Source: Eubacteriales bacterium (GTDB taxonomy: Bacteria; Bacillota; Clostridia; Oscillospirales; CAG-272). Taken from it: a DNA stretch of 64,000 nt. This document shows positions 1-64,000 of the stretch, piece after piece; positions within the stretch are counted from its first letter, which is position 1; the number at the start of each line of letters is the position of its first letter. The notes beneath the pieces were generated by a model. The model saw only the letters and a program-made list of their open reading frames with translations, ran no database searches and was not told the origin of the DNA. The stretch is taken from assembly GCA_045124505.1 (NCBI GenBank), contig JBGVLZ010000090.1, positions 24,507 through 88,506 of the forward strand. The letters are read 5' to 3'. The position numbers and the translations under genes are program-made.

Positions 1-561
1 AGTGTCGGTAATGTTCTTGATATGGATGAAGTCAAAATTCTTGATCCGAATGAAGACGGCGAAGGCGAGATCTGCGTAAAAGGTCCTAATGTTATGCTTG
101 GTTATTACAAAAACGAAGCAGCAACAAAAGAAGCAATCGACAAGGACGGATATTTTAAAACAGGCGATTACGGAAAACTTACAAAGGACGGAATTCTTTA
201 TATCACAGGAAGAAAGAAAAATCTTATTATTCTTTCAAACGGAAAGAATGTATATCCTGAAGAAATTGAAAATGAGCTTATATCCGTTCCCGGTGTTCAG
301 GACATTGTTGTATATGAAGGAAAAAGCCGCAGAGGCAGGGAGCATGACGCCATTGTTGCGGAGATATTCCCGGATAAGGAATATATCGAAAAGAACGGCA
401 TTACCGATGTAAAGGCATATCTTTATGAGTATGTTACAGCATATAACAAGACCGCAGTGCCGTATAAAAAGATTGCAGTTCTGAAAGTACGTAATGAAGA
501 TTTTCCAAAGAACACACTCAGGAAGATCATGAGATTTAAGATCAATACGAGTATTGATTAA
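1..561 (+). CDS. AMP-dependent (long-chain) fatty-acid--CoA ligase, C-terminal fragment; N-terminus upstream of window
   Basis: The frame-1 ORF is open to the window edge. The tail carries AMP-binding-enzyme C-terminal blocks (YFKTGDYG, ITGRKKNLIILSNGKNVYPEEIE, ...NTLRKIMR). Confidence 0.85.
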   Translation, partial: SVGNVLDMDEVKILDPNEDGEGEICVKGPNVMLGYYKNEAATKEAIDKDGYFKTGDYGKLTKDGILYITGRKKNLIILSNGKNVYPEEIENELISVPGVQDIVVYEGKSRRGREHDAIVAEIFPDKEYIEKNGITDVKAYLYEYVTAYNKTAVPYKKIAVLKVRNEDFPKNTLRKIMRFKINTSID

Positions 562-594
562 AATAATTAACACACCCTGTTAAAGGAGCAAAAA

Positions 595-1038
595 ATGAAG
601 GAACGATTTGAAACATTCACTGTTTTGATTAATAAGATAAGCCGTAATATAAGAAAGATAAAAAATCAGGAGATGGCGGAATACGGTCTTCGAAGCACCC
701 ATGTTACTTGTTTATATTATTTATATTCAGCTGAATCTTTGACTGCGACCGAACTGTGTGAACGGTGTGAGGAAGACAAGGCAACTATTTCACGTTCACT
801 TGATTTTCTTGAAAACAAGGGATTTATTGAATGTCAGTCCAAATCGGCAAAGAGATACAAAAGTCCTTTGTTCCTGACAGATAAAGGCAAGGAAGCGGGA
901 AAAAAGGTTTTTGATGCAGTTGCCCGTGTGCTTGATGAGGTTGGTATAGGACTTACCGACGGTCAAAGAGAAGAATTTTACAGTTATCTTACGACCATCA
1001 GCAATAATCTTGAAAAGATAACAGATAAAATGAATTGA
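595..1038 (+). CDS. MarR-family transcriptional regulator
   Basis: 147-aa ORF with an AAAGGAG RBS 6 nt upstream. Winged-HTH segment LTATELCERCEEDKATISRSLDFLENKGFI is typical of MarR. Confidence 0.85.
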   Translation: MKERFETFTVLINKISRNIRKIKNQEMAEYGLRSTHVTCLYYLYSAESLTATELCERCEEDKATISRSLDFLENKGFIECQSKSAKRYKSPLFLTDKGKEAGKKVFDAVARVLDEVGIGLTDGQREEFYSYLTTISNNLEKITDKMN

Positions 1039-1119
1039 CATAAAATAAAATACGAGTATAATTGTAATAAAAAACACAGTTCATTCAGTATTTTAAAAGA
1101 ATAGGAACTTAAATGATTT

Positions 1120-2421
1120 ATGAAAATTAAGACACGAAAGCTTTCTTATGATGAGGTTTTGAAAAAGCCTCGTTTAAAGCATAAAAAGCCGCTTAAGCCC
1201 AGCCGCTTTCTTGCGGCGGTGGTACGCATTGTTTCAGCGCCAACACTAAAAAAAATAAAATTTTCTTATACAACGGAGCGAATGGAGCTTGTCGGGAAAG
1301 AGCCTTGCCTTATTCTCATGAATCACTCAAGCTTTACCGATATGAAGCTCGCCTTCGGCATATTCTATCCGAGAAGAATGGGAATAGTTACATCCGTTGA
1401 TGCTATGTCCGGTATTTTAGGTAAGCTTATGAGGTTTCTCGGCTGTACACCGACGCATAAGTATGTTTCGGATATGTCGCTTATCAAGGATATAAAATAT
1501 ATGCTTAAGAAAAATAAGACAAGCGTGCTTATGTATCCCGAAGCAGGCTATTCCTTTGACGGAAGAACAACAACTTTGCCAAGAGGCTTTGGAGTGATAA
1601 TGAAACGCTTGGGTGTTCCCGTTGTAACGGTCATAACTCAAGGCGCATTTCACCGTGACCCGCTTTACAATATGCTTCAGATACGTGATGTCAAGGTAAG
1701 TGCACATGTGAAATGTATTGCAACAGCGGAAGAGCTTGAAGAAAAATCGGTCGAGGAGCTTGATGCGCTTCTTGATGAATCGTTTTCTTTTGATAATTTT
1801 GCATGGCAGAGGGATAATAAAATATCTGTCGATGAGCCTTTCCGTGCAGACGGCTTACACAGAATACTTTATAAATGCCCACACTGTAATGCGGAAGATC
1901 AAATGGATGGCAAGGGAATACATCTTACATGCCATGCCTGCGGTAAACGGTGGGAGATGGATGAATACGGTCAGCTTTCCGCCGATGACGGCGAAACAGA
2001 GTATCCGCATATCCCCGATTGGTACACTTGGCAAAGGGAGTGCGTCCGTGAAGAGCTTGAAAACGGCACATATCTGCTTGACGAGGATGTTGATATTCTC
2101 GTTCAGGTCGATCTTGACTGTGTTTATGATATCGGTTCGGGACATCTTACGCACAGCCTTGACGGCTTCCGACTTACAGGCGGTGACGGTGCGCTCGATT
2201 ATAAGCAGTCGCCCGTGTTTTCCCATACTCTTTATGCAGACTATTATTGGTACGAAATAGGAGATATGATAGGAATAGGTGATAACGAGTTTTCATATTT
2301 CTGTTTTCCGAAAAGAAATGTGTCCGTCACAAAAGCCCGACTTGCAACAGAGGAGCTTTACAAAATAAAAAAAGCCCCCCGCCGCCACCGCAAAACAGAA
2401 GATGATAATACACAAGCGTGA
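1120..2421 (+). CDS. PlsC-family (lysophospholipid/glycerol-phosphate) acyltransferase with internal four-Cys zinc ribbon
   Basis: HX4D motif NHSSFTDM and YPEAGYS block. CPHC...CHAC ribbon mid-protein. Confidence 0.75.
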   Translation: MKIKTRKLSYDEVLKKPRLKHKKPLKPSRFLAAVVRIVSAPTLKKIKFSYTTERMELVGKEPCLILMNHSSFTDMKLAFGIFYPRRMGIVTSVDAMSGILGKLMRFLGCTPTHKYVSDMSLIKDIKYMLKKNKTSVLMYPEAGYSFDGRTTTLPRGFGVIMKRLGVPVVTVITQGAFHRDPLYNMLQIRDVKVSAHVKCIATAEELEEKSVEELDALLDESFSFDNFAWQRDNKISVDEPFRADGLHRILYKCPHCNAEDQMDGKGIHLTCHACGKRWEMDEYGQLSADDGETEYPHIPDWYTWQRECVREELENGTYLLDEDVDILVQVDLDCVYDIGSGHLTHSLDGFRLTGGDGALDYKQSPVFSHTLYADYYWYEIGDMIGIGDNEFSYFCFPKRNVSVTKARLATEELYKIKKAPRRHRKTEDDNTQA

Positions 2422-2464
2422 GAATACCGCATTTTATGAAATCATTTAAAATATGATCAGACAA

Positions 2465-2510
2465 AATCTCCCCGATTCAGCATTTTGCCGAATTCGGGGA
2501 GATTTTTTTC
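2465..2510 (+). terminator. Rho-independent terminator after acyltransferase gene
   Basis: AATCTCCCCGATTC ... GAATTCGGGGAGATT hairpin followed by a T-run. Confidence 0.7.
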
Positions 2511-2585
2511 TTCATGACTTATTACATCTAAAACAACAAACATTTTCTTTTGTAATTATATCAACAAAACTGTCAATCTCAACCG

Positions 2586-2614
2586 TTGCAATTTACCGAA
2601 AGTTATGATATAAT
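2586..2614 (+). promoter_or_regulatory. sigmaA-like promoter
   Basis: TTGCAA - 17 nt - TATAAT, about 75 nt upstream of the 2690 ORF. Confidence 0.5.
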
Positions 2615-2689
2615 GGCATATGCATACAACTGTCGAAAAGAGTATTCGTATGATAAAAAATAAAAGGATATTTCATACAGGGATCATTT

Positions 2690-3469
2690 ATGAATTTTAA
2701 CAATGTGATAAGCCATTTGATGGTATGGTGCGAAAATAAAGCAAAGACTTATGAAACGACGTACAAAAACTGCGGTGGGGTTATGTATGTTGGATATCTG
2801 TTTGCATATGAGTTATCATTCAAACTTTCGGCACTGACGGATCGGTTGTTTGAAAATGTTGATAAAATGCAAAGGGAAATTTCAAATCTTCTTGATGTTC
2901 ATTATGAGCCTTGCATTTTAAATCCGCCCAACAATACCGCTGTGTACATAATTAGTAAATTGAATAAAGAATTTTGCGAATATTCAGCACAGATCATTTC
3001 AAATAAAGACAGTCTTGAGACGGTGAAAATTCCGTATTTTCGTGCTGTGTTAGGCGATGAAGCAAAAATACTTAAAGATAAGTTTTATAGTATCTGGAAA
3101 TATGAAAATACATCGTATTGGTTTCCTCTTATGGGGGATGAACCGAAAGAAATATCGGATAAGTTTTTCATTATGTATGATTATCTTGAAGTGTATATGG
3201 AGCAGCTTAAAGGGATTATCGGACTTCCTGAAACACATATCTACAGTTACGGCGAAACAGCATTCCGTCCCGAACATTGTATGGAAGTTGCGGAAATGAA
3301 TGCGTATGGCGGCTGTGAAACGATTTATACGGATAAGGATTTTACGTGGGCGGTCTATTTTTCTCATGAAAATACTGTCGCATTTGTCGGTTCAATAGTC
3401 AATGCTGTGAAAAAGATGTTGGAAAACGAAAAAGAGCATTGGAATAAATTTGAGTGGGATTTGGGATAA
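2690..3469 (+). CDS. hypothetical protein (259 aa)
   Basis: Long ORF in a co-directional gene string. I recognise no motif. Confidence 0.55.
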   Translation: MNFNNVISHLMVWCENKAKTYETTYKNCGGVMYVGYLFAYELSFKLSALTDRLFENVDKMQREISNLLDVHYEPCILNPPNNTAVYIISKLNKEFCEYSAQIISNKDSLETVKIPYFRAVLGDEAKILKDKFYSIWKYENTSYWFPLMGDEPKEISDKFFIMYDYLEVYMEQLKGIIGLPETHIYSYGETAFRPEHCMEVAEMNAYGGCETIYTDKDFTWAVYFSHENTVAFVGSIVNAVKKMLENEKEHWNKFEWDLG

Positions 3470-3476
3470 AAGTAAA

Positions 3477-3902
3477 ATGACAAAAGAATTAATACACGAT
3501 CCGATATTTCTTGCAATAAAGTCGGAGTTTGCCACGAAAGAAGATTTACATATTGCCGAGGATTTACTTGAAACGCTGACGGCACACAAAGACAGCTGTG
3601 TCGGCATGTCGGCAAATATGATAGGTGCGGGAAAACGCATTATTGCATTTCTCGATGAAAGCGGAAAAGAACCTGTATATACAGTTATGCTCAATCCCGA
3701 AATTATCAAAAAGGACGGTGCATATAATACAGAGGAGGGATGCCTTTCTCTCCTCGGCGGTCCCCGACCTTGCAAACGGTATAAATCTATCAAGGCAAGA
3801 TATCAGACAAAGGAACTTCAAACACGTATAAAAACATATACAGGCTTTACAGCACAGATCATCCAGCACGAAATTGATCACTGCGACGGCGTATTGATAT
3901 AA
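3477..3902 (+). CDS. def: peptide deformylase
   Basis: The three PDF motifs are present: GMSANMIG (GxGxAAxQ-like), EGCLS, QHEIDH. Start is set at the internal Met (MTKELIH) just after the upstream stop; the ORF-track start at 3450 is also possible. Confidence 0.9.
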   Translation: MTKELIHDPIFLAIKSEFATKEDLHIAEDLLETLTAHKDSCVGMSANMIGAGKRIIAFLDESGKEPVYTVMLNPEIIKKDGAYNTEEGCLSLLGGPRPCKRYKSIKARYQTKELQTRIKTYTGFTAQIIQHEIDHCDGVLI

Positions 3903-3998
3903 ATGAAGTACTGCATATCATATTGAGGTGTTTGAAATAACCGACTGATATGATGACAATGGTATGTAAGAAATTAAGAAAATAAAGGGAATGCTCTT

Positions 3999-5297
3999 AT
4001 GGCAAAGAAAACAACAAAAAGCCTGCGTTGGGTTCGTCTTGATAATGCGGCTAAAATATATCCTGCGGCAAGGCGTAAAAATTGGAGCAATGTTTTCAGG
4101 CAATCGGTAACACTTGTAGATGATGTAGATATAAGTGTACTGAAGTCTGCTTTAGATATTACTGTTGAGCGATTTCCGTCAATTGCGGCACGGCTGTGCA
4201 AAGGTCTGTTCTGGTATTATTTACAGCAGGTAGAGTCTGCCCCCGAGATCAGGGATGAATACAGTTATCCGCTTACTTATATGAGCAACAGCGAAATGAA
4301 AAAATGTGCATTTCGTGTAATTGTTTTTAAAAACCGTATTGCCTTAGAGCTGTTTCATTCGCTGACAGACGGTACGGGAGCATTGATCTTTTTGAAAAGT
4401 CTTACAGCGGAGTATCTTGAGCAGAAATATAAAATAAAAATTCCTTGCGAATACGGGATAGTAGACCGCAGGGAAGCACCCACGGAAGAAGAGCTTGAGG
4501 ATTGCTTTCCTAAAAATGCCGGAAAAGTTCCGTTAAGCCGTAAAGATACCGATGCGTGGCATATGTACGGCGACAGACACAAAGACGGTTTTCTTGATCT
4601 GACTTGCTTTAAGATATCTGTTAAAGAAGCGTTGAATATGGCTCATAAATATAATTCAACCTTGACTGTATTTATGAGTGCCGTTATGATGAAGGCTTTG
4701 CTTGATCTGCAAAATGAAAAAAATCCCGATACAAAACGTCAAAAACGGATCAAATTGCTTATACCGATAAATCTTCGCCAAATTTTTCCGAGCAATACCA
4801 TAAGAAATTTTGCGATGTATACAATCCCTGAATTGGACCCGCGCCTCGGAGAATATACACTTGATGAAATTTGCAAGGTCATTCAGCACAAAATGGGAAT
4901 GGAATTTACGGCAAAGCATATGAGCTGTGTTATTGCTACCAACGTAAACGATGAGAAAAATCCGCTTGTGCGTCTTATTCCTCTGCCGATAAAGAATGCT
5001 GTTATGAAAGCTGTTTTTGACAGTGTCGGTGAGAAGAAATCATGCTTATCTTTTTCTAATCTCGGAGCGGTAAAAGTTCCTGATGAAATGGCAAAATATA
5101 TTGAGCGATTTGACTTCATTCTCGGTGTACAGGCAGATGCTCCGTACAACTGCGGAATGTTGTCCTTTGGTGATACTGTATATATTAATTTTATACGTAA
5201 CATCAAGGATGCTGAGCTGGAACGGCACTTTTTTGCCGTTTTAAATGAATTGGGACTTTCTGCTACGGTGGAAAGCAATCAAAAGAGAGGTGAATGA
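3999..5297 (+). CDS. HxxxD(G) acyltransferase of the condensation / alcohol-acetyltransferase-like superfamily
   Basis: HSLTDGTGA active-site-type motif. The 432-aa size fits the family. Family-level call only. Confidence 0.65.
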   Translation: MAKKTTKSLRWVRLDNAAKIYPAARRKNWSNVFRQSVTLVDDVDISVLKSALDITVERFPSIAARLCKGLFWYYLQQVESAPEIRDEYSYPLTYMSNSEMKKCAFRVIVFKNRIALELFHSLTDGTGALIFLKSLTAEYLEQKYKIKIPCEYGIVDRREAPTEEELEDCFPKNAGKVPLSRKDTDAWHMYGDRHKDGFLDLTCFKISVKEALNMAHKYNSTLTVFMSAVMMKALLDLQNEKNPDTKRQKRIKLLIPINLRQIFPSNTIRNFAMYTIPELDPRLGEYTLDEICKVIQHKMGMEFTAKHMSCVIATNVNDEKNPLVRLIPLPIKNAVMKAVFDSVGEKKSCLSFSNLGAVKVPDEMAKYIERFDFILGVQADAPYNCGMLSFGDTVYINFIRNIKDAELERHFFAVLNELGLSATVESNQKRGE

Positions 5298-5298
5298 T

Positions 5299-5991
5299 AT
5301 GTACTGTATAAAATGCGGTGTTAAACTTGCAGATACTGAAAAGAAATGTCCTCTATGCAATACCGTTGTTTATCATCCTGAGCTTTCACAAACAACAGCA
5401 CAACCGCTTTATCCAAGTAATAAGATGCCGAAAAATGAGTCAGGATCAAAGATCCTGCACGGTGCGGTTATTATTTTGTTTTTGATTCCTTTGTTTATCT
5501 GCTTGTTTGCCGATCTGTCGCTTGACGGTAAAATTGAGTGGTTTGGATATGTTGCCGGTGCACTTGTAATTGCATATGTCGCCTTTGCATTACCGTTGTG
5601 GTTTAAAAAGCCGAATCCTGTTATATTTGTTCCGTGTGATTTTGCCGTGACAGCATTGTATTTACTGTATATCAATTCAGAAACAGGCGGTAAATGGTTT
5701 TTAAGCTTTGCGTTACCTGTAGTCGGCGGTATAGGTATTATTACCTGTACTGTAGTTACGCTTATGTACTATTTGAAAAAAGGCAAATTATATATATTGG
5801 GCGGTGCGTTCATGGCTTTGGGCGCATTTATGCTGCTTGTTGAATTTTTGCTTGATATAACATTTGGTTTGCAGTTTATAGGCTGGTCGGTATACCCGCT
5901 TGTTGTTATGTTCATGTTTGGCGGCTTACTGATCTATATTGCTATAAACAGTTCAGTCCGTGAAATGATAGAAAGAAAACTGTTTTTTTGA
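5299..5991 (+). CDS. zinc-ribbon membrane protein
   Basis: The N-terminus MYCIKCGVKLADTEKKCPLCNT (CxxC...CxxC) is followed by about 5 hydrophobic spans. GAGAGG RBS. The start is 2 nt after the upstream stop. Confidence 0.7.
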   Translation: MYCIKCGVKLADTEKKCPLCNTVVYHPELSQTTAQPLYPSNKMPKNESGSKILHGAVIILFLIPLFICLFADLSLDGKIEWFGYVAGALVIAYVAFALPLWFKKPNPVIFVPCDFAVTALYLLYINSETGGKWFLSFALPVVGGIGIITCTVVTLMYYLKKGKLYILGGAFMALGAFMLLVEFLLDITFGLQFIGWSVYPLVVMFMFGGLLIYIAINSSVREMIERKLFF

Positions 5992-6134
5992 TAATAAAAA
6001 CAAATCGTTATTCAGTGTAAAAAAACGCATATAAAACGAGAAAAAACAAAAACCGCTGAGGCATTTGCAATGCAAAAGCGCAATCAATGATAAAAATATA
6101 ACGATGAATAAGAATTTGTAGGCAAGTGTGAATT

Positions 6135-6737
6135 ATGGAATTTAACGAAAAACTTCAAGCATTAAGAAAACAAAAGGGACTTACGCAAGAGGAACTTGCC
6201 GAAAAACTGTACGTATCACGAACTGCTGTTTCAAAATGGGAGTCTGGCAGAGGATATCCCAATATAGATTCTTTGAAAGCAATTTCAAAGTTTTTCGGGA
6301 TAACAATTGATGAACTTATGTCCGGTGATGAATTGCTGAATATAGCAGAGGAAGATACCAAATTTAAAGAAAGAGCACTTCGGGATCTGATTCTTGGGTT
6401 ACTTGACTGCAGTATATCATTGTTGCTGTTTTTACCTTTCTTCGGTCAAAAAGCGGATGGCGTTATCAAAGCGGTATCACTCCTTGCTTTGAGTGATATT
6501 CAATCGTACTTGAAAACTGTGTATATAGCTTTTGTTGGCGTGATGGTAGTGTTTGGTATTATGACTCTTGCCATGCAAAACTTTCACAAAAGACCGTGGC
6601 AACAAAGAAAGAGTCTTTTGTCGCTGGTTTTAAGTACCGTTGGTGTATTCCTTTTCATTATAAGTCAGCAACCATATGCGGCAGTGTTTGTATTTGCATT
6701 TTTGATTATTAAGGCTTTAATGCTTATAAAACATTAA
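6135..6737 (+). CDS. XRE-family HTH protein with C-terminal membrane domain
   Basis: The N-terminus LRKQKGLTQEELAEKLYVSRTAVSKWESG is a canonical HTH_3. The C-terminal half is hydrophobic. Confidence 0.8.
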   Translation: MEFNEKLQALRKQKGLTQEELAEKLYVSRTAVSKWESGRGYPNIDSLKAISKFFGITIDELMSGDELLNIAEEDTKFKERALRDLILGLLDCSISLLLFLPFFGQKADGVIKAVSLLALSDIQSYLKTVYIAFVGVMVVFGIMTLAMQNFHKRPWQQRKSLLSLVLSTVGVFLFIISQQPYAAVFVFAFLIIKALMLIKH

Positions 6738-6850
6738 TGATACGAAGCGTATCATTGATGTGACGGCTAAATTCTTTCATTTTTTATTGCTTTTCCGTAA
6801 AATTATATTTGGATGAAATACAAAATACAAACCAAAAGGATGGTAGAAAA

Positions 6851-7501
6851 ATGAAAAGAATCAGAAAAAACTTTATAACCTCAGTGTGTTTACTTGCGGC
6901 TTTTGTGATGTGGACGGCGGCAATTTGCTTTGTGGATGTGCGTGCGATCGGTCCAAAAGGTTCATATGTGGGTTTTGCCGTTATCAATGGTTTTGTACAC
7001 ACTTTGACAGGCGTGCATTTCAGCCTGTATAATATAACGGATTGGCTCGGACTTGTTCCGATTTTCGTGTGTATGGGATTCGGTATACTTGGACTTGTGC
7101 AGTGGGTCAAGCGAAAAAGCATAGGTAAGGTGGATTACGATATTCTTGTTTTGGGCGGTTTTTATATAGTCACGATTGCTGTTTATCTATTTTTCGAGAG
7201 CGTGGTAATCAATTACAGACCTGTATTGATAAATGGATTTTTGGAAGCATCTTATCCGTCTTCAACGACAATATTGGTGATGTGCGTTATGCCTACGGCA
7301 ATGATGCAGTTGGAAAGCCGCATAAAGAACAAGGTTCTTGGGAATGTCATTGATGTTACAATTATCGCATTTACTGCTTTTATGGTAATTGGCAGACTTA
7401 TATCCGGTGTTCATTGGTTCACAGATATTGTCGGCGGTGCATTACTTAGTGCAGGACTTGTAATGCTGTATCGTGCTATTATAGATTTAAAAGCTCGGTA
7501 A
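6851..7501 (+). CDS. PAP2-family membrane phosphatase
   Basis: C-terminal GRLISGVHWFTDIVGG matches the PAP2 SRxxxxxHxxxD block. Multi-TM protein. Start is set at MKRIRKNF behind an AAGGATGG RBS. Confidence 0.7.
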   Translation: MKRIRKNFITSVCLLAAFVMWTAAICFVDVRAIGPKGSYVGFAVINGFVHTLTGVHFSLYNITDWLGLVPIFVCMGFGILGLVQWVKRKSIGKVDYDILVLGGFYIVTIAVYLFFESVVINYRPVLINGFLEASYPSSTTILVMCVMPTAMMQLESRIKNKVLGNVIDVTIIAFTAFMVIGRLISGVHWFTDIVGGALLSAGLVMLYRAIIDLKAR

Positions 7502-7528
7502 ATTCAGGTTTATCAAACGTAAAAATAA

Positions 7529-7592
7529 ATCCCCTTAAGTAGTCTTGAAAACTTTTTGTTTTTTCAAGTGTCTACTCTAAGGGGATTATATT
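7529..7592. terminator. bidirectional intrinsic terminator between convergent genes
   Basis: ATCCCCTTAAGTAG...CTACTCTAAGGGGAT long hairpin flanked by A-run and T-run. Confidence 0.7.
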
Positions 7593-7740
7593 ATTTTGTA
7601 AAATCTGTTGGGATTTATTATTTACTTACCGCGGGACAAGTTTGAGGCGAGCGAGCATGGGCTTGTGATTTTTCTGATAAAAATATCACACGTTGAGCTT
7701 CAGCAGCTTTTTGCGTTAACTTGTATGAGATAAAAGGGAA

Positions 7741-9504
7741 TCAATTGAATTTAATATCAGCGAAAATGGGCTGATGGTCGGTAAGATTTTCGGATTTATT
7801 TCTTGTGGGGGAGTGAAGAAGCACGTCAAAGCTTCCTGCTTTTCCTATTATGTGGTCAATAAGCTGGCCTTGATGCTTGAAGCTGTTTTTGAATACACCT
7901 TTTGCTATGGCGATATCGCTTGCGATCTCACCGTCTATATCTTCGATAAGCTGGTTGAGATATTTTCTTTCAAAACGGTGGCTGTTGAAATCTCCCGTGC
8001 AGAATACATGTGCATTCGGATATGTGCTTCTTAAATATTCGACAGTCTCGGCCATTTCCTTCGCGTCGTAATATTGCTTCGGTATTTCAGATACACCCTC
8101 TTTTTCCCAATGCCAATGCGCTGTTACAAGTGCAACTTCAAGTGTCGGGTTTTCGATAGATGTGAATTTTGCAGAGGAAATACCTACAGAATATTCATTT
8201 TCATAAGGATCGGGCAAATATGACATAGGGGAAAAATTCTGATAATCAAGCTTCCATTTATCAGAACGGTATATGATCGGGCTTTGTTGCGGTGCACCGT
8301 TGTGAGTTGTCTCAGCCATTGCATATTCAATTCCGTATGTGTCCTTGATTATTTTGAGATATTTTTTCAACGGCTCGTGGTAATTCACGTCCATTTCCTG
8401 TGTTCCGATAATATCGGGTGTGTAGTTGACGAGTATCTTTGCGAAAATTTCCGCACGCTGTGCTGAAATCGGGTATTTGCTGAAATCTTTTATTGCGCCT
8501 TCTGCAAGCACATTTGCAGACATTATACGGACATCTGCATTTTCGTTTAATGAGATGCTTTCTGTCGCAAGGTCGCCTGTCATGTGCGTGCCGGATTCAA
8601 GCGAGGCATTTGTATCCCTTAGAACGGTGTTGGAAAACATATAGCCTGCCATTTTTGCAGAGTAAGGACCGCCGCAAACTATCTGAACCTGACCCTTTTC
8701 TATTACAAGCTTATATTCCATAAGCCTGATACCGTCTTTGTAACACTTGGATGAAAGATATCTGTTGGTTTTTCCAATCAGTATTTCACGGGATGTTTCG
8801 GTACTTTCCGTGTCCTTAACAATGGGGAGCGTTATTTCGGTGTCACGCTTGATGCGCTCCTGAATTGACTGTGCAGCATCTAAAAATCCCTCTGTTTTAT
8901 CGCTGTAAACTATTGTGTAGCTTGCAAGATCCTTTGAAGAAAATGAAGCGGGAAGAGGAGATGAGCCGTCGTTTTTGTATTCTTCAAAAAGAAGAGTTCC
9001 TGTTGATTTATCATAATTTTCTGACATAAGAGATTCCGTAAAATAAGTTACAGCCGATGCGGTTGCATGATCAAAATTACCTGCAAATACAATGTGTTCA
9101 TCAGCCTTTTTTATCGTATATGCGTCTTCATTTGCTTTCAGTGCATCAACAGTCGAAGCAGACTGCTCAAAACAAGTAGCACCGAGAAGAATGTATTTAC
9201 CGTTTTCGTTTATTGCTTGAGAATCCGGGATGGAGTCAATGCTGACACCCGTTGCCGTTTGTATTGCCGATATAAGGCTTTGCTGTGCAGACATTAAAAC
9301 CTCCGAGCAATTTTCGGGATAAACAACGGTATACAACGCCGTGCTATCTTTGATTATTTCAACAGGGGTTGTATCGCTGACATGCTCAGTATCGCTTGCG
9401 GCCTTTGCCGTGTCTGTATTTTCGGTTTTTGTACAAGACGGTATTGCCAATACACATCCTGAAATAAATACAAGGGTAAGCATAAGAGAGAGAAATCTTT
9501 TCAT
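7741..9504 (-). CDS. lipoprotein with C-terminal endonuclease/exonuclease/phosphatase (EEP) domain
   Basis: Signal peptide plus lipobox (MKRFLSLMLTLVFISGC). The C-terminal third has EEP blocks (RIMSANVL..., GTQEM, TGDFNS, LTDHQPIFADIKF). AGGAAGG RBS before the internal Met. Confidence 0.8.
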   Translation of the reverse strand: MKRFLSLMLTLVFISGCVLAIPSCTKTENTDTAKAASDTEHVSDTTPVEIIKDSTALYTVVYPENCSEVLMSAQQSLISAIQTATGVSIDSIPDSQAINENGKYILLGATCFEQSASTVDALKANEDAYTIKKADEHIVFAGNFDHATASAVTYFTESLMSENYDKSTGTLLFEEYKNDGSSPLPASFSSKDLASYTIVYSDKTEGFLDAAQSIQERIKRDTEITLPIVKDTESTETSREILIGKTNRYLSSKCYKDGIRLMEYKLVIEKGQVQIVCGGPYSAKMAGYMFSNTVLRDTNASLESGTHMTGDLATESISLNENADVRIMSANVLAEGAIKDFSKYPISAQRAEIFAKILVNYTPDIIGTQEMDVNYHEPLKKYLKIIKDTYGIEYAMAETTHNGAPQQSPIIYRSDKWKLDYQNFSPMSYLPDPYENEYSVGISSAKFTSIENPTLEVALVTAHWHWEKEGVSEIPKQYYDAKEMAETVEYLRSTYPNAHVFCTGDFNSHRFERKYLNQLIEDIDGEIASDIAIAKGVFKNSFKHQGQLIDHIIGKAGSFDVLLHSPTRNKSENLTDHQPIFADIKFN

Positions 9505-9672
9505 TTTTAACCTTCCTTTATCATTAAACGGAGTGATGTTTCCGTTTGTGGAAATTATACCACGGCTCTTAACATTTTTCAAGATGTAATATTACATAAA
9601 TCAATTTTGTTGTTGTATTATCAATGCATTATCCGATATGTTTAAGGTATAAAAAAGCACACGGTAATCAGA

Positions 9673-9701
9673 TTGAAAAATTCATAAAAATATGATATAA
9701 T
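9673..9701 (+). promoter_or_regulatory. sigmaA-like promoter
   Basis: TTGAAA - 17 nt - TATAAT. Confidence 0.5.
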
Positions 9702-9736
9702 CAACTCACTGATAAGAATCTGCAGAGGTGATTAAG

Positions 9737-10396
9737 ATGATAGATATTTCCGCTTGGATAGATGCTTTTTTGAAGCAGTTGGATTACACATTTAAAAATC
9801 GTGTGTGGTTTGTTGGTATTCAGGGAAGTTATGGCCGTGAAGAAGCAACACCGTCGAGCGATATTGATATTGTTGTAATACTTGATAAACTATCTTCAAT
9901 GGATATTCAGATTTATGCTTCAATGCTGGATACCTTACCGCACAGAGAACTGATCTGCGGTTTTCTTTCGGGAAAAGATGATATTATGAATTGGGAGCCA
10001 TCTGACCTGTTTCAGTTTTGCCACGATACAACACCGATCAAAGGAACGCTTGATGAGGTTATGTCATTTGTCGATGAAAGCGCCGTGAACAGGGCAATTA
10101 AAATCGGTGCCTGCAACATATTTCACGGATGTGTTCATAATATGCTCCATGAAAAAAGCGAAGATGTTTTAAAAGGGCTGTATAAATCTGCATCTTTTGT
10201 TGTTCAGGCGATTGTATTTAAGCAGACCGGAAATTATATTAAACGTCAAGAAGAATTGATATGCGCCGCAAATCCCGCTGAACAAGCTGTTATAAATACA
10301 TTTTTAAGCTTAAAAAATGGCGGTGAGGTTAATTTTATTCCGATGTCTGACGCATTATTTCTTTGGGCGAAGCATTGGATCAGTGAAACCGTTTAA
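9737..10396 (+). CDS. nucleotidyltransferase-domain protein (KNTase/ANT-like fold)
   Basis: GSYGREEATPSSDIDIVV is the Pol-beta-type NTase motif (G-S-x9-13-D-x-D). Start is taken at the ATG behind GAGG; the ORF track starts at 9728. Confidence 0.7.
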   Translation: MIDISAWIDAFLKQLDYTFKNRVWFVGIQGSYGREEATPSSDIDIVVILDKLSSMDIQIYASMLDTLPHRELICGFLSGKDDIMNWEPSDLFQFCHDTTPIKGTLDEVMSFVDESAVNRAIKIGACNIFHGCVHNMLHEKSEDVLKGLYKSASFVVQAIVFKQTGNYIKRQEELICAANPAEQAVINTFLSLKNGGEVNFIPMSDALFLWAKHWISETV

Positions 10397-10422
10397 ACAA
10401 ACTTAAATTTACAGGTAAGCAA

Positions 10423-10941
10423 ATGAATATATCGATCAGAAAATGTACTGCCCAAGATCTTGATATGCTTCGAGATTATGCAATAGAAACCTTTTATCAA
10501 ACCTTTGCGCATCTGAATACTGCCGAAGATATGAAGAAATATATTGAAGATTCATTTAGTGAGGATAAACTCCGATGTGAGCTTGAAAATCCCGACAGCT
10601 CGTTCTTCTTTTTGTTTGCAAACGGGTGCTTGGCAGGATATCTGAAGTTGAATGAAGCTCCTTTTCAGACCGATATAAACGACAGCGAATCATTGGAAAT
10701 TGAGCGTATTTATATATCAAGAGATTTCCAAAGCAGAGGACTTGGCGGGTATTTGATGCAGCAGGCGGTCTTTGTTGCTTCAAAGCGCAGAAAAAAATAT
10801 GTTTGGCTCGGCGTTTGGGAGAAAAACGAAAAAGCGATCTGTTTTTATAAAAAGAACGGATTTTCGATAGTCGGCACTCATTCGTTCTTTGTAGGCGATG
10901 ATGAGCAAACTGACTATATCATGCGCAAGAATTTAAAATAG
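10423..10941 (+). CDS. GNAT-family N-acetyltransferase
   Basis: Acetyl-CoA-binding block IERIYISRDFQSRGLGGYLM (Q/RxxGxG/A) and YKKNGF tail. Confidence 0.85.
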   Translation: MNISIRKCTAQDLDMLRDYAIETFYQTFAHLNTAEDMKKYIEDSFSEDKLRCELENPDSSFFFLFANGCLAGYLKLNEAPFQTDINDSESLEIERIYISRDFQSRGLGGYLMQQAVFVASKRRKKYVWLGVWEKNEKAICFYKKNGFSIVGTHSFFVGDDEQTDYIMRKNLK

Positions 10942-11074
10942 TCAAACTCCGATATATTGAAGAAAAAACGAGATGTTTTTGTTCACCCATCAAATACACT
11001 TGATTGGTTTTAGTGTATTTAACAGTAAACGGTTAATGGACGTTTTCGATGATCATGTGAAAGGTAGTTAATTT

Positions 11075-11890
11075 ATGATTTTAACAAAAAGCGAAATTCC
11101 TTATATAATTTCCTCGGGAAAGGCAGAGTATTCACCCGTGGCAAAACAGTTTATTGCCGAGGCGAAAAAACAGTACGGTGTTGATATTGTTGCATGCTAT
11201 CTTAACACATTTCAGATGATGAATGTCGAGGACAAATCTGTTTGGAGATACACAGGATTTAAAAAACGTGAAATGATAAAAAAAACATCACATCTTACCA
11301 ATTATTTTCAATTAGAGGTATATTACCGTAATTTTGAATCATCTTCAGACGATTTCAAAGAGAGGTACGGTGATGATCTGTCAAGGTTGTTGAAAAACAT
11401 ATTTGCGGAAAATAGTTGCAGTGTAGAATACAACAGAGTGTTATCAAATGAGGAATTACATTATTACGGATTTTTTGATAAAAAGCCAGACAAAAGGGAT
11501 AAATCGAAAATTATATATCCTGATACACCCGCACTGTGCGAAGATTCAATACATGTTGAATCGTTTGATAAACTTGCGCTTTGGCATATTACAAGCTACG
11601 CTGCGCCTGTTCTTAATCGTAGTATAATTGTAAAGAATATAGGTGTTAAGGTGTATTCAGGTTGGGATGATGAAGGGGCAACATCTACTTTATATGTTGT
11701 GCTTCCTGAAAACCGTTCTGTCGGAGAACTTACGAAAAAGATGTTGAAGCGTGAAATGTTATTGTGCTTACATCATTTTGATAAGTTCGGTGTTGTGAAA
11801 GATGGTGATTTTCAACCTGTATTTGCCACGTGGTCGGAATTATCTGAAGGCGTGAGATTCGGTCTGTTACGGGAAGAAAAATCATTTTAA
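11075..11890 (+). CDS. hypothetical protein (271 aa)
   Basis: Long ORF with no recognisable motif. Confidence 0.5.
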   Translation: MILTKSEIPYIISSGKAEYSPVAKQFIAEAKKQYGVDIVACYLNTFQMMNVEDKSVWRYTGFKKREMIKKTSHLTNYFQLEVYYRNFESSSDDFKERYGDDLSRLLKNIFAENSCSVEYNRVLSNEELHYYGFFDKKPDKRDKSKIIYPDTPALCEDSIHVESFDKLALWHITSYAAPVLNRSIIVKNIGVKVYSGWDDEGATSTLYVVLPENRSVGELTKKMLKREMLLCLHHFDKFGVVKDGDFQPVFATWSELSEGVRFGLLREEKSF

Positions 11891-11941
11891 TTATGATAAT
11901 ATATGATATATTGAATCAGAAATTGTAATGGAGAATGATCA

Positions 11942-12541
11942 ATGAAAATATACGATATTTCCCAAGAAGTTTTTAAATGCAGGGTATATCCGGGTGATCC
12001 GTCACCCATAAAAAAGACACTCGCTTCAATGGAAAAAGGTGATTTATATAATCTTACGGAATTCAGCATGTGCGCACATAACGGAACACATGTAGATGCA
12101 CCGTTTCATTTTATCAAAGACGGAAAAACCGTGGATACCGTGGATTTGAGCGCATTTGTCGGTATGGCTTACGTTATAGAGCATCACGGTGTTGTACTTC
12201 GCGGTGATGCATTGAAAATAATTGAAAAAGCGAAAAAAGAGAATAGCGAATCAGCAAAGAGAATTCTTATAAAGGGAAATGCGGAAGTTTCCGAAGAAGC
12301 CGCTGAAGTGTTTGCAAAAGCGGAAATTCTGCTTTTTGGAAACGAATCACAAACTGTAGGACCTGAAAATGCACCGATGAAAGTGCATCAGATACTTTTA
12401 GGTGCTGATGTTGTTCTGCTTGAAGGAATACGCTTGTCAGAGGTATCACAGGGCGTTTATTTTTTAAATGCCGCACCGCTGAATTTATCAGGGGCAGACG
12501 GTGCACCGTGCAGAGCTATATTGATAGATAGCGAAAAATAA
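11942..12541 (+). CDS. cyclase-family protein (kynurenine/aryl-formamidase-like)
   Basis: HNGTHVDAPFHF matches the HxGTHxDxPxH cyclase signature. GGAGA RBS. Confidence 0.8.
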   Translation: MKIYDISQEVFKCRVYPGDPSPIKKTLASMEKGDLYNLTEFSMCAHNGTHVDAPFHFIKDGKTVDTVDLSAFVGMAYVIEHHGVVLRGDALKIIEKAKKENSESAKRILIKGNAEVSEEAAEVFAKAEILLFGNESQTVGPENAPMKVHQILLGADVVLLEGIRLSEVSQGVYFLNAAPLNLSGADGAPCRAILIDSEK

Positions 12542-12559
12542 AAAAAGGAGATTGGATAT

Positions 12560-13036
12560 ATGCTTTTGTTGATTGAAGGAACTGTGATGTGCTTTGTTCT
12601 TTTGATAGTTTGTGTGGTGGGAATTGCAAACGGTCCTGTCGGGCTTGTGCTTTTGTATGAAAAAGATGTTCAAAAAAGGGTAGTTGAGCTTGGACTGACA
12701 ACAAAAGAAAAAATACGCCGCAATTTCATAATCAGCAGTATTGTTATGTTTGTACCGCTTTTTGTTCTGCCGCCGCTTATGGTATACGGCATCAACGGTG
12801 CTGACGGTTTCTGGGATTCCTTTTGGCAGATGTCCATAATTCTGTGGATACAAGGACTTTTTGACCGCTTCTTCATTGACTGGTATTGGGTGGGAAAAAC
12901 AAAAGCGTGGGAAATTCCCGGTACAGAGGATCTCAAACCGTATATCCCGACAAAACCAATGATCGTAAAATGGATCAGTACAATATTTATGAATCCGCTT
13001 ATTGCGGCAATTGTTGCAGGTGTAATGCTGTTATAA
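12560..13036 (+). CDS. small integral membrane protein
   Basis: AAGGAG RBS. 4-5 hydrophobic spans. No family assigned. Confidence 0.6.
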   Translation: MLLLIEGTVMCFVLLIVCVVGIANGPVGLVLLYEKDVQKRVVELGLTTKEKIRRNFIISSIVMFVPLFVLPPLMVYGINGADGFWDSFWQMSIILWIQGLFDRFFIDWYWVGKTKAWEIPGTEDLKPYIPTKPMIVKWISTIFMNPLIAAIVAGVMLL

Positions 13037-13200
13037 TGAATTTGATGAGCATACATCAGTAAAACGCAACAAAAGACTTGATTTTCAGATGGTATGACAG
13101 AAATGCAACCGTTGGTTGACAATATTCCATGTCAGAATGGTAGACTTTATGCTCATTTTATTTTAAAATATCTAATAGCAATTCGAAAGGAAGATTTATT

Positions 13201-13773
13201 ATGAGTATTTCTGTAAAAATTCAACAGTTGCGTAAAAGTAACGGATTATCTCAGGAACAGCTTGCGGAAAAATTAGAAGTGTCAAGACAGGCAGTATCAA
13301 AGTGGGAAAACGGAACTGCTTTCCCTGATACCGAAAAGCTTGTGATGATAAGTGCTCTGTTTGGTGTTTCCACCGATTATCTTATCAAAGATGAAGAAAT
13401 ATCAAAACCAAATCAAGAAGTTCCGCCAAGCATTAACATTCCGAGAAAAATGTATATTATAGATATCAATAAGAGAAAGTTATCATCATTTGAAGAATTT
13501 TTAATTGAAATTGTCAATGCAGAGGGTGAAGCTGCTTTGATTTCGGGATTGTGCAAATACGCTGAAAAGGTAAAAGTCCCGATGTGTGCGCTTTACGGAA
13601 TTTCAAAAGGTATTCTTGGCATGAACAAGCAAACCTTACTCGGATTTTACGCATCTGTAGAGGAAGCAAAAAAAGAGCTGATAAGTATATCTAAAGCCAG
13701 TGAAACGGATACGGTGTACGAATTGAAATATGCTGCGAAAATGCAAGGGCTTCGTATTGCTGACAGCGATTAA
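13201..13773 (+). CDS. XRE-family HTH transcriptional regulator with uncharacterised C-terminal domain
   Basis: LRKSNGLSQEQLAEKLEVSRQAVSKWENG is an HTH_3. Confidence 0.8.
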   Translation: MSISVKIQQLRKSNGLSQEQLAEKLEVSRQAVSKWENGTAFPDTEKLVMISALFGVSTDYLIKDEEISKPNQEVPPSINIPRKMYIIDINKRKLSSFEEFLIEIVNAEGEAALISGLCKYAEKVKVPMCALYGISKGILGMNKQTLLGFYASVEEAKKELISISKASETDTVYELKYAAKMQGLRIADSD

Positions 13774-13810
13774 TTTTAGTTCTGATTTTAGTTTATAAAA
13801 ACATGAAAAA

Positions 13811-13847
13811 AGTGACGGCTCATTTTGGAAATGTGCCGTCACTTTTG
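13811..13847. terminator. bidirectional terminator hairpin
   Basis: AGTGACGGC...GCCGTCACT stem flanked by A-run and T-run, between convergent genes. Confidence 0.65.
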
Positions 13848-13871
13848 TATTGTTGATTTCGATTATTTAAA

Positions 13872-16331
13872 TTATTTTTTTAATCCTAATTTTTCGGCGG
13901 ATTCATCACGCATTTTGTATTTGAGTATTTTACCTGCGGCATTCATCGGGAATTCGTCAACGAACATGAAGTATCTCGGAACTTTATGTCTTGCGATGGA
14001 TGCATTACCGAATTCTTTCATTTCGTTTTCGTCTGCGGTTTCACCCTTGTGAAGAATTATCCATGCACAGCATTCTTCGCCGTATTTTTCATCCGGCACT
14101 CCGACTACCTGTACGTCACGCACTTTGGGGTTTGTGAGATAAAATTCTTCAATTTCACGGGGATAGAGGTTTTCTCCCCCTCGGATTATCATATCCTTGA
14201 GTCTTCCTGTAACCTTGTAATATCCGTCAGGAGTTCTCATGCATATGTCGCCCGAATGAAGCCATCCTTCGGCATCGATAGCCTGTGCAGTTGCTTCGGG
14301 CATCTTGTAGTAACCCTTCATGATGTTAAATCCACGTGCAACAAATTCACCGCTTTCACCGTCGGGAAGCTCATTACCCGTTTCGGGATCGATTATCTTA
14401 CATTCAACACCGGGGAAAGCACTTCCGACAGTTTCCACACGGTGGTCGAGATCTTCATTTACTTCACCCATTGTACAGCCGGGAGATGCTTCTGTCTGTC
14501 CGTAAACGGAGATTATTTCACGCATATTCATCTCAACCGATGCACGGCGCATAAGATCCGCAGGACAGTTTGCACCTGCCATAATACCTGTTCTCATATA
14601 TGAGAAATCGGTTTTTGCAAAATCGGGATGATTGAACATTGCAATAAACATTGTGGGAACACCGTTGAAACACGTAATGCGCTCATCGTTTACGCAGGCA
14701 AGCGATGATTTGGGAGAGAAGTAGGGAATAGGGCAAAGCGTACCGCCGTGAGTCATCATAGATGTCATGGAAAGAACCATTCCGAAGCAGTGGAACATAG
14801 GCACTTGGATCATCATTCGGTCAGCCGTTGAAAGATCCATTCTGTCACCGATAGTTTTACCGTTGTTTACGATATTGCGGTGTGTAAGCATAACACCCTT
14901 AGGAAAACCTGTTGTGCCTGATGTGTACTGCATATTACATACATCGTCGGGGCGTACAAGAGATGCACGTCGGCGTACCTCTTCATGCGGTATAAGAGTT
15001 GAACGGGAAAGCATCTGCTCCCATGTCAGACATCCATCCATATCGAATCCGACTGTTACGACGTTGCGAAGGAAGGGAAGATTTTTGGAGTACAAGGGAT
15101 TGCCCGGCTTAAGCTCCTTGAGCTCAGGACACAGTTCCTCAATGATCTCTTTATAATTGATATCCTTGCAGAATTCGACCATAACAAGCGTGTGCGTGTC
15201 GGACTGCTTAAGCAAATATTCAATTTCGTGAATTTTATATGCGGTGTTTACAGTAACCAGAACAGCGCCTATCTTTGTGGTCGCCCAGAATGTGATAAAC
15301 CACTGAGGTACGTTTGTTGCCCATATTGCAACATGATCCCCCGCTTTTACACCGAGTGAAATGAGGGCGGCGGCACATTCGTCAACGTCACGTCTGAACT
15401 GCTCATATGTCCTTGTATAATCGAGTGTAGGATATTTAAACGCATACTGGTCGGGATATTTTTCCGCCATTGTGTCAAGAACGTCGGAAAATGTTGCATC
15501 TATAACGTCATATTTTTTCCACACAAAGGTTCCTGTTTTTGCACGGTTGTAATAAGTGTGCTCAAAACTCTTTTTTTCACGTCCCAAAGCGGAAATATAG
15601 TTTGTAAAGTGCGTAAGCACGATATCCGCATCGCTTATTTCGTCATTCCATGCGGCACATATAAAACCGTCATAGTTAAGTGAAGAAAGTGCATTTAAAA
15701 GCTTTTTAACTTCAAGGTCACCTTCGCCGATAAGAACTGTCTTTCCGTCTTTCATATCACCGAGGCGGACATATTTTATGTACGCACCAAGGTTTTTTAT
15801 AGTTGTTTCAGCGGATTCGCCTGCGGAAAAGTATGTTCCTCTTACATTCCATGAAACACCTACACAAGATGAAGCAAAGTGATTGATAATATCAATAACA
15901 TTTTCGGTTTCCGCAAGATATCCTATTGTTTCAAAAAGGATATTGACGTCATTGTTCTGCGCACGCTTGATAGCGGCGGACAGCTTCTGATCCAGAATGT
16001 CAAACGAAACATTTTCTTCTGCCATTACAATGACATTGTCAACACCTGAAGCTGCCGCCATATCAACATATTTTTCTACAAGCTCAGATGTTGTTTCTTC
16101 GCTTTCAAGTGGGCAGGGCATTCGGAGGGCTGATACGGAAAGATTACGGTTTACGAGCTTTCTTTTGGCATCCGCCACACGGTCACGTCTTAAAATGCTG
16201 TCATGATGTCTGTTTCTTTCCTTTACCGCATCATATATTTCAAAGCCTTCAAAGCCGTAGTCGTAGGCATAGCGGCAGATATCAAGGAAGGAAGACCGTT
16301 TTACATTTTTTGTCGAAAATACGATCTTCAT
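13872..16331 (-). CDS. fusion protein: N-terminal xylose-isomerase-like TIM-barrel domain + C-terminal AMP-forming acyl-CoA synthetase
   Basis: Residues ~1-250 look like a sugar-phosphate isomerase/epimerase-type TIM barrel. The rest carries AMP-binding motifs (YTSGTTGFPKGVMLTH, GQTE, GEFVARGFNIMKGYY, GWLHSGD, GRLKDMIIRGGENLYPREIE, GKILK). The start is 1 nt downstream of the upstream gene's stop codon. Confidence 0.85.
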   Translation of the reverse strand: MKIVFSTKNVKRSSFLDICRYAYDYGFEGFEIYDAVKERNRHHDSILRRDRVADAKRKLVNRNLSVSALRMPCPLESEETTSELVEKYVDMAAASGVDNVIVMAEENVSFDILDQKLSAAIKRAQNNDVNILFETIGYLAETENVIDIINHFASSCVGVSWNVRGTYFSAGESAETTIKNLGAYIKYVRLGDMKDGKTVLIGEGDLEVKKLLNALSSLNYDGFICAAWNDEISDADIVLTHFTNYISALGREKKSFEHTYYNRAKTGTFVWKKYDVIDATFSDVLDTMAEKYPDQYAFKYPTLDYTRTYEQFRRDVDECAAALISLGVKAGDHVAIWATNVPQWFITFWATTKIGAVLVTVNTAYKIHEIEYLLKQSDTHTLVMVEFCKDINYKEIIEELCPELKELKPGNPLYSKNLPFLRNVVTVGFDMDGCLTWEQMLSRSTLIPHEEVRRRASLVRPDDVCNMQYTSGTTGFPKGVMLTHRNIVNNGKTIGDRMDLSTADRMMIQVPMFHCFGMVLSMTSMMTHGGTLCPIPYFSPKSSLACVNDERITCFNGVPTMFIAMFNHPDFAKTDFSYMRTGIMAGANCPADLMRRASVEMNMREIISVYGQTEASPGCTMGEVNEDLDHRVETVGSAFPGVECKIIDPETGNELPDGESGEFVARGFNIMKGYYKMPEATAQAIDAEGWLHSGDICMRTPDGYYKVTGRLKDMIIRGGENLYPREIEEFYLTNPKVRDVQVVGVPDEKYGEECCAWIILHKGETADENEMKEFGNASIARHKVPRYFMFVDEFPMNAAGKILKYKMRDESAEKLGLKK

Positions 16332-16332
16332 T

Positions 16333-17721
16333 TTATGCCTCCTCGGAAACGATCTTGTTGAGTGCGTTTATATATGCTCTTATACTTGCCGCAACGATAT
16401 CAGTTGATGTTCCGTTGCCCGAATAGAGCTTTCCGTTATTGCGGAGTCTGACAAGGGCGGAGCCAAGCGCTTCTTTTCCTTCCGTTACAGACTGAACCTG
16501 ATAATCATCAAGCTCATAATGGTGTCCGATGCACTGTTCGATTGCACGGAAAGCAGAGTCAATGGGACCGTCGCCGTTGCTTACGCCGCAGATTATTTCA
16601 TCGTTGTACTTCAAAGTGATCTGTGACATGGAGTTTGAAACATTACTGCTTGTTGTTGTGTATGTTTCAAAGTGGTATGTTGACGGCGCCTGCATTGCGG
16701 AGCTTGCAATAAGTGCTTCAAATTCCTTGGCACCCACAGAGCTTTTTTTCTCGCATATCTGTCGCAGAGCCTTGTGAACATTACCGACATCTGAATCCGA
16801 AAGCTCATAACCGAGGACAGATGCCGCCTGTGCCACCTGTGCTACAGAAGAATCTGCATCAAGTAATATCTTTGTTTTTTCGCTTATTTCGCTTTCTGAT
16901 TCATATGCTGTATGATTGATGCTTGATGTCATATCATCAATGCTTGCGTGTATTTTAGTATTATTGAGCTTGATTTCAGCGCCTATCTGCGCACCGCAAG
17001 CGTTGATCGCATCGGAAATGTATCCTGTCAAAAGAGCATTCTTTCCGATCATAGCGCACTTTATTCCGTCAGCACCGCTTTTGATTGCGGAAAATGCGCA
17101 TGCAACAGCCATATTTATACGGTCTGATACCTGAACGTAAACGGGTATATTTACCGCCTCTTTTACTTTTGAAACCAACGAAGCAATATCATCAGGTGTA
17201 CAAACACCTGCATCGTCGCACAAAGTAACGATCGCCGCACCGTTTGCTTCTGCTTCTTTTACTGCTGATATGAGATAGTCCTCATCTGCTCTTGTAGCGT
17301 CAAGGGCTGAAAATTCAACATCGTCACAAACAGCTTTTGACGCTTTGATAAGCTCTGTTATCTTTTCAAGCATTTTTGTCTGCTTGACGTGATATGTGTA
17401 TTCCATCTGAATCGTTGATACAGGTAATTCAACCTGCAAACGAGGGTTCTTGGCAGCTTTTATACATTCCCATGCAACTGCAATATTTTCACAGCTGAAG
17501 CCTACGGGAACAGCAAGTGTTGCATTCTGCACATTCTGTGCAATAGTTTTATAGATTATCGTGTCTTCACGAGCCGATCTTACAGCAGGAAGCTCAATTG
17601 CATCGACGCCGATATTAGCGGCACAGTTGGCAATAGCTGATTTTTCACGGAAGAGAAGAGATACTTCACGCTCCTGTGAAAGCTTCTTGAGAGTAATGTC
17701 AGTAACATTGATTTTTTTCAT
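16333..17721 (-). CDS. LeuA/HMGL-like paralog lacking catalytic residues but retaining the LeuA C-terminal regulatory (dimer) domain
   Basis: Collinear with 2-isopropylmalate synthase. However LRDGEQ is TLKKLSQ, HxH is VSD (YVQVSDRINMAV) and GERAGN is GKNALLTG. The C-terminus (GDGPIDSAFRAIE...GNGTSTDIVAASIRAYINALNKI) matches the Leu-binding regulatory domain. Start is set at MKKINVTD behind AAAGGAG; the longer ORF-track N-terminus overlaps the T-box terminator. Confidence 0.8.
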   Translation of the reverse strand: MKKINVTDITLKKLSQEREVSLLFREKSAIANCAANIGVDAIELPAVRSAREDTIIYKTIAQNVQNATLAVPVGFSCENIAVAWECIKAAKNPRLQVELPVSTIQMEYTYHVKQTKMLEKITELIKASKAVCDDVEFSALDATRADEDYLISAVKEAEANGAAIVTLCDDAGVCTPDDIASLVSKVKEAVNIPVYVQVSDRINMAVACAFSAIKSGADGIKCAMIGKNALLTGYISDAINACGAQIGAEIKLNNTKIHASIDDMTSSINHTAYESESEISEKTKILLDADSSVAQVAQAASVLGYELSDSDVGNVHKALRQICEKKSSVGAKEFEALIASSAMQAPSTYHFETYTTTSSNVSNSMSQITLKYNDEIICGVSNGDGPIDSAFRAIEQCIGHHYELDDYQVQSVTEGKEALGSALVRLRNNGKLYSGNGTSTDIVAASIRAYINALNKIVSEEA

Positions 17722-17766
17722 TTTTGAAACTCCTTTCAAATGTAAATGTAAAAGTGATCTTACCAA

Positions 17767-18000
17767 CAAAAAAACGCTTCCGTCTCCTTGTTGAACCAAA
17801 GAGACGAAAACGAAAATAATCACAGTTTCCGCGGTACCACTCTTCTTCATCCCGCACGGGATGCACTTTAGATGCTATCACATCTTAACTCTGTCACGGG
17901 AGTTTCCCGTCTGCCACTACTTGATATTTTCATGCCAGCCGCTCCGCGGTGAGTTCAGCAAAATTTTCTCAGTGTCTTGCACCGCCCGACACCTCTCTGT
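17767..18000 (-). promoter_or_regulatory. T-box riboswitch, specifier CUC (Leu)
   Basis: Read on the minus strand: AGAGAG...GGTGCAAG stem I, then the specifier-loop context GAA-CTC-A (plus 17950-17956). The T-box sequence is AGAGTGGTACCGCGG (plus 17829-17840). The terminator is CGTCTC..GAGACG plus a U-run (17767-17806). Confidence 0.85.
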
Positions 18001-18050
18001 ATGAAAAAAGCTTTGCGTACTATTCCGCATCCTTGCGTTTATTGCAAGCT

Positions 18051-18079
18051 ATTATATCATAATATTTTTAATTTGTCAA
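18051..18079 (-). promoter_or_regulatory. sigmaA-like promoter of the Leu T-box operon
   Basis: TTGACA - 17 nt - TATAAT on the minus strand. Confidence 0.6.
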
Positions 18080-18153
18080 CCCCTGTGTTTTTTAAAAAAT
18101 AATGAACTGTTACCGTTATAATATCAACCGACAGTATAGTATTTTGGGGTCTG

Positions 18154-18618
18154 TTACAATACTAATTCCATTCCTATTTTTTGGGGCACGAGTCCCAGTG
18201 CCTGATAAAATTTTAAAGCGGACTGATTACAGCTCCATACATTCAGCGTCAGATTATAACAATCATTTTCACGTGCAAGTCTTACTGCCGCTTCATAAAG
18301 CTCTTTGCCTATGTGCTTTCCCCGTAATTTTTCATCAACGCAAAGATCGTCAATATACAATGTTTTAATTTCGGTAAGTATGGAATTTTCTATGTGATGC
18401 TGAAAAATACAGAAGCAGTAACCCATAACCTCGTCATTTTCATCTGTATATACAAGAATGGGACGGTTCTCATCTTTAAGCAATTCTTCAAGTTCTTCTT
18501 CTGAATATTTTGTGCCTGCTTTGAAAATGTCCGGTCTGCCGTTGTGATGCACAAGACATACCTGTAACAACAGCTCTTTTATTTTCGGTATATCCTTTTT
18601 TTCTGCCATTCGTATCAT
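18154..18618 (-). CDS. GNAT-family acetyltransferase
   Basis: LCVDEKLRGKHIGKELY acetyl-CoA block. Start is at MIRMAEKK behind GGGAG, 14 nt after the DAHP synthase stop. Confidence 0.8.
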   Translation of the reverse strand: MIRMAEKKDIPKIKELLLQVCLVHHNGRPDIFKAGTKYSEEELEELLKDENRPILVYTDENDEVMGYCFCIFQHHIENSILTEIKTLYIDDLCVDEKLRGKHIGKELYEAAVRLARENDCYNLTLNVWSCNQSALKFYQALGLVPQKIGMELVL

Positions 18619-18631
18619 TTGTTTTCTCCCG

Positions 18632-19660
18632 TCAAAGCTTATCTGCAATATCAAGCACAAGGCGTTCCGTCTTTTCCCAGCCAAGGCAGGGATCGGTTAT
18701 TGATTTTCCGAAAATATGCTCCCCTGTGCTTTGCGCTCCGTCCTCTATGTAGCTTTCGATCATCAGCCCTTTTACAAGACGTCTGATGGTGGGATTTTGA
18801 TTTCGGCTGTGAACGATATCCTTTGCAATACGTATCTGCTCAATATATTGCTTTCCCGAATTGTTGTGGTTTGTATCTACAATGACCGAGGGATTTGCCA
18901 GATTTGACTTTTCATATAATTCTTCCACACGCAGAAGGTCTTCGTAGTGGTAATTTGAAGTGCTTCTTCCGGCATAGTCCACATACCCTCTCAGAATAGC
19001 GTGGGTATAGGGATTTCCGTCACTTGTGACCTCCCAGCCCTGATAAATAAATGTATGGCTTGACTGTGCGGCAACGATGGCATTCATCATAACACCGAGG
19101 TCACCGCCTGTCGGATTTTTCATTCCTACAGGTGCACCGACACCGCTTGCAGTCAGTCTGTGCTGTTGGTTTTCAACGGAACGTGCACCGACTGCGACGT
19201 ATGACAGCAGATCTGAAAGATAACGGTAATTTTCAGGATAAAGCATTTCATCAGCACAAGAAAAGTTATGATCTCTTAACGCTGCCAAATGAAGCTCACG
19301 TATGGCAACCAATCCCTTGTACATGTCGGGCTTTGCTTCCGGATCAGGCTGGTGAAGCATTCCTTTATAGCCTGCTCCCGTTGTTCTCGGTTTGTTTGTA
19401 TATATTCTCGGGATCATAACTATTTTATCCGCTACTTGCTCCTGAAGCCTGCGAAGCCTTGAAATATATTCAAGCACAGGCTCACTGTGGTCGGCAGAGC
19501 AGGGACCGATGATGAGAATAAATTTATCACAGCTTCCGTCAAATACAGCACGGATCATCTCGTCACGTTCTGATTTCACACGCTTCATTTTTTCTGTCAG
19601 GGGATATTCCTGTTTTACTTCTTCAGAAGAAGGCAGTCTTCTGTGAAATTGCATTTGCAT
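18632..19660 (-). CDS. 3-deoxy-7-phosphoheptulonate (DAHP) synthase, class I
   Basis: IIGPCS, RIYTNKPRTTGAGYKGM (KPRT block) and GMKNPTGG motifs. 342 aa. Confidence 0.9.
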   Translation of the reverse strand: MQMQFHRRLPSSEEVKQEYPLTEKMKRVKSERDEMIRAVFDGSCDKFILIIGPCSADHSEPVLEYISRLRRLQEQVADKIVMIPRIYTNKPRTTGAGYKGMLHQPDPEAKPDMYKGLVAIRELHLAALRDHNFSCADEMLYPENYRYLSDLLSYVAVGARSVENQQHRLTASGVGAPVGMKNPTGGDLGVMMNAIVAAQSSHTFIYQGWEVTSDGNPYTHAILRGYVDYAGRSTSNYHYEDLLRVEELYEKSNLANPSVIVDTNHNNSGKQYIEQIRIAKDIVHSRNQNPTIRRLVKGLMIESYIEDGAQSTGEHIFGKSITDPCLGWEKTERLVLDIADKL

Positions 19661-19773
19661 TGTATATTACCTCATAGTTTGCAACTGTTTGATACAACAA
19701 TAAAAATAATAAACAAACGTGTTTTATTACTTTTGTTGCAGTACCAAGTGTCAATAATAGATGGTAAGAGATA

Positions 19774-19900
19774 GCTCGTTTAAGGAAATAACTCACAAAG
19801 TGAGTCACCCCATGTGTTTTTTTGAATATTTATATATTTTGAGGCGGACGACCAATGGTCGTCCCCTATAATGTGACCTGTATTTTCCTTAAATGAGCCG
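19774..19900. repeat. intergenic repeat element (palindromic core GGACGACCAATGGTCGTCC plus TATTTCCTTAAAYGAGC boxes); second copy at ~45022-45100
   Basis: The ~80-nt stretch 19824-19900 matches the reverse complement of 45022-45100 at most positions (ATATTTATAYATTTTGARGCGGACGACCAATGGTCGYCCCTA..TTAAATGAGCC). An inverted box copy lies at 19774-19793. Confidence 0.65.
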
Positions 19901-19925
19901 GCTCTTACACTGAAATTTTAACGTA

Positions 19926-20357
19926 TTATAATTTATCCACATCGGCTTCGGTTATGATCTTGAAGCCTGCATCGCAAAGCGCTTTTTCAGCCGCATCGTT
20001 ATTTTCAACACGGATAACAACGTAAGCGTGCTTTTCTGTGCGTGCCATAAATGCATAAAGATATTCAATGTTGATCTTGTTTTCATCAAGCACTTTCAGA
20101 GCTGATGAAAGCTTACCCGGTGCATCGCCGATCTTTACACCGACAACGTCGGTGATCTTTATAAGATATCCTTCGTCTTTCAAGATTTTTTCTGCTGTTT
20201 CTTCATCGTTGACGATAAGGCGCAGTATGCCGAAATCCTGTGTTTCAGCAATAGAAAGTGCACGGATGTTTATATTATGAGCAGAAAGTGTTTCGGTGAT
20301 GGAAACGACTGCGCCCTGTTTGTTTTCAACAAATACCGTTAATTGTCTGATAGCCAT
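19926..20357 (-). CDS. ACT-domain protein (two ACT-like halves)
   Basis: 143 aa. The pattern LTVFVENKQGAVVSITETLSAHNINIRALS is repeated as GVKIGDAPGKLSSALKVLDENKINIEYLY. It lies immediately downstream of the PaaK-like ligase. Confidence 0.85.
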   Translation of the reverse strand: MAIRQLTVFVENKQGAVVSITETLSAHNINIRALSIAETQDFGILRLIVNDEETAEKILKDEGYLIKITDVVGVKIGDAPGKLSSALKVLDENKINIEYLYAFMARTEKHAYVVIRVENNDAAEKALCDAGFKIITEADVDKL

Positions 20358-20374
20358 AATTTTATCCCCCTATA

Positions 20375-21682
20375 TTATACAAGCTTTCTCTTGTCGATTA
20401 CACGGACGGCTTTGCCTTCGCTTCTTGCGATGCTCTTGGGTGCGACAAGATGAACGGCAGGATTTATGCCGAGCATTGTCTTCATTGCACCTGCAAGAGA
20501 TTTTTCCATGCTGAGAATTTCACTTACCTTGTCGGTGAACTTTTCGGGTGTCATTTCTACATTCACCTCAAATGTATCCGTGTTCTTTACACGGTCAACG
20601 ATGATCTGATAGTTTGGTTCATATCCTTCGTTAAGAAGTACTGTTTCTATCTGGCTGGGGAATACGTTTACACCCCTGATTATGAGCATATCGTCTGTTC
20701 TTCCCATCGGCTTTGCCATTTTGACGAGAGTTCTTCCGCAGGAGCATTTTTTGCGTGAAAGAACACAGATATCACGTGTGCGGTAACGCAAAAGCGGGAA
20801 TGCTTCCTTGTCAAGGGAAGTGAACACAAGCTCACCCTTCGAGCCTTCGGGAAGGACCTCACCTGTTTCAGGATCGATTATCTCGGCATAGAAGTGGTCC
20901 TCATTGATGTGCATACCTGCCTGCTCCTCACATTCAAATGCAACCCCGGGGCCGCTTGTTTCTGTAAGACCGTATATGTCATATGCCTTGATTCCAAGCG
21001 TTTTTTCAATACCCTGACGCATTTCCTCCGTCCACGGCTCAGCACCGAAAATGCCTGCTTTAAGCGGAATGTCTTCGGGCTTGTATCCCTGTTCCTTCAG
21101 AGTTTCACCGATATATGCCGCATAAGATGGGGTACAGCAGATGATCGAAGCGTTCAGATCCATCATGAACTGTATCTGACGGTCGGTGTTTCCTGACGAC
21201 ATGGGAAGCGTAAGACAGCCTACTTTGTGAGAACCGCCGTTAAGTCCGGGACCGCCTGTGAAAAGACCGTAGCCGTATGCGACCTGACAAACGTCTTTTT
21301 TCGTTCCGCCTGCGGCAGTTATTGCACGTGCACAGCAGTCTTCCCAAAGATCAATGTCGTGCTGTGTATAGAACGCCACAACACGCCTGCCTGTTGTGCC
21401 CGATGTTGACTGAATACGCACACAGTCCTCAAGCGGCTTTGCCAAAAGTCCGTAAGGATATGCATCTCTTAAATCTGCTTTTGTTAAAAACGGGAGCTTG
21501 TGAAGATCGTCAATTCCTTTGATATCTTCGGGCTTTACGCCCTTTTCATCCATAAGCTTTTTGTAGTAAGGGACGTTATCGTAAACGTGCTTTACCTGCT
21601 TGACGAGCTTTTCCGACTGAAGCTTTTTCATATCTTCGATCGGCATTGTTTCGATTTCCTTCTGATAGTAGTTTTGTGCCAT
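20375..21682 (-). CDS. phenylacetate--CoA ligase family (PaaK / F390-synthetase-like) adenylate-forming enzyme
   Basis: STSGTTGRRV P-loop, YGLTE, and ~435 aa architecture typical of PaaK. Start is at MAQNYYQKE behind AAGGATGG. Confidence 0.85.
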   Translation of the reverse strand: MAQNYYQKEIETMPIEDMKKLQSEKLVKQVKHVYDNVPYYKKLMDEKGVKPEDIKGIDDLHKLPFLTKADLRDAYPYGLLAKPLEDCVRIQSTSGTTGRRVVAFYTQHDIDLWEDCCARAITAAGGTKKDVCQVAYGYGLFTGGPGLNGGSHKVGCLTLPMSSGNTDRQIQFMMDLNASIICCTPSYAAYIGETLKEQGYKPEDIPLKAGIFGAEPWTEEMRQGIEKTLGIKAYDIYGLTETSGPGVAFECEEQAGMHINEDHFYAEIIDPETGEVLPEGSKGELVFTSLDKEAFPLLRYRTRDICVLSRKKCSCGRTLVKMAKPMGRTDDMLIIRGVNVFPSQIETVLLNEGYEPNYQIIVDRVKNTDTFEVNVEMTPEKFTDKVSEILSMEKSLAGAMKTMLGINPAVHLVAPKSIARSEGKAVRVIDKRKLV

Positions 21683-21752
21683 TTTGGACCATCCTTTCTT
21701 TTGCTCACTTTTGAGCTGTGTTTTGATAAGTTCGGAAGAGGATATGGCAAAC

Positions 21753-21995
21753 AAAAACGCCCTCCGCATTCCGATAAGAATACAGAGGACGAGAAAATCA
21801 ATAATCCCGTGGTACCACCTCAGTTCGCCGATACCTCACGGCAACGACCTTTTCAGGTACTGACATACCTTAGTTCTGTGACGGGAACTCCCGTTGCATC
21901 CTACTAAAGATTTCTCTTATTCAGCGCACTGCTAACAGAATGAATTCGAGAAGGACATCCGCTTTGCCTCGCACCACCCGGCAACTCTCTCCAGC
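21753..21995 (-). promoter_or_regulatory. T-box riboswitch, specifier UUC (Phe)
   Basis: Read on the minus strand: K-turn/AGTA region, then AGAGAG..GGTGCGAG, then the specifier context GAA-TTC-A followed by lower stem TTCTG (plus 21941-21947). The T-box sequence is GAGGTGGTACCACGG (plus 21803-21822). A terminator hairpin plus U-run lies at 21753-21791. Confidence 0.85.
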
Positions 21996-22060
21996 TTCTT
22001 TCCAACCTACTGGTTTCTGATCTTCGCATTTAGTGTTACAACTTATTCAATTGTGTCGTC

Positions 22061-22089
22061 ATTGTAGCACTTTAATTCGCAAAAGTCAA
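22061..22089 (-). promoter_or_regulatory. sigmaA-like promoter of the Phe T-box operon
   Basis: TTGACT - 17 nt - TACAAT on the minus strand. Confidence 0.6.
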
Positions 22090-22184
22090 GAGGTTTAAAG
22101 AATTTTTTTAATTTTTTTATTTCACGGCAAAATGACCGCTTCTGATTTCCGAAACGGTCATGTTTGCTCATTTAATATAGGCTT

Positions 22185-23393
22185 TTATTCAGATGCTTTG
22201 AAATTATATACAGGCTTCAATTTGCAGATGATGTCCGCTGTCGGCGCAATATTTCCAATTATTTCAGCAATACTTTTGTATGCCATGGGTGACTCATCAA
22301 GTGTGTCGGGAACAACACAGGTTGAATATATACCTGCCATTTCAGTTTCGTATTCAGCCATTGTAAGACGCTCAAACGCGGCAGAGCGTGACATAAGACG
22401 TCCTGCTCCGTGAGGCGCTGAAAAGTTCCAATCCTCATTTCCTTTACCTATACAGATGAGTGAGCCGTCACGCATATTAATGGGAATAAGGAGCTTTTCG
22501 CCCGCTTTGGCAGACACCGCACCTTTGCGGAGAATCATCTCATTTACATCGATATAGTTGTGTATGGTCTGAAATGTTTCAATGGGTGTGAAATTGCAAT
22601 ATTCAATGATCTTCTCCGCTATTTTTGCACGGTTTCTTTCAGCAAATTTCTGACAAATATCCACGTCGTGAAGATAATCATCCATAAACGAACCGTAGAG
22701 AAAGCAAAGATCACGGGGAAGTGTGGGCTCTTTTGCATGAAATTCATTTTCAAGCGCTTTCAGCGCACCCTGTATTTCGCACCGTCTGCCCTGTTCTTTG
22801 TATGTTCGTATAATTTCATCACGCTGTTTGAAATATTCCTCTTTTCCCGAATTAAGGTCAATGGCAATATCTTGATAAAATTCTGCTACCTGTGTGCCGA
22901 GGTTACGGCTTCCCGAATGTATCACGAGATATTTTCCGCCGTTTTCATCCTCGTCGATTTCAATGAAGTGATTTCCGCCTCCGAGCGTTCCAATCGATCT
23001 TTCAAGACGCTTTGTGTCCTTGAGATTTCTGTAACAGCAAAGAGTTGTAAGGTCAAATCTTTCCTGTCTGCCTTCCCATACGTTTCGCCCCGAGGGAATT
23101 GAATGTGATATCGTATCGACCTTTTCAAAATCGATATCGATGTTTCCGAGGTACACTGTATACATTCCGCATCCGATGTCAACACCGACCATTGAAGGAA
23201 CGATCTTATCCGTTACGGTCATCGTTGTGCCGATCGTACAGCCCTTGCCTGCGTGAACGTCGGGCATTATTCTTATTTTAGAGGATGCAAATGCTTCTGT
23301 ATCGCATACAGCCTTTATTTGCTCAAATGCGCCGTCCTCAACAGTTGTTGCAAAGCACTTGGCTGTGTTGAAATTTCCTTTTATCTCTAACAT
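22185..23393 (-). CDS. rtcB: RNA-splicing/repair ligase RtcB (3'-phosphate/5'-OH ligase)
   Basis: RtcB motifs MPDVHAGKGCTIG, GGGNHFIE, HSGSRNLG, APHGAGR. 402 aa. Confidence 0.92.
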   Translation of the reverse strand: MLEIKGNFNTAKCFATTVEDGAFEQIKAVCDTEAFASSKIRIMPDVHAGKGCTIGTTMTVTDKIVPSMVGVDIGCGMYTVYLGNIDIDFEKVDTISHSIPSGRNVWEGRQERFDLTTLCCYRNLKDTKRLERSIGTLGGGNHFIEIDEDENGGKYLVIHSGSRNLGTQVAEFYQDIAIDLNSGKEEYFKQRDEIIRTYKEQGRRCEIQGALKALENEFHAKEPTLPRDLCFLYGSFMDDYLHDVDICQKFAERNRAKIAEKIIEYCNFTPIETFQTIHNYIDVNEMILRKGAVSAKAGEKLLIPINMRDGSLICIGKGNEDWNFSAPHGAGRLMSRSAAFERLTMAEYETEMAGIYSTCVVPDTLDESPMAYKSIAEIIGNIAPTADIICKLKPVYNFKASE

Positions 23394-23415
23394 ATAATTT
23401 TCCTTTCATACTGTA

Positions 23416-23458
23416 CAGCCGGGCGGTGTAAGTGTATACAAAACAATGCGCCCGGCTG
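23416..23458 (-). other. 10-bp GC-rich hairpin in the SPFH-rtcB spacer (no U-run)
   Basis: CAGCCGGGCG (23416-23425) pairs with CGCCCGGCTG (23449-23458). Confidence 0.4.
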
Positions 23459-23464
23459 ATACAT

Positions 23465-24568
23465 TCAGGCATTGTTTGTGCTTAAAATAGCCGTAAGGCT
23501 GCTCAGAATATTTCCGTTGCTGTCTACGGAAATATTTCCGACATTTTCGCAAATTTTCTCTATATATTCCAGCTCCTTGAGCTTGTAAAGTGTTTTGTTT
23601 TCGTCCATCAGCTTTGCTGTATTTAATAATGAACGTGTGGAAGCGACCTCCTCACGGCGTGTAATTACATTCGCCTGCGCACGTTTTTCGGCAACAAGCA
23701 CGGTGTTCATTATTTCACGTATTTCACCGGGGAGGATAATGTCCTTTACATCGGCACTTTTGATCTCAACAAACAGCTCTTTTTCCTTTGCTTTCAATTT
23801 TTTATATACAAACTCGGATATCTGCTCCTTATTTTCAAGGATTTCATCGAGCTTATATTTACCAACGTATTCACGCAGGAAAAGCTGGGATGAAACGTGT
23901 ATTTGTTCTGCAAAATCGTCTATTTCCGTCGCTATTTTCACATAGTCGGTAATACGGTAGTTACAGACAAAATTTATGCGCAGAGATACTTTATCCGATG
24001 TCAATATTTCCTGCCCCTGAATATTCATCTGTAAAAGACGTGTGTCTATAAGCTCAGCATCAACCTTCACGGGTGTGTTCCAGAAGTAATATGTACCCAC
24101 ATCTAAAATTCGCTGTAGCTTTTTGTTGAAGTAAAGCCTTGCTTTCTGGTATTCGGCAACCTCTACTTTTGTATAGTAAATTTCGGGTATATTTGAAAAT
24201 ATGTATTCGGGTACAGATTCATCGACTGTCGGATCTGAAATGTCAATGATTTTGAATTCGTGACTGTCAAAGACCTTCCAGAAGGCATACTTCCCACTTG
24301 TAAGCACGGAATGAAACTTGCCGTTTACATAGTGAAGTGCAAGCTCTTCATCTTTCGCCTCCGTCACTGTCACACATTTTGCTATGTTTTTATCCGACAA
24401 CAGTGTTTCAAGGGAACATTTATCTGAAACAATAGGATATTTTAAATCCGAAATTTCAATTTCACTGCCGCCGAAAACGGTATATTTACCCGCACCGAGC
24501 AATTTTATATATTTTCCGTTTTTAAAAAGAAAGCCTCTTTGATTTTCGTTTATTATAATTCTTTTCAT
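23465..24568 (-). CDS. SPFH/band-7 domain protein (cytoplasmic-type, three N-terminal GKY..FW repeats)
   Basis: The C-terminal half has an SPFH-like pattern (TSDKVSLRINFVCNYRITD...EIREIMNTVLVAEKRAQANVITRREEVASTRSLLNTAKL). No N-terminal TM segment is seen. Confidence 0.8.
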   Translation of the reverse strand: MKRIIINENQRGFLFKNGKYIKLLGAGKYTVFGGSEIEISDLKYPIVSDKCSLETLLSDKNIAKCVTVTEAKDEELALHYVNGKFHSVLTSGKYAFWKVFDSHEFKIIDISDPTVDESVPEYIFSNIPEIYYTKVEVAEYQKARLYFNKKLQRILDVGTYYFWNTPVKVDAELIDTRLLQMNIQGQEILTSDKVSLRINFVCNYRITDYVKIATEIDDFAEQIHVSSQLFLREYVGKYKLDEILENKEQISEFVYKKLKAKEKELFVEIKSADVKDIILPGEIREIMNTVLVAEKRAQANVITRREEVASTRSLLNTAKLMDENKTLYKLKELEYIEKICENVGNISVDSNGNILSSLTAILSTNNA

Positions 24569-24807
24569 ATATTTAATTCCTTTCTAAAACTTAATGGATT
24601 TCTGACCTGTTTTGCTGTATCCGAAGCATTCGGAATATAGTCTTGCAAACAGCTTTGACATCGTCTTTAAGCTCACGGGGAAAACCTTTTGCAAGCTCTT
24701 CTGTAAGCATGTTCTTTTTTGATCTGAATAAAAAACGCATACCGTTACCTCAAGATTTGTTTGCGTTACCATTTTTGCAAAAGCGGCGGCTGAAATCTTG
24801 AGTGATG

Positions 24808-25085
24808 CCGCAGTACCACGGAAAATTCGGTGATGCTTTGGAAAACACGGTATCTGTTTTCAGACAAGGCACGCTTTTGCTCGATGATAACCAATCTTTA
24901 ATTAAATATTCTCTTACACAAAAGCGGACCTTTGTGTAATATCTGCGTCCCGAAGGACAAAATCCAAACCGCTGGCATATACCTTTTGAGTATACGGCGG
25001 GATTCGAACCCGCGAAATGAGAGCTTAAAAGGCTCAATGCAAAATTACATCAGCATACACTTCGGAATATCCCCGTGCACTGCGG
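24808..25085 (-). ncRNA. candidate structured RNA (Y-RNA-like / tRNA-like-module RNA, or structured 5' leader of the SPFH-rtcB transcript)
   Basis: A 13-bp long-range helix (plus 25073-25085 with 24808-24821) has one G-U that is valid only on the minus strand. A second helix pairs 25052-25060 with 24830-24837. It encloses a tRNA-shaped module, a UUCG-capped hairpin (24947-24958) and an 8-bp hairpin (24915-24938). There is no convincing ORF or RBS in the 610-bp gap. Confidence 0.35.
24989..25058 (-). other. tRNA-like module inside the candidate RNA (perfect T-arm, aberrant D-arm)
   Basis: Minus strand: acceptor-like GTATGCT/CGTATAC; anticodon-like arm with loop CTTTTAA; T-arm GCGGG-TTCGAAT-CCCGC (plus 24997-25013). 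The D-arm lacks GG, position 8 is not U, and there is no CCA. Confidence 0.4.
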
Positions 25086-25158
25086 TGAAGAATTGCTCAA
25101 ACACACGCTTTGTAACCTTGCAAGCATATTTTACCACCGCATTTCATGTTTTTCACGG

Positions 25159-25191
25159 AAAAAAAGCTGCGAACTTAATTAAAGTCCGCAG
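25159..25191 (-). terminator. intrinsic terminator of the WYL gene pair
   Basis: Minus strand CTGCGGA...TTCGCAG 7-bp stem overlapping the stop codon, followed by CTTTTTTT. Confidence 0.5.
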
Positions 25192-26087
25192 TTTAACTGT
25201 TTTTTGAGTTTTTCAATAACTGATTTTCTGAATGATTCAGGGGCAGTAACCTCAACCATCGGCCCGAAAGAAAGTATCCTGATTACCATTTCGGGTTCAT
25301 CATCGTGAACGTATTTTATCCTGACAAGATAATTTTTCTTGTCAAGCTTCTCAGCTTGCTTTTCAAAATGGGCAAAGTGAAGCATAAAGCGTTCAAGTGT
25401 ATTTCTTTCATCGTGTATCTTCACTGTAACGGTATTATATGCAGCATCACGTTCTTTTCCGACTGAAATTCTTTCACCTGTGTAATGGTTACAAGACATT
25501 ATTTTTGCAAGATTTACAGTAGGCACGTGGCGGCGTCCTGCTGTTATAACTCTGAATTTGTCGTCCTTTTCGGAATATTCAAGTCTTACAGGTCTGCATC
25601 TGACAAACATTGTGTTGCCTTGGCGGTTAATCATTTCAAATTTTATTTGTGACTTTTTCCGTATAGCCTCAAGAATTACCCTGAACTGTCTTATGTATTC
25701 TTCATTTTCAAACGGATCGCCGTCACCGTATTTATCGTAGATGTAATAATCCTCGGAAGTAAAAAGAGGTTCAACTCCGTCAAGGTCGGGAAAATCAATA
25801 TCAAATAATTTTATTCTCGGATCAAGTGAAATTGCTTTAAGCCATCTTTTCTGAAGAGTTGTCAGGGGCATTGTGGGCTTGTGCTCAAGCGGTGTTGTCA
25901 CGTCACTGTGTACAAGTTGCCATTTTTCGTTTTTGAATGAAGGAATAATAGTCAGCACGCTTTCACCGAAAGCACGGTCATAAACTACTTTTTGTAATTC
26001 CTTTTCGGAGCATTCGCCTTCAATGATCTTGGATATGATATCGGCAACTGTGTTATAATATGCAGAATAAAGCTCGCTGAATATCAT
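25179..26087 (-). CDS. WYL-domain regulator-like protein (PafC-like partner)
   Basis: 302 aa. The segment NTMFVRCRPVRLEYSEKDDKFRVITAG...VNLAKIMS fits the WYL Sm-like barrel pattern. It overlaps the upstream WYL gene by 4 nt. Confidence 0.65.
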   Translation of the reverse strand: MIFSELYSAYYNTVADIISKIIEGECSEKELQKVVYDRAFGESVLTIIPSFKNEKWQLVHSDVTTPLEHKPTMPLTTLQKRWLKAISLDPRIKLFDIDFPDLDGVEPLFTSEDYYIYDKYGDGDPFENEEYIRQFRVILEAIRKKSQIKFEMINRQGNTMFVRCRPVRLEYSEKDDKFRVITAGRRHVPTVNLAKIMSCNHYTGERISVGKERDAAYNTVTVKIHDERNTLERFMLHFAHFEKQAEKLDKKNYLVRIKYVHDDEPEMVIRILSFGPMVEVTAPESFRKSVIEKLKKQLNCGL

Positions 26088-27343
26088 GCTTCATCCTCCT
26101 TTGTGATGCCGTAAATACGGTACATTTCTTCAAGATCCTTTTTAAATTCGTTTTCGACTGTGCGGTTTGAAAAATTAAGCTGTACTATACGGCAGATAAA
26201 TGTTCTTATCCACGGCTTCATTTCGCTCGTGTCATATACGTCGGCAGAAAAACGGTATGTGTTTTCATCAAGCTTTTCAACGGTGCCTATGCGTTTTTCA
26301 CGTTCAAGACGCCTTATTATGTAGTCTTCTCCGTCTTCGATTTTCACGGTAAATTCCACGTGCTCAAGCTGTTCGTTACCCCATTTGTTGCGTTTTACGC
26401 TGACACCCCACATTTTGCTTTGCATTCTGTCAAGCTCACGCCTGAGCTCGTCAAATCTCGGTGTCGGTTCTTCAAGCTTTACATTTGATAAATAGTCAAT
26501 ACGGTAACTGTTAAATGAATTATAATCGGGTAAATACGCAAAAAGGTGCTGTCTGCCGCTTTGCACGCTGATAAATATACGTAATGGCACTATTCGGTTT
26601 TTCTTCGGAAGGTCTTTACGTCTGCTCATATTGGATACTGTCACGGCACGTTTTTCTCTCATAGCTGTGAAAAGCGTTGCAAGCACACCGCTGTCAATTG
26701 CACTCGTTATATAATGGTGCTTGAATGTGAAAGTATCTGTGTCAGATTCCTGCTTGTCAAGTATGAACGAACCTATGACACCGCAGGGTGCAACCTCGGA
26801 AAAGTAATGAAGAGCATCGTTGATCTTCGAAATATCGGTGCTTTCCGTTCTGCTGTAATATACATTTCTTCCTTCTTTTTCTGCGGTTATGATACCTGCT
26901 TCACAGTATTCCTTCAGTTTCTTGCGGACGGTGGATTCATCAAATACCATTGGATGACTGAATCCCGAAAGATATTTTTTATCAATTTCTTTCAGAATTT
27001 CGGAAACGGTGCGCTTTACAGAAGGTTCATACAAAATATCAAAAATTATAAAATGGAGTGTTATATCCCCATCGGTAAAGCTTTTCGCTTTCCAGGCATT
27101 GTATAAAGGGTTATGTCTGATCGTGCGGCTGTCAATTGAGATGAAAACGTTTTTTCCCTCCTGTGTGCGGACGAATCCCATGTGATCGCCGAGCCAGCTT
27201 TCAATACGTCTTCGCTCATCATCATATGAGCGTGCGCTTTTCGTCTGATATTCCTCACGGCTTTTAAAACCGTAAACGTAAAAATCACGCATGTAAGCCC
27301 TTATCTTTTCAAAATTCTTAATAAGCTCGCTGTATGATGACAT
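26084..27343 (-). CDS. wHTH + WYL + WCX-type transcriptional regulator
   Basis: wHTH (TVSEILKEIDK...STVRKKLKEYCEAGIITAEKEGRNVYYS). WYL block (NRIVPLRIFISVQSGRQHLFAYLPDYNSFNSYRIDYLSNVKL). Start is at MSSYSELIK behind GGGGTGA. Confidence 0.7.
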   Translation of the reverse strand: MSSYSELIKNFEKIRAYMRDFYVYGFKSREEYQTKSARSYDDERRRIESWLGDHMGFVRTQEGKNVFISIDSRTIRHNPLYNAWKAKSFTDGDITLHFIIFDILYEPSVKRTVSEILKEIDKKYLSGFSHPMVFDESTVRKKLKEYCEAGIITAEKEGRNVYYSRTESTDISKINDALHYFSEVAPCGVIGSFILDKQESDTDTFTFKHHYITSAIDSGVLATLFTAMREKRAVTVSNMSRRKDLPKKNRIVPLRIFISVQSGRQHLFAYLPDYNSFNSYRIDYLSNVKLEEPTPRFDELRRELDRMQSKMWGVSVKRNKWGNEQLEHVEFTVKIEDGEDYIIRRLEREKRIGTVEKLDENTYRFSADVYDTSEMKPWIRTFICRIVQLNFSNRTVENEFKKDLEEMYRIYGITKEDEA

Positions 27344-27371
27344 TTTTTCACCCCATATATATAATACATAT

Positions 27372-27400
27372 ATTATAACGTCACCGTCGGATAATGTCAA
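27372..27400 (-). promoter_or_regulatory. sigmaA-like promoter of WYL pair
   Basis: TTGACA - 17 nt - TATAAT on the minus strand. Confidence 0.6.
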
Positions 27401-27422
27401 TATCGTTTGTAAAACAATGCTG

Positions 27423-27451
27423 TTGACATTACAATGAAAAGTATGTATAAT
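27423..27451 (+). promoter_or_regulatory. sigmaA-like promoter of PHP gene (back-to-back with WYL promoter)
   Basis: TTGACA - 17 nt - TATAAT. Confidence 0.6.
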
Positions 27452-27482
27452 AAAACAGCAAAAATATTAAAGGCGGGGAATT

Positions 27483-28334
27483 ATGGATAAATTTTGTGAT
27501 CTTCATATACATTCAGTCTTTTCCGACGGAACTTGTAAACCCGAAGAAATAATAGACGAGGCTTTGAAAATGGGGCTTTCAGCCGTAGCACTCACTGACC
27601 ATAATACGGTTGACGGTCTTTACGATTTTACATCTTATGCTTCCGATAAGAATATCGATATTGCACCCGGTGTGGAATTTTCTACAGACTATAACGGGGT
27701 TGAGCTTCATATACTCGGACTTTTCATGAAACAGAAGTATTTTTCCCAAGTAACAGAGCTTATGGAGAAGCTTCACCTTGAAAAGGAAAAAAGCAATATC
27801 CGACTTATAGAGTCTTTGAGGCGTGAAGGTATCATACTCGACTATGATGAAATGAAAAAGTTGACACCCAAAGGAATGATAAACCGTGCTCACGTTGCAG
27901 AGCAGATGATGAAAAAGGGTTATACCTCATCCATCAAGGAAGGGTTTGAAAAATATCTCGGTGTGTCGTGCGGACATTATAAAATTCCCAAAAGACTTAC
28001 CGCTTCGTATACTATTGATTTCATACATTCCGTGGGTGCGGTATCGGTTCTTGCACATCCGTTTTTAAGTCTTAACGAAGACGGCGTTTTACGTTTCTTA
28101 AACTCACCCGACAGCAAAGGACTGAGCGGTATGGAGTGTTATTATTCAACAAATGACGATGAAACGACCGCAAAATCCCTGTGTATAGCCGAAAGATTCA
28201 GTCTTATACCAAGCGGCGGAAGCGATTTTCACGGGGAAAGAAAGCCCGATATAACTCTTGGCACAGGAAAAGGAAATCTTCAAATACCTTATGAATGTTA
28301 TATCAAATTGAAAGAAAAAGCAGATAACTATTGA
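27483..28334 (+). CDS. PHP-domain metal-dependent phosphoesterase (TrpH/YciV family)
   Basis: DLHIHSVFSDG, ALTDHNTVDG, ELHILG, LAHP and GGSDFHG motifs. 283 aa, as in TrpH/YciV. Confidence 0.85.
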   Translation: MDKFCDLHIHSVFSDGTCKPEEIIDEALKMGLSAVALTDHNTVDGLYDFTSYASDKNIDIAPGVEFSTDYNGVELHILGLFMKQKYFSQVTELMEKLHLEKEKSNIRLIESLRREGIILDYDEMKKLTPKGMINRAHVAEQMMKKGYTSSIKEGFEKYLGVSCGHYKIPKRLTASYTIDFIHSVGAVSVLAHPFLSLNEDGVLRFLNSPDSKGLSGMECYYSTNDDETTAKSLCIAERFSLIPSGGSDFHGERKPDITLGTGKGNLQIPYECYIKLKEKADNY

Positions 28335-28603
28335 TATCAGACAAAATGCATAGAACAATGCGGTGTGAAACCGGATGCTAAGATAAATATACCGTTTTTT
28401 TTGAGTGAATAAGAAAGTATACAATATATGCATATTTATTCTACTGTAATGTGTGCGGTATGTTGAATTTTGCCATTTTTATGCTATTAAAACCGCACGT
28501 TTTACAAATTTTGCGTGAATAAATACTCGTAATATGGTAATTTCATAGTTTATTAACACTTTGTAACTTTTGCAAAATTTCATGATAAAAAAGCAAAAAT
28601 CTC

Positions 28604-28632
28604 TTGTAAATTTTTCATAAGTGTGATAATAT
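28604..28632 (+). promoter_or_regulatory. possible extended -10 promoter of the pilus island
   Basis: TTGTAA - 17 nt - (TGa)TAATAT in the 400-bp AT-rich gap. Confidence 0.4.
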
Positions 28633-28729
28633 CACCATTGTGTGGATTTTAAATAAAATTTATTTTTACTGTAAATTAAATCCGCATCTATTTTAAAAAA
28701 CGTTGATTTTCATATATTTCGGGGGAATT

Positions 28730-29161
28730 ATGACAGATAAGCAGCTAAAAAAGCTCACTCGTGGAGAACTATTACAGATGCTTATTGCCCAGACAGAGAA
28801 AAATGATATTTTGACCGAGCAGCTTGAAGAGGCAAGGCGCCAGCTGAAAAACAGAAAAATAATATGCGAAAATGCAGGTTCGCTTGCGGAAGCATCATTA
28901 CAGGTGAGCGGTATTTTCGAATCGGCACAGGAAGCTATCAAAATTTATTACGAGAATATTGAGCGCATGAGTGCGGAATGTGACAGAGAAAAAGCACGCA
29001 TAATCAGCAAGGCGGAAAAAGAAGCGGACGACATAATAAAAGAAGCTGAAAAATACAGCAGTGATGTGCGAAAAGAAGCAGATGATTATTGGAACTATGT
29101 TTACGGAAAAGCACAGGCTGTATTGCAAGATGCATCAAAGTTGAAAGGAAACGATTCATGA
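28730..29161 (+). CDS. coiled-coil protein (uncharacterised), first gene of pilus island
   Basis: Charged heptad-rich 143-aa protein with a GGGGG RBS. Its stop overlaps the next start (ATGA). Confidence 0.6.
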   Translation: MTDKQLKKLTRGELLQMLIAQTEKNDILTEQLEEARRQLKNRKIICENAGSLAEASLQVSGIFESAQEAIKIYYENIERMSAECDREKARIISKAEKEADDIIKEAEKYSSDVRKEADDYWNYVYGKAQAVLQDASKLKGNDS

Positions 29162-29784
29162 ACTTCAACGGACTTCAGATGATGGCTCAGGATTCTGCGA
29201 ACGAAGAGTATGATGAAGATGATTTTCCGAGTGTCGAGCAGCTGCAGACTGAGTTTGAAAGGGTAAGATATAAAAGACGTTATAAGCGTGTTTTGCGCAG
29301 TACCGTGTACATACTTATAGTTGTTGCGGCTGTGGCGGTCCTTGTAGCGACACTGTGGATGCCTGTTCTTCAGATATACGGCTCATCTATGGATCCTACA
29401 CTTGCTGAAGGTGATATAGTAGTATCTGTGAACAGCTCAGCCTTTGAAGCAGGCGATCTTATGGTATTTTATGTCGGAAACAAGATCCTTGTAAAACGGT
29501 ATATAGCAGGTCCCGGACAATGGGTCAATATCGACGATGACGGTAATGTTTACGTTGACGGAAAACTGTTGGATGAGCCATACATTCAGGAAAAGGCACT
29601 TGGCGACTGCAATATAGAATTGCCGTATCAGGTTCCCGAAAATAAAATATTCTGTATGGGTGACCAGCGTGATACTTCGGTAGACTCAAGAAATACCGCC
29701 GTTGGCTGTGTTTCGGAAGAGCAGCTTGTCGGACGTATAATTTTTAGGATCTGGCCGCTTAACAAAATAAGCAGTGTAAAGTAA
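29158..29784 (+). CDS. lepB: signal peptidase I (S26), pilus-island associated
   Basis: YGSSMDPTL (Ser), VKRYIAGPG (Lys) and GDQRDTSVDSR boxes. One TM segment. Confidence 0.9.
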   Translation: MNFNGLQMMAQDSANEEYDEDDFPSVEQLQTEFERVRYKRRYKRVLRSTVYILIVVAAVAVLVATLWMPVLQIYGSSMDPTLAEGDIVVSVNSSAFEAGDLMVFYVGNKILVKRYIAGPGQWVNIDDDGNVYVDGKLLDEPYIQEKALGDCNIELPYQVPENKIFCMGDQRDTSVDSRNTAVGCVSEEQLVGRIIFRIWPLNKISSVK

Positions 29785-29842
29785 TTTTTTCCGCACCGTG
29801 CGGAAGCATCACTTAATAAATAATTCGGAAGGAGGGTATGTG

Positions 29843-32800
29843 ATGAATAATGATATGACATTACAGCAAGTATCGGAATATTCAAAAAGACATAGGCGCA
29901 GAAAACGTTGGCAGAGCGTTGTTACTGTGATGGCGGCTGTTGTCGTGTTCGTCACAACGTATGCCCTTATACTTCCTGCCATAACATTGGTTAATGATCC
30001 CACATGCGGATTTTCAGAGCATGTACATACAGACGAATGCTTTACTGTCGCCGATGACGGCGAAAAGACACTTTTGTGTGAAGTTAAAGAGCATACACAT
30101 CACGAAATTGCATGTTATGCAGATTTTTCAGCCGATGTTGAAACGAAAGAGGATTGGGAAGCAACACTTGAAGATTTGAATCTTATCGGTGAATGGCACA
30201 GAGATGTCCTCGCAATTGCAAAATCACAGCTTGATTATGAAGAAAGCCGTGATAATCTCATTCTTAACGATGAAGGAAAGCTTTCAGGATATACAAGATA
30301 CGGTGAATGGTACGGCAATCCTTACGGTGATTGGTCTGCGATGTTCGCATCGTTCTGCTTGAATTATGCGGGTGTTACAAATATGCCGCTTGACAGCGAC
30401 GTAAACGCTTGGATATCAACACTTTCTGAAGAAAAATATGACTTTTACCGTACAGCGGGCGACCATGTACCGACATGCGGTGAGGTAGTATTCCTTGATA
30501 AGGATAAAGACGGAACACCCGATGAAGCGGGAATAGTTGCACAGATCATCCCCGACATTGACGGTAAAGGTGCAAAGATAAAGGTAATTGAAGGCGATTC
30601 CTCGAATAAAGTTCAGTATGTAATATATGAATATAATTCCGAAATGATAATCGGATATTCGATCTTACCCGACGGTCTGTATAAGGATAAGACGGTTACA
30701 GCGGAAATATTCACCGATTCATCATACGGAAGCATATTAAATGAAAATAATGCAGTAATCACTGTAAGCGGTGTAATGCCGAAGGACGGATATGTGTATG
30801 CATATCCCGTTGAAGATGAAGACGAAAGCACATTGTGCGCTTACGATATAACTGTGTTTGACGGTGACGGTAATGTCTTCCAGCCCCTTGGCGGCGACAG
30901 CCTTAAGGTTTCAATACAGTCCGATGTACTGAAAGAGGAGGCGATCGGTGAAGGGTACCATGCCGAGGCGTTCCACATTCCTGAAGATGGCGAGCCGCAG
31001 AGAATGTTGGCAAAATACATAGAAAGCGGAATAGAGTTTTCAGCAGAGCATTTCTCAACATACGCTGTGCGCGCTGCCAATAAAACATCTGTGAAAAGCA
31101 AAGAAGAGCTTGCCAATGCGATAAACAACGGCAGACAATACATTGAGATAACATCCTCATTTGAAGTCGCAAACAGTTTTACAATAACAAATGGTAAAAA
31201 TATTAAAATAGATCTCAACGGTAACACGCTGAAATATACCGGCGGAAGTGCCATGTTCAGTGTAGGAGATTGGAATTCAAGCGGCACTTTGACGATATGT
31301 GACTCCAAACAGCCCGACGAGACGGTTACAATGGTTAATTCAGAAAAACCGTTATACGGAAATCTTGCAACGCTCTCTGTGTCAGGCAATAATGCCACAT
31401 TGACTTACTATGTTACCGAAACAGCAATAACGAATGCACAGACAGGTGCAACGGTTGAAACGCTGTACAAACACACAATTACGACGACAGGTGCCATTGT
31501 CGGTAACGGACAGCCGATCGTCAGTGTCGGTAAAGGTGAGTTCACGCTTGAAAGCGGTATGCTCAGAAGCGGAACTAACAGAGCCGTATATCACGACTAC
31601 GCTGGCGGTACGACGAATTTGAAGGGCGGATATATCTGCGGTTTTACAAAAGCATTTGACAGTGGATGGTCTAATCAAAATGAGTTCGGCGGTGCTGTTT
31701 TTACTGAATCAGGAACGCTGAATATCTCGGACAATGCAGTTCTTGCAGCAAATAAAGCAGGGAACGGCGGCGCTATCGGTGTAATAAATCAATCTACGCT
31801 GAAAATGAGCGGCGGTATCATAAGCGGAAACATTGCTCAGTCAAACAACGGTGACGGAAGCGGCGGTGGAGGAATTTGCACACAAGGCGCAACAGTGAAC
31901 ATAACAGGCGGTTACATAACGAATAATGTTGCAACCGGAAGTGAATATCTTACAGGCGGCGGCGGTATCTTTCTAAGGGGCTCGGAATGTAAGTTCGAGA
32001 TCTCGGGCGGTTATGTAACGGCAAATAAAGCCAATGGTGGCGGCGGATTGAAAACAAAATCCGGTGATTATGCAAGTTTCACAATGACAGGCGGCTTTTT
32101 CTCCGGTAACATGGCTACAGCTTGCGAGGGCGGCGGTGTTGCTATTGAATATAACGGAAGAGGCAATCTTTCGGGCGGTTACATAACGAACAATATTATC
32201 GAAAAAACAGAACACTGGGGCGGCGGAGGCTTCTTCTGCGCCGACCAAGCGGTTATCTATATGACCAACCTCCTTGTCACAGAAAATACAGCAGGAGGCT
32301 TTGGCGGCGGTATTTCAGGCTGTCCTACAGGTAAATTGACACTTTATATTGACAGTGGATGTGCCGTATTCGATAACGATGATATTGTATACGACGGTGA
32401 GGTAAACTGGGTTTCCGGCGGTACAAAGGACGGTAAGGACTTTGAAAAATGTAAAGAAGTTTTCCAAAGCCACGGACATGCGGACTATTTCTGTGCGAAC
32501 CAGAGTACGATTTTCGGAACGATGCTCGGTAAAGGCTCAGCCGAATGGGAGGGAAGCGCCGACGGTGTTCCCGTAACTGCAGGCAAGGGAGACATAGTCA
32601 CCGCAAACAATGTAATGGGACTTCAGTCGCATGCGAGCGAAGAGGATAAACAAAACGCCATGGCTCTGTCGAAGCTGTATATAAACGGCAACCACTCCGA
32701 CACGCACGGCGGCGGAATAATGTGTAATGGATCGCTCGTCATTGGTGAAGCGGTAGACTTTGAAGTTTCCACCCAAGCACAGATCCAAGCACAAAAGGTT

Positions 32801-34204
32801 CTTTATAAAGGCGGAACCAATGTGGAACTCCCCCTTGATAATTATGACTTCAAATTCCAGCTTATACAGGGATATCTCAATGGAGAGGTTATTGAGATTT
32901 CAAAGGCTGATAAGGACGGTGTGATATCGTTCATCAACGGAATGAAGTTCTCCGAAAAGGGCACTTACGTGTATTATATAAAGGAAGTTCCGGACGATAA
33001 AACGAACACGATACTGTTTGATAATTCGATATACGAAGTGAAGTTTACCGTAAACCGTGACAACGGTACGGAATTCAACGGCAAGATTAAGTATGTATAT
33101 CAGATCACAAGCATGTCGATCAATAAAAGTACTGACGGCGGCAATACATGGTCAAATGTTAGTCAGACTTCAACTCCGCAGGGTGAATCTGTCATAATTC
33201 CTCTTGCAAAGGGAAATGCTTTTGTAAACCGCACAATGGAATTTACAAAGCTGACTGTTAAAAAGGAATGGGACGGCGGTGTTGTTGGTGCAAATTCAGT
33301 CACGGTTTTGCTCAAGCAAAACGGTGTTGAATATAACAGAGTGACACTTAATGCTTCGAATGGCTGGTCATATACGTGGAATAATCTCCCGGCTGGATAC
33401 AGCTACACTGTTGAAGAGCTTCCCGTTGCAGGCTACAAGCCAAGCTATAATGTAGTGCCGGGCAAAACTTCAATTGTACAAAAGCAGCTGGAGAAAGGAA
33501 CGTATTGGGTTCCTGCAACGTCTATCAAAGCAAATACAAAATATATTATCGTAAGTCCTGACGGTAAAAAGGCACTGTGCGTTACAAGTGATCATGTGGA
33601 TTCGGCGTTTACATCGGATGATACAGCAAATATTAGCGCACAGCTCAGTCAGATATCACTCAATGGTACTAAATATGATGTTTGGATGAACAATATAACT
33701 ATTCCAAAAGGAGCCATATTTACACCTCAAAGCAGACCTAATAACGGCGGTTTTGCTTTAAAGAGTGACATCGGAGATTCATGGCTGCTTGCACAGACAG
33801 CGGGCGGAAATGATCTTAAAGGTACAACCGGTATTGACTGGTCCTCGCTTGTTTCTTATAAAAACGGAATTTTGAGGCTGAATTACGAGTTTGCTAATAC
33901 AGAAACTGATTTGCGTACCGTCGTATTTGAAAGCGGAAAATTCAATACGGTCAAAGCGGATTCGCCGGTAAATGCGGCATTCCTTTTAACACAAGTAAGC
34001 GGTAGCCCGACAGTATCCGAAACTATTCTTGAGGACGCAACGATAGTTATCACAAACACAGGTACCCCCGGATATAAGTTACCTGAAACGGGCGGGGCCG
34101 GTACATTTATGTATATTGCGGCAGGCATGGCGCTCATAACGCTTGGAGCCTACCTTGCATATAAGAAATTAAAAGGCGGGAAGGAGGACAGCGCATCCTT
34201 CTGA
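29843..34204 (+). CDS. LPXTG-anchored giant surface protein / putative pilus tip adhesin
   Basis: GGAAGGAGGG RBS and an N-terminal TM/signal segment. It has a CHAP-like region, a Gly-rich beta-helix with GGAI/GGGI (Pmp-like) repeats, and Cna-B/prealbumin-like domains (VTVKKEWDG...NGWSYTWNNLPAGYSYTVEELPVAGY). The C-terminus is LPETGG plus a TM segment plus KKLKGGK. Confidence 0.85.
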   Translation: MNNDMTLQQVSEYSKRHRRRKRWQSVVTVMAAVVVFVTTYALILPAITLVNDPTCGFSEHVHTDECFTVADDGEKTLLCEVKEHTHHEIACYADFSADVETKEDWEATLEDLNLIGEWHRDVLAIAKSQLDYEESRDNLILNDEGKLSGYTRYGEWYGNPYGDWSAMFASFCLNYAGVTNMPLDSDVNAWISTLSEEKYDFYRTAGDHVPTCGEVVFLDKDKDGTPDEAGIVAQIIPDIDGKGAKIKVIEGDSSNKVQYVIYEYNSEMIIGYSILPDGLYKDKTVTAEIFTDSSYGSILNENNAVITVSGVMPKDGYVYAYPVEDEDESTLCAYDITVFDGDGNVFQPLGGDSLKVSIQSDVLKEEAIGEGYHAEAFHIPEDGEPQRMLAKYIESGIEFSAEHFSTYAVRAANKTSVKSKEELANAINNGRQYIEITSSFEVANSFTITNGKNIKIDLNGNTLKYTGGSAMFSVGDWNSSGTLTICDSKQPDETVTMVNSEKPLYGNLATLSVSGNNATLTYYVTETAITNAQTGATVETLYKHTITTTGAIVGNGQPIVSVGKGEFTLESGMLRSGTNRAVYHDYAGGTTNLKGGYICGFTKAFDSGWSNQNEFGGAVFTESGTLNISDNAVLAANKAGNGGAIGVINQSTLKMSGGIISGNIAQSNNGDGSGGGGICTQGATVNITGGYITNNVATGSEYLTGGGGIFLRGSECKFEISGGYVTANKANGGGGLKTKSGDYASFTMTGGFFSGNMATACEGGGVAIEYNGRGNLSGGYITNNIIEKTEHWGGGGFFCADQAVIYMTNLLVTENTAGGFGGGISGCPTGKLTLYIDSGCAVFDNDDIVYDGEVNWVSGGTKDGKDFEKCKEVFQSHGHADYFCANQSTIFGTMLGKGSAEWEGSADGVPVTAGKGDIVTANNVMGLQSHASEEDKQNAMALSKLYINGNHSDTHGGGIMCNGSLVIGEAVDFEVSTQAQIQAQKVLYKGGTNVELPLDNYDFKFQLIQGYLNGEVIEISKADKDGVISFINGMKFSEKGTYVYYIKEVPDDKTNTILFDNSIYEVKFTVNRDNGTEFNGKIKYVYQITSMSINKSTDGGNTWSNVSQTSTPQGESVIIPLAKGNAFVNRTMEFTKLTVKKEWDGGVVGANSVTVLLKQNGVEYNRVTLNASNGWSYTWNNLPAGYSYTVEELPVAGYKPSYNVVPGKTSIVQKQLEKGTYWVPATSIKANTKYIIVSPDGKKALCVTSDHVDSAFTSDDTANISAQLSQISLNGTKYDVWMNNITIPKGAIFTPQSRPNNGGFALKSDIGDSWLLAQTAGGNDLKGTTGIDWSSLVSYKNGILRLNYEFANTETDLRTVVFESGKFNTVKADSPVNAAFLLTQVSGSPTVSETILEDATIVITNTGTPGYKLPETGGAGTFMYIAAGMALITLGAYLAYKKLKGGKEDSASF

Positions 34205-34257
34205 TGCCCAAACATTTTAAATCAATAAAGTACAAATTTTCGAAAGGAAAAAACAAA

Positions 34258-35925
34258 ATGAAAAACATGAAGAAACTCAGCGCAATCGTTCTTTCGGTTG
34301 TAATGATCCTTACAATGTCGCTCTCGACATTTGCATTTGACATTACTCTTGAAAGTGCCACACAGACTCCCACAAAAGATCACACATACGATATCTATCA
34401 GATATTCACAGGTGATCTCGAAGCAGGTGTTCTTGCAAACATCAAGTACGGTGCAAACTACGGTGCAACAGGCACAGCTGTTCCCAAGAGCGAACTTGAT
34501 GCTATCACAGATGCACGTGCATTCGCAAAGAAGCTTGTAAACGAAGAATTGCTTAATGGCGATGCTGTTGCAACTCTTAACGAAGCAAACAACTGGGCTG
34601 CAAAGGATCTTGCAGCAGGTTATTACCTCATCGTTGAAAAGACAACACAGGAAAACCTTCCCGAAGGCGAAACACTTTCCGCTTACATAGTTCAGGTAAA
34701 AGACGATGTTGTTATGAGCCCTAAGTCCGGTATAACATCCATCGATAAGATCATCTCTGACGATGACAACCAGATTCCCAACATTCTTGATATCACAGCT
34801 GACGGTAAATTCGACAACGTAAGTATCGGTTCAAATGTTGAATTTACACTTACAGCTCCCATCGTATCTAACGCTGATGATTTCGATTTCTGCTACTTCA
34901 TCATCAACGATACTATCTGCGAAGGCTTTACATTCAACAATGATATCACAGTAACTATCGGCGGACATCCTGTTACAGAAGGCGTTGATTACACAGTATT
35001 CACAGGCGCAGAAGCTGACGGCTGCACATTCCGCGTTGCACTTCTCAACGCAAAGGATTATCCCGGCGAAGAAGTTGTTGTTAAGTACACAGCACTTCTT
35101 AACGATAAGGCAGTTATAGGCGAACTTAAGGGTAACCCCAACAAGGCAAACCTTACATATTCCAACAATCCCGAATTTGATTACGAAGGCACACATGAAG
35201 ACGGTAAGCCCAAGGAAGAATTCGAAGGCGGCAACAAGAAGCTTCCTCTCGGTGTAACAGTTGATATCTGGACACGTACATATACAACAGGTATCAAGGT
35301 AGTTAAGGTTGACGAAAACGGCAACGCACTTCCCGGCGCATCCTTCAAACTCGAAGGTAAAAACGTTGTAGGCGTTCTTGTTAAGCGCGAAGTATTTACA
35401 GAAGCTGAAAACGGTGAATACTGGCTTTTGAAAAACGGCTTCTATACAAAAGATGATCCTGCTACAGAAGGAATGGATACATCATTGTATGCAGACGTAA
35501 ACAAGAAGTACACTAAGACAATCGAAATAGTTCAGGATACAAACGTAACTGACATGCTTGTTGAAGGTCAGGTTGGCGCAAACGGCGTTATCATCTTTGA
35601 CGGTCTTGGTGAAGGCACATTCACTATCACGGAAACAGTTACACCTGCAGGTTATAACACTATCGCTCCTTTCGACGTTGTTATCGAATGGGATGCACCT
35701 GTTGCAGGCTCCATCGACTGTGATTGGACAGTAACAGTAGCTGATAAGGCGATCGACGTTAACGAAGAAGGCGTATTTGAATTTGAAGTAGTAAACCACT
35801 CCGGTATTGAACTTCCTGACACAGGTGGTATCGGTACAACTATATTCTATGTTGTAGGTGCTGCTTTGGTAGTATTTGCTGTAGTAATTCTCGTTACGAG
35901 AAAGCGCATGAGCAAGGATAACTGA
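34258..35925 (+). CDS. major pilin (backbone) subunit, LPXTG
   Basis: Signal peptide; pilin-motif-like VVMSPKS; E-box FTITETVTPAGYN; LPDTGG plus a TM segment plus RKRM. Confidence 0.85.
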   Translation: MKNMKKLSAIVLSVVMILTMSLSTFAFDITLESATQTPTKDHTYDIYQIFTGDLEAGVLANIKYGANYGATGTAVPKSELDAITDARAFAKKLVNEELLNGDAVATLNEANNWAAKDLAAGYYLIVEKTTQENLPEGETLSAYIVQVKDDVVMSPKSGITSIDKIISDDDNQIPNILDITADGKFDNVSIGSNVEFTLTAPIVSNADDFDFCYFIINDTICEGFTFNNDITVTIGGHPVTEGVDYTVFTGAEADGCTFRVALLNAKDYPGEEVVVKYTALLNDKAVIGELKGNPNKANLTYSNNPEFDYEGTHEDGKPKEEFEGGNKKLPLGVTVDIWTRTYTTGIKVVKVDENGNALPGASFKLEGKNVVGVLVKREVFTEAENGEYWLLKNGFYTKDDPATEGMDTSLYADVNKKYTKTIEIVQDTNVTDMLVEGQVGANGVIIFDGLGEGTFTITETVTPAGYNTIAPFDVVIEWDAPVAGSIDCDWTVTVADKAIDVNEEGVFEFEVVNHSGIELPDTGGIGTTIFYVVGAALVVFAVVILVTRKRMSKDN

Positions 35926-35998
35926 TCGTAATTTATACAAACCGTTTGTATCCGTCTTGGAAAAACCGAGGCGGATACAGCGGTAAGGAGAACCCTTC

Positions 35999-36853
35999 AT
36001 GAAGAAAAAAAATAATCGATTGACAACAATTCTCTTGATAATTATCTTTATTGCAGGGCTGTCCTTACTGCTGTATCCGAGCATAAGCGACTATTGGAAT
36101 TCGTTTACGCAATCTAAGGCTATTGCAAGTTATGTGCAGAACGTATCTGACTTGAATAAGGAAAATTATGATGCTATCATAAATGATGCTTTGAAATATA
36201 ATGCTTCTTTGAAAAGCCGATATAACAGTTATGTACTCAGCGAACAGCAGCAAAAGGAATACACAAGCCTTTTGAATGTATCGGGCGACGGTGTTATGGC
36301 GTATGTCGATATACCTACTATAAAAGTAACTCTCCCGATTTATCACGGCACATCAGAGGAAGTGCTCCAGACAACTGTGGGACACCTTGAATGGACGAGT
36401 CTTCCTGTGGGCGGTATAGATTCACACTGTGTTATTTCAGGGCACAGAGGACTTCCGAGTGCAAAGCTTTTTACAGACCTCGATAAGCTTATTGAGGGTG
36501 ATATATTTATGATACGTGTGCTCGACGAAGTGCTTACTTATGAAATTGATAAAATACGTATCGTTGAACCTACAGAAACGAATGATTTGAAAATAGTAGC
36601 AGGGGAAGACCTTTGCACACTTGTCACCTGTACACCGTACGGTGTAAATTCACACCGTCTGCTTGTAAGAGGACATAGGATCGAAAATATTGAAGAATCC
36701 GAGGTAGCACGTGTTGTGGCTGATGCCATGCAGATCAAACCGCTTGTTGTGGCACCTGTTTTGGCAATGCCGGTGTTGCTTGTGCTTCTTATAATACTCA
36801 TGGTGCCGAAGAAAAATAAAAATGGAAACGGAGATGATACCGATGATGAATAA
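35999..36853 (+). CDS. srtC: class C (pilin-polymerising) sortase
   Basis: VISGHRG (His), TLVTCTPYGVNSHRLLVRG (TLxTC plus Arg), and N- and C-terminal TM segments. Confidence 0.9.
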   Translation: MKKKNNRLTTILLIIIFIAGLSLLLYPSISDYWNSFTQSKAIASYVQNVSDLNKENYDAIINDALKYNASLKSRYNSYVLSEQQQKEYTSLLNVSGDGVMAYVDIPTIKVTLPIYHGTSEEVLQTTVGHLEWTSLPVGGIDSHCVISGHRGLPSAKLFTDLDKLIEGDIFMIRVLDEVLTYEIDKIRIVEPTETNDLKIVAGEDLCTLVTCTPYGVNSHRLLVRGHRIENIEESEVARVVADAMQIKPLVVAPVLAMPVLLVLLIILMVPKKNKNGNGDDTDDE

Positions 36854-37736
36854 AAAAACGGTCGGCGTTTTGCTTGCTGTGATAATGCTTACAGCGTCGC
36901 TTTTTACTGTTTTTACGTCGGCATTCACTGTTGATCTTAACCGCGGAGTCAGCCTTGAAGTAACTGATCTGCCGTTTGCGGGAATGACATTCAACGCATA
37001 TCTCGTGGCAGAGTTTAACGAATACGGCGGATTGACTCCGAGCAGTAGTTTTCCGTCATTTAATTCAAAACTGAATAGCAGTACAGATTATCCTGCGCTT
37101 TACGATACACTTCTGAAGGAAATATTTGCAAGATCAATTACGCCCGATGCGATAGCATCAAGTGATGAATACGGTAATGCATTGTTTAATTCGTTGGATC
37201 TTAAGCACGGCTTGTATTTTGTCACAGGTGATAAATTTGTAAGGGACGGAAATGTATACAGCATGGCTCCGTTTTTGACAACGCTTCCGTTTGAATATGA
37301 TGACGGCATCAGTTACGAAGTCGTCGCAAGTGCAAAATTTGATATTTTACCCTTGGTTGATAATTATACAGTATGTAAAGTCTGGGATGACGAAGGTGCC
37401 GAGGAAAAACGACCGTCTAAAATAGATGTTGTTCTGTATTGCGACGGCAGTGTGTACGACGAAATTTCTCTTCCGCACGACGGAAGCTGGGAATATGAAT
37501 GGAAAGAACTTCCGTCCGACCATACATGGTGGATAGAAGAAAAAGAGATCAAAGATTATAAAAGCGTTATAACACATAACGGAACAGCATTTGTGATCAA
37601 AAACACATTTACAGGTACCGTACCGCCTGTGGTGGACATACCTTCAACAGGACAGCTTTGGTGGCCTGTTCCGATTTTGCTTTGCATCGGTTCTTTCTTT
37701 GTTATTCTCGGTCTTATAAGACGTAAAAAAGCATAA
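36843..37736 (+). CDS. minor/basal pilin with Cna-B domain, IPSTG sorting signal
   Basis: Signal peptide; Cna-B block (VCKVWDDEGAEEKRPSKIDVVLYCDG...WEYEWKELP); IPSTGQ plus a TM segment plus RRKKA. The start is ambiguous among clustered Met codons 36822-36846. Confidence 0.75.
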   Translation: MMNKKTVGVLLAVIMLTASLFTVFTSAFTVDLNRGVSLEVTDLPFAGMTFNAYLVAEFNEYGGLTPSSSFPSFNSKLNSSTDYPALYDTLLKEIFARSITPDAIASSDEYGNALFNSLDLKHGLYFVTGDKFVRDGNVYSMAPFLTTLPFEYDDGISYEVVASAKFDILPLVDNYTVCKVWDDEGAEEKRPSKIDVVLYCDGSVYDEISLPHDGSWEYEWKELPSDHTWWIEEKEIKDYKSVITHNGTAFVIKNTFTGTVPPVVDIPSTGQLWWPVPILLCIGSFFVILGLIRRKKA

Positions 37737-38476
37737 TGAAAAAGGGAACTGTATTAATTATTGCAGGACTTTTGATAATTCTTTCGGCGGTATGCCTTAC
37801 CGGGTATAATCTCTACACGGCTGATGCGGCTTACAAGGATGCATCTGACGTGCTTGATCAGCTGCAGGATCTTATTCCTGATGTGCAGACAGTGCCATCT
37901 GAGGATAAAAACGACGGCACAGACACATCAAATACGCATGAGGGTGAAACTGATTCGGATGGAGTGACTGTCGAGGACGGAAGCTCCGATGTGCAGATAA
38001 AACCGATAGCACCGCAAACACCGTCATACGTTCTTAATCCCGATATCGAAATGCCTGTAAAGACATTAAACGATCAGGAATACATAGGTGTTCTTGAGAT
38101 CCCGGATATTTCTTTAAGGCTTCCCGTTATATCAAAAATGTCATATCCGAAGCTGAAAAAAGCACCGTGCCGTTACAGCGGTTCGGTTTATAAGGATAAT
38201 TTGGTAATAGGTGCACACTGCTATGAGCATTTTTTTGCAAAGCTTAAAACGCTTACAATGGGGGCTCAGGTCAAGTTTATTGATGTTGACGGAAACCTTT
38301 TTGTGTATGAGGTTATAGCAAAGGAAACTATCAGTAAAAAAAGTCCGTATGATTTAAAAACGGGAGATTGGGAGCTTACGCTTTTCACCTGCCCGATCTT
38401 GGCAAATACCGACACACGTATTGCCATGCGCTGTGAACGTACATATCCCGACAAATCCGTTTTTAATAATAAATGA
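37736..38476 (+). CDS. second sortase (class uncertain)
   Basis: N-terminal TM segment, VIGAHCY (His) and LTLFTCP (Cys) motifs. The start overlaps the pilin stop (TAATG). Confidence 0.8.
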   Translation: MKKGTVLIIAGLLIILSAVCLTGYNLYTADAAYKDASDVLDQLQDLIPDVQTVPSEDKNDGTDTSNTHEGETDSDGVTVEDGSSDVQIKPIAPQTPSYVLNPDIEMPVKTLNDQEYIGVLEIPDISLRLPVISKMSYPKLKKAPCRYSGSVYKDNLVIGAHCYEHFFAKLKTLTMGAQVKFIDVDGNLFVYEVIAKETISKKSPYDLKTGDWELTLFTCPILANTDTRIAMRCERTYPDKSVFNNK

Positions 38477-38489
38477 AAATGAGTATAGT

Positions 38490-38525
38490 AAAAGCAGACT
38501 TACAACAAGCCTGCTTTTTCTTGTT
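38490..38525 (+). terminator. terminator after pilus island
   Basis: AAAAGCAG...CTGCTTTT hairpin plus a T-run. Confidence 0.55.
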
Positions 38526-38607
38526 TTAAAATATATGTGTATCCTTGACAAAACGGTGTATTGTGTGCAATAATATATATGCAGTCGATTAAAAGGAAGC
38601 GTGATGG

Positions 38608-39660
38608 ATGAAAAAGGGAAAATTTAATATTTTGCTTGTTCTGACGGGTGGGACGATATGCTCATTTGCCGATTCGAAAGGTGAGAGAGCATCAAAAACC
38701 AAAGAAGCGCAAGCGCTGATAGTGGAAAATTTCAGAAACAGTAATTCTGTTTATAAAAGCGAGGATCGCGCGACATTTACACCGAGCTTTTTGCTTGATA
38801 TTTTGAGCGAAAATATGACACTTACGCATTGGAACACTTTGATTAGTGGGCTCAAAAAACAAGATTTTTCTTTATATGACGGTGTGATAATACTTCACGG
38901 AACTGATACGCTTGCGTATACAGCATCGCTTTTGTCGCTTTTGCTTGCAGGAATAAAAATACCTGTGTTTCTTGTTTCGAGTCAGTTGCCTATATACGAG
39001 AAAGAAGCGAATGGAAACGATAATTTTAAAACCGCTGTTGAACTTATAATAAACGGAATAAAACCGAATGTTTATGCTGTATATAAAAACAGCGACGGCA
39101 AAATGTATGTACACTACGGCTGCCATTTACTGCAGTGTGCCAATCATTCAAATGATTTTTACAGCTGTGATATGACTGAAATTGATGAAAATACGGCTGT
39201 ATTTGAAGGTGAAAAAACAAAAGCCGAAACGATGCTCCTTGAAAAAATCGATTCACTTTCATCACGTGTTATAAAAATTGAGCCGTATGTGGGAATTGAT
39301 TACAGCACATTCAACCTTGACGGTGTAAAAGCAGTTTTGCATGGCACATATCATTCAAGCACCCTTTCCGTCAATCCGTATAAAGAGGAACGTGAGTCAC
39401 CGGATTCTGTTATGTATCTCAAAAAACTGTGCGATGATGTAACACCTGAAATACCGATATTTATACACCCTTGCGATGAAAATGCTTATTCATACGAAAC
39501 AACAGGCATCGCCTTGCGTTCAGGCATCATACCGATAGATGGTATGACTGCAGAAACAGCATACACAAAGCTCCTCATTGGCACATCTTTTGGATATCAA
39601 GGCTGCGAGCTTATAAACTTTATAAATACAGATATAAACAGGGAAATTGTTTATAATTAG
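38608..39660 (+). CDS. asparaginase/glutaminase-family amidohydrolase (type I-like)
   Basis: LTGGTICS (TGGT nucleophile box) and ILHGTDTLAYTAS (HGTDT box). Confidence 0.85.
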   Translation: MKKGKFNILLVLTGGTICSFADSKGERASKTKEAQALIVENFRNSNSVYKSEDRATFTPSFLLDILSENMTLTHWNTLISGLKKQDFSLYDGVIILHGTDTLAYTASLLSLLLAGIKIPVFLVSSQLPIYEKEANGNDNFKTAVELIINGIKPNVYAVYKNSDGKMYVHYGCHLLQCANHSNDFYSCDMTEIDENTAVFEGEKTKAETMLLEKIDSLSSRVIKIEPYVGIDYSTFNLDGVKAVLHGTYHSSTLSVNPYKEERESPDSVMYLKKLCDDVTPEIPIFIHPCDENAYSYETTGIALRSGIIPIDGMTAETAYTKLLIGTSFGYQGCELINFINTDINREIVYN

Positions 39661-39693
39661 TAATATGTTGTAATCTGTAAAAGGAATAAAGAT

Positions 39694-39912
39694 ATGTACA
39701 GGAGAATAAGGGATTTAAGAGAGGATGCGGGGCTTAATCAAACAAAGGTAGCTCAACATTTGGGTATGTCGCAAACGGGATATTCAAAATATGAAACGGG
39801 CGAAAATGATGTGCCGACGGCAATTTTGATAAAGCTTGCAAGATTTTATGATACAAGCATAGATTATCTTCTCGGTGAAACAGATGAGAGGAAAAGATAT
39901 CCCAAAAAGTAA
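39694..39912 (+). CDS. small XRE-family HTH protein
   Basis: 72-aa HTH_3 (LREDAGLNQTKVAQHLGMSQTGYSKYETG). Confidence 0.8.
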   Translation: MYRRIRDLREDAGLNQTKVAQHLGMSQTGYSKYETGENDVPTAILIKLARFYDTSIDYLLGETDERKRYPKK

Positions 39913-39944
39913 GGCAGATATAATGATTTTTTTCTTACTTTCTA

Positions 39945-39973
39945 TTGACTTTTTTACTGTGTTGTGATATACT
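39945..39973 (+). promoter_or_regulatory. sigmaA-like promoter of aspS-gatCAB leader
   Basis: TTGACT - 17 nt - TATACT. Confidence 0.6.
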
Positions 39974-39979
39974 TCACCA

Positions 39980-40235
39980 TAGATTAATAGGTTATGATGA
40001 AGGCAGTACGGTAGGATCAATGTTTACAGAGAGCCGCATAATGGTGCAAGTGCGGTAACAAATTTTACCTGAAGAACACTTCGGAGCCTGCGGAAGAACG
40101 CCTTTTGGTTATTAGAACCGCACGTTGATCGCGAAAAGATTTAATGAAGAGGGCCGTTTTACGGTCAATTTGGGTGGTATCGCGGAAGAGGAGCCTTTCG
40201 TCCCATATTATGGGGCGGAAGGCATTTTGTTTTTC
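39980..40235 (+). promoter_or_regulatory. T-box riboswitch, probable specifier AAC (Asn)
   Basis: AGAGAG (40028-40033)...GGTGCAAG. The specifier context is CTGAAG-AAC-A-CTTCGG (AAC at 40075-40077). The T-box sequence is AATTTGGGTGGTATCGCGG (~40168-40186). The terminator GCCTTTCGTCCC/GGGGCGGAAGGC is followed by a T-run. Confidence 0.85.
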
Positions 40236-40291
40236 TTCCGTATAAAATGATTAAAAAAGAAAATATTTTACTAAAAGGAGTACAATATATT

Positions 40292-42067
40292 ATGCTTAGA
40301 ACACACACTTGTAATGAACTCGGTATAAATAATATCGGGGAAAAAGTAACCCTTACAGGCTGGATGGATACTGTGCGTGACCACGGAGGCGTGCTCTTTG
40401 TTGACCTTCGTGACCATTACGGAGTAACACAGATCGTTCTTTCCGATGATTCGCTTATCGCAGGCATCGCAAAGGAAACAGTTATTCTTGTTGAGGGTGT
40501 TGTTTCCAAGAGAGATGAAGAAACAGTAAACCCCAAGATCGCAACAGGTCTTATCGAAGTGAAGGCTGAAAAGGTTGAGGTGCTTGGTCCCTGCCAGCTC
40601 GGACTTCCTTTCGAAATCGATACATCAACACAGACAAGAGAAGAGGTAAGACTTAAGTACAGATATCTTGACCTTCGTAACCGCAAGATACACGATAACA
40701 TCGTGCTTCGTTCAAAGATACTCAGCTATCTCCGTTCCCAGATGGAAGATCTCGGATTTTTGGAAATACAGACACCTATTCTTACAGCTTCATCCCCTGA
40801 AGGCGCAAGAGACTATCTTGTTCCCAGCCGTAAGCACAAGGGCAAGTTCTACGCTCTGCCTCAGGCTCCTCAGCAGTTCAAGCAGCTTCTTATGGCATCG
40901 GGCTTTGACCGTTACTTCCAGATAGCACCTTGCTTCCGTGATGAGGATGCACGTCAGGACAGATCACCCGGTGAATTCTACCAGCTCGACTTTGAAATGT
41001 CCTTTGCAACACAGGAGGACGTATTTGCAGTTGCTGAAACTGTTGTATATAACACATTTACAAAGTTCTCTGACAAGAAGGTATCAAAGCCTCCGTTTAG
41101 AAGGATCACATTTGCTGATGCAATGCTGAAGTACGGTACGGATAAGCCCGACCTTCGCAACCCCCTGGAAATAAAGGATCTTACAGACTTCTTTGCAAGA
41201 CATGAATTCCTTGATATCAACGGCAGAACAGTTCCGTTCAAGAATAAGCTTGTACGCGGTATCGTTGCAAACTACCTTGTGAAGAAGGACGGTGAGGGCG
41301 ACGGTAAAAAGGCGTTTGAAAAGGCTATCGACACATATTCAAGAAGCATCGGAATGAAGTTCGGATGCGGATATATAACACTTGAAGGCGATGATTTCAA
41401 AGGTCCTATTGCAAAATTCCTTACAGACGAACAGAAAAAAGAGCTTTGCGAGATATGCGGCGTAAAAGAAGGCGACTCCATCTTCTTCATCAGCGACAGC
41501 GCTTCTGTTATCGACCGTCTTTCCGGCGAAATGAGAACATGGATCGGTAACGAGCTTGGACTTATCAAGGACGATTCCTTTGAATTCTGCTTCATTGTTG
41601 ACTTCCCGATGTATGAACTCAACGCTGAAACAGGCAGAATTGACTTCACACACAACCCCTTCTCAATGCCCCAGGGCGGTATGGATGCACTTCTTAATAA
41701 AGATCCGCTTGAAATATTTGCTTATCAGTACGATATCGTATGTAACGGTGTTGAGCTTTCTTCAGGTGCTGTACGTAACCACAACCCCGAAATAATGAGA
41801 AAAGCGTTTGAAATTGCAGGTTACGGTGAGGAAGACCTCAAGGCTAAGTTCGGCGCGCTTTACACGGCGTTTGCATACGGTGCTCCCCCTCATGCAGGTA
41901 TGGCGCCCGGCGTTGACAGAATGATAATGCTTATTGCAGGCGAAGAAACAATAAGAGATGTTATCGCATTCCCGCTTAACGGAAATGCACAGGATCTCAT
42001 GATGGGCGCACCGGGCGAGGTTACGGAGCAGCAGCTTCGTGAGGTTCACATAAAAGTTAGAGATTGA
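40292..42067 (+). CDS. aspS: aspartate--tRNA ligase (probably non-discriminating)
   Basis: Class IIb motifs (FYQLDFEMSF, GVELSSGAVRNH, GAPPHAGMAPGVDR). Start is at MLRTHTCNELG. It lies in an operon with gatCAB. Confidence 0.93.
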   Translation: MLRTHTCNELGINNIGEKVTLTGWMDTVRDHGGVLFVDLRDHYGVTQIVLSDDSLIAGIAKETVILVEGVVSKRDEETVNPKIATGLIEVKAEKVEVLGPCQLGLPFEIDTSTQTREEVRLKYRYLDLRNRKIHDNIVLRSKILSYLRSQMEDLGFLEIQTPILTASSPEGARDYLVPSRKHKGKFYALPQAPQQFKQLLMASGFDRYFQIAPCFRDEDARQDRSPGEFYQLDFEMSFATQEDVFAVAETVVYNTFTKFSDKKVSKPPFRRITFADAMLKYGTDKPDLRNPLEIKDLTDFFARHEFLDINGRTVPFKNKLVRGIVANYLVKKDGEGDGKKAFEKAIDTYSRSIGMKFGCGYITLEGDDFKGPIAKFLTDEQKKELCEICGVKEGDSIFFISDSASVIDRLSGEMRTWIGNELGLIKDDSFEFCFIVDFPMYELNAETGRIDFTHNPFSMPQGGMDALLNKDPLEIFAYQYDIVCNGVELSSGAVRNHNPEIMRKAFEIAGYGEEDLKAKFGALYTAFAYGAPPHAGMAPGVDRMIMLIAGEETIRDVIAFPLNGNAQDLMMGAPGEVTEQQLREVHIKVRD

Positions 42068-42084
42068 TTTTAAGGAGTGGAAAT

Positions 42085-42366
42085 ATGGATAGAAACACAC
42101 TCAGAAGACTTGAGCTTCTCAATCAGCTCAGTTTGACAGAAACGCAGAAAGATGAAGTTATATCGTTTTTTCAGGACAGAGAAAAAGACGCTGAAGTTCT
42201 TGAAAATATAGACACCGCCAACGTGGAACGTATGGTACACGTAATGCCTATTATGACGGTAGTGCGTGAGGATATCCCCTCACAGCCGTTTTCACGTGAC
42301 GACCTTCAAAAGGGTGCACCCGAAACCGACGAGGGATATTGGTGCGTTCCCCGTGTTGTAGAATAA
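42085..42366 (+). CDS. gatC: Asp/Glu-tRNA amidotransferase subunit C
   Basis: 93-aa protein between aspS and gatA. AAGGAG RBS. The typical GatC tail is present (...APETDEGYWCVPRVVE). Confidence 0.85.
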   Translation: MDRNTLRRLELLNQLSLTETQKDEVISFFQDREKDAEVLENIDTANVERMVHVMPIMTVVREDIPSQPFSRDDLQKGAPETDEGYWCVPRVVE

Positions 42367-42379
42367 GGAGGGTATTCAG

Positions 42380-43546
42380 ATGATATATACAGCGAAAAAA
42401 GATGTTAATTCCGCTTGCAAAATAGTGGCGGAGGATATGCTCCTTACAACTGATATGCCTACAGCAGCAGGCTCAAAGATGCTTGACGGTTATATGAGCC
42501 TTCTTGAAGCAGAAGTGCTGACAAGACTTAAAAATAAAGGTTATGGTGTATGCGGAAAAGCTGACGTAGGTGAATTTGCCATTGACCTTTTAGGTGAGAC
42601 TTCATATAACGGTGCAAATACAGCGGACGGAAAAATTGTAAATTCATCTGCTGAAATACTGAAGAAAAATGAAGCCGATGCGGTCATCGCACTTGATGTT
42701 AACGGTGCAGTACGCCGTGCCGCAGCGCAGAACGGTCTTGTAAGTGTCAAGCCCACATACGGAACTGTTTCACGTTACGGAACAATTCCCGTTGCTTGCT
42801 CAGGCGAAACAGTGAGCGTTATGGCAAAGAATGCCGATATGTGCCGCAAAATTCTTGATGATATTGCAGGACACGATAACAAGGACGGCACAAGCCTTCC
42901 CGAATGTGAAATAGCTAAAAAGGCTGATGTGAAGTCTATAAAACGCATAGCAATTATAAATGATATGATGGCTGATGTTTCCGATGACATCAAAGCAAAC
43001 ATTGATGATGCTTGTGCAAAGCTCGGAGTTGAAACGGTGAAGATCGACAGTTCTGTAATTGCCGCATCACGTGCTGCCTGGAACATTCTTATGAGTGCGG
43101 AGCTTTGCAACAATGTTTCAAGATATGACGGTGTAAAGTACGGACACAGAGCCGAGAAGTTCTTAGGAATTGATGAGCTTTATACAAACAGCCGTACAGA
43201 GGCTTTCGGCGAACTGCTTAAAACTGCAATAATTTTCGGTTCGGAAACACTTTCGACAGAAAATTATATGAAGGTATATGATAAAGCACTTCGTACACGC
43301 CGTGTAATTGCAGAGGAATTTGCAAAGATATTTGCAGAATTTGACGCTGTGATGATCCCCGCTTGTTCAAAGGCTTTCTATACGGAAGATGATGTAAAGG
43401 CGGATAAATACATTTCTTACAAAGAAAACTTCTATACAGCACCCGCATCGATCACGGGACTTCCTGCGGTCGTCGCACACGGTGTACAGCTTATAGGCAA
43501 GGCTTTTTCCGAAAATGCATTGCTTGAGCTTGTATCAAAGCTTTAA
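42380..43546 (+). CDS. gatA: GatA-like amidase-signature protein, N-terminally short and lacking the Lys/Ser(nucleophile) catalytic residues
   Basis: Collinear with GatA (TAAGSKML, VKPTYGTVSRYG, SRYDGVKYG, FGSETLS, ASITGLPAV). It is only 388 aa. IKDN is AEDM, GGSSGGS is VNSSAEI and DTGGSIRQPAA is DVNGAVRRAAA. Confidence 0.8.
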   Translation: MIYTAKKDVNSACKIVAEDMLLTTDMPTAAGSKMLDGYMSLLEAEVLTRLKNKGYGVCGKADVGEFAIDLLGETSYNGANTADGKIVNSSAEILKKNEADAVIALDVNGAVRRAAAQNGLVSVKPTYGTVSRYGTIPVACSGETVSVMAKNADMCRKILDDIAGHDNKDGTSLPECEIAKKADVKSIKRIAIINDMMADVSDDIKANIDDACAKLGVETVKIDSSVIAASRAAWNILMSAELCNNVSRYDGVKYGHRAEKFLGIDELYTNSRTEAFGELLKTAIIFGSETLSTENYMKVYDKALRTRRVIAEEFAKIFAEFDAVMIPACSKAFYTEDDVKADKYISYKENFYTAPASITGLPAVVAHGVQLIGKAFSENALLELVSKL

Positions 43547-43563
43547 AGGGAGGTATAACGGCT

Positions 43564-45006
43564 ATGAAATACGAAACAGTCATAGGACTTGAAGTACATG
43601 TTGAGCTTGCAACACAGTCCAAAATTTTCTGCTCATGTTCGGCACATTCATACGGTGCAGAGCCTAATGAGCATGTATGCCCCGCTTGCTGCGGTATGCC
43701 GGGTATGCTTCCCGTTGTAAACAAAAGAGTTGTTGATTACGGTATGAAGGCAGGGCTTATGCTCGGATGCGATATTAACCGTGTAACGACATTTGACAAA
43801 AAAAGCTATTACTATCCCGACCTTCCCGCCGCTTATCAGACAACGCAGTGGTTTGCGCCGGTTGCCATAAACGGTCTTGTTGAAATTGAAACTTCAAAGG
43901 GCAAAAAGGGAATACGCATAAAGCAGATCCATATGGAGGAAGATGCAGGTAAGCTTGTACACGATATAAGAGAAGACACAACACATGTTGACTTCAACCG
44001 TACAAGTGTTCCGCTTATTGAAATAGTAAGCCAGCCTGACCTTTCCTGTGCGGAAGAGGTTGAAGCTTATCTTGAAAGACTGAAAAATCTGCTCCGTTAT
44101 GCAAGAGTTGCAGAGTGCGAAATGGCACACGGAACGATGAGATGTGACGTTAACCTTTCCGTCCGTCCGGAAGGAAGCGATAAGCTCGGTGTGCGTACCG
44201 AAATGAAAAATATGAACTCAATTGAAGCTATCAAGAGAGCTATTGAGTATGAAACGGCAAGACACATAGATGCGCTTGAAAACAACACAGAGGTGCTTGT
44301 TCAGGAAACAAGACGCTGGGATGATATCAAGGGCAAGAGCTTTGCTATGAGAACAAAGGAAACAGCAGGCGACTACCGTTATTTCCCCGACCCCAACGTA
44401 ATGCCCGTTGTTATCGATGATGCGTGGTTTGATGAAATCAAGTCATCGCTTCCCGAATTCCCTGAAGTAAAGCGTGCACGCTATACAGAAGAATACGGAC
44501 TCGGCGAATACGATACAGAACAGATCACAAAGAGTATTGCGCTTTGTGAATGCTTTGAAGAAGCCGCAAAGGTGTGCGGCGACGCCAAGAATGCCGCAAA
44601 CTGGATAATTTCCGAGGTTATGAGCATTCTCAACCTTCGCCAGATGACGTATGATATGCTTACTGTAAGCGGAAAGTCACTCGGTGAGCTTATTGTGCTT
44701 GTAGCGGGCGGAAAAGTCGGACGTGCAAATGCAAAGAAGATACTTGCCGCTATGTTTGACGATGCAAGCATCAACCCTGAAGAGTATGCAAACGCAAACG
44801 GATTTATCATATCAAATGATACAGGACTTATCGATAAGGTCGTAAAGACGGTTGTTGAGTCTGATCCCAAGTCCGTTGCAGACTATAAGTGCGGTAAGGA
44901 AAAAGCACTTATGGCACTGTTCGGCAGATGCATGAAAGAGCTTAAAGGAAACTGTGATCCGCAGGTCCTCAGAAAAATACTGATCGACTATATCGATAAA
45001 ATATAA
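43564..45006 (+). CDS. gatB: Asp/Glu-tRNA amidotransferase subunit B
   Basis: YETVIGLEVHVEL, CPACCGMPG and HMEEDAGK motifs plus a C-terminal YqeY-like tail. 480 aa. Confidence 0.93.
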   Translation: MKYETVIGLEVHVELATQSKIFCSCSAHSYGAEPNEHVCPACCGMPGMLPVVNKRVVDYGMKAGLMLGCDINRVTTFDKKSYYYPDLPAAYQTTQWFAPVAINGLVEIETSKGKKGIRIKQIHMEEDAGKLVHDIREDTTHVDFNRTSVPLIEIVSQPDLSCAEEVEAYLERLKNLLRYARVAECEMAHGTMRCDVNLSVRPEGSDKLGVRTEMKNMNSIEAIKRAIEYETARHIDALENNTEVLVQETRRWDDIKGKSFAMRTKETAGDYRYFPDPNVMPVVIDDAWFDEIKSSLPEFPEVKRARYTEEYGLGEYDTEQITKSIALCECFEEAAKVCGDAKNAANWIISEVMSILNLRQMTYDMLTVSGKSLGELIVLVAGGKVGRANAKKILAAMFDDASINPEEYANANGFIISNDTGLIDKVVKTVVESDPKSVADYKCGKEKALMALFGRCMKELKGNCDPQVLRKILIDYIDKI

Positions 45007-45021
45007 ATTAGATGCAAAAGG

Positions 45022-45220
45022 GGTTGGCTCATTTAAGTAAAATATATATTACATTTGTAGGGGCGACCATTGGTCGTCCGCTTCAAAATGTATAAATATA
45101 CTAAAAGCGGGAGTGCGCAGTTCGCATACGAACTGCTTGCACCCCCCCTACAGAATAAATATTCAAAAAGTACACGGGGCGACTTATTTTGGAAGTTATT
45201 TCCATAAATGAGCCACCCCC
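45022..45220. repeat. two copies/partials of the GGGGCGACC..palindrome + TTAAATGAGCC-box repeat (same family as 19774-19900)
   Basis: 45022-45100 is the reverse-complement match of 19824-19900. A second partial (GGGGCGACTTATTTTGGAAGTTATTTCCATAAATGAGCCACCCCC) lies at ~45176-45220. An 8-bp hairpin GCAGTTCG/CGAACTGC sits between them. Confidence 0.65.
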
Positions 45221-45280
45221 TTTTATATTTGTGCAACACTGTATTACTCATATGATCAACGGTCTGTTTGCTTATCTTGT

Positions 45281-45405
45281 GGGGCGTCACAATTCACATT
45301 CGTGAATTTGACGGATGCGCATAGATAGTCTTCAGGGCTTACGTGTGCATTTGTGCGCACCGTCAGTTTCGCTTATGCGAAACGTGACGCCCCCGAAATA
45401 TCAAT
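45281..45405. repeat. nested palindromes (GGGGCGTCAC...GTGACGCCCC enclosing AATTCAC-n4-GTGAATT and GTTTCGC-n4-GCGAAAC hairpins)
   Basis: Direct reading. The AATTCACnnnnGTGAATT hairpin recurs at ~52762-52778. Confidence 0.5.
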
Positions 45406-45439
45406 CCCGCAAAAGCATACTGTATTTTCACAATTTCTA

Positions 45440-45468
45440 TTGACAAATAAGTGATATTATGATAAAAT
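45440..45468 (+). promoter_or_regulatory. sigmaA-like promoter of TetR-ABC operon
   Basis: TTGACA - 17 nt - TAAAAT. Confidence 0.55.
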
Positions 45469-45508
45469 AACATATGATATATAACATCAACTATATTACG
45501 AGGAAATT

Positions 45509-46066
45509 ATGCCGCCTAAAATTAAAATAACAAAAGAGAATATTATAAATACGGCAGTTGAGCTTGTGCGAAAAGAAGGTGCCACGGCGATAAATGCACG
45601 TTCCGTTGCGTCTTTTCTCGGCTGTTCAACACAACCTGTATTTTCTAATTTTAATACTATGGATGAGTTGCATCTGGCTGTCACAAATAAGGCGATGTCC
45701 ATATGCAGAGAATATATGGAAAAAGAAGTGCAAAAGGGCGAATATCCCGTTTACAAAGCATACGGAATGGCTTATATCGGATTTGCCAAAGAAGAAAGGG
45801 AGCTTTTTAAGCTTTTGTTTATGCATGACCGCAAGGGATCATATGACGACAGTACAGGCCTTTTTGATCGGATGACCGGACTTGCACAGGAAAATGCGGA
45901 TGTGGATGAAAGCAAAGCACAGCTTTTTCACCTTGAAATATGGGCGTGTGTTCACGGTATAGCTTCGATGTGCGCAACGGGATATCTTGAACTCGATAAA
46001 GAATTTGCCTCGAAAATAGTTACAGATGTTTACCAAGGACTTAAAAAACGTCATAAAATGGGGTAA
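45509..46066 (+). CDS. TetR/AcrR-family transcriptional regulator
   Basis: N-terminal HTH (IINTAVELVRKEGATAINARSVASFLGCSTQPVFSNF). Confidence 0.88.
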   Translation: MPPKIKITKENIINTAVELVRKEGATAINARSVASFLGCSTQPVFSNFNTMDELHLAVTNKAMSICREYMEKEVQKGEYPVYKAYGMAYIGFAKEERELFKLLFMHDRKGSYDDSTGLFDRMTGLAQENADVDESKAQLFHLEIWACVHGIASMCATGYLELDKEFASKIVTDVYQGLKKRHKMG

Positions 46067-46070
46067 TAAT

Positions 46071-46793
46071 ATGATTGCTATAAAAACAGAAAACTTAACC
46101 AAAAAGTACAAAGATACCGTGGCGGTCGATAACTTGAATCTTTCCGTGTTCAAGGGGGAGCTGCTGTCTTTGCTCGGCGTAAACGGAGCAGGGAAAACAA
46201 CGACTGTAAAAATGCTGTCATGTCTTGCAAAGCCGACAAGCGGTGATGCTTTTTTGAACGGTAAAAGTATTTTAAATGACAGTGACTGTGTGAAATCGTT
46301 TATTGCTGTGTCACCGCAGGAAACGGCAATCGCCGAAGGGCTTTCCGTATATGAAAATCTGGAATTTATGTGCGGTGTACACGGTTTTACAAAGGATAAA
46401 AAAAGTGAAAAAACAGCGGAGCTTTTGAAGCTTTTGTCACTCGAAGATATAAAGAATAAAAAAGCAGGGAAGCTGTCCGGAGGTCTTAAACGCAGATTAA
46501 GTATTGCCATGGCGCTTATAAGCGAACCTGAGATACTTTTCCTTGATGAACCCACACTCGGTCTTGATGTTATTATAAGAAGCGATCTGTGGGATATTAT
46601 CAGACTTTTGAAAGGCAAGGTCACTATAATTCTTACAACACATTATATGGAAGAAGCTGAAGCACTTTCGGATCGTGTTGCAATTATGAAAAACGGAAAG
46701 CTGATCGTTTGCGATACAGTAAGTAATATTAAGAAAACTGCTGAAACTGACAGCTTCGAACAAGCCTTTATCAAATTCGTAAAGGAGGCATGA
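46071..46793 (+). CDS. ABC transporter ATP-binding protein (ABC-2/DrrA-like)
   Basis: Walker A GVNGAGKTT, signature LSGGLKRRL, Walker B ILFLDEPT. Start is at MIAIKTENL. Confidence 0.9.
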   Translation: MIAIKTENLTKKYKDTVAVDNLNLSVFKGELLSLLGVNGAGKTTTVKMLSCLAKPTSGDAFLNGKSILNDSDCVKSFIAVSPQETAIAEGLSVYENLEFMCGVHGFTKDKKSEKTAELLKLLSLEDIKNKKAGKLSGGLKRRLSIAMALISEPEILFLDEPTLGLDVIIRSDLWDIIRLLKGKVTIILTTHYMEEAEALSDRVAIMKNGKLIVCDTVSNIKKTAETDSFEQAFIKFVKEA

Positions 46794-47527
46794 AAATGAA
46801 AATGCTGACTTTTGCACAAAGAAATACAAAGGAAATATTGCGTGATCCTTTAAATCTTGCATTTGGACTCGGTTTTCCGCTTGTTGTTATTTTGCTTTTG
46901 AGCGCAATACAGGCAAATATTCCCGTGCCTCTTTTTGAAATACAGCACTTGACACCTGGTATTACGGTTTTCGGTCTTTCTTTTATGACTCTGTTTTCGG
47001 CAACTCTTATTGCAAAGGACAGAAAAAGCTCATTTTTGCAGCGCCTTTACACAACACCGCTTACACCGTTTGATTTTATTTCAGGCTATACACTTCCGAT
47101 AATACCTATTTCTGCCGTGCAGTGTGTTATATGTTATGTTGCCGCTGTATTTCTCGGACTTGATATTACAGTAAACATTTTATATGCTGTCCTTTTCATA
47201 ATCCCCGTATCACTGATGTACATTTCGCTGGGGCTTCTGTGCGGAAGTGTGTTTAATGACAAGCAGGTCGGCGGTATATGCGGAGCTTTGCTTACAAATC
47301 TTTCGGCGTGGATGTCAGGTGTGTGGTTTGATCTTGAGCTTGTTGGAGGAACATTCAAAAAAATCGCTTATGCGCTTCCGTTTGTTCACGCAGTTGAGGT
47401 TGAGCGTGCGGTCCTTGACGGAAATTTCAGTAATATTTTCCCGCATTTATTCTGGGTGCTCGGTTATACTGCGGTACTTATTTTGCTGTCGGTATTCTTT
47501 TTCTTAAAGCAAATGAAAAATCAGTGA
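46790..47527 (+). CDS. ABC-2 type transporter permease
   Basis: 6-TM protein. Its start overlaps the ATPase stop (ATGA). Confidence 0.8.
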   Translation: MKMKMLTFAQRNTKEILRDPLNLAFGLGFPLVVILLLSAIQANIPVPLFEIQHLTPGITVFGLSFMTLFSATLIAKDRKSSFLQRLYTTPLTPFDFISGYTLPIIPISAVQCVICYVAAVFLGLDITVNILYAVLFIIPVSLMYISLGLLCGSVFNDKQVGGICGALLTNLSAWMSGVWFDLELVGGTFKKIAYALPFVHAVEVERAVLDGNFSNIFPHLFWVLGYTAVLILLSVFFFLKQMKNQ

Positions 47528-47534
47528 GGTATGT

Positions 47535-48200
47535 ATGAAGCTTTTGATAAGTGCACTTACAAAATTTATTTTCGGACTTATTCTTGTTGGTGTATTGCTG
47601 TTTTTGCCCGCAGGGACGTTTGATTATTCAAACGGTTGGCTTTTTATATCGCTTCTGTTCGTTCCGATATTTATACTCGGTGTTGTTCTTTTTATAAAAG
47701 CCCCTGAACTTCTTGAAAAAAGACTTAATTCAAAAGAAAAAGAAAATGCACAAAAAGGTGTTGTAGCCGTGTCGGGGGTGCTGTTTATCTTCGGATTTGT
47801 TATCGCAGGACTTGACTATCGTTTTTCGTGGTCAAGCGTTCCTGTACCTGTTGTAATTACCGCGTCTGTCATACTTCTTGTTTCTTATGCACTGTATGCC
47901 GAGGTGATGCGTGAAAACGCATATCTGTCAAGAACTGTTGAGGTTCAAAAAGGTCAAAAGGTAATTGATACAGGACTTTACGGCATCATCCGACACCCCA
48001 TGTATGCTGTGACACTGTGGCTGTTTATATCAATCCCGATAGTGCTCGGTTCTTTTTGGTCGCTTATTTGTTTTTTACCGTACATACCGTTGTTTGTCAT
48101 AAGAATAAAGAACGAGGAGAAGGTTTTAGAAAACGGTCTTGAAGGATATACCGAATATAAGAAACGTGTAAGATACAGACTTATACCTTTTGTATGGTGA
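47535..48200 (+). CDS. isoprenylcysteine carboxyl methyltransferase (ICMT)/phospholipid methyltransferase-family membrane protein
   Basis: GLYGIIRHPMY motif and E-rich C-terminal block (IKNEEKVLENGLEGYTEYKKRV). Confidence 0.8.
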   Translation: MKLLISALTKFIFGLILVGVLLFLPAGTFDYSNGWLFISLLFVPIFILGVVLFIKAPELLEKRLNSKEKENAQKGVVAVSGVLFIFGFVIAGLDYRFSWSSVPVPVVITASVILLVSYALYAEVMRENAYLSRTVEVQKGQKVIDTGLYGIIRHPMYAVTLWLFISIPIVLGSFWSLICFLPYIPLFVIRIKNEEKVLENGLEGYTEYKKRVRYRLIPFVW

Positions 48201-48254
48201 CGTTGTGTTAATTATCTTTTTACAAAATCATACAACAAAAAACAGGAAAAACTA

Positions 48255-48283
48255 TTGACAAATTTGTTTTCGTGGTGTATAAT
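48255..48283 (+). promoter_or_regulatory. sigmaA-like promoter of T-box leader
   Basis: TTGACA - 17 nt - TATAAT. Confidence 0.6.
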
Positions 48284-48289
48284 TCGCAC

Positions 48290-48551
48290 ATGTAAACACT
48301 GTGAAGAAAACGGCAGAAAAAGGTTTTCGCAGAGAGTCGGCGGCAGGTGTAAGCCGATAAAACTGATTTCGGTAAGCCACATCATTTCTGAGTGGGAGAG
48401 GTGAAGACAGTAGCTTCTCACGTTAAGCCGCGTTAAGGCAAAGGGCTTTGTGATGAGTCCGAAGTGGCATTTTTATGCAAATTGAGTGGTACCGCGGATC
48501 ATTCCGTCTCAAGGTTGTTAAAGGACTTTGAGACGTTTTTTGTTTTCACGC
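48290..48551 (+). promoter_or_regulatory. T-box riboswitch, tentative specifier AUC (Ile)
   Basis: AGAGAG..GGTGTAAG. The lower stem CAGAAA/TTTCTG is the same geometry as the Phe leader, with AC-ATC-A immediately 5' of TTTCTG (ATC at 48381-48383). The T-box sequence is AAATTGAGTGGTACCGCGG (48479-48497). The terminator is CGTCTCAA..TTGAGACG plus a T-run (48505-48551). Confidence 0.8.
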
Positions 48552-48604
48552 CGCTTTGAACGCAGAAAGCGATCATCAAATCTTTATGAAAGGTAGATTG
48601 AAAA

Positions 48605-50893
48605 ATGGAAAAAACAGATTTGAAAACACAGCTCTCAGAGGTTGCACAGCGAATTAGAACACTTCGCGAGATCATGGGCATTTCTGCTGAGGACATGGCG
48701 GTTAAAACAGGAGTTTCAATAGAAAACTATCTTAAATACGAATCAGGTGAGCAGGACTTCAGCTTTACCTTTATTTATAAATGCGCAAAGCATCTCCGTG
48801 TTGACCCAACGGATCTTATAAAAGGTGAAAGTCCGACTCTTTCAAATTACACACTTACAAGAAGCGGTGAGGGACTTCCCATCACACGCCGTGAGGGTTT
48901 TAAATATCTGAATATGGCACCGCTTTTCAAACAGAAGACGGCAGAGCCGTTCTTTGTTGAAATGCCGTACTGTGCGGAAGACGCCGAAAAGCCTATCAAA
49001 ACGTCTACACATGAAGGACAGGAGCTGGATATTGTTATATCAGGCAAAATGAAAGTTCAGATAGGCAACCATACGGAAATACTCGGCGAAGGGGACTCAA
49101 TATACTACAATTCTTCAGCACCTCATGGCATGGTATCTCTTGATCCCGAAGGCACAAAATTCTATGCAATAGTACTCAAAAGTACCGAAGAAAAAGCAGA
49201 AAAGGATAAGTTTGAGCAGATCGTTTCACAGCGCAAAGCAAGACGTGATGCGCACAGAACAAGCGTTGCGGCGAACTTCATTGATACTGTATGCGACGAA
49301 AACGGTGTTTTGCAGTCTATATCCTTTAAAAATGAAGATAAATACAATTTTGCTTTTGATACTGTCGATGCAATTGCCGATAAATCCCCCGACAAGCTTG
49401 CGATGCTTCACATTTCAAACGATAAAACGGAAAGAAGATTTACGTTTGCTGACATGAAAAAGTATTCTGCAATGACAGCAAATTACTTCGAATCGCTCGG
49501 AATAAAGAAGGGCGACCGCGTAATGCTCGTTTTGAAGCGTCATTATCAGTTCTGGTTCTCAATTCTTGCGCTTCATAAGATAGGTGCTATTGCAATTCCC
49601 GCAACAAACCAGCTTATGCAGCACGATTTTGAATATAGATATAAAGCAGCGAATGTAAATGCTATTGTTTGTACATCTGACGGTGATGTTGCAAATCAGG
49701 CTGAAATAGCATCAAAAACAACGTCCCCTGACCTTATCAAGATCATTGTAGGCGAGAAAAAAGAAGGCTGGCTTGATTTCAACGAAGGCTTTGCAAAAAT
49801 GTCTGACGTTTACGAAAGAACTGCAGATTCTGCCTGCGGCTTTGATCCGATGCTTATGTACTTCACATCAGGTACAACAGGATATCCGAAGATAGCAACT
49901 CACGACTACAGATATGCAATCGGTCACTATATCACAGCAAGATATTGGCACAATGTCAATCCCGAAGGGCTTCACTTTACCATTTCAGACACGGGCTGGG
50001 GAAAAGCTGTCTGGGGCAAGCTGTACGGTCAGTGGCTGTGTGAAGCGGCAGTATTCACATATGATTTCGACAGATTTGATGCAAATGAAATACTTCCGAT
50101 GTTCGCTAAGTACAATATAACAACATTCTGTGCTCCCCCCACGATGTACCGCTTCTTTATAAAAGAGGATCTTTCAAAATTCGATCTTTCAAGTATTGAA
50201 TATTCTACAACTGCAGGCGAAGCACTTAACGCGGAAGTATTTGAACAGTGGCATAAGGCAACAGGTCTTACAATAATGGAAGGCTTCGGACAGACGGAAA
50301 CAACGCTCAGTGTTTGCAATCTTGTCGGTACAATGCCGAAACCGGGTGCTATGGGAAGACCGAGCCCTCTATACGACGTTGATATTGTAGATGAAAACGG
50401 AAAATCGCTTCCAGACGGTGAAACGGGTGAGATCGTTATCCATACAGATAAGCACATACCTTGCGGACTTTTCAAGGGCTATTATCTGAATGAAGAAAAG
50501 ACAAACGAGGTATGGCATGACGGACTTTACCACACGGGCGACACCGCTTGGCGCGATGAAGACGGATATTTCTGGTATGTCGGAAGAACGGATGACGTTA
50601 TCAAGTCATCTGGTTACCGTATAGGTCCGTTTGAAATTGAAAGCGTTATTATGGAGCTTCCTTACGTTCTTGAATGTGCCGTAACCGCAGTCCCCGACCC
50701 GATAAGAGGTCAGGCTATAAAAGCATCTATCGTGCTTGTAAAGGGCAAAGAGGGAACGGACGAACTCAAAAAAGAGATACAGACATATGTTAAGGAGCAT
50801 ACAGCACCCTATAAGTATCCCAGAGTTGTTCAGTTTATGGATTCACTTCCCAAGACTATAAGCGGAAAAATAAAGAGAAATGAGCTCAGATAA
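48605..50893 (+). CDS. fusion protein: XRE HTH + cupin + AMP-forming (medium/short-chain) acyl-CoA synthetase
   Basis: The N-terminal HTH_3 (IRTLREIMGISAEDMAVKTGVSIENYLKYESG) is followed by a cupin (HEGQELDIVISGKMKVQIGN...APHGM). Then comes the ACS core (FTSGTTGYPK, GFGQTET, YHTGD, GRTDDVIKSSGYRIGPFEIE, SGKIKR). Confidence 0.85.
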   Translation: MEKTDLKTQLSEVAQRIRTLREIMGISAEDMAVKTGVSIENYLKYESGEQDFSFTFIYKCAKHLRVDPTDLIKGESPTLSNYTLTRSGEGLPITRREGFKYLNMAPLFKQKTAEPFFVEMPYCAEDAEKPIKTSTHEGQELDIVISGKMKVQIGNHTEILGEGDSIYYNSSAPHGMVSLDPEGTKFYAIVLKSTEEKAEKDKFEQIVSQRKARRDAHRTSVAANFIDTVCDENGVLQSISFKNEDKYNFAFDTVDAIADKSPDKLAMLHISNDKTERRFTFADMKKYSAMTANYFESLGIKKGDRVMLVLKRHYQFWFSILALHKIGAIAIPATNQLMQHDFEYRYKAANVNAIVCTSDGDVANQAEIASKTTSPDLIKIIVGEKKEGWLDFNEGFAKMSDVYERTADSACGFDPMLMYFTSGTTGYPKIATHDYRYAIGHYITARYWHNVNPEGLHFTISDTGWGKAVWGKLYGQWLCEAAVFTYDFDRFDANEILPMFAKYNITTFCAPPTMYRFFIKEDLSKFDLSSIEYSTTAGEALNAEVFEQWHKATGLTIMEGFGQTETTLSVCNLVGTMPKPGAMGRPSPLYDVDIVDENGKSLPDGETGEIVIHTDKHIPCGLFKGYYLNEEKTNEVWHDGLYHTGDTAWRDEDGYFWYVGRTDDVIKSSGYRIGPFEIESVIMELPYVLECAVTAVPDPIRGQAIKASIVLVKGKEGTDELKKEIQTYVKEHTAPYKYPRVVQFMDSLPKTISGKIKRNELR

Positions 50894-50920
50894 GCTTATA
50901 AAATAAATAGAATCACCTGT

Positions 50921-50952
50921 GATGTGCTTTACACATTGCAGGTGATTTTTTG
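50921..50952 (+). terminator. intrinsic terminator
   Basis: AATCACCTG...CAGGTGATT hairpin plus TTTTT. Confidence 0.7.
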
Positions 50953-51101
50953 CGGATCTTTTTATTTAAAGAGAGTAGACCCACAGCATAAATAACTCAC
51001 AGTATTGTTCTTTTAGAGCTATTTATAGTCCGAATTGTATCATATATAGCCTATGTTGTCAAGTATCAAAGGGTATAATAATAAAAAAACTCGGAGAAAT
51101 T

Positions 51102-51344
51102 ATGGATACTTGTACGGCTGTAAAGAACAGAATACTGCATTTGTGCGGAGAAAAGCAGATGTCAATTTATAAACTTGCAATTGAATCTGCTGTACCTGCA
51201 TCTACAATAAAAAATATTTTGTACGGAAAAAGCACAAATCCCGGTATCGTTACGATAAAGATGCTTTGCGACGGCTTTGGAATATCGCTTATTGATTTTT
51301 TCAATACAGATGATTTTCTTTCTCTTGAGCAGGAGATAAAATGA
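51102..51344 (+). CDS. small XRE-family HTH protein
   Basis: 80-aa HTH_3-like protein (GEKQMSIYKLAIESAVPASTIKNILYG). Confidence 0.7.
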   Translation: MDTCTAVKNRILHLCGEKQMSIYKLAIESAVPASTIKNILYGKSTNPGIVTIKMLCDGFGISLIDFFNTDDFLSLEQEIK

Positions 51345-51365
51345 AATATCATGCCATATTTAAAG

Positions 51366-51399
51366 ATCAACCGACGGGAATATTGTCGGTTGATTTTTC
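51366..51399 (+). terminator. intrinsic terminator
   Basis: ATCAACCGAC...GTCGGTTGAT hairpin plus TTTTT. Confidence 0.65.
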
Positions 51400-51449
51400 A
51401 TAGAAATGGAAAAATCATTTTCTGACTTGCTTTATAAGTCTGTTTAGGG

Positions 51450-51478
51450 TTGACATTTTTATGTTTGGGTGATATAAT
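51450..51478 (+). promoter_or_regulatory. sigmaA-like promoter of ychF
   Basis: TTGACA - 17 nt - TATAAT. Confidence 0.6.
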
Positions 51479-51516
51479 TGTAATGTTAAAATATTGATAT
51501 TATGAGGATATAAAAT

Positions 51517-52614
51517 ATGAAACTTGGTATAGTAGGACTTCCGAATGTAGGTAAAAGTACTTTGTTTAATGCAATAACAAAGGCAGGGGCTGAATGTGCA
51601 AATTATCCTTTTTGTACGATTGAGCCTAATGTGGGTGTTGTTCCCGTTCCCGATTACCGCCTTGACGTACTTGCTGAAATGTACAATCCGCAGAAGTACA
51701 CACCTGCAGTTATTGAATTTGTTGATATCGCAGGACTTGTAAAGGGCGCATCACACGGCGAAGGTCTCGGAAATAAATTTTTGTCGCACATAAGAGAGGT
51801 TGACGCCATCGTTCACGTTGTCAGATGCTTTGAAAATGAAAATATTATACACGTTGAAGGCGATGTTGACTCTATCCGTGACGTTGAAACTATAAATACA
51901 GAGCTTATTTTGTCTGACATGGAAATTGTACAAAAGAGAATTGACAAGGACGAAAAGCTTCTTAAAGCGGACAAGTCGATACTTCCCGAAATAGAATTTC
52001 TCAAAAAGCTTGCAGTACACCTTGATGTGGGCAAAACAGCACGCTGTATTGAAATGACGGATGATGAAAAAGAAATAATGGCAACGCTTCCGCTTCTTTC
52101 CGCAAAGCCCGTTATATATGCGGCGAATGTTTCCGAAGATGAGGTGTCGGGTGAGCCGCTTGATAACAAGAATTACATTGCACTCAAGGAATATGCAGAA
52201 AGCGAAAACTCGGAGATAATTCCTGTTTGTGCTTCTCTTGAATTTGAAATTGCAGCCCTTGACGAAGAGGAAGCAAAAGCATTTTTGGAAGAGCTCGGAA
52301 TGGGACAAAGCGGTCTTGACAGACTTATCAAGGCAAGCTATAAGCTTTTAGGACTCATCAGCTTCTTAACGGCCGGTCCCCAGGAAGTACGTGCGTGGAC
52401 GATCAAAAACGGCACAAAAGCGCCGGGCGCTGCGGGAAAGATACATTCCGACTTTGAACGTGGATTTATAAGAGCTGAAATTGTCGGCTTCGACGATCTT
52501 GTTGCTTGCGGAAAAAATATGGCAACAGCAAGAGAAAAAGGACTTATCAGAAGCGAAGGTAAGGAATATGTAATGAAAGACGGCGACGTAACGCTGTTCA
52601 GATTTAATGTTTAA
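51517..52614 (+). CDS. ychF: redox-regulated ribosome-binding ATPase YchF
   Basis: GLPNVGKSTLFNA P-loop, DIAGLVKGAS, and the C-terminal TGS-like tail (RSEGKEYVMKDGDV). 365 aa. Confidence 0.93.
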   Translation: MKLGIVGLPNVGKSTLFNAITKAGAECANYPFCTIEPNVGVVPVPDYRLDVLAEMYNPQKYTPAVIEFVDIAGLVKGASHGEGLGNKFLSHIREVDAIVHVVRCFENENIIHVEGDVDSIRDVETINTELILSDMEIVQKRIDKDEKLLKADKSILPEIEFLKKLAVHLDVGKTARCIEMTDDEKEIMATLPLLSAKPVIYAANVSEDEVSGEPLDNKNYIALKEYAESENSEIIPVCASLEFEIAALDEEEAKAFLEELGMGQSGLDRLIKASYKLLGLISFLTAGPQEVRAWTIKNGTKAPGAAGKIHSDFERGFIRAEIVGFDDLVACGKNMATAREKGLIRSEGKEYVMKDGDVTLFRFNV

Positions 52615-52626
52615 TATACAAAATAA

Positions 52627-52651
52627 AAACCCGTCGGAAACGACGGGTTTT
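52627..52651 (+). terminator. intrinsic terminator of ychF
   Basis: AAACCCGTCG-GAAA-CGACGGGTTT plus T. Confidence 0.75.
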
Positions 52652-52689
52652 ACGACTATTGACTATAAAAAATTCTGATGTTTTGTGTA

Positions 52690-52892
52690 TAAATTCGAAC
52701 CTTTGGGAATTCAGTGAAATCGTTCACTTTCACTCACGGCGAAATAATTCACTTGGTGAATTGTGAATTTGATGCTGCCGCATCAAGTGAAATTAAATCC
52801 ACCAACTCGCCGTCGAGGCGAATTTCACACGCCGCAGGCGTATTTCATATTGCAAAGCAATATTTCATCCACCCGTAAGGGTGGATTTAATT
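52690..52892. repeat. array of ~7 different short hairpins separated by (A)TTTCA(C/T)/GAAAT spacers
   Basis: Hairpins read directly: AGTGAA..TTCACT, AATTCAC-TTGG-GTGAATT, TGATGC..GCATCA, CGCC..GGCG, ACGCC-GCA-GGCGT, ATTGC-AAA-GCAAT, ATCCACCC-GTAA-GGGTGGAT. Confidence 0.55.
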
Positions 52893-52928
52893 GAAAATGA
52901 CAGATTCCTGTCGGAATCTGTCATTTTC
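52893..52928. terminator. 16-bp perfect hairpin directly 3' of tRNA-Thr (terminator for the minus-strand tRNA)
   Basis: GAAAATGACAGATTCC-TGTC-GGAATCTGTCATTTTC. Confidence 0.6.
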
Positions 52929-53004
52929 TGGAGCTGCTAGACAGAGTCGAACTGTCGACCTCATCCTTACCAAGGATGTGCTCTGCCAGCTGAGCCATAG
53001 CAGC
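52929..53004 (-). tRNA. tRNA-Thr: tRNA-Thr (anticodon GGU), CCA-encoded
   Basis: The minus strand GCTGCTATGGCTCAGCTGGCAGAGCACATCCTTGGTAAGGATGAGGTCGACAGTTCGACTCTGTCTAGCAGCTCCA folds as a cloverleaf. It has a 7-bp acceptor, a D-arm GCTC/GAGC with GG, anticodon loop TTGGTAA, and T-arm GACAG-TTCGACT-CTGTC. Confidence 0.9.
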
Positions 53005-53015
53005 ACAACACTTGT

Positions 53016-53044
53016 ATAATACCAAAAACTTTTAGTTTTGTCAA
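53016..53044 (-). promoter_or_regulatory. sigmaA-like promoter of tRNA-Thr
   Basis: TTGACA - 17 nt - TATTAT on the minus strand, ~12 nt upstream of the tRNA 5' end. Confidence 0.6.
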
Positions 53045-53080
53045 GTGTTTTTTGCTAAATTATTATTTTAGGAGAAAAAA

Positions 53081-54037
53081 ATGAAAAAAGAATTTGTGTG
53101 GGCGTTTGTCGGCTGCGGCTGGGCATCATCTGATATGGCAGATGCATTTATAAAAACGGGAAGAAAAATACACGGTGTATATTGCCGCAACACAGAGAAC
53201 TGCGAAAAATTTGCGGAAAAATATGGGATTTTGCATGCTTATAAAACTCCCGACGAGTTGTTTGCAGATAAATCGATAAATGCTTTGTATATCGCAACGC
53301 CTCACCATATACATTATGATTATATCAAAAAGGCTGTTGAATGCGGTATACACGTGCTTTGCGAAAAGGCGATAACCGTAAATGAAAAGCAGTATGACGA
53401 TGTGTGGAGCGCTAACAGCAAAGATGTCAAGCTTGCCGAAGCCATGACGGTTTATCATATGCCCCTGCACAGAATGCTTTCACGCCGTGTTATATCGGGT
53501 GAATTCGGAAAAACCAATCTGATACAGGTGAATTTCGGAAGTACAAAGCCATACGATATGGAAAACAGATTTTTTTCCAAAAAAACTGCCGGCGGTGCAC
53601 TTCTTGATATCGGTGTTTACGCTTTAGCGTGTGCGGAGATGTATACGAATAAAAGTATAGAGTCGGTAATTTCAGATGTTGAATTTGCCGAAAGCGGTGT
53701 GGACAAATCTTTTGGTGCACTTATAAAGAGGGAAAATGGGCAAATCGTGACCGTTACATGCTCGCTGTGCTCAAAGCTCCCTAAAAAAATAGTCATTTCA
53801 TGCGATAAAGCGTATATTGAAATTGAAAATTATCCGAGGGCTGACAGCGCTATAATAGTATATAATGACGGACGTACAGAGCAAGTACACGAGGGAAAAA
53901 GTGATAATGCTTTGATGTACGAAATTGAAAATTTCGAAAATGATATTTATTTATATCAGGTGCATACTAAAAATGTTATGCATACTGTAAGTGTTTTAAA
54001 GGATTCATGGGGACTTTATTATGACTGCGAAGGCTAA
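53081..54037 (+). CDS. Gfo/Idh/MocA-family NAD(P)-dependent oxidoreductase
   Basis: N-terminal Rossmann WAFVGCGWAS and the EKA block (HVLCEKAIT). Confidence 0.85.
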   Translation: MKKEFVWAFVGCGWASSDMADAFIKTGRKIHGVYCRNTENCEKFAEKYGILHAYKTPDELFADKSINALYIATPHHIHYDYIKKAVECGIHVLCEKAITVNEKQYDDVWSANSKDVKLAEAMTVYHMPLHRMLSRRVISGEFGKTNLIQVNFGSTKPYDMENRFFSKKTAGGALLDIGVYALACAEMYTNKSIESVISDVEFAESGVDKSFGALIKRENGQIVTVTCSLCSKLPKKIVISCDKAYIEIENYPRADSAIIVYNDGRTEQVHEGKSDNALMYEIENFENDIYLYQVHTKNVMHTVSVLKDSWGLYYDCEG

Positions 54038-54732
54038 AGCGTGCTTTCAATTTCTTCTTTAAGCTGTTTTATAATTTTCTTTTCAAGCCGTGAGATGTAC
54101 GATTGGGATATCCCAAGTGCATCCGCGGTTTCTTTTTGTGTCAGCTCCTTTGTACCGTTGAGTCCGAAACGAAGCTCTATTATCGTGCGTTCACGCTCAT
54201 TAAGTGATGAAACGACACGCTTTATCATTGCACGTTCTTCATCCTGTTCGATGTTTTGCGATACTGTATCACCGTCGCTTCCCACGATGTCGGAGATAAG
54301 AAGCTCGTTGCCGTCATAATCGACATTCAGCGGTTCATCAAGTGACATTTCAGATTTTATGTGGTTGTTTTTTCTTATATACATAAGTATCTCATTTTCA
54401 ATACATCGCGAGGAATATGTGGCAAGCTTTATGTTTTTGTCGGGTTTATACGTGTTTATTGATTTGATAAGCCCTATTGTGCCTATAGATATAAGATCTT
54501 CTATACCGACCCCCGTGTTTTCAAACTTTTTTGCAATATAAACAACAAGACGCAGATTTCTTTCAACAAGTGTACGTTTGGCATCCGCATCATCCGGAAG
54601 ACGAAGCACTATTTCCGCTTCCTCTTCGGGGGAAAGGGGCGGCGGCAGAGTCTGCGCACCGTTTATGTAAAACACGGAATTTCCGTTTGAATGTATTGAA
54701 AAAATTTTTTTGATGAACTGTGTAAGCTTCAT
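54034..54732 (-). CDS. sigE: sporulation sigma factor pro-sigma-E
   Basis: The N-terminal pro-sequence is followed by YINGAQTLPPPLSPEEE. Region 2 is ERNLRLVVYIAKKFENTGVGIEDLISIGTIGLIKSINTY...KLATYSSRCIENEILMY. It lies directly downstream of spoIIGA. Confidence 0.9.
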   Translation of the reverse strand: MKLTQFIKKIFSIHSNGNSVFYINGAQTLPPPLSPEEEAEIVLRLPDDADAKRTLVERNLRLVVYIAKKFENTGVGIEDLISIGTIGLIKSINTYKPDKNIKLATYSSRCIENEILMYIRKNNHIKSEMSLDEPLNVDYDGNELLISDIVGSDGDTVSQNIEQDEERAMIKRVVSSLNERERTIIELRFGLNGTKELTQKETADALGISQSYISRLEKKIIKQLKEEIESTL

Positions 54733-54757
54733 AATATTTCCTTTCTTTGTTTTAAAA

Positions 54758-55666
54758 TCAGTTTTTTATCTCGTACAGACAAAGCGGAACAACTCCGTCA
54801 AACTGTGCAAAATCCGTGTTGTCGCACACGGCAATAACGGCTTTCATCGGAATCTTTTCCTTTTTAGTGCCGATATACACCTGTTCGGGTACGATACCGT
54901 AAAACATTGCATCGCCCCCTGCTGAATGTGCGGGTATGAACCGTGTTTTTGAAAGCAGCCTTTCATTTTCAAGAAGAGTTTTTGACGTGCATCCGGTAAG
55001 CTTTCTGAATTTTTCATTTTTAATTAATATCACGGGCGCACCGCTTAAAGGCTCGTGCAAAAGATTTCCGCTGTCGATAAGTACATGCATGTCAACCTTT
55101 TTTTCTTCAAATATGACGGTTAAATAAGCATCCTTGATATCTGCGCTTTTTGCAAATATTCTGCCTGTTATATATGCTGTAACAGCGCACAGGATAACAA
55201 CTGCAGCAAATACATAAAACGGTATTTTTTTCGCTTGTGCAACAGTTCCGCTTACCCACATATTTCCCATTATGCTGTCAATGAAAGAATACGATGCTGT
55301 CACAGCACCGCCCATTAAAAGGGAAACGGAATAAAAAAGCAAGCACAGCTTTATATACTGTGACAGAACTATGTTCTTGTATGCGGTAAAACACATAAGA
55401 AGATATACGGCAATATTGAAAACTGCCGACGGCAAAGCGCCTTGTATGAACAAAGAGGCAACGCCGTATACACCTCCCATGGCAGATGATAAGAGCAATC
55501 TTCTTTTCTTCATATCAAGATGAAGAATTTTTCCGCTTATGTATAGTGACAGAAAATCCATTGAAAAATTAATTATAAACAGTATGTCACCGAAAACAGT
55601 AGTTTTAATTTGTATCACATCCTTTGGCTTAATTGTATACCTAAGGATGTGTTTTTTTTGTCGCAC
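54758..55666 (-). CDS. spoIIGA: sigma-E processing aspartic protease SpoIIGA
   Basis: 5-TM N-terminal half plus LIDSGNLL (DSG aspartic protease motif). Conserved gene order with sigE. The true start is uncertain because the ORF-track GTG lacks an RBS. Confidence 0.85.
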   Translation of the reverse strand: MRQKKHILRYTIKPKDVIQIKTTVFGDILFIINFSMDFLSLYISGKILHLDMKKRRLLLSSAMGGVYGVASLFIQGALPSAVFNIAVYLLMCFTAYKNIVLSQYIKLCLLFYSVSLLMGGAVTASYSFIDSIMGNMWVSGTVAQAKKIPFYVFAAVVILCAVTAYITGRIFAKSADIKDAYLTVIFEEKKVDMHVLIDSGNLLHEPLSGAPVILIKNEKFRKLTGCTSKTLLENERLLSKTRFIPAHSAGGDAMFYGIVPEQVYIGTKKEKIPMKAVIAVCDNTDFAQFDGVVPLCLYEIKN

Positions 55667-55737
55667 TTTGGTATCTGTATAAAAAATATCATATGGGAAA
55701 TAATTCTTATATTGAAATGAAAGAAGGACCGCGCGAT

Positions 55738-58700
55738 ATGAAAAAAGCTCTTCATATAAAACTTAAAAAACGTGATGGATTTATAAGGGAAAACTGTTCG
55801 TTCAGCGAAGAAATATCAAATAATTACTATTTTATAAATGAAAAAATAAGGTATGCGGAAAAAGAAACAAAAAGTGCGTTTTTTCCTCCTGTTTACCATA
55901 TGAAGAATATTTCATCGCTTCTTAAAAGATACGAATATTCAATATCGGAAGGCGAGTTTTATGCGGAAATAAAGCACATGAACTTATCTGACGGCGAGCT
56001 GAAAAATCTTTACACCCTCATAATATGTGCATGCGTGCGAGAGCTTTTTGAAATATGCCGAAAAAAGAACACCACTTCGCTTGACGGCAAGGTAATATCA
56101 TTTATGCGAAGGAGTGAGTTTTTCGACTACAAGCGTTTTTTTATTTCATTAAGCGAAACCGAAAAACTGCTTTTAAAGTACCGAGATTACGATATAAGCG
56201 ACGAAAAGACAAAAGCGCAGTACCGCTATTATCTTGAAAAATATGCAAACAAAAAGAAAATGTCACCGTGTGATGCACTTAAAAGTCTGTCAGGCTGTGA
56301 TATTACAGAACTGCTTTTAAAGGATCAGCATCCGATAGCAAAAGGAATATATTTTCCTGTAATATTAACCGTCTTTTTCTTTTTTGCGTTGGCTTTGTAC
56401 TGCCTTGTTTTAATTCCGTTTTCGTTTTTTGCGCTCATTCCATACGCTTTATGTCTTTTTCCGCTTTACGAATGCAGTGTTTATCTTGTAAATTATTCGT
56501 ATTCAAAGCTGTTTGTTCCGTTTTCAAAGCCGAGCATAAAAAGACAGGAAATTCCCGAAAATGTCAGATGTACGGTCGTTATAACCTCGCTTTTGGGATG
56601 TGAGGACAAAGAGCTTTTTTCCAAGCTTGAAAAATATTATCTTTCAAACAGACGTGAAAATCTCACATTCGGTATACTTGCCGACTTGCCCGACTGTGAT
56701 TCACCCACATGTGAAAACGATGAAAGGATATTGAATTTTGCTGAAAAAGAAACAAAACGGCTGAACGAAAAATACGGTAATGTTTTCTATTTTTTCTACC
56801 GTGAGCGTGAATATTCCGCAAGCGAAGGAAGATTTACAGCGCCCGAAAGAAAGAGGGGAGCTGTTGTTGAGCTTTGTAAGCTGTTAAACGGAGAAAAAAA
56901 TAAAATAATCACGCTTTCCCAGGCGGTGGAAAATAAGCTTCACGGCACAAAATATCTTATAACACTTGACAGTGATACACAGCTTCCACCGTATGAGGCT
57001 GAACGAATGATATGCACAGCGGAGCATCCTGCAAATCTTCCCGTCTATGATGAGGAAAAACACAGAGTTATAAGCGGCCACGGAATATTACAGCCGGGTG
57101 TGGAAACTTCACTGGAGTCATCGCTTAAAAACGCTTTTTCGCTTCTCAGCTGCGGCGGTGTCGGAGTTCAGATATACAGATACGCAAGGTTTGATATATA
57201 TGAGGAAATATTCAAGCAAGGCATATTTTGCGGCAAGGGAATAATAAATACATCTGTTTTTTGTAAAGCTGTCGAAGGAATGTTTCCCGATGAAAAAATA
57301 CTGTCGCACGATGTACCCGAGGGGTGCTTACTTAATTCGGGAATGATTCCTGATATGACATTATACGACAGTACCCCATCTAATGCCGTATCATATTACA
57401 AACGTCAGAACAGATGGATAAGGGGAGATATACAGACTTTTCTTGCTTTTTGCGGGAAATATATAAAACACAAAAAGTTTAAGGTGAAAAATCCTCTGAC
57501 ACCGCTTGACAAATATAAACTGTTTGACAACGTAAGACATGATATGACACCTGTTTTTGCGCTTTTTGCAATGATATCGGGTGTGTTTTTTGACCGCCGT
57601 ATTTGTGTGGGCACCTCTGTATTTTCGCTTTTTTATATAACAGTGCCGTTTCTTGTGTCATCTTTTGAATGTGTCGTGTCAGGTGCTTTTGGGGTAAGAC
57701 GTAAGTTTTATTCTTTTACACTTTCATCGTTCTGGCATGGATTTCTCAGCTTTTTAACCCGCCTGTCATCACTTGCCAACGAAGCGTATACATCACTTTG
57801 CGCTGTCATCACTGCGGTGTGGAGATATAAAATAAGCGGTAAAAATCTGCTTGAATGGATAAGTGCCACGGGGGCGGAAAAAATATCCGCAGGCGGTATT
57901 TTAAAGTACTGCTTATGGGGAGCTTTTTCGATTTTGACAGGCATTCTGTTTTTGTTTGTTCCTTTCGGTATTTACAGATCGACGGGTATTTTATTTATTT
58001 TATACCCGTTTGTTATGTATGCACTTTCAAACAAAAGAAAAAATGCAAAAAAGACGGTGAGGGAAGATGACAAAAAGAAAATTTATTCATATGTCCACGA
58101 TATGTGGCGGTATTTTTCAGACAATTTAAACGAAAAAAGCGGATTTTTACCGCCTGATAATGTTTCGTTCTCCTCGGGTGTAAAGGTTGCGGAAAGAACA
58201 TCACCTACAAATATAGGGCTTTATCTCGTAACACTTCTTGCTGTATACGATTTCGGACTGATCGGAGTGGAAGAACTGTATGAAAAATGCGAAAAAACAT
58301 TAAAGACAGTCGAAAAACTTAAAAAATACCGTGGAAATTTATATAATTGGTATGACACGCAAACGCTTAACACACTTGACGGTTTTGTATCTTTCGTTGA
58401 CAGCGGAAATTTTTTATGCTGTCTTGTTTGCCTGAAAGAGGGGATAAAAGAGCTTCCCGAAATGCTTCCCTTATTACCTGCTGTCGAAAAGCTGATAGAA
58501 GAAACGGATCTTTCGTGTATGTTCGATGAAATCCGAAATATGTTTTATATCGGACTTGATGAAAACAGCGGTGTTACAAAGCAGAATCATTATGATATTT
58601 ATATGAGCGAGGCAAGAAGTGCCGACTACTATGCAACTGCAAAAGGAATGACAAGCCCCGGGGCTTTAAGCAGTACTTCAAGAACGCTGATAAATAAGTC

Positions 58701-61700
58701 GGGACACATCGGACTTGCATCGTGGGGCGGTACAGCGTTTGAATATTTTATGCCTCCGCTGTTTATGCCGACACCTGAAAATTCTCTGCTTTACGAAGCG
58801 CTTGAATTTGCATATCTTTCGCAGATTTCATACAAGGCTTCATCAAAAGGCGGGGAAGAGGTTTACGGCATATCCGAATCGTGTTATTTTGAATTTGACA
58901 CAGAGATGAATTATCAGTATAAAGCACACGGTGTACCGTCATTGGGACTGAAAACAGGACTTGCCGATGATCTTGTTGTAAGCCCGTATTCATCATTTTT
59001 GATGCTTTGTATGGGAAGGACACCGCTTGAAAATCTCGAAATGCTTAAAAAATATAATGCATACGGCGTATACGGATTTTACGAAGCCGTTGATTTCACC
59101 AAAAGCCGTGTCGGTGACGGCTATGCTGTAGTAAAGTGTTTTATGGCGCACCACATAGGTATGAGCATTATAGCGTGTGCAAACTTCATATTTGACAATA
59201 TATTTGTAAAAAGATTTACAAGCGACGGTTATGTAAGGTCTTCTTTGTGTCTTTTATCTGAAAAAATACCGACAGATACAGCGCCGTACAAATCACAGAA
59301 AATATATGAAAAGCCTGCACTTCCCACATACAGAAACACATGGGAGAATAAAACACCGCAGTCGGGCGTTATATCAAATTCTATTCTCCGATGTGACATA
59401 ACAAATGACGGTGATGTTTTTTTGCACTACGGCGATGTTATGCTGTTTGATGACGGCTTCGGTAAACTTAAAATAGATGCTTACAAAAACGGAAAATTCT
59501 ATAATCTTTTGGGTGAAAATAAAGGTGTATGTGACGGAACTGTAGGTGAGTTTTCAACGTTTGACACAGAAAAATATATTGCAAGTGCAAGAGTTACCGT
59601 ATCAGATGACGCAAATGTTTTTTGTGCCGAGTGTGCATTTGATGACGATACAAAGAGCCTTATTTCATTTTCTCCCGTGTGTACTTCCGAGCGTGAGTAT
59701 TATGCACATAAAAGCTACGCAAGGCTTTTTATAACGGCAAAAATGAGTGACGGTGTGCTTATTTTAAAAAGACAGGGAAAACGCCGTTTTTATACCGCTG
59801 TGACCGTGTGCACAGAAAAGGGCATATGTCCGTTTGAATATGAGATCTCAGGCGACAATGTTTTACCGTATGACGGTGAAAAATATATGCTTGACAGTCT
59901 TGAATCGTCTTTGATAAATACCGAATATGTATGTCCTGTAACGCCGTTTGTTATCATAAAATCACAGAAAGACCGTATAAGGCTGTTGTTTGCAGCAGGT
60001 AAAGACGAAGAAAGTGTGTTACAAAGTATTCGTAATGCGGTTTTTCAAAACACGCTGACACAAAAAAATAAAGACGGTATAAAGAAATTATATTCTTCCG
60101 TGTTTCACAGCACATATTACGATGAAAGTATCGTTTCCTCGCTTTTGTCACGTCATAGCTTTGAAAGTGTAAGAAAAACACGCTCACATCTTGATATAAG
60201 CACGCTTTGGAAATACGGAATATCGGGTGATCTTCCCATTTTAACGCTTGATATGACAGATGAGGTAATGCTCAAAACTCCGCCTGAAAAGCTTTTAAAA
60301 GCACTATATACGCACAGAGCTATGCTTATAAGGGGGCACAGATATGATACGGTAGTTCTATACAAAGAGGAAGATAAATATCATCGAAGTGTGGAAAAAA
60401 GGCTGTTTGAGATATTCAAGCTTGCAGGTGTCATGCCTCTTGTGGGGCGGTATGGCGGTATATTTGCATTAACGTGCAGTACTGAGGAAGAAAAAGCGCT
60501 GTTTTTAGATATGTCATTTTATCCGGAAAAGGAAACAAAAAATGTTTTACCGGGTGAGGAAGTGCCTGCGTTATTCAGCAACGAAAGATCATATAAAGTC
60601 AGCGATGGCGGTGTGGAGATAACAAACGGCAACGCAGTCTTACCCTGGAGCTTCATATATGCAAATGAAGGCTTCGGCATACTTCTGACACAGAATTCTT
60701 TAGGGTTTACGTGGTATGAAAATTCCCGAATGGGAAAATTGACACATTTCGAAAACGATATTCTGAATATGAACAGCGAAGAAGTATTTTTGGAAATAAA
60801 CGGCAAACTATACAGCCTCACAAAATGGGCTGAAAAAACGGTATTCGGTTTTTCACAGGCGCAGTACAAAGGATGTATATCGGGTATTTATTACTGTGTT
60901 TATGTCACGTGCGACAAAGAGGGGGCAAAAAAGCTTGTAAAGGTTACTCTTACAAATCACAGCGGAAGAAAAATACCGTGTGAAGTATCATACAAAGCAA
61001 ATTTTGTTCTTGGTGAGTCGGAAAAGAAAACAGGCAGACTTTTTGCAAGAAGGGAAGAAAAAACACTTAAGGTCATAAATGCTTACGGCGGCGAGATAAG
61101 AGAATGTGTCCTGCATTCTCCCGAAGGCAAAATATCGTCGTTTGACGGCACAAACGGCTGTGTAAGATGTCCCGTTAAGCTTTACCCCGATTCATCGGGA
61201 ATTGTACACTTTTCCCTCGGTACAGGTGATGCAACGGCGATTTTATACAACAAGGCACTTAAAAAATATAAATCAGCAGTTGAGGAATATCTTAATGTGT
61301 ATGAGTTGCATACAGATAATAAAAGCTTTGATGTTATATTCAATAAATTTGCGAAATATCAGGCACTTTACTGCCGTGTATATGCAAGATGCGGATTTTA
61401 TCAGAACGGCGGTGCATACGGCTTCCGTGACCAGCTTCAGGATATGATATCGGTGATGTACTCATCCCCCGAAACCGCACGTGAGCATATACTCAAATGT
61501 GCATCTCATCAGTATGAAGAGGGCGATGTCACGCACTGGTGGCACACAGGACAAGCGGAGAAGGGAATACGTACAAGATGCTCCGACGATATGCTGTGGC
61601 TTATTTATGTTTCTGCAAGATATGTACGCTTGACAGGTGATGACTCGGTGCTTTTTACACCCGTCACGTATTTAAGATCTCCTGCGCTTAAAGACGGAGA

Positions 61701-62691
61701 AGGCGATAGATATGAAATCCTCACACGTTCAGACATAAAAGAAAGTCTTTATATGCACTGTGTCCGTGCGCTTGAATGTGTACGGTACGGCAAAAACGGA
61801 CTGCCGCTTTTCGGTTCAGGTGACTGGAATGACGGAATGAATGAAAACGGCGGCGAAAGCGTATGGCTTGCGTGGTTTTTATACGGCGTGCTTCTTGATA
61901 TGGCGTATCTTGCAGAAATAAGCGGTGATAGCGAGGGGGAGAAAAAATACCGTGAAAAAGCAAGAGTTCTTTATGAAAACACAGAAAAATTCGCATTCAA
62001 CGGAAAATATTATATAAGAGGGACATACCGTGACGGTACTGTGATAGGCGACGGAGGCGGATGCGATATTGACGTTCTTCCGCAGGCATTTGCCGCAATA
62101 AACGGCGCGGACGGAAAAAGGGTACAAAGTGCGCTTAGTACCGTTTGGGAAAGACTGTATGATGAAAAAAACAAACAGCTTTTACTGTTTGCACCGCCTT
62201 TTAATGAGGACTCAAAGTATATAGGATATATTTGCGATTATCCCGAGGGTATACGTGAAAACGGCGGACAGTATACACACGGGGCTGTGTGGGGTGCTAT
62301 CGGTTTTTTCAGAGGGAATATGCCTGAACGTGGGTTTGAAATACTGCGCAGTATAAATCCGCTTGTCAGATGCGAGGATGATGAAATATTTAAAAAATAC
62401 AAGGGTGAGCCTTATGTATTTGCAGGAGATGTATACAAAAACGAATATACTCCGGCAAGATGCGGATGGAGCTGGTATACAGGAGCCGCAAGCTGGTATT
62501 TTACAGCCGTGCTTGAGGAGCTTTTGGGATATAAAGAAACAGAAAGCGGTTTTACTTTATCCCCGAATTTATGCCGTGGCGTTGAAGATTTCACCTTGAC
62601 GGTAAGAAAAAAGGGCACAGCATATACCGTGAGTGCAAAGAATTTGCAAAAAGGCAAGCTGTACCCGTTTGACGGATGTGATCATATTTAA
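55738..62691 (+). CDS. cyclic beta-1,2-glucan synthase-like giant protein (GT84-type glycosyltransferase + TM region + alpha-helical middle domain + GH94 phosphorylase-like domain)
   Basis: GT motifs ITLDSDTQLP and YYKRQNRWIRGD (QxxRW). C-terminal GH94 blocks (GGAYGFRDQLQD, THWWH, RTRCSDDMLWL, GSGDWNDGMN, ENGGQYTHGAVW). The ORF opens at 55693; the Met at 55738 has the better RBS (GAAGGA). Confidence 0.85.
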   Translation: MKKALHIKLKKRDGFIRENCSFSEEISNNYYFINEKIRYAEKETKSAFFPPVYHMKNISSLLKRYEYSISEGEFYAEIKHMNLSDGELKNLYTLIICACVRELFEICRKKNTTSLDGKVISFMRRSEFFDYKRFFISLSETEKLLLKYRDYDISDEKTKAQYRYYLEKYANKKKMSPCDALKSLSGCDITELLLKDQHPIAKGIYFPVILTVFFFFALALYCLVLIPFSFFALIPYALCLFPLYECSVYLVNYSYSKLFVPFSKPSIKRQEIPENVRCTVVITSLLGCEDKELFSKLEKYYLSNRRENLTFGILADLPDCDSPTCENDERILNFAEKETKRLNEKYGNVFYFFYREREYSASEGRFTAPERKRGAVVELCKLLNGEKNKIITLSQAVENKLHGTKYLITLDSDTQLPPYEAERMICTAEHPANLPVYDEEKHRVISGHGILQPGVETSLESSLKNAFSLLSCGGVGVQIYRYARFDIYEEIFKQGIFCGKGIINTSVFCKAVEGMFPDEKILSHDVPEGCLLNSGMIPDMTLYDSTPSNAVSYYKRQNRWIRGDIQTFLAFCGKYIKHKKFKVKNPLTPLDKYKLFDNVRHDMTPVFALFAMISGVFFDRRICVGTSVFSLFYITVPFLVSSFECVVSGAFGVRRKFYSFTLSSFWHGFLSFLTRLSSLANEAYTSLCAVITAVWRYKISGKNLLEWISATGAEKISAGGILKYCLWGAFSILTGILFLFVPFGIYRSTGILFILYPFVMYALSNKRKNAKKTVREDDKKKIYSYVHDMWRYFSDNLNEKSGFLPPDNVSFSSGVKVAERTSPTNIGLYLVTLLAVYDFGLIGVEELYEKCEKTLKTVEKLKKYRGNLYNWYDTQTLNTLDGFVSFVDSGNFLCCLVCLKEGIKELPEMLPLLPAVEKLIEETDLSCMFDEIRNMFYIGLDENSGVTKQNHYDIYMSEARSADYYATAKGMTSPGALSSTSRTLINKSGHIGLASWGGTAFEYFMPPLFMPTPENSLLYEALEFAYLSQISYKASSKGGEEVYGISESCYFEFDTEMNYQYKAHGVPSLGLKTGLADDLVVSPYSSFLMLCMGRTPLENLEMLKKYNAYGVYGFYEAVDFTKSRVGDGYAVVKCFMAHHIGMSIIACANFIFDNIFVKRFTSDGYVRSSLCLLSEKIPTDTAPYKSQKIYEKPALPTYRNTWENKTPQSGVISNSILRCDITNDGDVFLHYGDVMLFDDGFGKLKIDAYKNGKFYNLLGENKGVCDGTVGEFSTFDTEKYIASARVTVSDDANVFCAECAFDDDTKSLISFSPVCTSEREYYAHKSYARLFITAKMSDGVLILKRQGKRRFYTAVTVCTEKGICPFEYEISGDNVLPYDGEKYMLDSLESSLINTEYVCPVTPFVIIKSQKDRIRLLFAAGKDEESVLQSIRNAVFQNTLTQKNKDGIKKLYSSVFHSTYYDESIVSSLLSRHSFESVRKTRSHLDISTLWKYGISGDLPILTLDMTDEVMLKTPPEKLLKALYTHRAMLIRGHRYDTVVLYKEEDKYHRSVEKRLFEIFKLAGVMPLVGRYGGIFALTCSTEEEKALFLDMSFYPEKETKNVLPGEEVPALFSNERSYKVSDGGVEITNGNAVLPWSFIYANEGFGILLTQNSLGFTWYENSRMGKLTHFENDILNMNSEEVFLEINGKLYSLTKWAEKTVFGFSQAQYKGCISGIYYCVYVTCDKEGAKKLVKVTLTNHSGRKIPCEVSYKANFVLGESEKKTGRLFARREEKTLKVINAYGGEIRECVLHSPEGKISSFDGTNGCVRCPVKLYPDSSGIVHFSLGTGDATAILYNKALKKYKSAVEEYLNVYELHTDNKSFDVIFNKFAKYQALYCRVYARCGFYQNGGAYGFRDQLQDMISVMYSSPETAREHILKCASHQYEEGDVTHWWHTGQAEKGIRTRCSDDMLWLIYVSARYVRLTGDDSVLFTPVTYLRSPALKDGEGDRYEILTRSDIKESLYMHCVRALECVRYGKNGLPLFGSGDWNDGMNENGGESVWLAWFLYGVLLDMAYLAEISGDSEGEKKYREKARVLYENTEKFAFNGKYYIRGTYRDGTVIGDGGGCDIDVLPQAFAAINGADGKRVQSALSTVWERLYDEKNKQLLLFAPPFNEDSKYIGYICDYPEGIRENGGQYTHGAVWGAIGFFRGNMPERGFEILRSINPLVRCEDDEIFKKYKGEPYVFAGDVYKNEYTPARCGWSWYTGAASWYFTAVLEELLGYKETESGFTLSPNLCRGVEDFTLTVRKKGTAYTVSAKNLQKGKLYPFDGCDHI

Positions 62692-63366
62692 TTAAATTCC
62701 GTATTTTATCTTTATACGTTTCAGCCGTGAGGAAAACGACGGATAAAGCAAAAACAGAAAAACAACATTTGATACGGTATAAAGAAGTGTGTGCGGTGCG
62801 GAGGTTATAATGGCGGCTTTGTATAAAGTCAAATTAAATTCGCCGTTGTACCAAAGCACCGTCCATACGTCAAGTATCAGGGAATATAATATTCCGGAAA
62901 GACCGCCGTATACAAGCAAAAACACACGGCTTTTTTCAAGCGGTTTATATAAAAGCCCCGAAATAAAACCGATAACACCCCAAGCGAACATTTGATGAGG
63001 TGTCCACGGCCCTTGTCCGAAATAAAAGTTTGATATAAGGGCAGACAGTGCGCCGACTGTAAACCCCGACTCAGGACCGAGATAAAGGGATGAGATGACC
63101 GTCAGTGCGGCGGTAGGTTTTAAGAACGGAATAAATCTGCCTATAACGGATAAGCACGTCATAACAGCACACAGCACGAGTCTGCGTGTTGTTATTTTTT
63201 TCTTTTCAAAGCTTATAAAGAATAATAAAAGCGTTAAAATGCTTACTGCTGTTATTATATAAATATGGTGTTTTTCTTTGAAAAGAAATATTCCCGAAAC
63301 GATTACCGAGGGGATGAGGAGAAATACTATTACAAATTTCAAAGCCGACAACAATTTATTTTGCAC
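62692..63366 (-). CDS. polytopic membrane protein, probable ECF-transporter membrane (S-type) component
   Basis: ~6 TM segments and a GTG start overlapping the upstream ABC ATPase gene by 11 nt. The family call is tentative. Confidence 0.5.
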   Translation of the reverse strand: MQNKLLSALKFVIVFLLIPSVIVSGIFLFKEKHHIYIITAVSILTLLLFFISFEKKKITTRRLVLCAVMTCLSVIGRFIPFLKPTAALTVISSLYLGPESGFTVGALSALISNFYFGQGPWTPHQMFAWGVIGFISGLLYKPLEKSRVFLLVYGGLSGILYSLILDVWTVLWYNGEFNLTLYKAAIITSAPHTLLYTVSNVVFLFLLYPSFSSRLKRIKIKYGI

Positions 63367-64000
63367 GTTTGTTTTCCCCCATAAGCATTACGGCATCATC
63401 AAACGTCACGGCATTTTTGTATATTCCGCGTGTCAGCATATTGATCTTAGTTGAGTAAAAAGTGCTTTCCGAGAAAAATTTATTCGGATCTTCGGGCTCA
63501 CCTGCTGAGCCTGCAAACAAAAGTGTACATCTGTCGGCACATTCTGAAGCAAAGTCGAGGCTGTGGCTGACTATGATAAACGTAACACCTTGATTTTGTA
63601 ATGATTTTATTACATTTGTTACTTGCTGTGTCATATGTGCGTCGAGTGAGCTTGTAGGCTCATCAAGTAAAACAATGCGTTTTTTACCTGATACAGCCTT
63701 TGCAAGTGCCAAAAGCTGTGCCTGTCCGCCCGATATATCATACGGATGCATATTCATTATCGGTGTAAAATCATACGGAAAGTCCGATGGGGTAAAGTCA
63801 ACCTCATCAAGCTCTTTTTTTACGGTGTCATATGTAAAGATACAGCGCGGATTTTGCGGAAGATACGCAAGTGTATCGTAAAGACTGCTTTGACAGTCCT
63901 TTATTTTTTTACCGAATATCTTTATTTTTCCCGAATACGGCTTGTGTACACCCGAAAGAACACCGAGTGCGGTTGATTTTCCCGAAGCGTTTGCACCGAG
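63356..64000 (-). CDS. ABC/ECF-type transporter ATP-binding protein, partial (5' end beyond window)
   Basis: The frame is open to the window end. Walker A GANASGKST (near 63990), signature ISGGQAQLL, Walker B IVLLDEPT. Confidence 0.85.
   Translation of the reverse strand, partial: LGANASGKSTALGVLSGVHKPYSGKIKIFGKKIKDCQSSLYDTLAYLPQNPRCIFTYDTVKKELDEVDFTPSDFPYDFTPIMNMHPYDISGGQAQLLALAKAVSGKKRIVLLDEPTSSLDAHMTQQVTNVIKSLQNQGVTFIIVSHSLDFASECADRCTLLFAGSAGEPEDPNKFFSESTFYSTKINMLTRGIYKNAVTFDDAVMLMGENKRAK

Follow-up and report, generated by a model that had tools for sequence, protein, structure and literature searches.

T-box leaders for Leu, Phe and Ile precede acyl-CoA ligases in an Oscillospirales genome and point to a candidate amino-acid salvage regulon

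We analyzed a window of 64,000 nt from a Eubacteriales bacterium (CAG-272, Oscillospirales; assembly GCA_045124505.1, contig JBGVLZ010000090.1, positions 24,507-88,506 of the forward strand). The host has been called an uncultured gut Clostridium. T-box leaders were detected with the Rfam covariance model RF00230 (gathering score 93 bits), and specifiers were taken from the model alignments as the last codon on the 3′ side of the specifier loop, with a single nucleotide, usually a purine, between it and the closing helix. Protein domains were assigned with Pfam, and protein families with NCBIfam models and their cut-offs. The window holds four T-box leaders, and three of them (Leu, Phe and Ile) stand before adenylate-forming CoA ligases. 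The features, in window coordinates, are:

17797..18042, minus strand: Leu T-box, specifier CUC (RF00230, 124.5 bits)
18079-18051 and 17812-17775, minus strand: promoter (12/12 matches) and terminator (16 pairs) of the Leu leader
16333..17721, minus strand: LeuA-like protein, 462 aa, first gene of the Leu operon (Pfam HMGL-like and LeuA_dimer)
13872..16331, minus strand: fusion of a TIM barrel (AP_endonuc_2, xylose-isomerase-like) to an AMP-binding ligase, 819 aa, second gene of the Leu operon (Pfam)
21782..22033, minus strand: Phe T-box, specifier UUC (RF00230, 92.2 bits, E 8e-21, slightly below 93)
22089-22061 and 21791-21758, minus strand: promoter and terminator of the Phe leader
20375..21682, minus strand: PaaK-like phenylacetate-CoA ligase, 435 aa (Pfam AMP-binding and AMP-binding_C_2)
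19926..20357, minus strand: stand-alone ACT-pair protein of 143 aa, located 17 nt downstream of the PaaK-like gene (Pfam ACT_8)
18632..19660, minus strand: DAHP synthase, downstream neighbor of the ACT gene (NCBIfam PRK12755, 344 bits against a cut-off of 343)
39985..40208, plus strand: Asn T-box, specifier AAC (RF00230, 111.9 bits)
39985..45006, plus strand: the Asn T-box and the genes behind it, aspS, gatC, gatA-like (short) and gatB (RF00230, NCBIfam)
48292..48514, plus strand: Ile T-box, specifier AUC (RF00230, 97.7 bits; 48292..48541 including the terminator)
about 48256-48284 and about 48505-48541, plus strand: Ile leader promoter TTGACA-17-TATAAT, and terminator with U-run (both by eye)
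48605..50893, plus strand: XRE-type HTH::cupin::MacS/MbcS-like acyl-CoA synthetase (HTH-cupin::ACS), 762 aa (Pfam HTH_3, Cupin_2 and AMP-binding)

The Leu, Asn and Ile leaders exceed the gathering score, and orthologues of the Phe leader in five relatives (L081, L082, L083, L095 and L126) score 93.3-105.7 bits and all read UUC. Core T-box motifs were found, including the conserved T-box sequence GGUGGUACCGCG, whose location within an antiterminator, mutually exclusive with a terminator hairpin and U-run, was our criterion for a T-box. Both the Leu and the Phe leader are preceded by a sigma-70-like promoter and end in a terminator hairpin and U-run. In the covariance-model alignments the specifiers lie in the contexts GAA-CUC-A (Leu), GAA-UUC-A (Phe), GAAG-AAC-A (Asn) and AUC-A (Ile), which matches the CTC, TTC and ATC codons named in the original prediction; its leader coordinates overlapped the real elements but were about 30-40 nt off. 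The concern that a 4-nt insertion in the Ile specifier loop makes this codon unreliable is ruled out by 25 orthologous leaders that read AUC without ambiguity. The Asn leader does precede a classical target, as had been expected, with aspS, gatC and gatB above their NCBIfam cut-offs, though the gatA-like gene falls below its own.

Pfam confirms the predicted domain architectures of the fusion, the LeuA-like protein, the PaaK-like ligase, the ACT protein and the HTH-cupin::ACS, and all three ligases combine an AMP-binding domain with the C-terminal domain of the ANL adenylate-forming superfamily. In NCBI records the LeuA-like protein is named 'hypothetical', and the ligase families are named 'AMP-binding protein' or 'hypothetical protein'. 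We compared the window with 80 species-level loci that encode full-length orthologues of the TIM-barrel::ligase fusion at 54-90% identity. The Leu leader had been predicted to gate the fusion; the two do share an operon, but the LeuA-like gene comes first and the fusion second, with no gap between them. In 72 of the 80 loci the fusion is immediately preceded by the LeuA-like gene, and the two overlap or abut.

The LeuA-like protein had been called a catalytically dead LeuA paralogue that keeps its regulatory domain, and the family alignment bears this out. Its best LeuA model gives 252 bits against a cut-off of 532, and citramalate synthase and homocitrate synthase models also remain far below their cut-offs. 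DITLKKLSQ replaces DTTLRDGEQ and VQVSD stands at the HxH position, so that HxH is lost; the DRE-TIM metal ligands (the Asp of LRDGxQ, and HxH) are unconserved across 66 family members. The LeuA_dimer domain (PF08502, 108.9 bits) is the most conserved region of the family. Polar residues conserved within the barrel are D8, E43, E107, Y108, E136, D141, R144, D169 and K221.

The fusion scores 674 bits with PRK12583 (cut-off 832), and its TIM barrel scores 53.4 bits with PF01261 (cut-off 31.1). The barrel's NCBIfam matches are weak (E 1e-11 to 1e-4) and fall on keto-sugar epimerases, hydroxypyruvate isomerase and 2-oxo-tetronate isomerase. Distant orthologues retain the full E-D-H-H-D-E metal site found in keto-sugar epimerases and hydroxypyruvate isomerase. 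The window's clade of about 22 species has lost the metal ligands, with N162, R164, G165, Y187, R189 and A227 against D, H, H, H, H and E in the distant orthologues, and has retained the operon and its T-box. The barrel looks catalytic in distant orthologues and degenerate in the window. From its specifier and gene context we propose that the fusion is an isovalerate-CoA ligase; the Leu-linked ligase has no characterized close homologue.

The ligase domain behind the Ile leader matches MacS (PDB 3etc_A, E 2e-189), and among NCBIfam models it comes nearest to MbcS, at 432 bits where the cut-off is 850. The preferred substrate of Methanosarcina acetivorans MacS is 2-methylbutyrate (PMC10455477), and we propose that the HTH-cupin::ACS is a 2-methylbutyrate-CoA ligase. 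Its homologues form two paralogue groups, one led by AUC (Ile) leaders and one by GUA or GUC (Val) leaders, and the Val-led and Ile-led proteins are each nearer to the references of their own type. A Val/isobutyrate counterpart, which the original prediction suggested looking for, therefore exists in relatives as a separate paralogue group behind Val leaders, and this unit probably acts on isobutyrate.

The ligase of the Phe unit gives 531 bits with TIGR02155 against a cut-off of 646, for which reason we call it PaaK-like; an exact-sequence look-up of this protein matched no record. Across 80 metagenome loci the ACT gene follows PaaK in most; iorA and iorB precede the PaaK-ACT pair in 31-36 loci. 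The expected Phe leader is present before the window's PaaK-like gene and reads UUC, but its occurrence among relatives is only sporadic: five have one, and of the 75 PaaK loci whose upstream sequence was long enough to judge, 69 have no T-box. The DAHP synthase was rejected as a member of the Phe operon, since between it and the ACT gene lie 265 nt containing hairpins and a promoter-like site. Its proximity suggests that de novo aromatic synthesis is also present, which counts against salvage.

The specifiers track the downstream gene. Throughout the 80 loci, leaders carry only Leu, Ile or Val codons, and there are zero exceptions to this pairing. Before the LeuA-like/ligase pair we read 39 CUC and 7 CUG specifiers, plus two CUC specifiers by eye, so that all 48 specify Leu; before the HTH-cupin::ACS, AUC occurs 25 times, GUA 5-6 times and GUC twice. 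Two unrelated-looking leader types before the LeuA-like/ligase pair both read CUC, and at one locus (L061) a CUC leader stands directly before the fusion with no LeuA-like gene present. The synonymous switches between CUC and CUG and between GUA and GUC, together with the two CUC leader types, argue that the amino acid itself is conserved. T-boxes went undetected in about 20 of 68 LeuA-like/fusion operons and in 9 of 41 HTH-cupin::ACS genes. At ten loci that lack a T-box core motif, Rfam at the gathering score gave no T-box either, so the absence there is real at that sensitivity. Because most PaaK-ACT pairs have no T-box, we regard T-box control as a lineage-level overlay and not as an obligate part of the module.

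The presence of 2-oxoacid:ferredoxin oxidoreductases had been put forward as a check on the predicted volatile-acid route. The 64-kb window itself contains no vor, ior or aminotransferase gene. In relatives, co-directional clusters do contain such oxidoreductases together with a branched-chain aminotransferase (BCAT) gene, and iorAB stands before most PaaK-ACT pairs. The order Leu T-box, LeuA-like gene, fusion, BCAT, P-loop ATPase, 2x[4Fe-4S] ferredoxin and VOR alpha, beta and gamma occurs, in one relative (L039) with gaps of at most 31 nt or overlaps between genes; the VOR alpha subunit exceeds the NCBIfam VorB cut-off (530 > 399), and the BCAT exceeds its own (505 > 307). VOR alpha belongs to the fusion's cluster in 17 loci and BCAT in 14. 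Two loci whose fusions are 85-87% identical to the window's (L004 and L008) have VOR- and BCAT-type genes next to the operon, and in other loci, also on contigs labelled Bacteroidaceae, the fusion is followed by an enzyme of PFOR type.

Branched-chain volatile acids and phenylacetate are required by, or beneficial to, many cellulolytic Clostridia of the rumen and gut, and that such acids are carboxylated to amino acids was established in the 1960s. Rumen bacteria, according to Allison and co-workers, reportedly carboxylate isovalerate, 2-methylbutyrate, isobutyrate and phenylacetate reductively to Leu, Ile, Val and Phe. We consider it likely that the three window units form an amino-acid salvage regulon that would be induced by amino-acid starvation. 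When tRNA-Leu, tRNA-Ile or tRNA-Phe loses its charge, the cognate leader would adopt its antiterminator and let transcription enter the gene of an AMP-forming CoA ligase. The ligase would then activate isovalerate (Leu), 2-methylbutyrate (Ile) or phenylacetate (Phe), a VOR-type or IOR-type ferredoxin oxidoreductase would convert the acyl-CoA to the 2-oxo acid by reductive carboxylation, and an aminotransferase would yield Leu, Ile or Phe. The Val-led unit of relatives would be a fourth such unit. The leaders, specifiers, terminators, promoters, domain architectures, specifier-gene pairing and gene neighborhoods, all read from the DNA, support the salvage interpretation of the original prediction, and from them we infer which acids the ligases use, that the route runs anabolically and what the attached modules do. 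AMP-forming ligases favor acyl-CoA synthesis, and on this ground a 2026 paper makes the case for an anabolic role of IOR with an arylacetate-CoA ligase in Bacteroides (PMC13285125). Against the salvage reading, the TIM barrel plays no part in the proposed pathway.

The LeuA-like, ACT and HTH-cupin modules may add further regulation that responds to the free amino acid or to an intermediate of the pathway, a tentative view to which we give somewhat less than an even chance. A more elaborate version is speculative, and we doubt that it is correct as it stands: the translationally coupled LeuA-like pseudoenzyme and fusion would form one complex, in which free leucine gates the ligase through a regulatory subunit recruited from de novo leucine synthesis; in lineages whose TIM metal site is intact, the barrel would contribute catalysis or channelling and so aid the uphill carboxylation by the adjacent VOR or PFOR; and dual control by tRNA charging and a small molecule would be general, extending alike to ACT/PaaK and cupin/ACS.

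The ligases might instead supply branched-chain acyl-CoA primers for membrane fatty acids, as MbcS does in S. aureus, with induction by branched-chain amino-acid shortage and amino-acid synthesis not the purpose. A T-box would detect such a shortage, MbcS is the top NCBIfam model of the Ile-linked ligase, and through MbcS 2-methylbutyrate and isobutyrate become available for branched-chain fatty-acid synthesis (PMC10026030, PMC11167679). However, the MbcS match is far under its cut-off, and primer supply leaves unexplained the Phe leader before PaaK-ACT, the LeuA-like partner, and the BCAT and VOR genes in a T-box-led cluster, whose oxidative running would use up the scarce amino acid. We judge primer supply unlikely.

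It is also conceivable that both the LeuA-like protein and the TIM barrel act as enzymes, with an unrecognized chemistry on the acyl-CoA or the 2-oxo acid, which would make the module more than a sensor-equipped ligase. The complete metal site of distant fusion orthologues, the nine conserved polar residues of the LeuA-like barrel (D8 to K221) and the retention of the LeuA-like, fusion and ferredoxin oxidoreductase module even on Bacteroidaceae-labelled contigs would fit such a role. Yet the window's clade has kept operon and T-box after losing the TIM metal ligands, the catalytic positions of the LeuA-like protein vary within its family, and the three-step route requires no extra enzyme, so that we consider this quite unlikely.

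A further possibility is an ordinary leuA T-box, in which the LeuA-like protein would have diverged but still work as a 2-isopropylmalate or citramalate synthase, the ligase being an unrelated passenger. Leu T-boxes before leuA are classical (PMC2494555), and the HMGL-like and LeuA_dimer domains agree with this. It becomes very unlikely in view of the synthase model scores, the missing and unconserved RDG Asp and HxH ligands, the overlapping or abutting ligase gene in most loci, the L061 leader that directly precedes a fusion, and the 'hypothetical' label that NCBI gives the protein. Finally, although VOR, IOR and BCAT also run oxidatively in amino-acid fermenters and the B. thetaiotaomicron IOR is tied to phenylacetate production (PMC13285125), we find it hardly credible that the clusters are catabolic, fermenting amino acids to volatile acids with ligases that recycle or detoxify the acids, since a T-box activates genes on uncharged cognate tRNA, hence under scarcity of the amino acid, AMP-forming ligases hardly run backwards and save no ATP (as argued in PMC13285125), and fermenters employ kinases with phosphotransacylases, or ADP-forming synthetases, at this step.

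The salvage regulon can be set beside several known systems. The Leu leader shares with the B. subtilis ilv-leu T-box and the leuA T-boxes (PMC2494555) the RNA family, the antitermination layout (Stem I specifier, T-box sequence and terminator) and a Leu codon before an operon that opens with a LeuA-family gene. In contrast to these, the window's LeuA-family protein is without metal ligands and the enzyme of the operon is an acyl-CoA ligase, often followed by BCAT and VOR. Because the operon pairs an acyl-CoA ligase with an apparently dead LeuA-like protein, the target of this T-box would be salvage from an external acid and not the de novo pathway. MacS (3ETC) and S. aureus MbcS are close homologues of the ligase domain at 48605-50893 and prefer 2-methylbutyrate, MbcS also accepting isobutyrate, which fits the Ile and Val leaders. 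Unlike them, the HTH-cupin::ACS carries an N-terminal XRE-HTH and cupin, a T-box, and clustering with VOR and BCAT; MbcS is known for supplying fatty-acid primers, and the HTH-cupin::ACS lies below the MbcS equivalog cut-off.

The proposed route from acid through acyl-CoA and 2-oxo acid to Leu, Ile, Val and Phe is that of volatile-acid carboxylation in rumen bacteria (Allison) and methanogens. That work is physiology and enzymology, whereas the window and its relatives add candidate genes, their clustering and a starvation-sensing control. To our knowledge, the classical work assigned no activating genes or regulation in Clostridia, and both remain largely unassigned for acid carboxylation in rumen and gut Clostridia. 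Anabolic VOR and IOR are known from Methanobacterium, as cited in PMC13285125. The Bacteroides IOR with its AMP-forming arylacetate-CoA ligase (PMC13285125) and the iorAB-paaK-ACT clusters resemble the window in having a PaaK-like ligase with an adjacent ACT gene, but the window's pair is detached from iorAB and stands behind a Phe T-box, an arrangement that recurs in few lineages.

Known T-box target classes are synthetases, de novo biosynthesis and transporters. Our literature search found no description of a T-box before an acyl-CoA ligase, in agreement with the original belief that such a system was undescribed, though an older mention is possible; Wels 2008 makes no mention of T-box targets of the acyl-CoA ligase type. 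If the salvage reading is true, salvage from fermentation acids would be a fourth T-box target class, and the T-box specifier would serve as a sequence-readable substrate label for four anonymous ligase families. Metabolic models of abundant uncultured Oscillospirales would require correction, also where they predict auxotrophy and cross-feeding; the four units (Leu, Ile, Val and Phe) would offer a clean experimental system for the in vivo direction of VOR and IOR, and the dead LeuA would be a pseudoenzyme recruited as a possible sensor.

Homologue searches with the fusion and the LeuA-like protein as queries gave only relatives of 81-93% identity; the wider diversity was obtained through a 50%-cluster search and a species-level genome scan. 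One protein, P0123 (52% identical), was rejected as a stand-alone ligase: its relatives are all TIM fusions, and it is therefore probably a truncated gene call.

We searched the whole window with the Rfam T-box model at its gathering score of 93 bits, then ran a focused scan, and took the specifiers from the specifier loops in the model alignments. All four leaders expected from the original prediction were recovered, with specifiers for the amino acids it had named, Leu (CUC), Asn (AAC), Ile (AUC) and Phe (UUC); three score above the threshold.

18042..17797, (-) strand: Leu T-box leader, Rfam 124.5 bits, loop GAA-CUC-A
22033..21782, (-) strand: Phe T-box leader, focused scan 92.2 bits (slightly below 93), E 8e-21, loop GAA-UUC-A
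39985..40208, (+) strand: Asn T-box leader, Rfam 111.9 bits, loop GAAG-AAC-A
48292..48514, (+) strand: Ile T-box leader, Rfam 97.7 bits, AUC-A preceded by a 4-nt insertion

Both the Leu and the Phe leader come with a strong sigma-70-like promoter (12/12 and 10/12 matches, respectively) and a terminator hairpin of 15-16 pairs with a U-run behind it, and the Ile leader has a TTGACA-17-TATAAT promoter and, as read from the sequence, a hairpin with a U-run. By sequence, these three leaders are T-boxes of the transcription-attenuation kind, specific for Leu, Ile and Phe, and each precedes an AMP-forming ligase. The Asn leader is followed by aspS, gatC, a short gatA-like gene and gatB. The product of this gatA-like gene (42380-43546) is 388 aa long and reaches 235 bits where the cut-off is 481, and an asparaginase/GatD-like gene (38608-39660) lies just 5′ of the Asn leader; the two may represent an unusual amidotransferase arrangement.

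The genes behind the other three leaders have the domain architectures originally proposed, all confirmed by Pfam.

13872-16331, (-) strand: fusion, AP_endonuc_2 TIM barrel plus AMP-binding, zero gap to the LeuA-like gene
16333-17721, (-) strand: LeuA-like protein, HMGL-like plus LeuA_dimer
19926-20357, (-) strand: ACT pair
20375-21682, (-) strand: PaaK-like ligase
48605-50893, (+) strand: HTH-cupin::ACS, HTH_3 plus Cupin_2 plus AMP-binding

The ligase domain of the Ile unit has a match to PDB 3ETC with an E of 2e-189. Among NCBIfam models it comes closest to MbcS, the Staphylococcus aureus 2-methylbutyrate/isobutyrate ligase, yet it remains under the equivalog cut-off. On TIGR02155, the PaaK-like protein reaches 531 bits (cut-off 646). 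The Leu-linked ligase is a member of the PRK12583 group, and model and homologue searches returned no characterised close relative of this ligase. The LeuA-like protein falls below all LeuA, citramalate synthase and homocitrate synthase models (best 252 bits versus 532), and where LeuA has DTTLRDGEQ and HxH, it has DITLKKLSQ and VQVSD. Across 66 family members, the equivalent positions show no conservation, and most columns with conservation of 90% or more, a G-D-G-P-x-D loop among them, fall in the C-terminal LeuA_dimer domain; the suggestion of a dead LeuA that keeps its regulatory domain is thus borne out. NCBI gives the LeuA-like proteins the name 'hypothetical protein' and calls the fusion 'AMP-binding protein'. 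The Phe unit is separated from the Leu unit by a DAHP synthase gene (18632-19660) and a GNAT acetyltransferase gene (18154-18621), which share the strand of both units; the former seemingly has its own promoter, and its location beside a Phe-controlled operon may not be accidental.

Among cluster representatives at 50% identity, the TIM::ligase fusion forms a small, distinct family. Scanning one genome per species with an alignment of the family's proteins matched more than 590 stretches and yielded 80 full-length orthologues with 54-90% identity, all from uncultured gut or rumen metagenome-assembled genomes (MAGs), almost all of which carry a Clostridia label (Acutalibacteraceae, Oscillospiraceae, Faecousia, Ruminococcus and Lachnospiraceae). 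Of the 80 loci, 72 have the LeuA-like gene directly 5′ of the fusion, and contig ends cut three of the remaining eight. About 100 nt 5′ of the LeuA-like gene, the T-box core motif is present in 48 of the 68 loci with sufficient upstream sequence. Using a structural rule to read the specifier (the codon, 1 nt, a 4-bp helix that pairs with the strand following the K-turn, and finally NGAG), we found CUC in 39 leaders and CUG in seven, and CUC by eye in two more. One locus (L061) lacks the LeuA-like gene and has a CUC leader directly 5′ of the fusion. Rfam was also run on 12 leaders from fusion loci, located 5′ of either gene family, and they scored above the gathering threshold; the same search at gathering score found zero T-boxes in 10 motif-less loci. 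Consequently, T-box control of the Leu unit is common, not universal. Two visibly distinct Leu leader sequences occur among the window's close relatives, and CUC is found in both: GGAA...GUCUCG in L001, L021 and L054, and GCGG...GAACUCA in the window, L003 and L006. Among species with approximately 90% identical fusions, the Leu leader was swapped while its specificity was retained.

We clustered all ORFs in the 80 fusion loci and confirmed the families with Pfam and NCBIfam. Beside the Leu operon are a class IV aminotransferase (14 loci), which exceeds the branched-chain aminotransferase (BCAT) cut-off (505 versus 307); 2-oxoacid:ferredoxin oxidoreductase subunits (alpha in 17 loci, beta in 10 and gamma in 13), the alpha subunit exceeding the VorB cut-off (530 versus 399); a single-chain PFOR-type enzyme (four loci); a P-loop ATPase (21 loci, e.g. 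L063 9490-10206); and an Amidohydro_2 protein (24 loci, e.g. L042 8527-9339). The usual order is Leu T-box (where present), LeuA-like gene, fusion, BCAT, P-loop ATPase, ferredoxin, VOR alpha/beta/gamma and HTH-cupin(-ACS). The P-loop ATPase, whose usual place is the BCAT/VOR interval, has faint ApbC/Mrp similarity, and the Amidohydro_2 gene is often next 3′ of the fusion. A Ruminococcus MAG (L039) has a promoter, a CUC leader with its terminator and then eight genes that overlap or are separated by gaps of at most 31 nt, including a 75-residue ORF with two CxxCxxCxxxCP motifs; with zero strong terminators on its coding strand, the cluster looks like a single unit. In two loci with fusions 85-87% identical to the window's (L004 and L008), VOR genes lie immediately 5′ of the leader, joined in L008 by the aminotransferase gene. 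A module of LeuA-like gene, fusion and PFOR-type enzyme extends beyond Clostridia, to contigs with an NCBI label of Bacteroidaceae (L161-L163), where the upstream region is AT-rich and a T-box is absent; the T-box control is therefore younger or less mobile than the module itself.

One or two HTH-cupin::ACS genes adjoin the Leu operon in about 30 of the 80 loci, for a total of 41 genes, 32 with their own T-box. Their specifiers are AUC (25), GUA (5-6) and GUC (2), and no others. The valine/isobutyrate counterpart that had been anticipated is present in relatives as a Val-led (GUA/GUC) paralogue, frequently arranged as a tandem pair with the Ile-led one (L001, L013, L018, L020, L021, L036, L048, L054 and L056); the 64-kb window contains no Val-led copy. 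The Val loop of L056 reads GUCU-GUA-G, with Rfam alignments in agreement. Val-led proteins are consistently nearer to Val-type references and Ile-led proteins to Ile-type ones, and the window's small clade is roughly equidistant between them. Thus, duplication of leader plus gene with a specifier switch yielded an Ile and a Val version.

Homologues of the PaaK-like ligase occur in 80 metagenome loci (76-91% identity), with the ACT protein next in nearly all and iorA plus iorB, both above NCBIfam cut-offs, preceding the pair in 31-36 of them. Five loci (L081, L082, L083, L095 and L126) have a T-box 5′ of the ligase gene, all UUC with 93.3-105.7 bits, and in 69 of the 75 loci with sufficient upstream sequence it is absent, so that T-box control of PaaK-ACT does exist and recurs, yet only sporadically. 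Across species, each gene family keeps its specifier, and the ligases cluster with VOR/PFOR, IOR and BCAT genes. In Bacteroides, the AMP-forming ligase beside IOR is an arylacetate-CoA ligase, according to a 2026 paper (PMC13285125). Since acyl-CoA synthesis is the direction favoured by AMP-forming ligases, its authors argue, IOR and the ligase may act anabolically; the paper also cites methanogen VOR and IOR as anabolic. A Phe-starvation switch 5′ of a PaaK-type ligase is independent support for this anabolic view.

In the proposed mechanism, uncharged tRNA would induce the ligase, which would activate isovalerate, 2-methylbutyrate or phenylacetate; the oxidoreductase would then carboxylate the acyl-CoA using reduced ferredoxin, and the aminotransferase would produce the finished amino acid. 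The classical physiology of this acid-to-amino-acid route in rumen bacteria was reportedly worked out by Allison and co-workers. The attached LeuA-like, ACT and HTH-cupin modules are most simply read as putative sensors, detecting either an intermediate or the free end product. Three observations suit this reading: the regulatory domain is the best-conserved part of the LeuA-like protein, translational coupling links the LeuA-like gene with that of the ligase, and HTH-cupin is found both fused to ACS and as a separate gene (L072).

The TIM barrel does not fit, as it has no job in this three-step route. Its nearest models, all weak matches, are keto-sugar epimerases and hydroxypyruvate or 2-oxo-tetronate isomerases. 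Distant fusion orthologues (L026-L080) have a complete metal site (E134, D162, H164/H165, H187, H189, D192 and E227, within residues 134-227 of the fusion); the window's clade, about 22 species, has lost it and has N162, R164, G165, Y187, R189 and A227, corresponding to D162N, H164R, H165G, H187Y, H189R and E227A. The TIM domain seems to be becoming a pseudoenzyme in one lineage.

Our literature search found no description of a T-box 5′ of an acyl-CoA ligase, or of such a regulon, although an earlier mention is possible; a 2008 survey of T-box targets (PMC2494555) leaves acyl-CoA ligases unmentioned. All components are of known kinds. What is new is the salvage ligase as a T-box target class, the dead-LeuA/TIM::ligase module and, for four ligase groups, a putative substrate assignment from the specifier.

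Other features of the window show the ordinary context of a spore-forming Clostridium.

29798-38476: sortase-dependent pilus cluster with Cna_B and SpaA pilins and two sortases
54034-55666: spoIIGA-sigE
55693-62691: GH94-family protein, 2332 aa

A Gut-1 RNA (86 bits) lies directly 3′ of a tRNA-Thr(GGU) gene (52817-52893 and 52929-53004, both on the (-) strand), and a second Gut-1 copy is found in a related locus (L047, 9296-9376).

Follow-up and report, generated by a model that had tools for sequence, protein, structure and literature searches.

The window, i.e. the whole 64,000-nucleotide stretch of DNA analysed here, carries a compact module of two genes, preceded by a promoter and a T-box leader, with all its elements on the minus strand (Table 1). 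The first gene encodes a protein resembling 2-isopropylmalate synthase (LeuA) that is devoid of its catalytic residues, and the second an 819-aa fusion of a TIM barrel with an acyl-CoA ligase. The start codon of the LeuA-like gene is the ATG at 17724, with the ribosome-binding site AAAGGAG ahead of it; the resulting length of 463 aa compares with 462 aa in the orthologs. A listed open reading frame of 505 aa was rejected as the extent of the gene, as its start falls within the T-box terminator.

Table 1 Features of the leucine-responsive module, in order of transcription.
Feature	Position	Strand	Basis or details
Sigma-70-type promoter TTGACA-17-TATAAT with TG extension	18051..18079	minus	12/12 consensus matches
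T-box leader, specifier CUC (Leu), core AGAGUGGUACCGCG	17797..18042	minus	RF00230
Intrinsic terminator of the T-box leader	17775..17812	minus	16-bp stem, then U7
LeuA-like protein without catalytic residues	16333..17724	minus	463 aa + stop; Pfam HMGL-like + LeuA_dimer
Degenerate HMGL-like TIM barrel, residues 1-230, metal site lost	17035..17724	minus	Column frequencies, dN/dS 0.09, model secondary structure
LeuA allosteric/dimerisation domain, residues 332-458	16351..16731	minus	PF08502, E 2.2e-31, profile 4-130 of 131
Coupling junction: Shine-Dalgarno GAGGAGG in the last codons, TAA stop, 1 nt, next ATG	16329..16344	minus	Sequence read
Xylose-isomerase-like TIM barrel of the 819-aa fusion, residues 1-275	15507..16331	minus	Pfam AP_endonuc_2, AF2 pLDDT 90.7
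AMP-forming acyl-CoA ligase domain of the fusion, residues 276-819	13872..15506	minus	Pfam AMP-binding + AMP-binding_C

The Pfam HMGL-like profile (PF00682) matches residues 5-227 of the LeuA-like protein (E 3.8e-32) over positions 2-222 of 260, leaving the end of the barrel unmatched. The NCBIfam LeuA equivalogs place the protein far below their cut-offs: the best of them, NF002086, gives 253 bits (cut-off 532), and TIGR00973 gives 224.6 bits (cut-off 598.7). The NCBIfam models that best match residues 280-461 are those of bacterial LeuA. An AF2 model of the protein (pLDDT 86.5), searched with Foldseek, superposes on the LeuA N-domain 3ewb with a TM-score of 0.92 and an rmsd of 1.7 Å, matches full-length M. 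tuberculosis LeuA with E ~1e-21 and has methylthioalkylmalate synthase 6e1j as its top match. In the predicted structure the LeuA fold is kept. A first-pass annotation of this DNA had called the protein collinear with 2-isopropylmalate synthase, and a full-length pairwise alignment with the canonical LeuA P0255 indeed runs end to end at 29% identity.

The catalytic motifs were compared through residue-level alignments to the Listeria and Neisseria LeuA structures and to P0255. DTTLRDGEQ of LeuA reads DITLKKLSQ in the LeuA-like protein, SAEDA reads SALDA, PDTVG reads CDDAG and HCHDD reads QVSDR; GIGERAGN is reduced by deletion and replacement to IG-----KN, and in the alignment to canonical LeuA the HESGIH and GKHSG linker stretches are absent. 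The metal-ligand positions (Asp of RDGEQ and His-x-His) are thus occupied by K14, Q198 and S200, the substrate Arg by K13, the catalytic Glu (xEDA) by L141 and the Thr of PDT by D171.

The same positions are unsettled throughout the family, as counted over 106 representatives at 50% identity or less. The most frequent residues are E17/Q13/K11 in the Asp14 column, E24/Q15/S11 in the His198 column and S59 in the His200 column. The substrate Arg column holds R34/K27/C17, the PDT Thr column T32/D24/S18 and the Glu141 column E25/L24/I13, with the catalytic Glu kept in only 25 sequences. No metal-ligand position is conserved among the representatives and no new consensus has arisen at the lost positions; the β7/β8 side of the barrel site varies freely and carries a deletion. 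The first-pass annotation had named ligands at shifted positions as one finding that would overturn its view. Such a shift was rejected, two independent structure-anchored alignments, the full-length pairwise alignment and the family alignment all agreeing. As the key positions are unconserved family-wide, and not merely displaced, the sequence of the LeuA-like protein rules it out as a metal-dependent isopropylmalate, citramalate or homocitrate synthase of any known kind.

The loss is nonetheless not the complete one first described, in which every catalytic-site signature had gone: all assigned metal-binding and catalytic residues are replaced, but D9 and T11 (of DTTL), S103, D142 and R145 (of EDAxR) and D170 (of PDT) persist. 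They belong to a half-site kept in the barrel, together with F25, P101, QMEY106-109, K114 and E137. Residues F25, P101, S103, E108, Y109, K114, D142, R145 and D170 are invariant or nearly so, and in the AF2 model lie at the C-terminal ends of β1 and β4-6, on the catalytic face. With this half-site conserved and the barrel under purifying selection, the protein can be called dead for LeuA chemistry only. The polar half-site could be a ligand pocket, which would speak against a view of the barrel as a pure interface.

Purifying selection acts on the whole protein, barrel included. Over 79 orthologs the dN/dS ratio is 0.07 overall, 0.09 in the barrel and 0.025 in the LeuA regulatory domain, all three being approximate because dS is near saturation. 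The allosteric domain is under the strongest constraint: it contains most columns that are invariant in the family, its GDGPIDSAF, GNGTSTDI and AYINALNKI motifs are conserved, and it fills almost the entire PF08502 profile, in keeping with its initial description as a well-conserved LeuA-dimer/regulatory domain.

T-box leaders switch genes on when the cognate tRNA is uncharged, which here means a shortage of leucine. The leader in the window scores 124.5 bits with RF00230 (gathering score 93) over the full model, positions 1-219, and its specifier loop, GAA-CUC-A, presents a Leu codon. It also has the UGGN T-box core and a terminator that would compete with the antiterminator. A T-box core lies upstream of the LeuA-like orthologs in 121 of 157 loci, and the specifier is CUC or CUG in 119 of 125 such T-boxes. 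Locus L081, without a T-box at the Rfam gathering score, proved on a pattern search to contain a T-box core with a CUC specifier. The Leu T-box also occurs in relatives of 42% identity and in one Synergistaceae genome; about 30 distant loci carry the LeuA-like gene without a T-box. The Leu T-box first noticed ahead of the gene is therefore a feature conserved across relatives, and by sequence criteria it would put both the LeuA-like gene and the fusion under its control.

At the junction of the two genes, GAGGAGG-GCA-TAA-A-ATG, the stop codon (16335-16333) is separated from the start of the fusion at 16331 by a single nucleotide. The same spacer is found in 65 of 75 close loci assessed, and the fusion follows directly in 137/137 loci with enough downstream DNA, which strengthens the early suggestion of translational coupling. 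Conversely, reverse look-ups from the TIM domain of the fusion found the LeuA-like gene directly upstream in 5/5 cases. At the gene level the pairing is obligatory. 'TIM-only' homologs were rejected as stand-alone proteins: they represent pieces of the fusion broken by frameshifts in error-prone assemblies, and each has the LeuA-like gene upstream, although one of them, at locus L168, may be a true split.

The ligase domain of the fusion is well defined (PF00501, 1.1e-95; PF13193, 2.6e-15; NCBIfam PRK12583, 674 bits). Its core motifs YTSGTTGFPKG, YGQTE, GRLKD and AGKILK are intact, and its identity across the family is 64-83%. Among solved structures the closest to it are fatty-acyl, feruloyl and malonyl-CoA synthetases; the substrate cannot be read from such homology, and this counts against the assignment of isovalerate proposed below. 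The TIM barrel resembles sugar 3-epimerases, AsbF and Art22 in Foldseek (TM ~0.7), a generic similarity, and sequence and fold searches returned no specific function for it. Its ligand pattern is N162, R164, G165, Y187, R189 and A227 in the window, versus D, H, H, H, H and E in most relatives: the window's clade is without the canonical metal ligands, yet keeps the gene pair. The canonical ligands of most relatives are not needed by the leucine-sensor model presented below. An Amidohydro_2 gene often comes after the fusion, with no part in that model; both facts count against it.

These observations bear on whether the barrel of the LeuA-like protein has taken up a new ligand-binding or catalytic function, which would make the protein an enzyme or carrier instead of a pure sensor. 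It might then have isovaleryl-CoA or 2-oxoisocaproate as a ligand, or work jointly with the TIM barrel of the ligase. The barrel's low dN/dS, the near-invariant residues on its catalytic face, the metal site retained by the partner in most relatives and the frequent Amidohydro_2 neighbour would all fit. However, the metal-binding and acid/base residues of the superfamily are all lost with no replacement consensus, the β7/β8 side is free to vary and carries a deletion, the window's clade has kept the pair after losing the partner's metal ligands too, and an isovalerate-to-leucine route requires no extra enzyme. We consider this possibility unlikely, though it is the most serious of the alternatives.

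The first-pass annotation had also raised the question of how widespread the gene pair is. Beyond the strict adjacency given above, the LeuA-like family has matches with an intact reading frame in 382 GTDB species and forms more than 100 clusters at 50% identity; the source organisms are Clostridia from ruminant and other guts, represented by metagenome-assembled genomes. A LeuA_dimer C-terminus also occurs in short proteins, fused to MFS, TGT or receiver fragments; these were set aside as probable gene-call or assembly artefacts. With its catalytic motifs missing and its database label of 'hypothetical protein', the gene might be taken for a decaying leuA pseudogene or an annotation artefact. 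The conservation data refute this: intact frames across so many species and divergent clusters, the overall dN/dS, the conserved T-box, ribosome-binding site and downstream coupling, and the confident fold prediction leave it a practically negligible chance.

The surroundings of the pair point to a pathway. Among distant relatives, an IlvE-type branched-chain aminotransferase adjoins the pair in 18 of 83 loci, and a 1175-aa PFOR-type 2-oxoacid:ferredoxin oxidoreductase lies directly downstream in 9 of 83; neither adjoins it in the 64-kb window. Other ligase genes stand behind T-boxes of their own: Ile (AUC) and Val (GUA) T-boxes precede paralogous ligases associated with HTH and cupin domains, and a Phe (UUC) T-box precedes PaaK and an ACT protein, the Phe and Val specifiers being read from sequence context. 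These modules are often in the same cluster as the Leu module, and also within the window, where the PaaK-ACT pair with its Phe T-box is 2.5 kb from it. The LeuA-like gene is never within a leu operon in the loci examined, and no canonical leuA is present in the window or in any fetched locus (a statement about the loci, not the rest of the genomes). Taken together, the ilvE and PFOR neighbours and the sibling ligases behind Ile, Val and Phe T-boxes point to leucine synthesis from isovalerate. Rumen bacteria were reportedly shown by Allison and co-workers, in biochemical work of the 1960s, to carboxylate isovalerate to leucine.

Our preferred reading, to which we give about an even chance, is a module induced by leucine starvation that activates isovalerate for reductive carboxylation to leucine, with the LeuA-like protein as its leucine-sensing partner. 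The T-box, the LeuA-like gene and the fusion would form a two-gene operon that is on when tRNA-Leu is uncharged. The ligase would form the CoA thioester of a short branched acid, isovalerate being the likeliest, in the committed and ATP-consuming step of the route. A ferredoxin-dependent 2-oxoacid oxidoreductase would then convert isovaleryl-CoA and CO2 to 2-oxoisocaproate, from which IlvE would produce leucine by transamination. The LeuA-like protein would descend from isopropylmalate synthase but be non-catalytic, and translational coupling would keep its production in step with that of the ligase; it would dimerise and bind leucine through its retained allosteric domain, while its degenerate barrel would contact the ligase and throttle it. 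In this way the classical pathway's first enzyme would have passed its end-product feedback on to the enzyme that opens an alternative one. We infer here that leucine is bound, that a physical complex forms, which way the regulation runs and that isovalerate is the substrate.

A different partnership is conceivable, in which the LeuA-like protein gives the ligase, and perhaps the oxidoreductase, a scaffold or a platform for dimerisation, its C-terminal domain dimerising with no response to leucine. The Pfam LeuA_dimer domain is a dimerisation as well as an allosteric domain, and strict adjacency with translational coupling suggests a stoichiometric complex. Yet no other part of the protein is as conserved as the motifs it has in common with feedback-sensitive LeuA (GDGPxDA, GxGxSTD and AYxxAxN), the rest of the system is specific for leucine, its T-boxes being of the Leu class throughout, and the sibling ligases are also accompanied by small-molecule-sensor domains (cupin, ACT). 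A pure scaffold accordingly seems rather improbable. Still more so, in our estimate quite improbable, is a role outside leucine supply, i.e. in leucine catabolism, production of branched acids or activation of iso-branched acids for lipids. PFOR-type enzymes and IlvE do work oxidatively too, and acyl-CoA ligases do feed lipid synthesis, but the T-box leader is on under leucine shortage, AMP-forming ligases are not for energy conservation in fermentation and the occurrence of parallel ligases behind Ile, Val and Phe T-boxes speaks for a role in supplying amino acids.

As a leucine-sensing partner, the protein can be set beside several known systems. It shares with LeuA (PRK00915/TIGR00973 type; 3ewb, 3rmj, 1sr9/3fig) about 29% identity, the barrel, the linker subdomains, the C-terminal allosteric domain and a leucine-responsive control of the gene. 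It differs from it by the replacement, variable within the family, of the metal ligands, substrate Arg, catalytic Glu, HSGxH and GERAGN, by scores under half of the equivalog cut-offs, and by its pairing with a ligase outside leu operons. The plant LeuA descendant methylthioalkylmalate synthase (6e1j) has likewise lost one functional half of LeuA, but reciprocally: it keeps catalysis and lacks the regulatory domain.

In HisZ-HisG, a dead histidyl-tRNA-synthetase paralog is the regulatory subunit of ATP phosphoribosyltransferase. There, too, a pseudoenzyme derives from an enzyme recognising the same amino acid, with a proposed end-product sensitivity for the first enzyme of a pathway; the folds and the pathway differ, and it is from genomic evidence that we propose a complex and a leucine response for the LeuA-like protein. 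The ACT partners, such as that of the PaaK-adjacent pair or the small subunit of acetohydroxyacid synthase, are similarly separate amino-acid sensors encoded beside a presumed target enzyme, but they have an ACT fold and no vestigial catalytic domain, whereas here the sensor would be the LeuA regulatory domain. A narrow literature search returned no description of isopropylmalate synthase as a pseudoenzyme, and an earlier one may exist. The rumen isovalerate carboxylation pathway agrees with the module in the ligase, PFOR-type oxidoreductase and branched-chain aminotransferase that the neighbourhood supplies in distant relatives, in induction by leucine shortage and in the ruminant-gut hosts. 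That pathway was defined by labelling and not by genes; the present one is proposed from genes, with a predicted ligase substrate, and includes a dead LeuA and an extra TIM barrel that were not anticipated.

Fibre-degrading rumen bacteria have long been known to require branched-chain volatile fatty acids, and the genes responsible for converting isovalerate, 2-methylbutyrate, isobutyrate and phenylacetate to amino acids are ill-defined. More tentatively than the role of the single module, we suggest that a T-box regulon of four acid-CoA ligase modules is the genetic basis on which gut and rumen Clostridia build amino acids from volatile fatty acids through reductive carboxylation. The four would be dead LeuA with the TIM-ligase for Leu, the HTH-cupin-ligase paralogs for Ile and Val, and PaaK with ACT for Phe. 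By the same suggestion, evolution would have taken the leucine-feedback domain and a gutted barrel of the enzyme that begins the classical pathway and reassigned them to its counterpart in the alternative one, creating a new family of pseudoenzyme regulators. If true, the regulon was previously unassigned and the dead LeuA would be a clear case of an allosteric module put to new use as a free-standing sensor. Because the specifier codon of the T-box tells which amino acid each ligase belongs to, direct and testable gene assignments would follow in hundreds of uncultured gut species. The LeuA-like family also serves as a warning: automatic '2-isopropylmalate synthase' annotations inflate the leucine prototrophy predicted for metagenome-assembled genomes.

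The LeuA-like gene starts at an ATG behind the ribosome-binding site AAAGGAG and encodes the 463 aa given in the first-pass annotation; its orthologs have 462. A 505-aa ORF that opens within the leader terminator was rejected as the gene. Upstream, a promoter precedes a T-box leader whose specifier loop carries the leucine codon CUC, read GAA-CUC-A. The terminator comes after the T-box core, AGAGUGGUACCGCG. Score and specifier thus bear out the leucine T-box proposed earlier. So does the sequence for the claimed junction: one base separates the TAA stop from the ATG of the 819-aa TIM-ligase fusion, whose Shine-Dalgarno sequence, GAGGAGG, sits within the final codons of the LeuA-like gene.

Features of the window, and examples of one neighbouring gene in relatives' loci
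Feature	Position	Strand	Remarks
Promoter	18079-18051	-	TTGACA-17-TATAAT; 12/12 consensus matches
Leu T-box leader	17797-18042	-	124.5 bits vs Rfam gathering 93; full model matched
Leader terminator	17812-17775	-	16-bp stem + U7
LeuA-like gene	16333-17724	-	ATG at 17724; TAA at 16335-16333
819-aa TIM-ligase fusion	13872-16331	-	
TIM barrel of fusion	15507-16331	-	AP_endonuc_2; AF2 pLDDT 90.7
Phe (UUC) T-box	21782-22033	-	92.2 bits, just under Rfam gathering 93
PaaK-type phenylacetate-CoA-ligase-like gene	20375-21769	-	downstream of Phe T-box
ACT-pair protein	19926-20357	-	follows PaaK-type gene
DAHP synthase	18632-19660	-	between Phe and Leu modules
GNAT acetyltransferase	18154-18684	-	overlaps DAHP synthase
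Ile (AUC) T-box	48292-48514	+	ahead of HTH-cupin-ligase
762-aa HTH_3 + Cupin_2 + AMP-binding ligase fusion	48605-50893	+	behind Ile T-box
Asn (AAC) T-box	39985-40208	+	upstream of AspRS gene
AspRS	40247-42067		
Amidase/GatA-like	42380-43546		after AspRS gene
GatB	43564-45006		after AspRS gene
Gut-1 sRNA and adjoining tRNA gene	52817-52893, 52932-53004	-	RF01706, 86 bits
Cna_B/pilin-type surface protein genes (1468 aa, 573 aa) and 2332-aa ORF	29798-35925, 55693-62691	+	
AMP-binding ligase, C-terminal part	22-561	+	truncated by window start; 33% identical to fusion's ligase domain
Amidohydro_2 gene in relatives' loci	L051 about 11936-12748; L081 11968-12768; L165 8536-9345; L167 8615-9406		

Pfam and NCBIfam scores, motif alignments and model superposition agree that the protein has the fold of LeuA without the residues that bear its chemistry. 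Residues 5-227 match an HMGL-like barrel (profile 2-222 of 260), residues 332-458 a complete LeuA_dimer domain. No NCBIfam LeuA equivalog model exceeds 253 bits, the cut-offs being 532 or higher. In alignments with solved LeuA structures, and likewise with P0255 (a canonical database LeuA, 29% identical end to end), DTTLRDGEQ is replaced by DITLKKLSQ, SAEDA by SALDA, PDTVG by CDDAG and HCHDD by QVSDR; the linker motifs ESGIH and GKHSG are absent, and GIGERAGN is cut down to IG..KN. The barrel of the AlphaFold model (pLDDT 86.5) superposes on that of Listeria LeuA with a TM-score of 0.92 and an rmsd of 1.7 Å, and, taken at full length, the model matches M. tuberculosis LeuA in its leucine-bound form (E-value about 1e-21). 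Loss of the catalytic motifs and retention of the regulatory domain, first noticed by eye, are thereby established. The protein shares descent and fold with LeuA but fails its defining catalytic features, and should therefore not be classed as a 2-isopropylmalate synthase.

When one genome of each GTDB species was scanned, relatives turned up in 382 species; the best 80 of them, 77-92% identical, are from MAGs of ruminant and other animal-gut Clostridia, many labelled Acutalibacteraceae. Searched exhaustively, the 50%-identity representatives gave over 100 clusters of full-length proteins of about 460 aa (30-49% identity), which align to the query as one stretch, true LeuAs (about 510 aa) aligning as two. 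The family is, by these searches, large and old. Its database names are "hypothetical protein", [quoted passage not shown] and "2-isopropylmalate synthase", the last of which is wrong. In five short database proteins (P0242, P0247, P0248, P0257 and P0263), the family's LeuA_dimer C-terminus follows N-terminal pieces unrelated to it (MFS, TGT, response-regulator receiver, 7TMR-HDED); these proteins are probably assembly or gene-call chimeras.

Catalytic positions are unconserved across the family. Among 106 aligned representatives at 50% identity, the metal Asp column reads E17/Q13/K11, the two His columns E24/Q15/S11 and S59/N8/A8, and the Arg column R34/K27/C17; the catalytic Glu is retained in only 25. 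Most of the invariant columns lie in the C-terminal domain (GDGPIDAAF, GxGxSTDI, AYxNALNKI). Across 79 close orthologs, dN/dS is 0.025 in the regulatory domain versus 0.09 in barrel and linker, values that are approximate with dS near saturation. The gene is clearly not decaying, and pseudogene decay, whose chance we put at practically nil, is refuted.

The fusion partner pairs an N-terminal xylose-isomerase-like TIM barrel with a complete AMP-forming acyl-CoA ligase, motifs intact (NCBIfam PRK12583, 674 bits). In all 137 loci whose downstream sequence extends for 700 nt or more (75 close, 62 distant), it lies directly 3′ of the LeuA-like gene; the 1-nt spacer occurs in 65 of the 75 close ones. 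Starting from the TIM domain, five of five look-ups have the LeuA-like gene immediately upstream. Conservation across the family is highest in the ligase domain, at 64-83% identity; the LeuA-like protein reaches 33-53% and the TIM barrel 27-54%. Aligned fusions from relatives' loci L081-L163 show that most of the family keeps the canonical TIM-barrel metal ligands (E/K134, D162, H165, H187/H189, D192, E227); the window's clade has instead N162, R164, G165, Y187, R189 and A227. Judged by these residues, both barrels look non-catalytic in this organism. In two long-contig assemblies (loci L164 and L165), several short ORFs stand in place of the fusion and of the PFOR gene that follows it, a sign of frameshift errors; such frameshifts account for the many entries in which this domain is annotated as "TIM barrel protein, partial" or "sugar phosphate isomerase/epimerase".

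Upstream sequence sufficed for 157 loci, and 121 of these have a T-box core at most 260 nt away, the locus sets being the best-scoring 80 per scan. The specifier is CUC or CUG in 119 of 125 readable leaders, called beyond the Rfam alignments by an eye-checked pattern heuristic; the other six are parsing failures, with GAACUCA also present. The leucine T-box recurs in 42%-identity relatives and in a Synergistaceae genome. About 30 distant loci have no recognisable T-box, several with ilvE directly upstream. Regulation of the pair is, as far as its leaders indicate, leucine-specific throughout.

Among 83 loci of distant relatives, an IlvE-type class-IV aminotransferase flanks the pair in 18, and in 9 the next gene downstream encodes a 1175-aa PFOR-type 2-oxoacid:ferredoxin oxidoreductase. 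We propose that uncharged tRNA-Leu opens the leader of the operon and that the fusion's ligase activates a substrate, probably isovalerate; a ferredoxin-dependent oxidoreductase would carboxylate isovaleryl-CoA to 2-oxoisocaproate, which IlvE would convert to leucine. Isovalerate carboxylation is reportedly a pathway of the rumen literature of the 1960s. The LeuA-like protein, produced in step with the ligase, would bind leucine via its conserved LeuA allosteric domain and, in a putative complex, restrain the ligase. Feedback would thereby be placed on the committed, ATP-consuming step, as by LeuA's regulatory domain in the classical route. That the protein is a leucine-blind scaffold seems to us rather improbable, and a catabolic or lipid role for the pair, at odds with the T-box logic, very unlikely.

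The first-pass description of a dead LeuA holds for the metal and catalytic positions, but not for the whole barrel, where an invariant or nearly invariant half-site remains (D9, T11, F25, P101, S103, Q106-M-E-Y109, K114, E137, D142, R145, D170). In the AlphaFold model these residues map to the C-terminal ends of β1 and β4-6, which make up half of the former catalytic face; the β7/β8 half varies freely. The half-site may be either a ligand pocket or a protein interface. It allows for a barrel neo-functionalised for binding or catalysis, as do the metal site intact in most partners' TIM barrels and the neighbouring Amidohydro_2 (PF04909) gene; we hold this a real though minor chance. Roughly half of the close loci, and several distant loci, have the Amidohydro_2 gene directly 3′ of the fusion; it is absent from the window and has no evident role in the proposed leucine pathway.

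As a leucine-responsive restraint on the ligase, the LeuA-like protein would be most like a HisZ-type pseudoenzyme regulatory subunit, and might work in the manner of the ACT-pair protein encoded beside the neighbouring PaaK-type gene. Plant methylthioalkylmalate synthase is the reverse case: there, catalysis was retained and the regulatory domain lost. A very limited literature search found no prior account of the family.

Many loci with the Leu module also hold one or two HTH-cupin-ligase fusions, behind Ile (AUC) T-boxes in 49 cases and Val (GUA) T-boxes in about 25; one or two such paralogs, one for Ile and one for Val, stand beside the Leu module in, for example, relatives' loci L010, L023, L051, L096, L108 and L140. 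In related loci, a PaaK-type ligase and an ACT-pair protein follow a Phe T-box (8 of 9 specifiers UUC). The Phe and Ile modules occur in the window, where the Val module is missing. From these classes, each ligase type is therefore tagged by the T-box of one amino acid, whose carbon skeleton is a common fermentation acid plus one CO2.

In the 265-nt gap that precedes the DAHP synthase gene, no leader RNA was found. The Cna_B/pilin-type genes and the 2332-aa ORF are unrelated to the Leu module. Further along, the Asn T-box with the AspRS, GatA-like and GatB genes suggests that tRNA-dependent asparagine formation is under T-box control.

Follow-up and report, generated by a model that had tools for sequence, protein, structure and literature searches.

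The locus studied here, from an uncultured bacterium of the ruminant gut, occupies the minus strand of the window (the whole 64-kb stretch of DNA that was analysed), where a promoter and a T-box leader precede the gene for a PaaK-family ligase. An ACT-domain gene follows, and further on lie genes for a DAHP synthase and a GNAT acetyltransferase. The features are as follows.

22061-22089, minus strand: sigma-70-type promoter TTGACT-17-TACAAT with a TG extended -10
21782-22033, minus strand: full-length T-box leader (RF00230) with Stem I, Stem II, IIA/B, Stem III and antiterminator, found as a covariance-model match
22015-22019, minus strand: 5′ strand of lower Stem I, CAGAA, pairing with UUCUG at 21936-21940
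21969-21990, minus strand: AG bulge AGAGA (21986-21990) and distal loop GGGUGGUGCGA, near-invariant columns of the alignment
21941-21947, minus strand: 3′ side of the specifier loop, GAA-UUC-A, with the specifier codon UUC (Phe) at 21942-21944
21785-21821, minus strand: antiterminator with the T-box sequence and a UGGU bulge (21814-21817), the predicted partner of ACCA at the 3′ end of the tRNA
21748-21791, minus strand: intrinsic terminator with a 15-bp stem (21791-21758) and a U-run, mutually exclusive with the antiterminator
20375-21682, minus strand: PaaK-family aryl-acetate (phenylacetate)-CoA ligase, 435 aa, AMP-binding plus AMP-binding_C_2
19926-20357, minus strand: ACT-domain pair protein, 143 aa, 17 nt downstream of the ligase
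19764-19908, no strand assigned: imperfect inverted repeat with 25-nt arms (19764-19788 and 19884-19908), strongly folding (z = -7.75)
18632-19660, minus strand: class I (AroF/G/H-type) DAHP synthase, TIGR00034 and PF00793
18154-18684, minus strand: GNAT acetyltransferase, probably starting downstream of the TTG at 18684

Anatomy of the leader

The promoter proposed in the initial annotation, TTGACT-17-TACAAT, was found at 22089-22061(-) with 10 of the 12 consensus positions matched, and it is the best promoter-like site on the minus strand in the region. The T-box leader placed behind it was likewise recovered when the RF00230 covariance model was run: the match at 21782-22033(-) is full length and significant (92.2 bits, E 6.8e-21, model positions 1-219). 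The gathering score of this model is 93, and the leader is absent from default annotation because it falls 0.8 bit under that cut-off; a default Rfam scan skipped it, yet reported three other T-boxes in the 64-kb window.

The Stem I motifs are complete (S-turn AGUA, GAA-UUC-A, AGAGA and GGUGCGA), with the AG bulge and distal loop forming the Stem I platform for the tRNA elbow. The lower stem, described earlier as CAGAA/TTCTG, is present as such, CAGAA at 22019-22015 pairing with UUCUG at 21940-21936. When Stem I is folded in isolation, its minimum-free-energy structure has a z of +2.39, as is expected of a motif-rich T-box Stem I. Further downstream, the T-box sequence GGUGGUACCACG lies inside the antiterminator, and the terminator stem overlaps the 3′ strand of the latter. 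Transcripts started from the promoter at 22089-22061 can fold into either the terminator (21791-21758) or the antiterminator, and the UGGU bulge gives the acceptor end of an uncharged tRNA a means of stabilising the latter. By the established T-box mechanism, the UUC specifier in Stem I would read the GAA anticodon of tRNA-Phe, and the ligase and ACT genes would be transcribed when this tRNA is uncharged.

The same parts are found in class I T-box leaders such as those of B. subtilis tyrS and glyQS and the Phe T-boxes of pheS-pheT: the GAA-NNN-R context, AG bulge, distal loop, Stems II, IIA/B and III, a T-box sequence with a UGGN bulge, and the terminator/antiterminator switch. What differs is the cargo: in place of an aminoacyl-tRNA synthetase, an amino-acid transporter or a canonical biosynthetic gene, this leader has an aryl-acid CoA ligase with an ACT protein behind it. 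The leader is a standard T-box with an unusual and informative cargo.

The start of the ligase is the ATG at 21682, as supported by homologues (435 aa). The leader is partly overrun by the mechanical ORF, of 464 aa, and by the gene calls in the database, of 459 and 464 aa. The case shows two routes by which a true T-box may escape notice, one through an annotation threshold (here by 0.8 bit) and the other through over-extension of an ORF into the leader.

Conservation of the leader and the register of its specifier

The comparison set consisted of 82 related loci (83 places counting the window), from which 76 related species could be scored for a leader. An alignable leader stands ahead of paaK in 33 of these 76 species (herbivore-gut Acutalibacteraceae, Oscillospiraceae and Ruminococcus MAGs); in the remaining 43, paaK-ACT has no T-box at all, and control is thus lineage-variable. 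No riboswitch or T-box was found before paaK in 11 full ligase-iorAB-paaK-ACT operons and 13 other T-box-less loci; a regex match in the L043 locus was discarded as lying within coding sequence. Ten orthologous leaders were scanned with RF00230, of which nine pass (94-113.8 bits) and one, from L065, is below the gathering score.

The 33 related leaders were aligned with that of the window (34 sequences), and the structure test used a hand-built T-box structure in place of the RNAalifold result; RNAalifold had missed lower Stem I, and its long-range AGAG/UCUC pairing was judged spurious. Under the hand-built structure, 92% of cells are paired and 32 of the 54 pairs are compensatory. None of 500 shuffles matches the observed pairing and covariation values, and shifting the 3′ partners by 1-3 columns lowers pairing to 36-51%. 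The lower Stem I helix is 99.4% paired, with covariation at three of its five pairs (variants CAGAA/UUCUG, CGGAA/UUCCG, CAGGA/UCCUG and CAAGA/UCUUG), and antiterminator helices 11 and 12 are 98.5-100% paired. The UGGU bulge is invariant (34/34), and the terminator is conserved and covarying (alignment columns 305-317 with 339-351).

The specifier context of the window reads GAA (21947-21945), UUC (21944-21942), A (21941) and UUCUG (21940-21936). The structural alignment agrees with the earlier assignment of a TTC specifier in the context GAA-TTC-A, and the flanking helix covaries. In addition to the window's own leader, 32 of the 33 related ones have UUC; the exception, L004, reads UGC (Cys). 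The base that follows the specifier is A in 20 of the 34 aligned leaders, including that of the window, and C in the other 14, a departure from the purine usual at this position in known class I T-boxes.

This alternation of A and C raises the issue of register, given that the triplets UCA and UCC each encode Ser and that AUU is also invariant among the leaders: were the specifier AUU (Ile) or UCA/UCC (Ser), the switch would sense another tRNA. We regard this as hardly credible. In the covariance-model alignment a single base separates the end of the codon from the 3′ strand of the lower stem, which is the offset found in the other T-boxes examined (Leu, Asn, Ile, Tyr), and the helix that fixes this position covaries in the paaK leaders; a register of +1 would put the post-codon base within the helix. 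Moreover, the invariant UGGU implies a discriminator A73, which fits tRNA-Phe and not bacterial tRNA-Ser, whose discriminator is G73, and the aromatic gene context suits Phe. On these grounds, the registers AUU and UCA/UCC were rejected in favour of UUC.

The ligase, the ACT protein and the genes downstream

The ligase had been called PaaK-like from the start, and both its Pfam domains and its structural matches agree. It has PF00501 (AMP-binding) and PF14535 (AMP-binding_C_2) in the PaaK architecture of about 435 aa, and it matches PaaK structures over residues of about 2-430 (PDB 2Y27, 2.9e-125; 2Y4O, 7.1e-124; 4R1L, 6.5e-121). Its TIGR02155 score of 531.3 bits is below the equivalog trusted cut-off of 646.3. 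Because of this score, the ligase is filed, on sequence grounds, as a member of the PaaK family and not as a proven PaaK equivalog.

The ACT gene directly follows that of the ligase, as had been noted, at a distance of 17 nt and not the 18 nt first given; it is found 3′ of paaK in 79 of the 82 related loci. Its product contains two tandem ACT domains. It matches ACT_8 (PF19571) at 1e-25 over profile positions 1-138 of 141 and PDB 2F06 at 7.5e-28, and more weakly the small subunits of acetohydroxyacid synthase (AHAS). With IlvH/IlvN (the AHAS small subunit) and stand-alone ACT regulators it has in common the ACT fold and weak sequence matches, and its gene, like those of AHAS small subunits, is tightly coupled to that of a catalytic partner. 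Unlike IlvH/IlvN, it belongs to ACT_8, as does 2F06. By analogy, the protein of the window probably acts as a regulatory partner that binds an amino acid. The 2F06 structure itself was deposited merely as a 'conserved hypothetical protein'.

The identities of the two genes further downstream are as first annotated. The GNAT was confirmed by domain search, and the class I DAHP synthase scores above the cut-offs of the DAHP_synth_1/aroFGH models (PF00793, 3e-45; TIGR00034, 251.6 bits against 173.2; NF009395, 344.1 against 343). The same cannot be said of the argument built on their position, namely that adjacency to DAHP synthase marks an aromatic supply locus. DAHP synthase comes directly after ACT in the window and in L080 only (2 of 83 places), and the ACT-DAHP synthase spacer, 265 nt in the window, has no conservation with that of L080. 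The adjacency was therefore rejected as a conserved feature. The 'repeat element' reported in this spacer also turned out differently, as a single-copy inverted repeat found in this window only: the window holds no copy beyond its two arms, Rfam gives no match, the 82 related loci (the L080 spacer included) lack it, and its exact arm pattern has 0 matches in JGI metagenomes. It is a local, lineage-specific insertion between ACT and DAHP synthase and not a repeat family. The spacer contains a second long hairpin as well.

These observations bear on whether a single Phe-controlled 'aromatic supply' operon extends from paaK through ACT and DAHP synthase to GNAT, transcription reading through into DAHP synthase. 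The four genes share a strand, there is no canonical terminator between ACT and DAHP synthase and no strong promoter match before the latter, L080 has the same gene order, and in L016 a GNAT gene stands directly 3′ of ACT. Against this, the adjacency is rare, the spacer is unlike that of L080, and both the very stable inverted-repeat insertion and the second hairpin could block or process transcripts. We consider a single operon unlikely, and treat DAHP synthase as a neighbour that is only a candidate member of the T-box operon.

Direction of the pathway and relation to known systems

No iorAB, nor any other 2-oxoacid:ferredoxin oxidoreductase, is encoded in the 64-kb window. In 38 of the 82 related loci, iorAB lies directly upstream of paaK-ACT (IorA as POR_N plus TPP_enzyme_C, IorB as POR), and in 8 of these 38 a Phe T-box is located between iorB and paaK, e.g. 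at 5671-5912 in L031. PaaK orthologues with at least 79% identity occur in iorAB operons. Other T-boxes are found in similar company. In L070, a Tyr (UAC-G) T-box at 42-300 heads a tightly packed ligase-SSF-iorA-iorB-paaK-ACT operon, and in L066 a Tyr T-box heads SSF-iorAB-paaK; the cargo of Tyr T-boxes in relatives is a 546-aa ligase with an SSF transporter. The window itself has a Leu T-box (CUC; CUG in L010) before a LeuA-like gene and a TIM-barrel/acyl-CoA-ligase fusion, and an Ile T-box (AUC, kept in L014 and L017) before an HTH-cupin-ligase. The ligase domain of the latter matches PDB 3ETC (E 2e-189), which we take to be the M. acetivorans synthetase preferring 2-methylbutyrate, the precursor acid of Ile.

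In the iorAB-paaK clusters of anaerobes and archaea, the same pair is found, an AMP-forming aryl-acetate ligase and an arylpyruvate:ferredoxin oxidoreductase, adjacent as they are in the 38 related loci. Such clusters serve an aryl-acid route to aromatic amino acids, for example in Methanococcus maripaludis, and rumen bacteria convert phenylacetate to Phe; this rumen-type route has been known physiologically since the 1960s. The paaK-ACT pair of the window differs from these clusters in being detached from iorAB and in having its own tRNA-Phe-sensing leader, and its regulation hints directly at the direction of the pathway. AMP-forming ligases work in the direction from acid to CoA thioester, and a T-box is switched on only when the cell is starved of its cognate amino acid. 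A switch predicted to turn on only with uncharged tRNA-Phe would mark this PaaK as biosynthetic (salvage), and the Phe T-box thus serves as regulatory evidence on the direction of a reversible-looking pathway. The anabolic direction is further supported by the 38 loci in which iorAB adjoins paaK-ACT, the Tyr T-box operon of L070 and the Leu and Ile T-box ligases of the window. The anabolic role proposed in the initial annotation is therefore kept in part: the Phe T-box and the iorAB context in relatives favour it, whereas DAHP synthase adjacency gives it no help and the window lacks iorAB.

We conclude that a class I transcriptional T-box attenuator for tRNA-Phe probably controls a two-gene operon of a paaK-like ligase and an ACT protein, and that this operon most probably salvages phenylacetate into Phe. 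Judging from gene context, the ligase would convert exogenous phenylacetate to phenylacetyl-CoA, and IorAB, an indolepyruvate/arylpyruvate:ferredoxin oxidoreductase, would carry out its reductive carboxylation to phenylpyruvate, from which transamination would give Phe. IorAB is presumably encoded elsewhere in this genome; in many relatives it is next to paaK.

Two other accounts accept much of the same evidence. In one, the T-box is real and Phe-specific and the ligase uses another acid, such as 3-phenylpropionate, indoleacetate or 4-hydroxyphenylacetate, or supplies an aryl-CoA to something other than Phe synthesis, so that the link to Phe supply is indirect. The sub-equivalog score and a window without iorAB are in keeping with this, as are PaaK-like ligases of other substrates among the PDB matches (6HDW, a 2-hydroxyisobutyryl-CoA synthetase, and 6WUQ and 6SIW, AjiA1/PaaK-like ligases). 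However, three genuine PaaKs, matched over their full length at E of about 1e-121 to 1e-125, are far ahead of all other matches; the close orthologues sit in iorAB operons; and the separate ligase and transporter under Tyr T-boxes suggest a division of labour that leaves PaaK for Phe. We find another substrate or purpose distinctly improbable.

In the other, the ligase is catabolic or detoxifying, and its association with a T-box came about by regulatory accident or is a relic in decay. PaaK is classically catabolic, the window leader scores just under the Rfam threshold, and many relatives have no T-box. The fold and domain architecture do match PaaK of the aerobic phenylacetate catabolon (Burkholderia PaaK1/PaaK2, 2Y27/2Y4O, E about 1e-125; E. 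coli and Pseudomonas paa operons). Unlike that enzyme, the window ligase has neither paaABCDE/paaGZJFH neighbours nor PaaX/PaaR-type control, and its predicted inducer is amino-acid starvation and not the substrate. Furthermore, no genes for paa ring oxidation or a benzoyl-CoA pathway were found among the window proteins scanned, the leader is kept with compensatory changes in 33 other species, and a starvation-induced switch would be senseless for catabolism of a Phe degradation product. A catabolic role has, in our estimation, very little probability.

Gating at the acid-activation step seems to be arranged per amino acid, with PaaK for Phe, the 546-aa ligase and SSF transporter for Tyr in relatives, and the window ligases for Ile and Leu. 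It is long known, with the genetics poorly defined, that rumen bacteria turn phenylacetate and branched-chain volatile fatty acids into amino acids. The four cases point to specific genes for this process, which is of relevance to ruminant nutrition (branched-chain acids as feed supplements) and to gut phenylacetate levels. On a broader view, to which we give about even weight for and against, T-boxes of herbivore-gut Clostridia would constitute a starvation-induced 'fermentation-acid salvage' regulon: phenylacetate through PaaK for Phe, 4-hydroxyphenylacetate through the 546-aa ligase and SSF for Tyr, 2-methylbutyrate through the 3ETC-like HTH-cupin-ligase for Ile, and isovalerate through the TIM-barrel-ligase fusion for Leu, each ligase feeding shared 2-oxoacid:ferredoxin oxidoreductases for reductive carboxylation. 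If true, the regulon would supply missing genes and regulation for the rumen physiology described in the 1960s, and the specifier codon would be a ready-made substrate predictor for uncharacterised ligases.

In a limited full-text literature search, no paper connected T-boxes to phenylacetate or to phenylacetate-CoA ligase. Specifiers were reportedly used in comparative T-box surveys of 2008 to infer what the regulated genes do. As in those surveys, the specifier is read here as a pointer to the amino acid supplied by the cargo; the difference is that this logic is applied to acid-CoA ligases, with Phe paired to PaaK, Tyr to the 546-aa ligase, Ile to the 3ETC-like ligase and Leu to the TIM-barrel-ligase fusion.

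The leader and the ligase gene

The layout described in the initial annotation at 19926-22089 on the minus strand was borne out when the sequence was re-read. Ahead of paaK-ACT, the genes for a PaaK-family ligase and an ACT-domain protein, lie a promoter and a T-box leader that has UUC as its specifier and a switch between terminator and antiterminator. The class I DAHP synthase (DAHPS) and the GNAT that had been claimed downstream were both identified on the same strand.

Features of the paaK-ACT region and other T-boxes in the window
22089-22061 (-), promoter TTGACT-17-TACAAT with a TG extended -10 (consensus scan)
21782-22033 (-), T-box leader (RF00230, model positions 1-219)
21791-21758 (-), terminator hairpin with a 15-bp stem, then a T-run (consensus scan)
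20375-21682 (-), PaaK-family ligase (AMP-binding and AMP-binding_C_2 domains)
19926-20357 (-), ACT protein (ACT_8 domain pair)
19764-19908, inverted repeat in the ACT-DAHPS spacer, imperfect, with arms of 25 nt and hairpins inside; very stable fold (z = -7.75)
19690-19745, long AT-rich hairpin immediately upstream of the DAHPS ribosome-binding site
18632-19660 (-), DAHPS, class I AroF/G/H-type
18154-18684 (-), GNAT
17797-18042 (-), Leu T-box, specifier CUC, 124.5 bits
39985-40208 (+), Asn T-box, specifier AAC
48292-48514 (+), Ile T-box, specifier AUC

At gathering thresholds, an Rfam scan of the window returned the Leu, Asn and Ile T-boxes and nothing at the paaK leader site. The match to the paaK leader came from a permissive scan of 21650-22200 and falls 0.8 bit under the curated RF00230 cut-off of 93. 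Nevertheless, given that it spans the full model at 92.2 bits (E 6.8e-21), we conclude that the paaK leader is a genuine T-box. The claimed specifier context GAA-TTC-A and lower stem CAGAA/TTCTG were also found: in the covariance-model alignment the 3' side of the specifier loop reads GAA-UUC-A, then UCUG, and the sequence shows CAGAA (22019-22015) pairing with UUCUG (21940-21936). The leader further carries AGAGA as its AG bulge, GGUGCGA as its distal loop and GGUGGUACCACG as its T-box sequence, in which UGGU is the bulge; the 3' strand of the antiterminator is common to the terminator. As an RNA it is a class I T-box of the ordinary kind.

The ligase, too, is an ordinary PaaK-family enzyme. 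Its alignment to the PaaK model TIGR02155 covers the whole length (531 bits, under the equivalog cut-off of 646), and it matches the solved PaaKs 2Y27, 2Y4O and 4R1L (E about 1e-121 to 1e-125). Homologues sharing at least 90% identity number more than 100 and are 435 aa long, which fixes the start at ATG 21682, with AAAGGA as the ribosome-binding site in front of it, and the length of the true protein at 435 aa. The mechanical ORF of 464 aa reaches into the T-box leader. Since the paaK frame stays open upstream through the terminator (20375-21769, minus strand), the database gene calls for the ligase, P0001 and P0002 (459/464 aa), swallow part of the leader.

Conservation of the leader and register of the specifier

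One scan of species-representative genomes gave 80 loci (L-numbered, each with its own coordinates) with PaaK 79-94% identical, all from uncultured Acutalibacteraceae, Oscillospiraceae, Ruminococcus or other Clostridia MAGs; the hosts, where a record names one, are mostly ruminants or other herbivores. Of the 76 loci with enough sequence before paaK, 33 have a T-box core upstream of the gene; they comprise nearly all of the closest relatives and scattered more distant ones. The Rfam model confirmed nine of ten orthologous leaders in relatives (94-113.8 bits), and found no paaK T-box in 24 other loci, nor in L001.

An alignment of 34 leaders was tested against a hand-specified T-box structure: 92% of cells are paired, with compensatory change in 32 of 54 pairs. 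None of 500 shuffles reached the observed values, and sliding the 3' partners by 1-3 columns lowers pairing to 36-51%. Pairing reaches 99.4% in the helix framing the specifier, and three of the five pairs of this helix covary; it occurs as CAGAA/UUCUG, CGGAA/UUCCG, CAGGA/UCCUG and CAAGA/UCUUG. Within this frame, UUC is present in 32 of 33 related leaders, and the TTC specifier holds in a structural alignment; the L013 leader is shifted in the alignment, yet has GAAUUCA. UGGU is invariant; directly after the specifier, 20 leaders have A and 14 have C.

A specifier read one base later (UCA/UCC) or earlier (AUU) is unlikely, since in every Leu, Asn, Ile and Tyr T-box examined a single base separates the codon from the lower stem. 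In the +1 register, moreover, the post-codon base would fall inside the covarying helix. A UGGU bulge also calls for A73 as the discriminator base, as in tRNA-Phe and unlike bacterial tRNA-Ser. It should also be noted that the paaK leader of L004 (5652-5902, 107 bits), the second-closest relative by PaaK identity (93%), is otherwise intact and keeps UGGU, but has the specifier UGC (Cys), for which mutation, faulty assembly or re-targeting could each account.

Neighbours of paaK-ACT and the proposed pathway

Both the phenylacetate-to-Phe route and the clustering of paaK with iorAB, which encodes the indolepyruvate/arylpyruvate:ferredoxin oxidoreductase (IOR), are known. In 38 loci, genes for IorA (574 aa, POR_N and TPP_enzyme_C) and IorB (190 aa, POR) lie immediately 5' of paaK-ACT, often preceded by one for a 546-aa AMP-binding ligase. 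An SSF transporter gene sits beside this ligase gene in L033 and inside the operon in L070. Over 82 loci, 25 have a T-box without adjacent iorAB, 30 have adjacent iorAB without a T-box, 8 have both and 19 neither. Where both are present (e.g. L031), the Phe T-box lies between iorB and paaK; hence, it gates the ligase and ACT genes and not IOR. As no iorAB lies within the window, its presence in this genome is a prediction.

Other T-boxes in paaK clusters read GAA-UAC-(A/G), a Tyr specifier.

Tyr T-boxes in related paaK loci
L012 3666-3913, before an SSF transporter, just upstream of a Phe-T-box-paaK unit
L018 3687-3932, same arrangement as L012
L066 1397-1629, before SSF-iorAB-paaK
L070 42-300, heading a tightly packed 546-aa-ligase-SSF-iorA-iorB-paaK-ACT operon

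The most direct evidence that aromatic amino-acid starvation induces the IOR/ligase cluster, which would make the cluster biosynthetic, comes from L070. Over their 3' halves, the Tyr leaders of L012 and L018 are close paralogues of the Phe leaders next to them; thus, the T-box was duplicated within the paaK neighbourhood. L010 also has a glycine riboswitch aptamer (3825-3916, 57 bits), some 2 kb before its Phe-T-box-paaK unit.

By the established T-box mechanism, uncharged tRNA-Phe would stabilize the antiterminator, and paaK-ACT would be transcribed under Phe limitation. Context and known biochemistry suggest that the AMP-forming ligase makes phenylacetyl-CoA, that IOR would convert this to phenylpyruvate by reductive carboxylation, and that a transaminase would yield Phe. 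IOR appears to be the enzyme in common, with the activation step gated amino acid by amino acid.

The ACT gene starts 17 nt past the ligase stop. An ACT gene comes after paaK in all but 3 of the 82 related loci (79), which makes the pair one unit. Its product is nearest to PDB entry 2F06 (deposited as 'conserved hypothetical protein') and shows weak similarity to AHAS small subunits; by analogy, it may be an amino-acid-sensing regulatory partner.

The adjacency of DAHPS had been taken to fit an aromatic-amino-acid supply locus. Among 82 related loci compared, DAHPS directly follows ACT only in the window and L080, the two spacers are unrelated, and the supposed repeat element is a single-copy inverted repeat; for both it and the AT-rich hairpin, Rfam gave no match, and neither relatives nor JGI metagenomes hold a copy. 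Hence, the adjacency argument fails, while the core of the initial interpretation is supported. In the window, DAHPS sits between ACT and the GNAT. In L016, a GNAT homologue (7761-8228, 76% identical) begins 2 nt past the end of the ACT match, directly behind it, and the ligase operon may thus be linked to the GNAT. Upstream of the T-box promoter (22185-27400, minus strand) lie in a row genes for an RtcB RNA ligase, a Band-7/SPFH protein, a WCX protein and a WYL protein, which appear unrelated and may be an RNA-repair module with WYL-type regulators.

T-boxes and acid-CoA ligases elsewhere in the window

The Leu T-box is followed by a LeuA-like gene (16333-17850, minus strand), whose divergent product falls under every IPMS cut-off, and then by a gene (13872-16331, minus strand) for an 819-aa fusion of a xylose-isomerase-like TIM barrel to an acyl-CoA ligase. 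The unit recurs near paaK-ACT in L004, L010 and L050 with CUC or the synonymous CUG (in L010), and may represent an isovalerate-activating enzyme for Leu synthesis. The Ile T-box, whose AUC specifier is conserved in L014 and L017, precedes a gene (48605-50893, plus strand) for a 762-aa HTH-cupin-acyl-CoA-ligase fusion. The ligase part of this protein matches PDB 3ETC (E 2e-189), the Methanosarcina acetivorans synthetase with a preference for 2-methylbutyrate, the acid from which rumen bacteria make isoleucine by carboxylation. This unit lies near paaK-ACT in L007, L014 and L017, and L014 and L017 keep the arrangement of T-box and fusion gene. The fusion of a DNA-binding domain to a ligase under riboswitch control is unusual.

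Taken together, the picture is coherent: each of four amino acids has a T-box specificity and an acid-activating ligase of its own. The regulatory pairing of T-box and ligase, with its extension to Tyr, Ile and Leu ligases, looks new; a limited full-text literature search returned no paper tying T-boxes to phenylacetate or phenylacetate-CoA ligase, and an earlier description, for example in regulon databases, is possible.

The Asn T-box precedes genes (40247-45006, plus strand) for an AspRS with a GAD domain, then a GatA-like amidase and GatB, a set consistent with tRNA-dependent formation of Asn-tRNA controlled by Asn. Just upstream (38608-39660) a protein with an asparaginase domain is encoded. 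Finally, on the minus strand a tRNA-Thr(GGU) gene is immediately followed by a Gut-1 RNA (RF01706, 86 bits); the two occupy 52817-52893 and 52929-53004.
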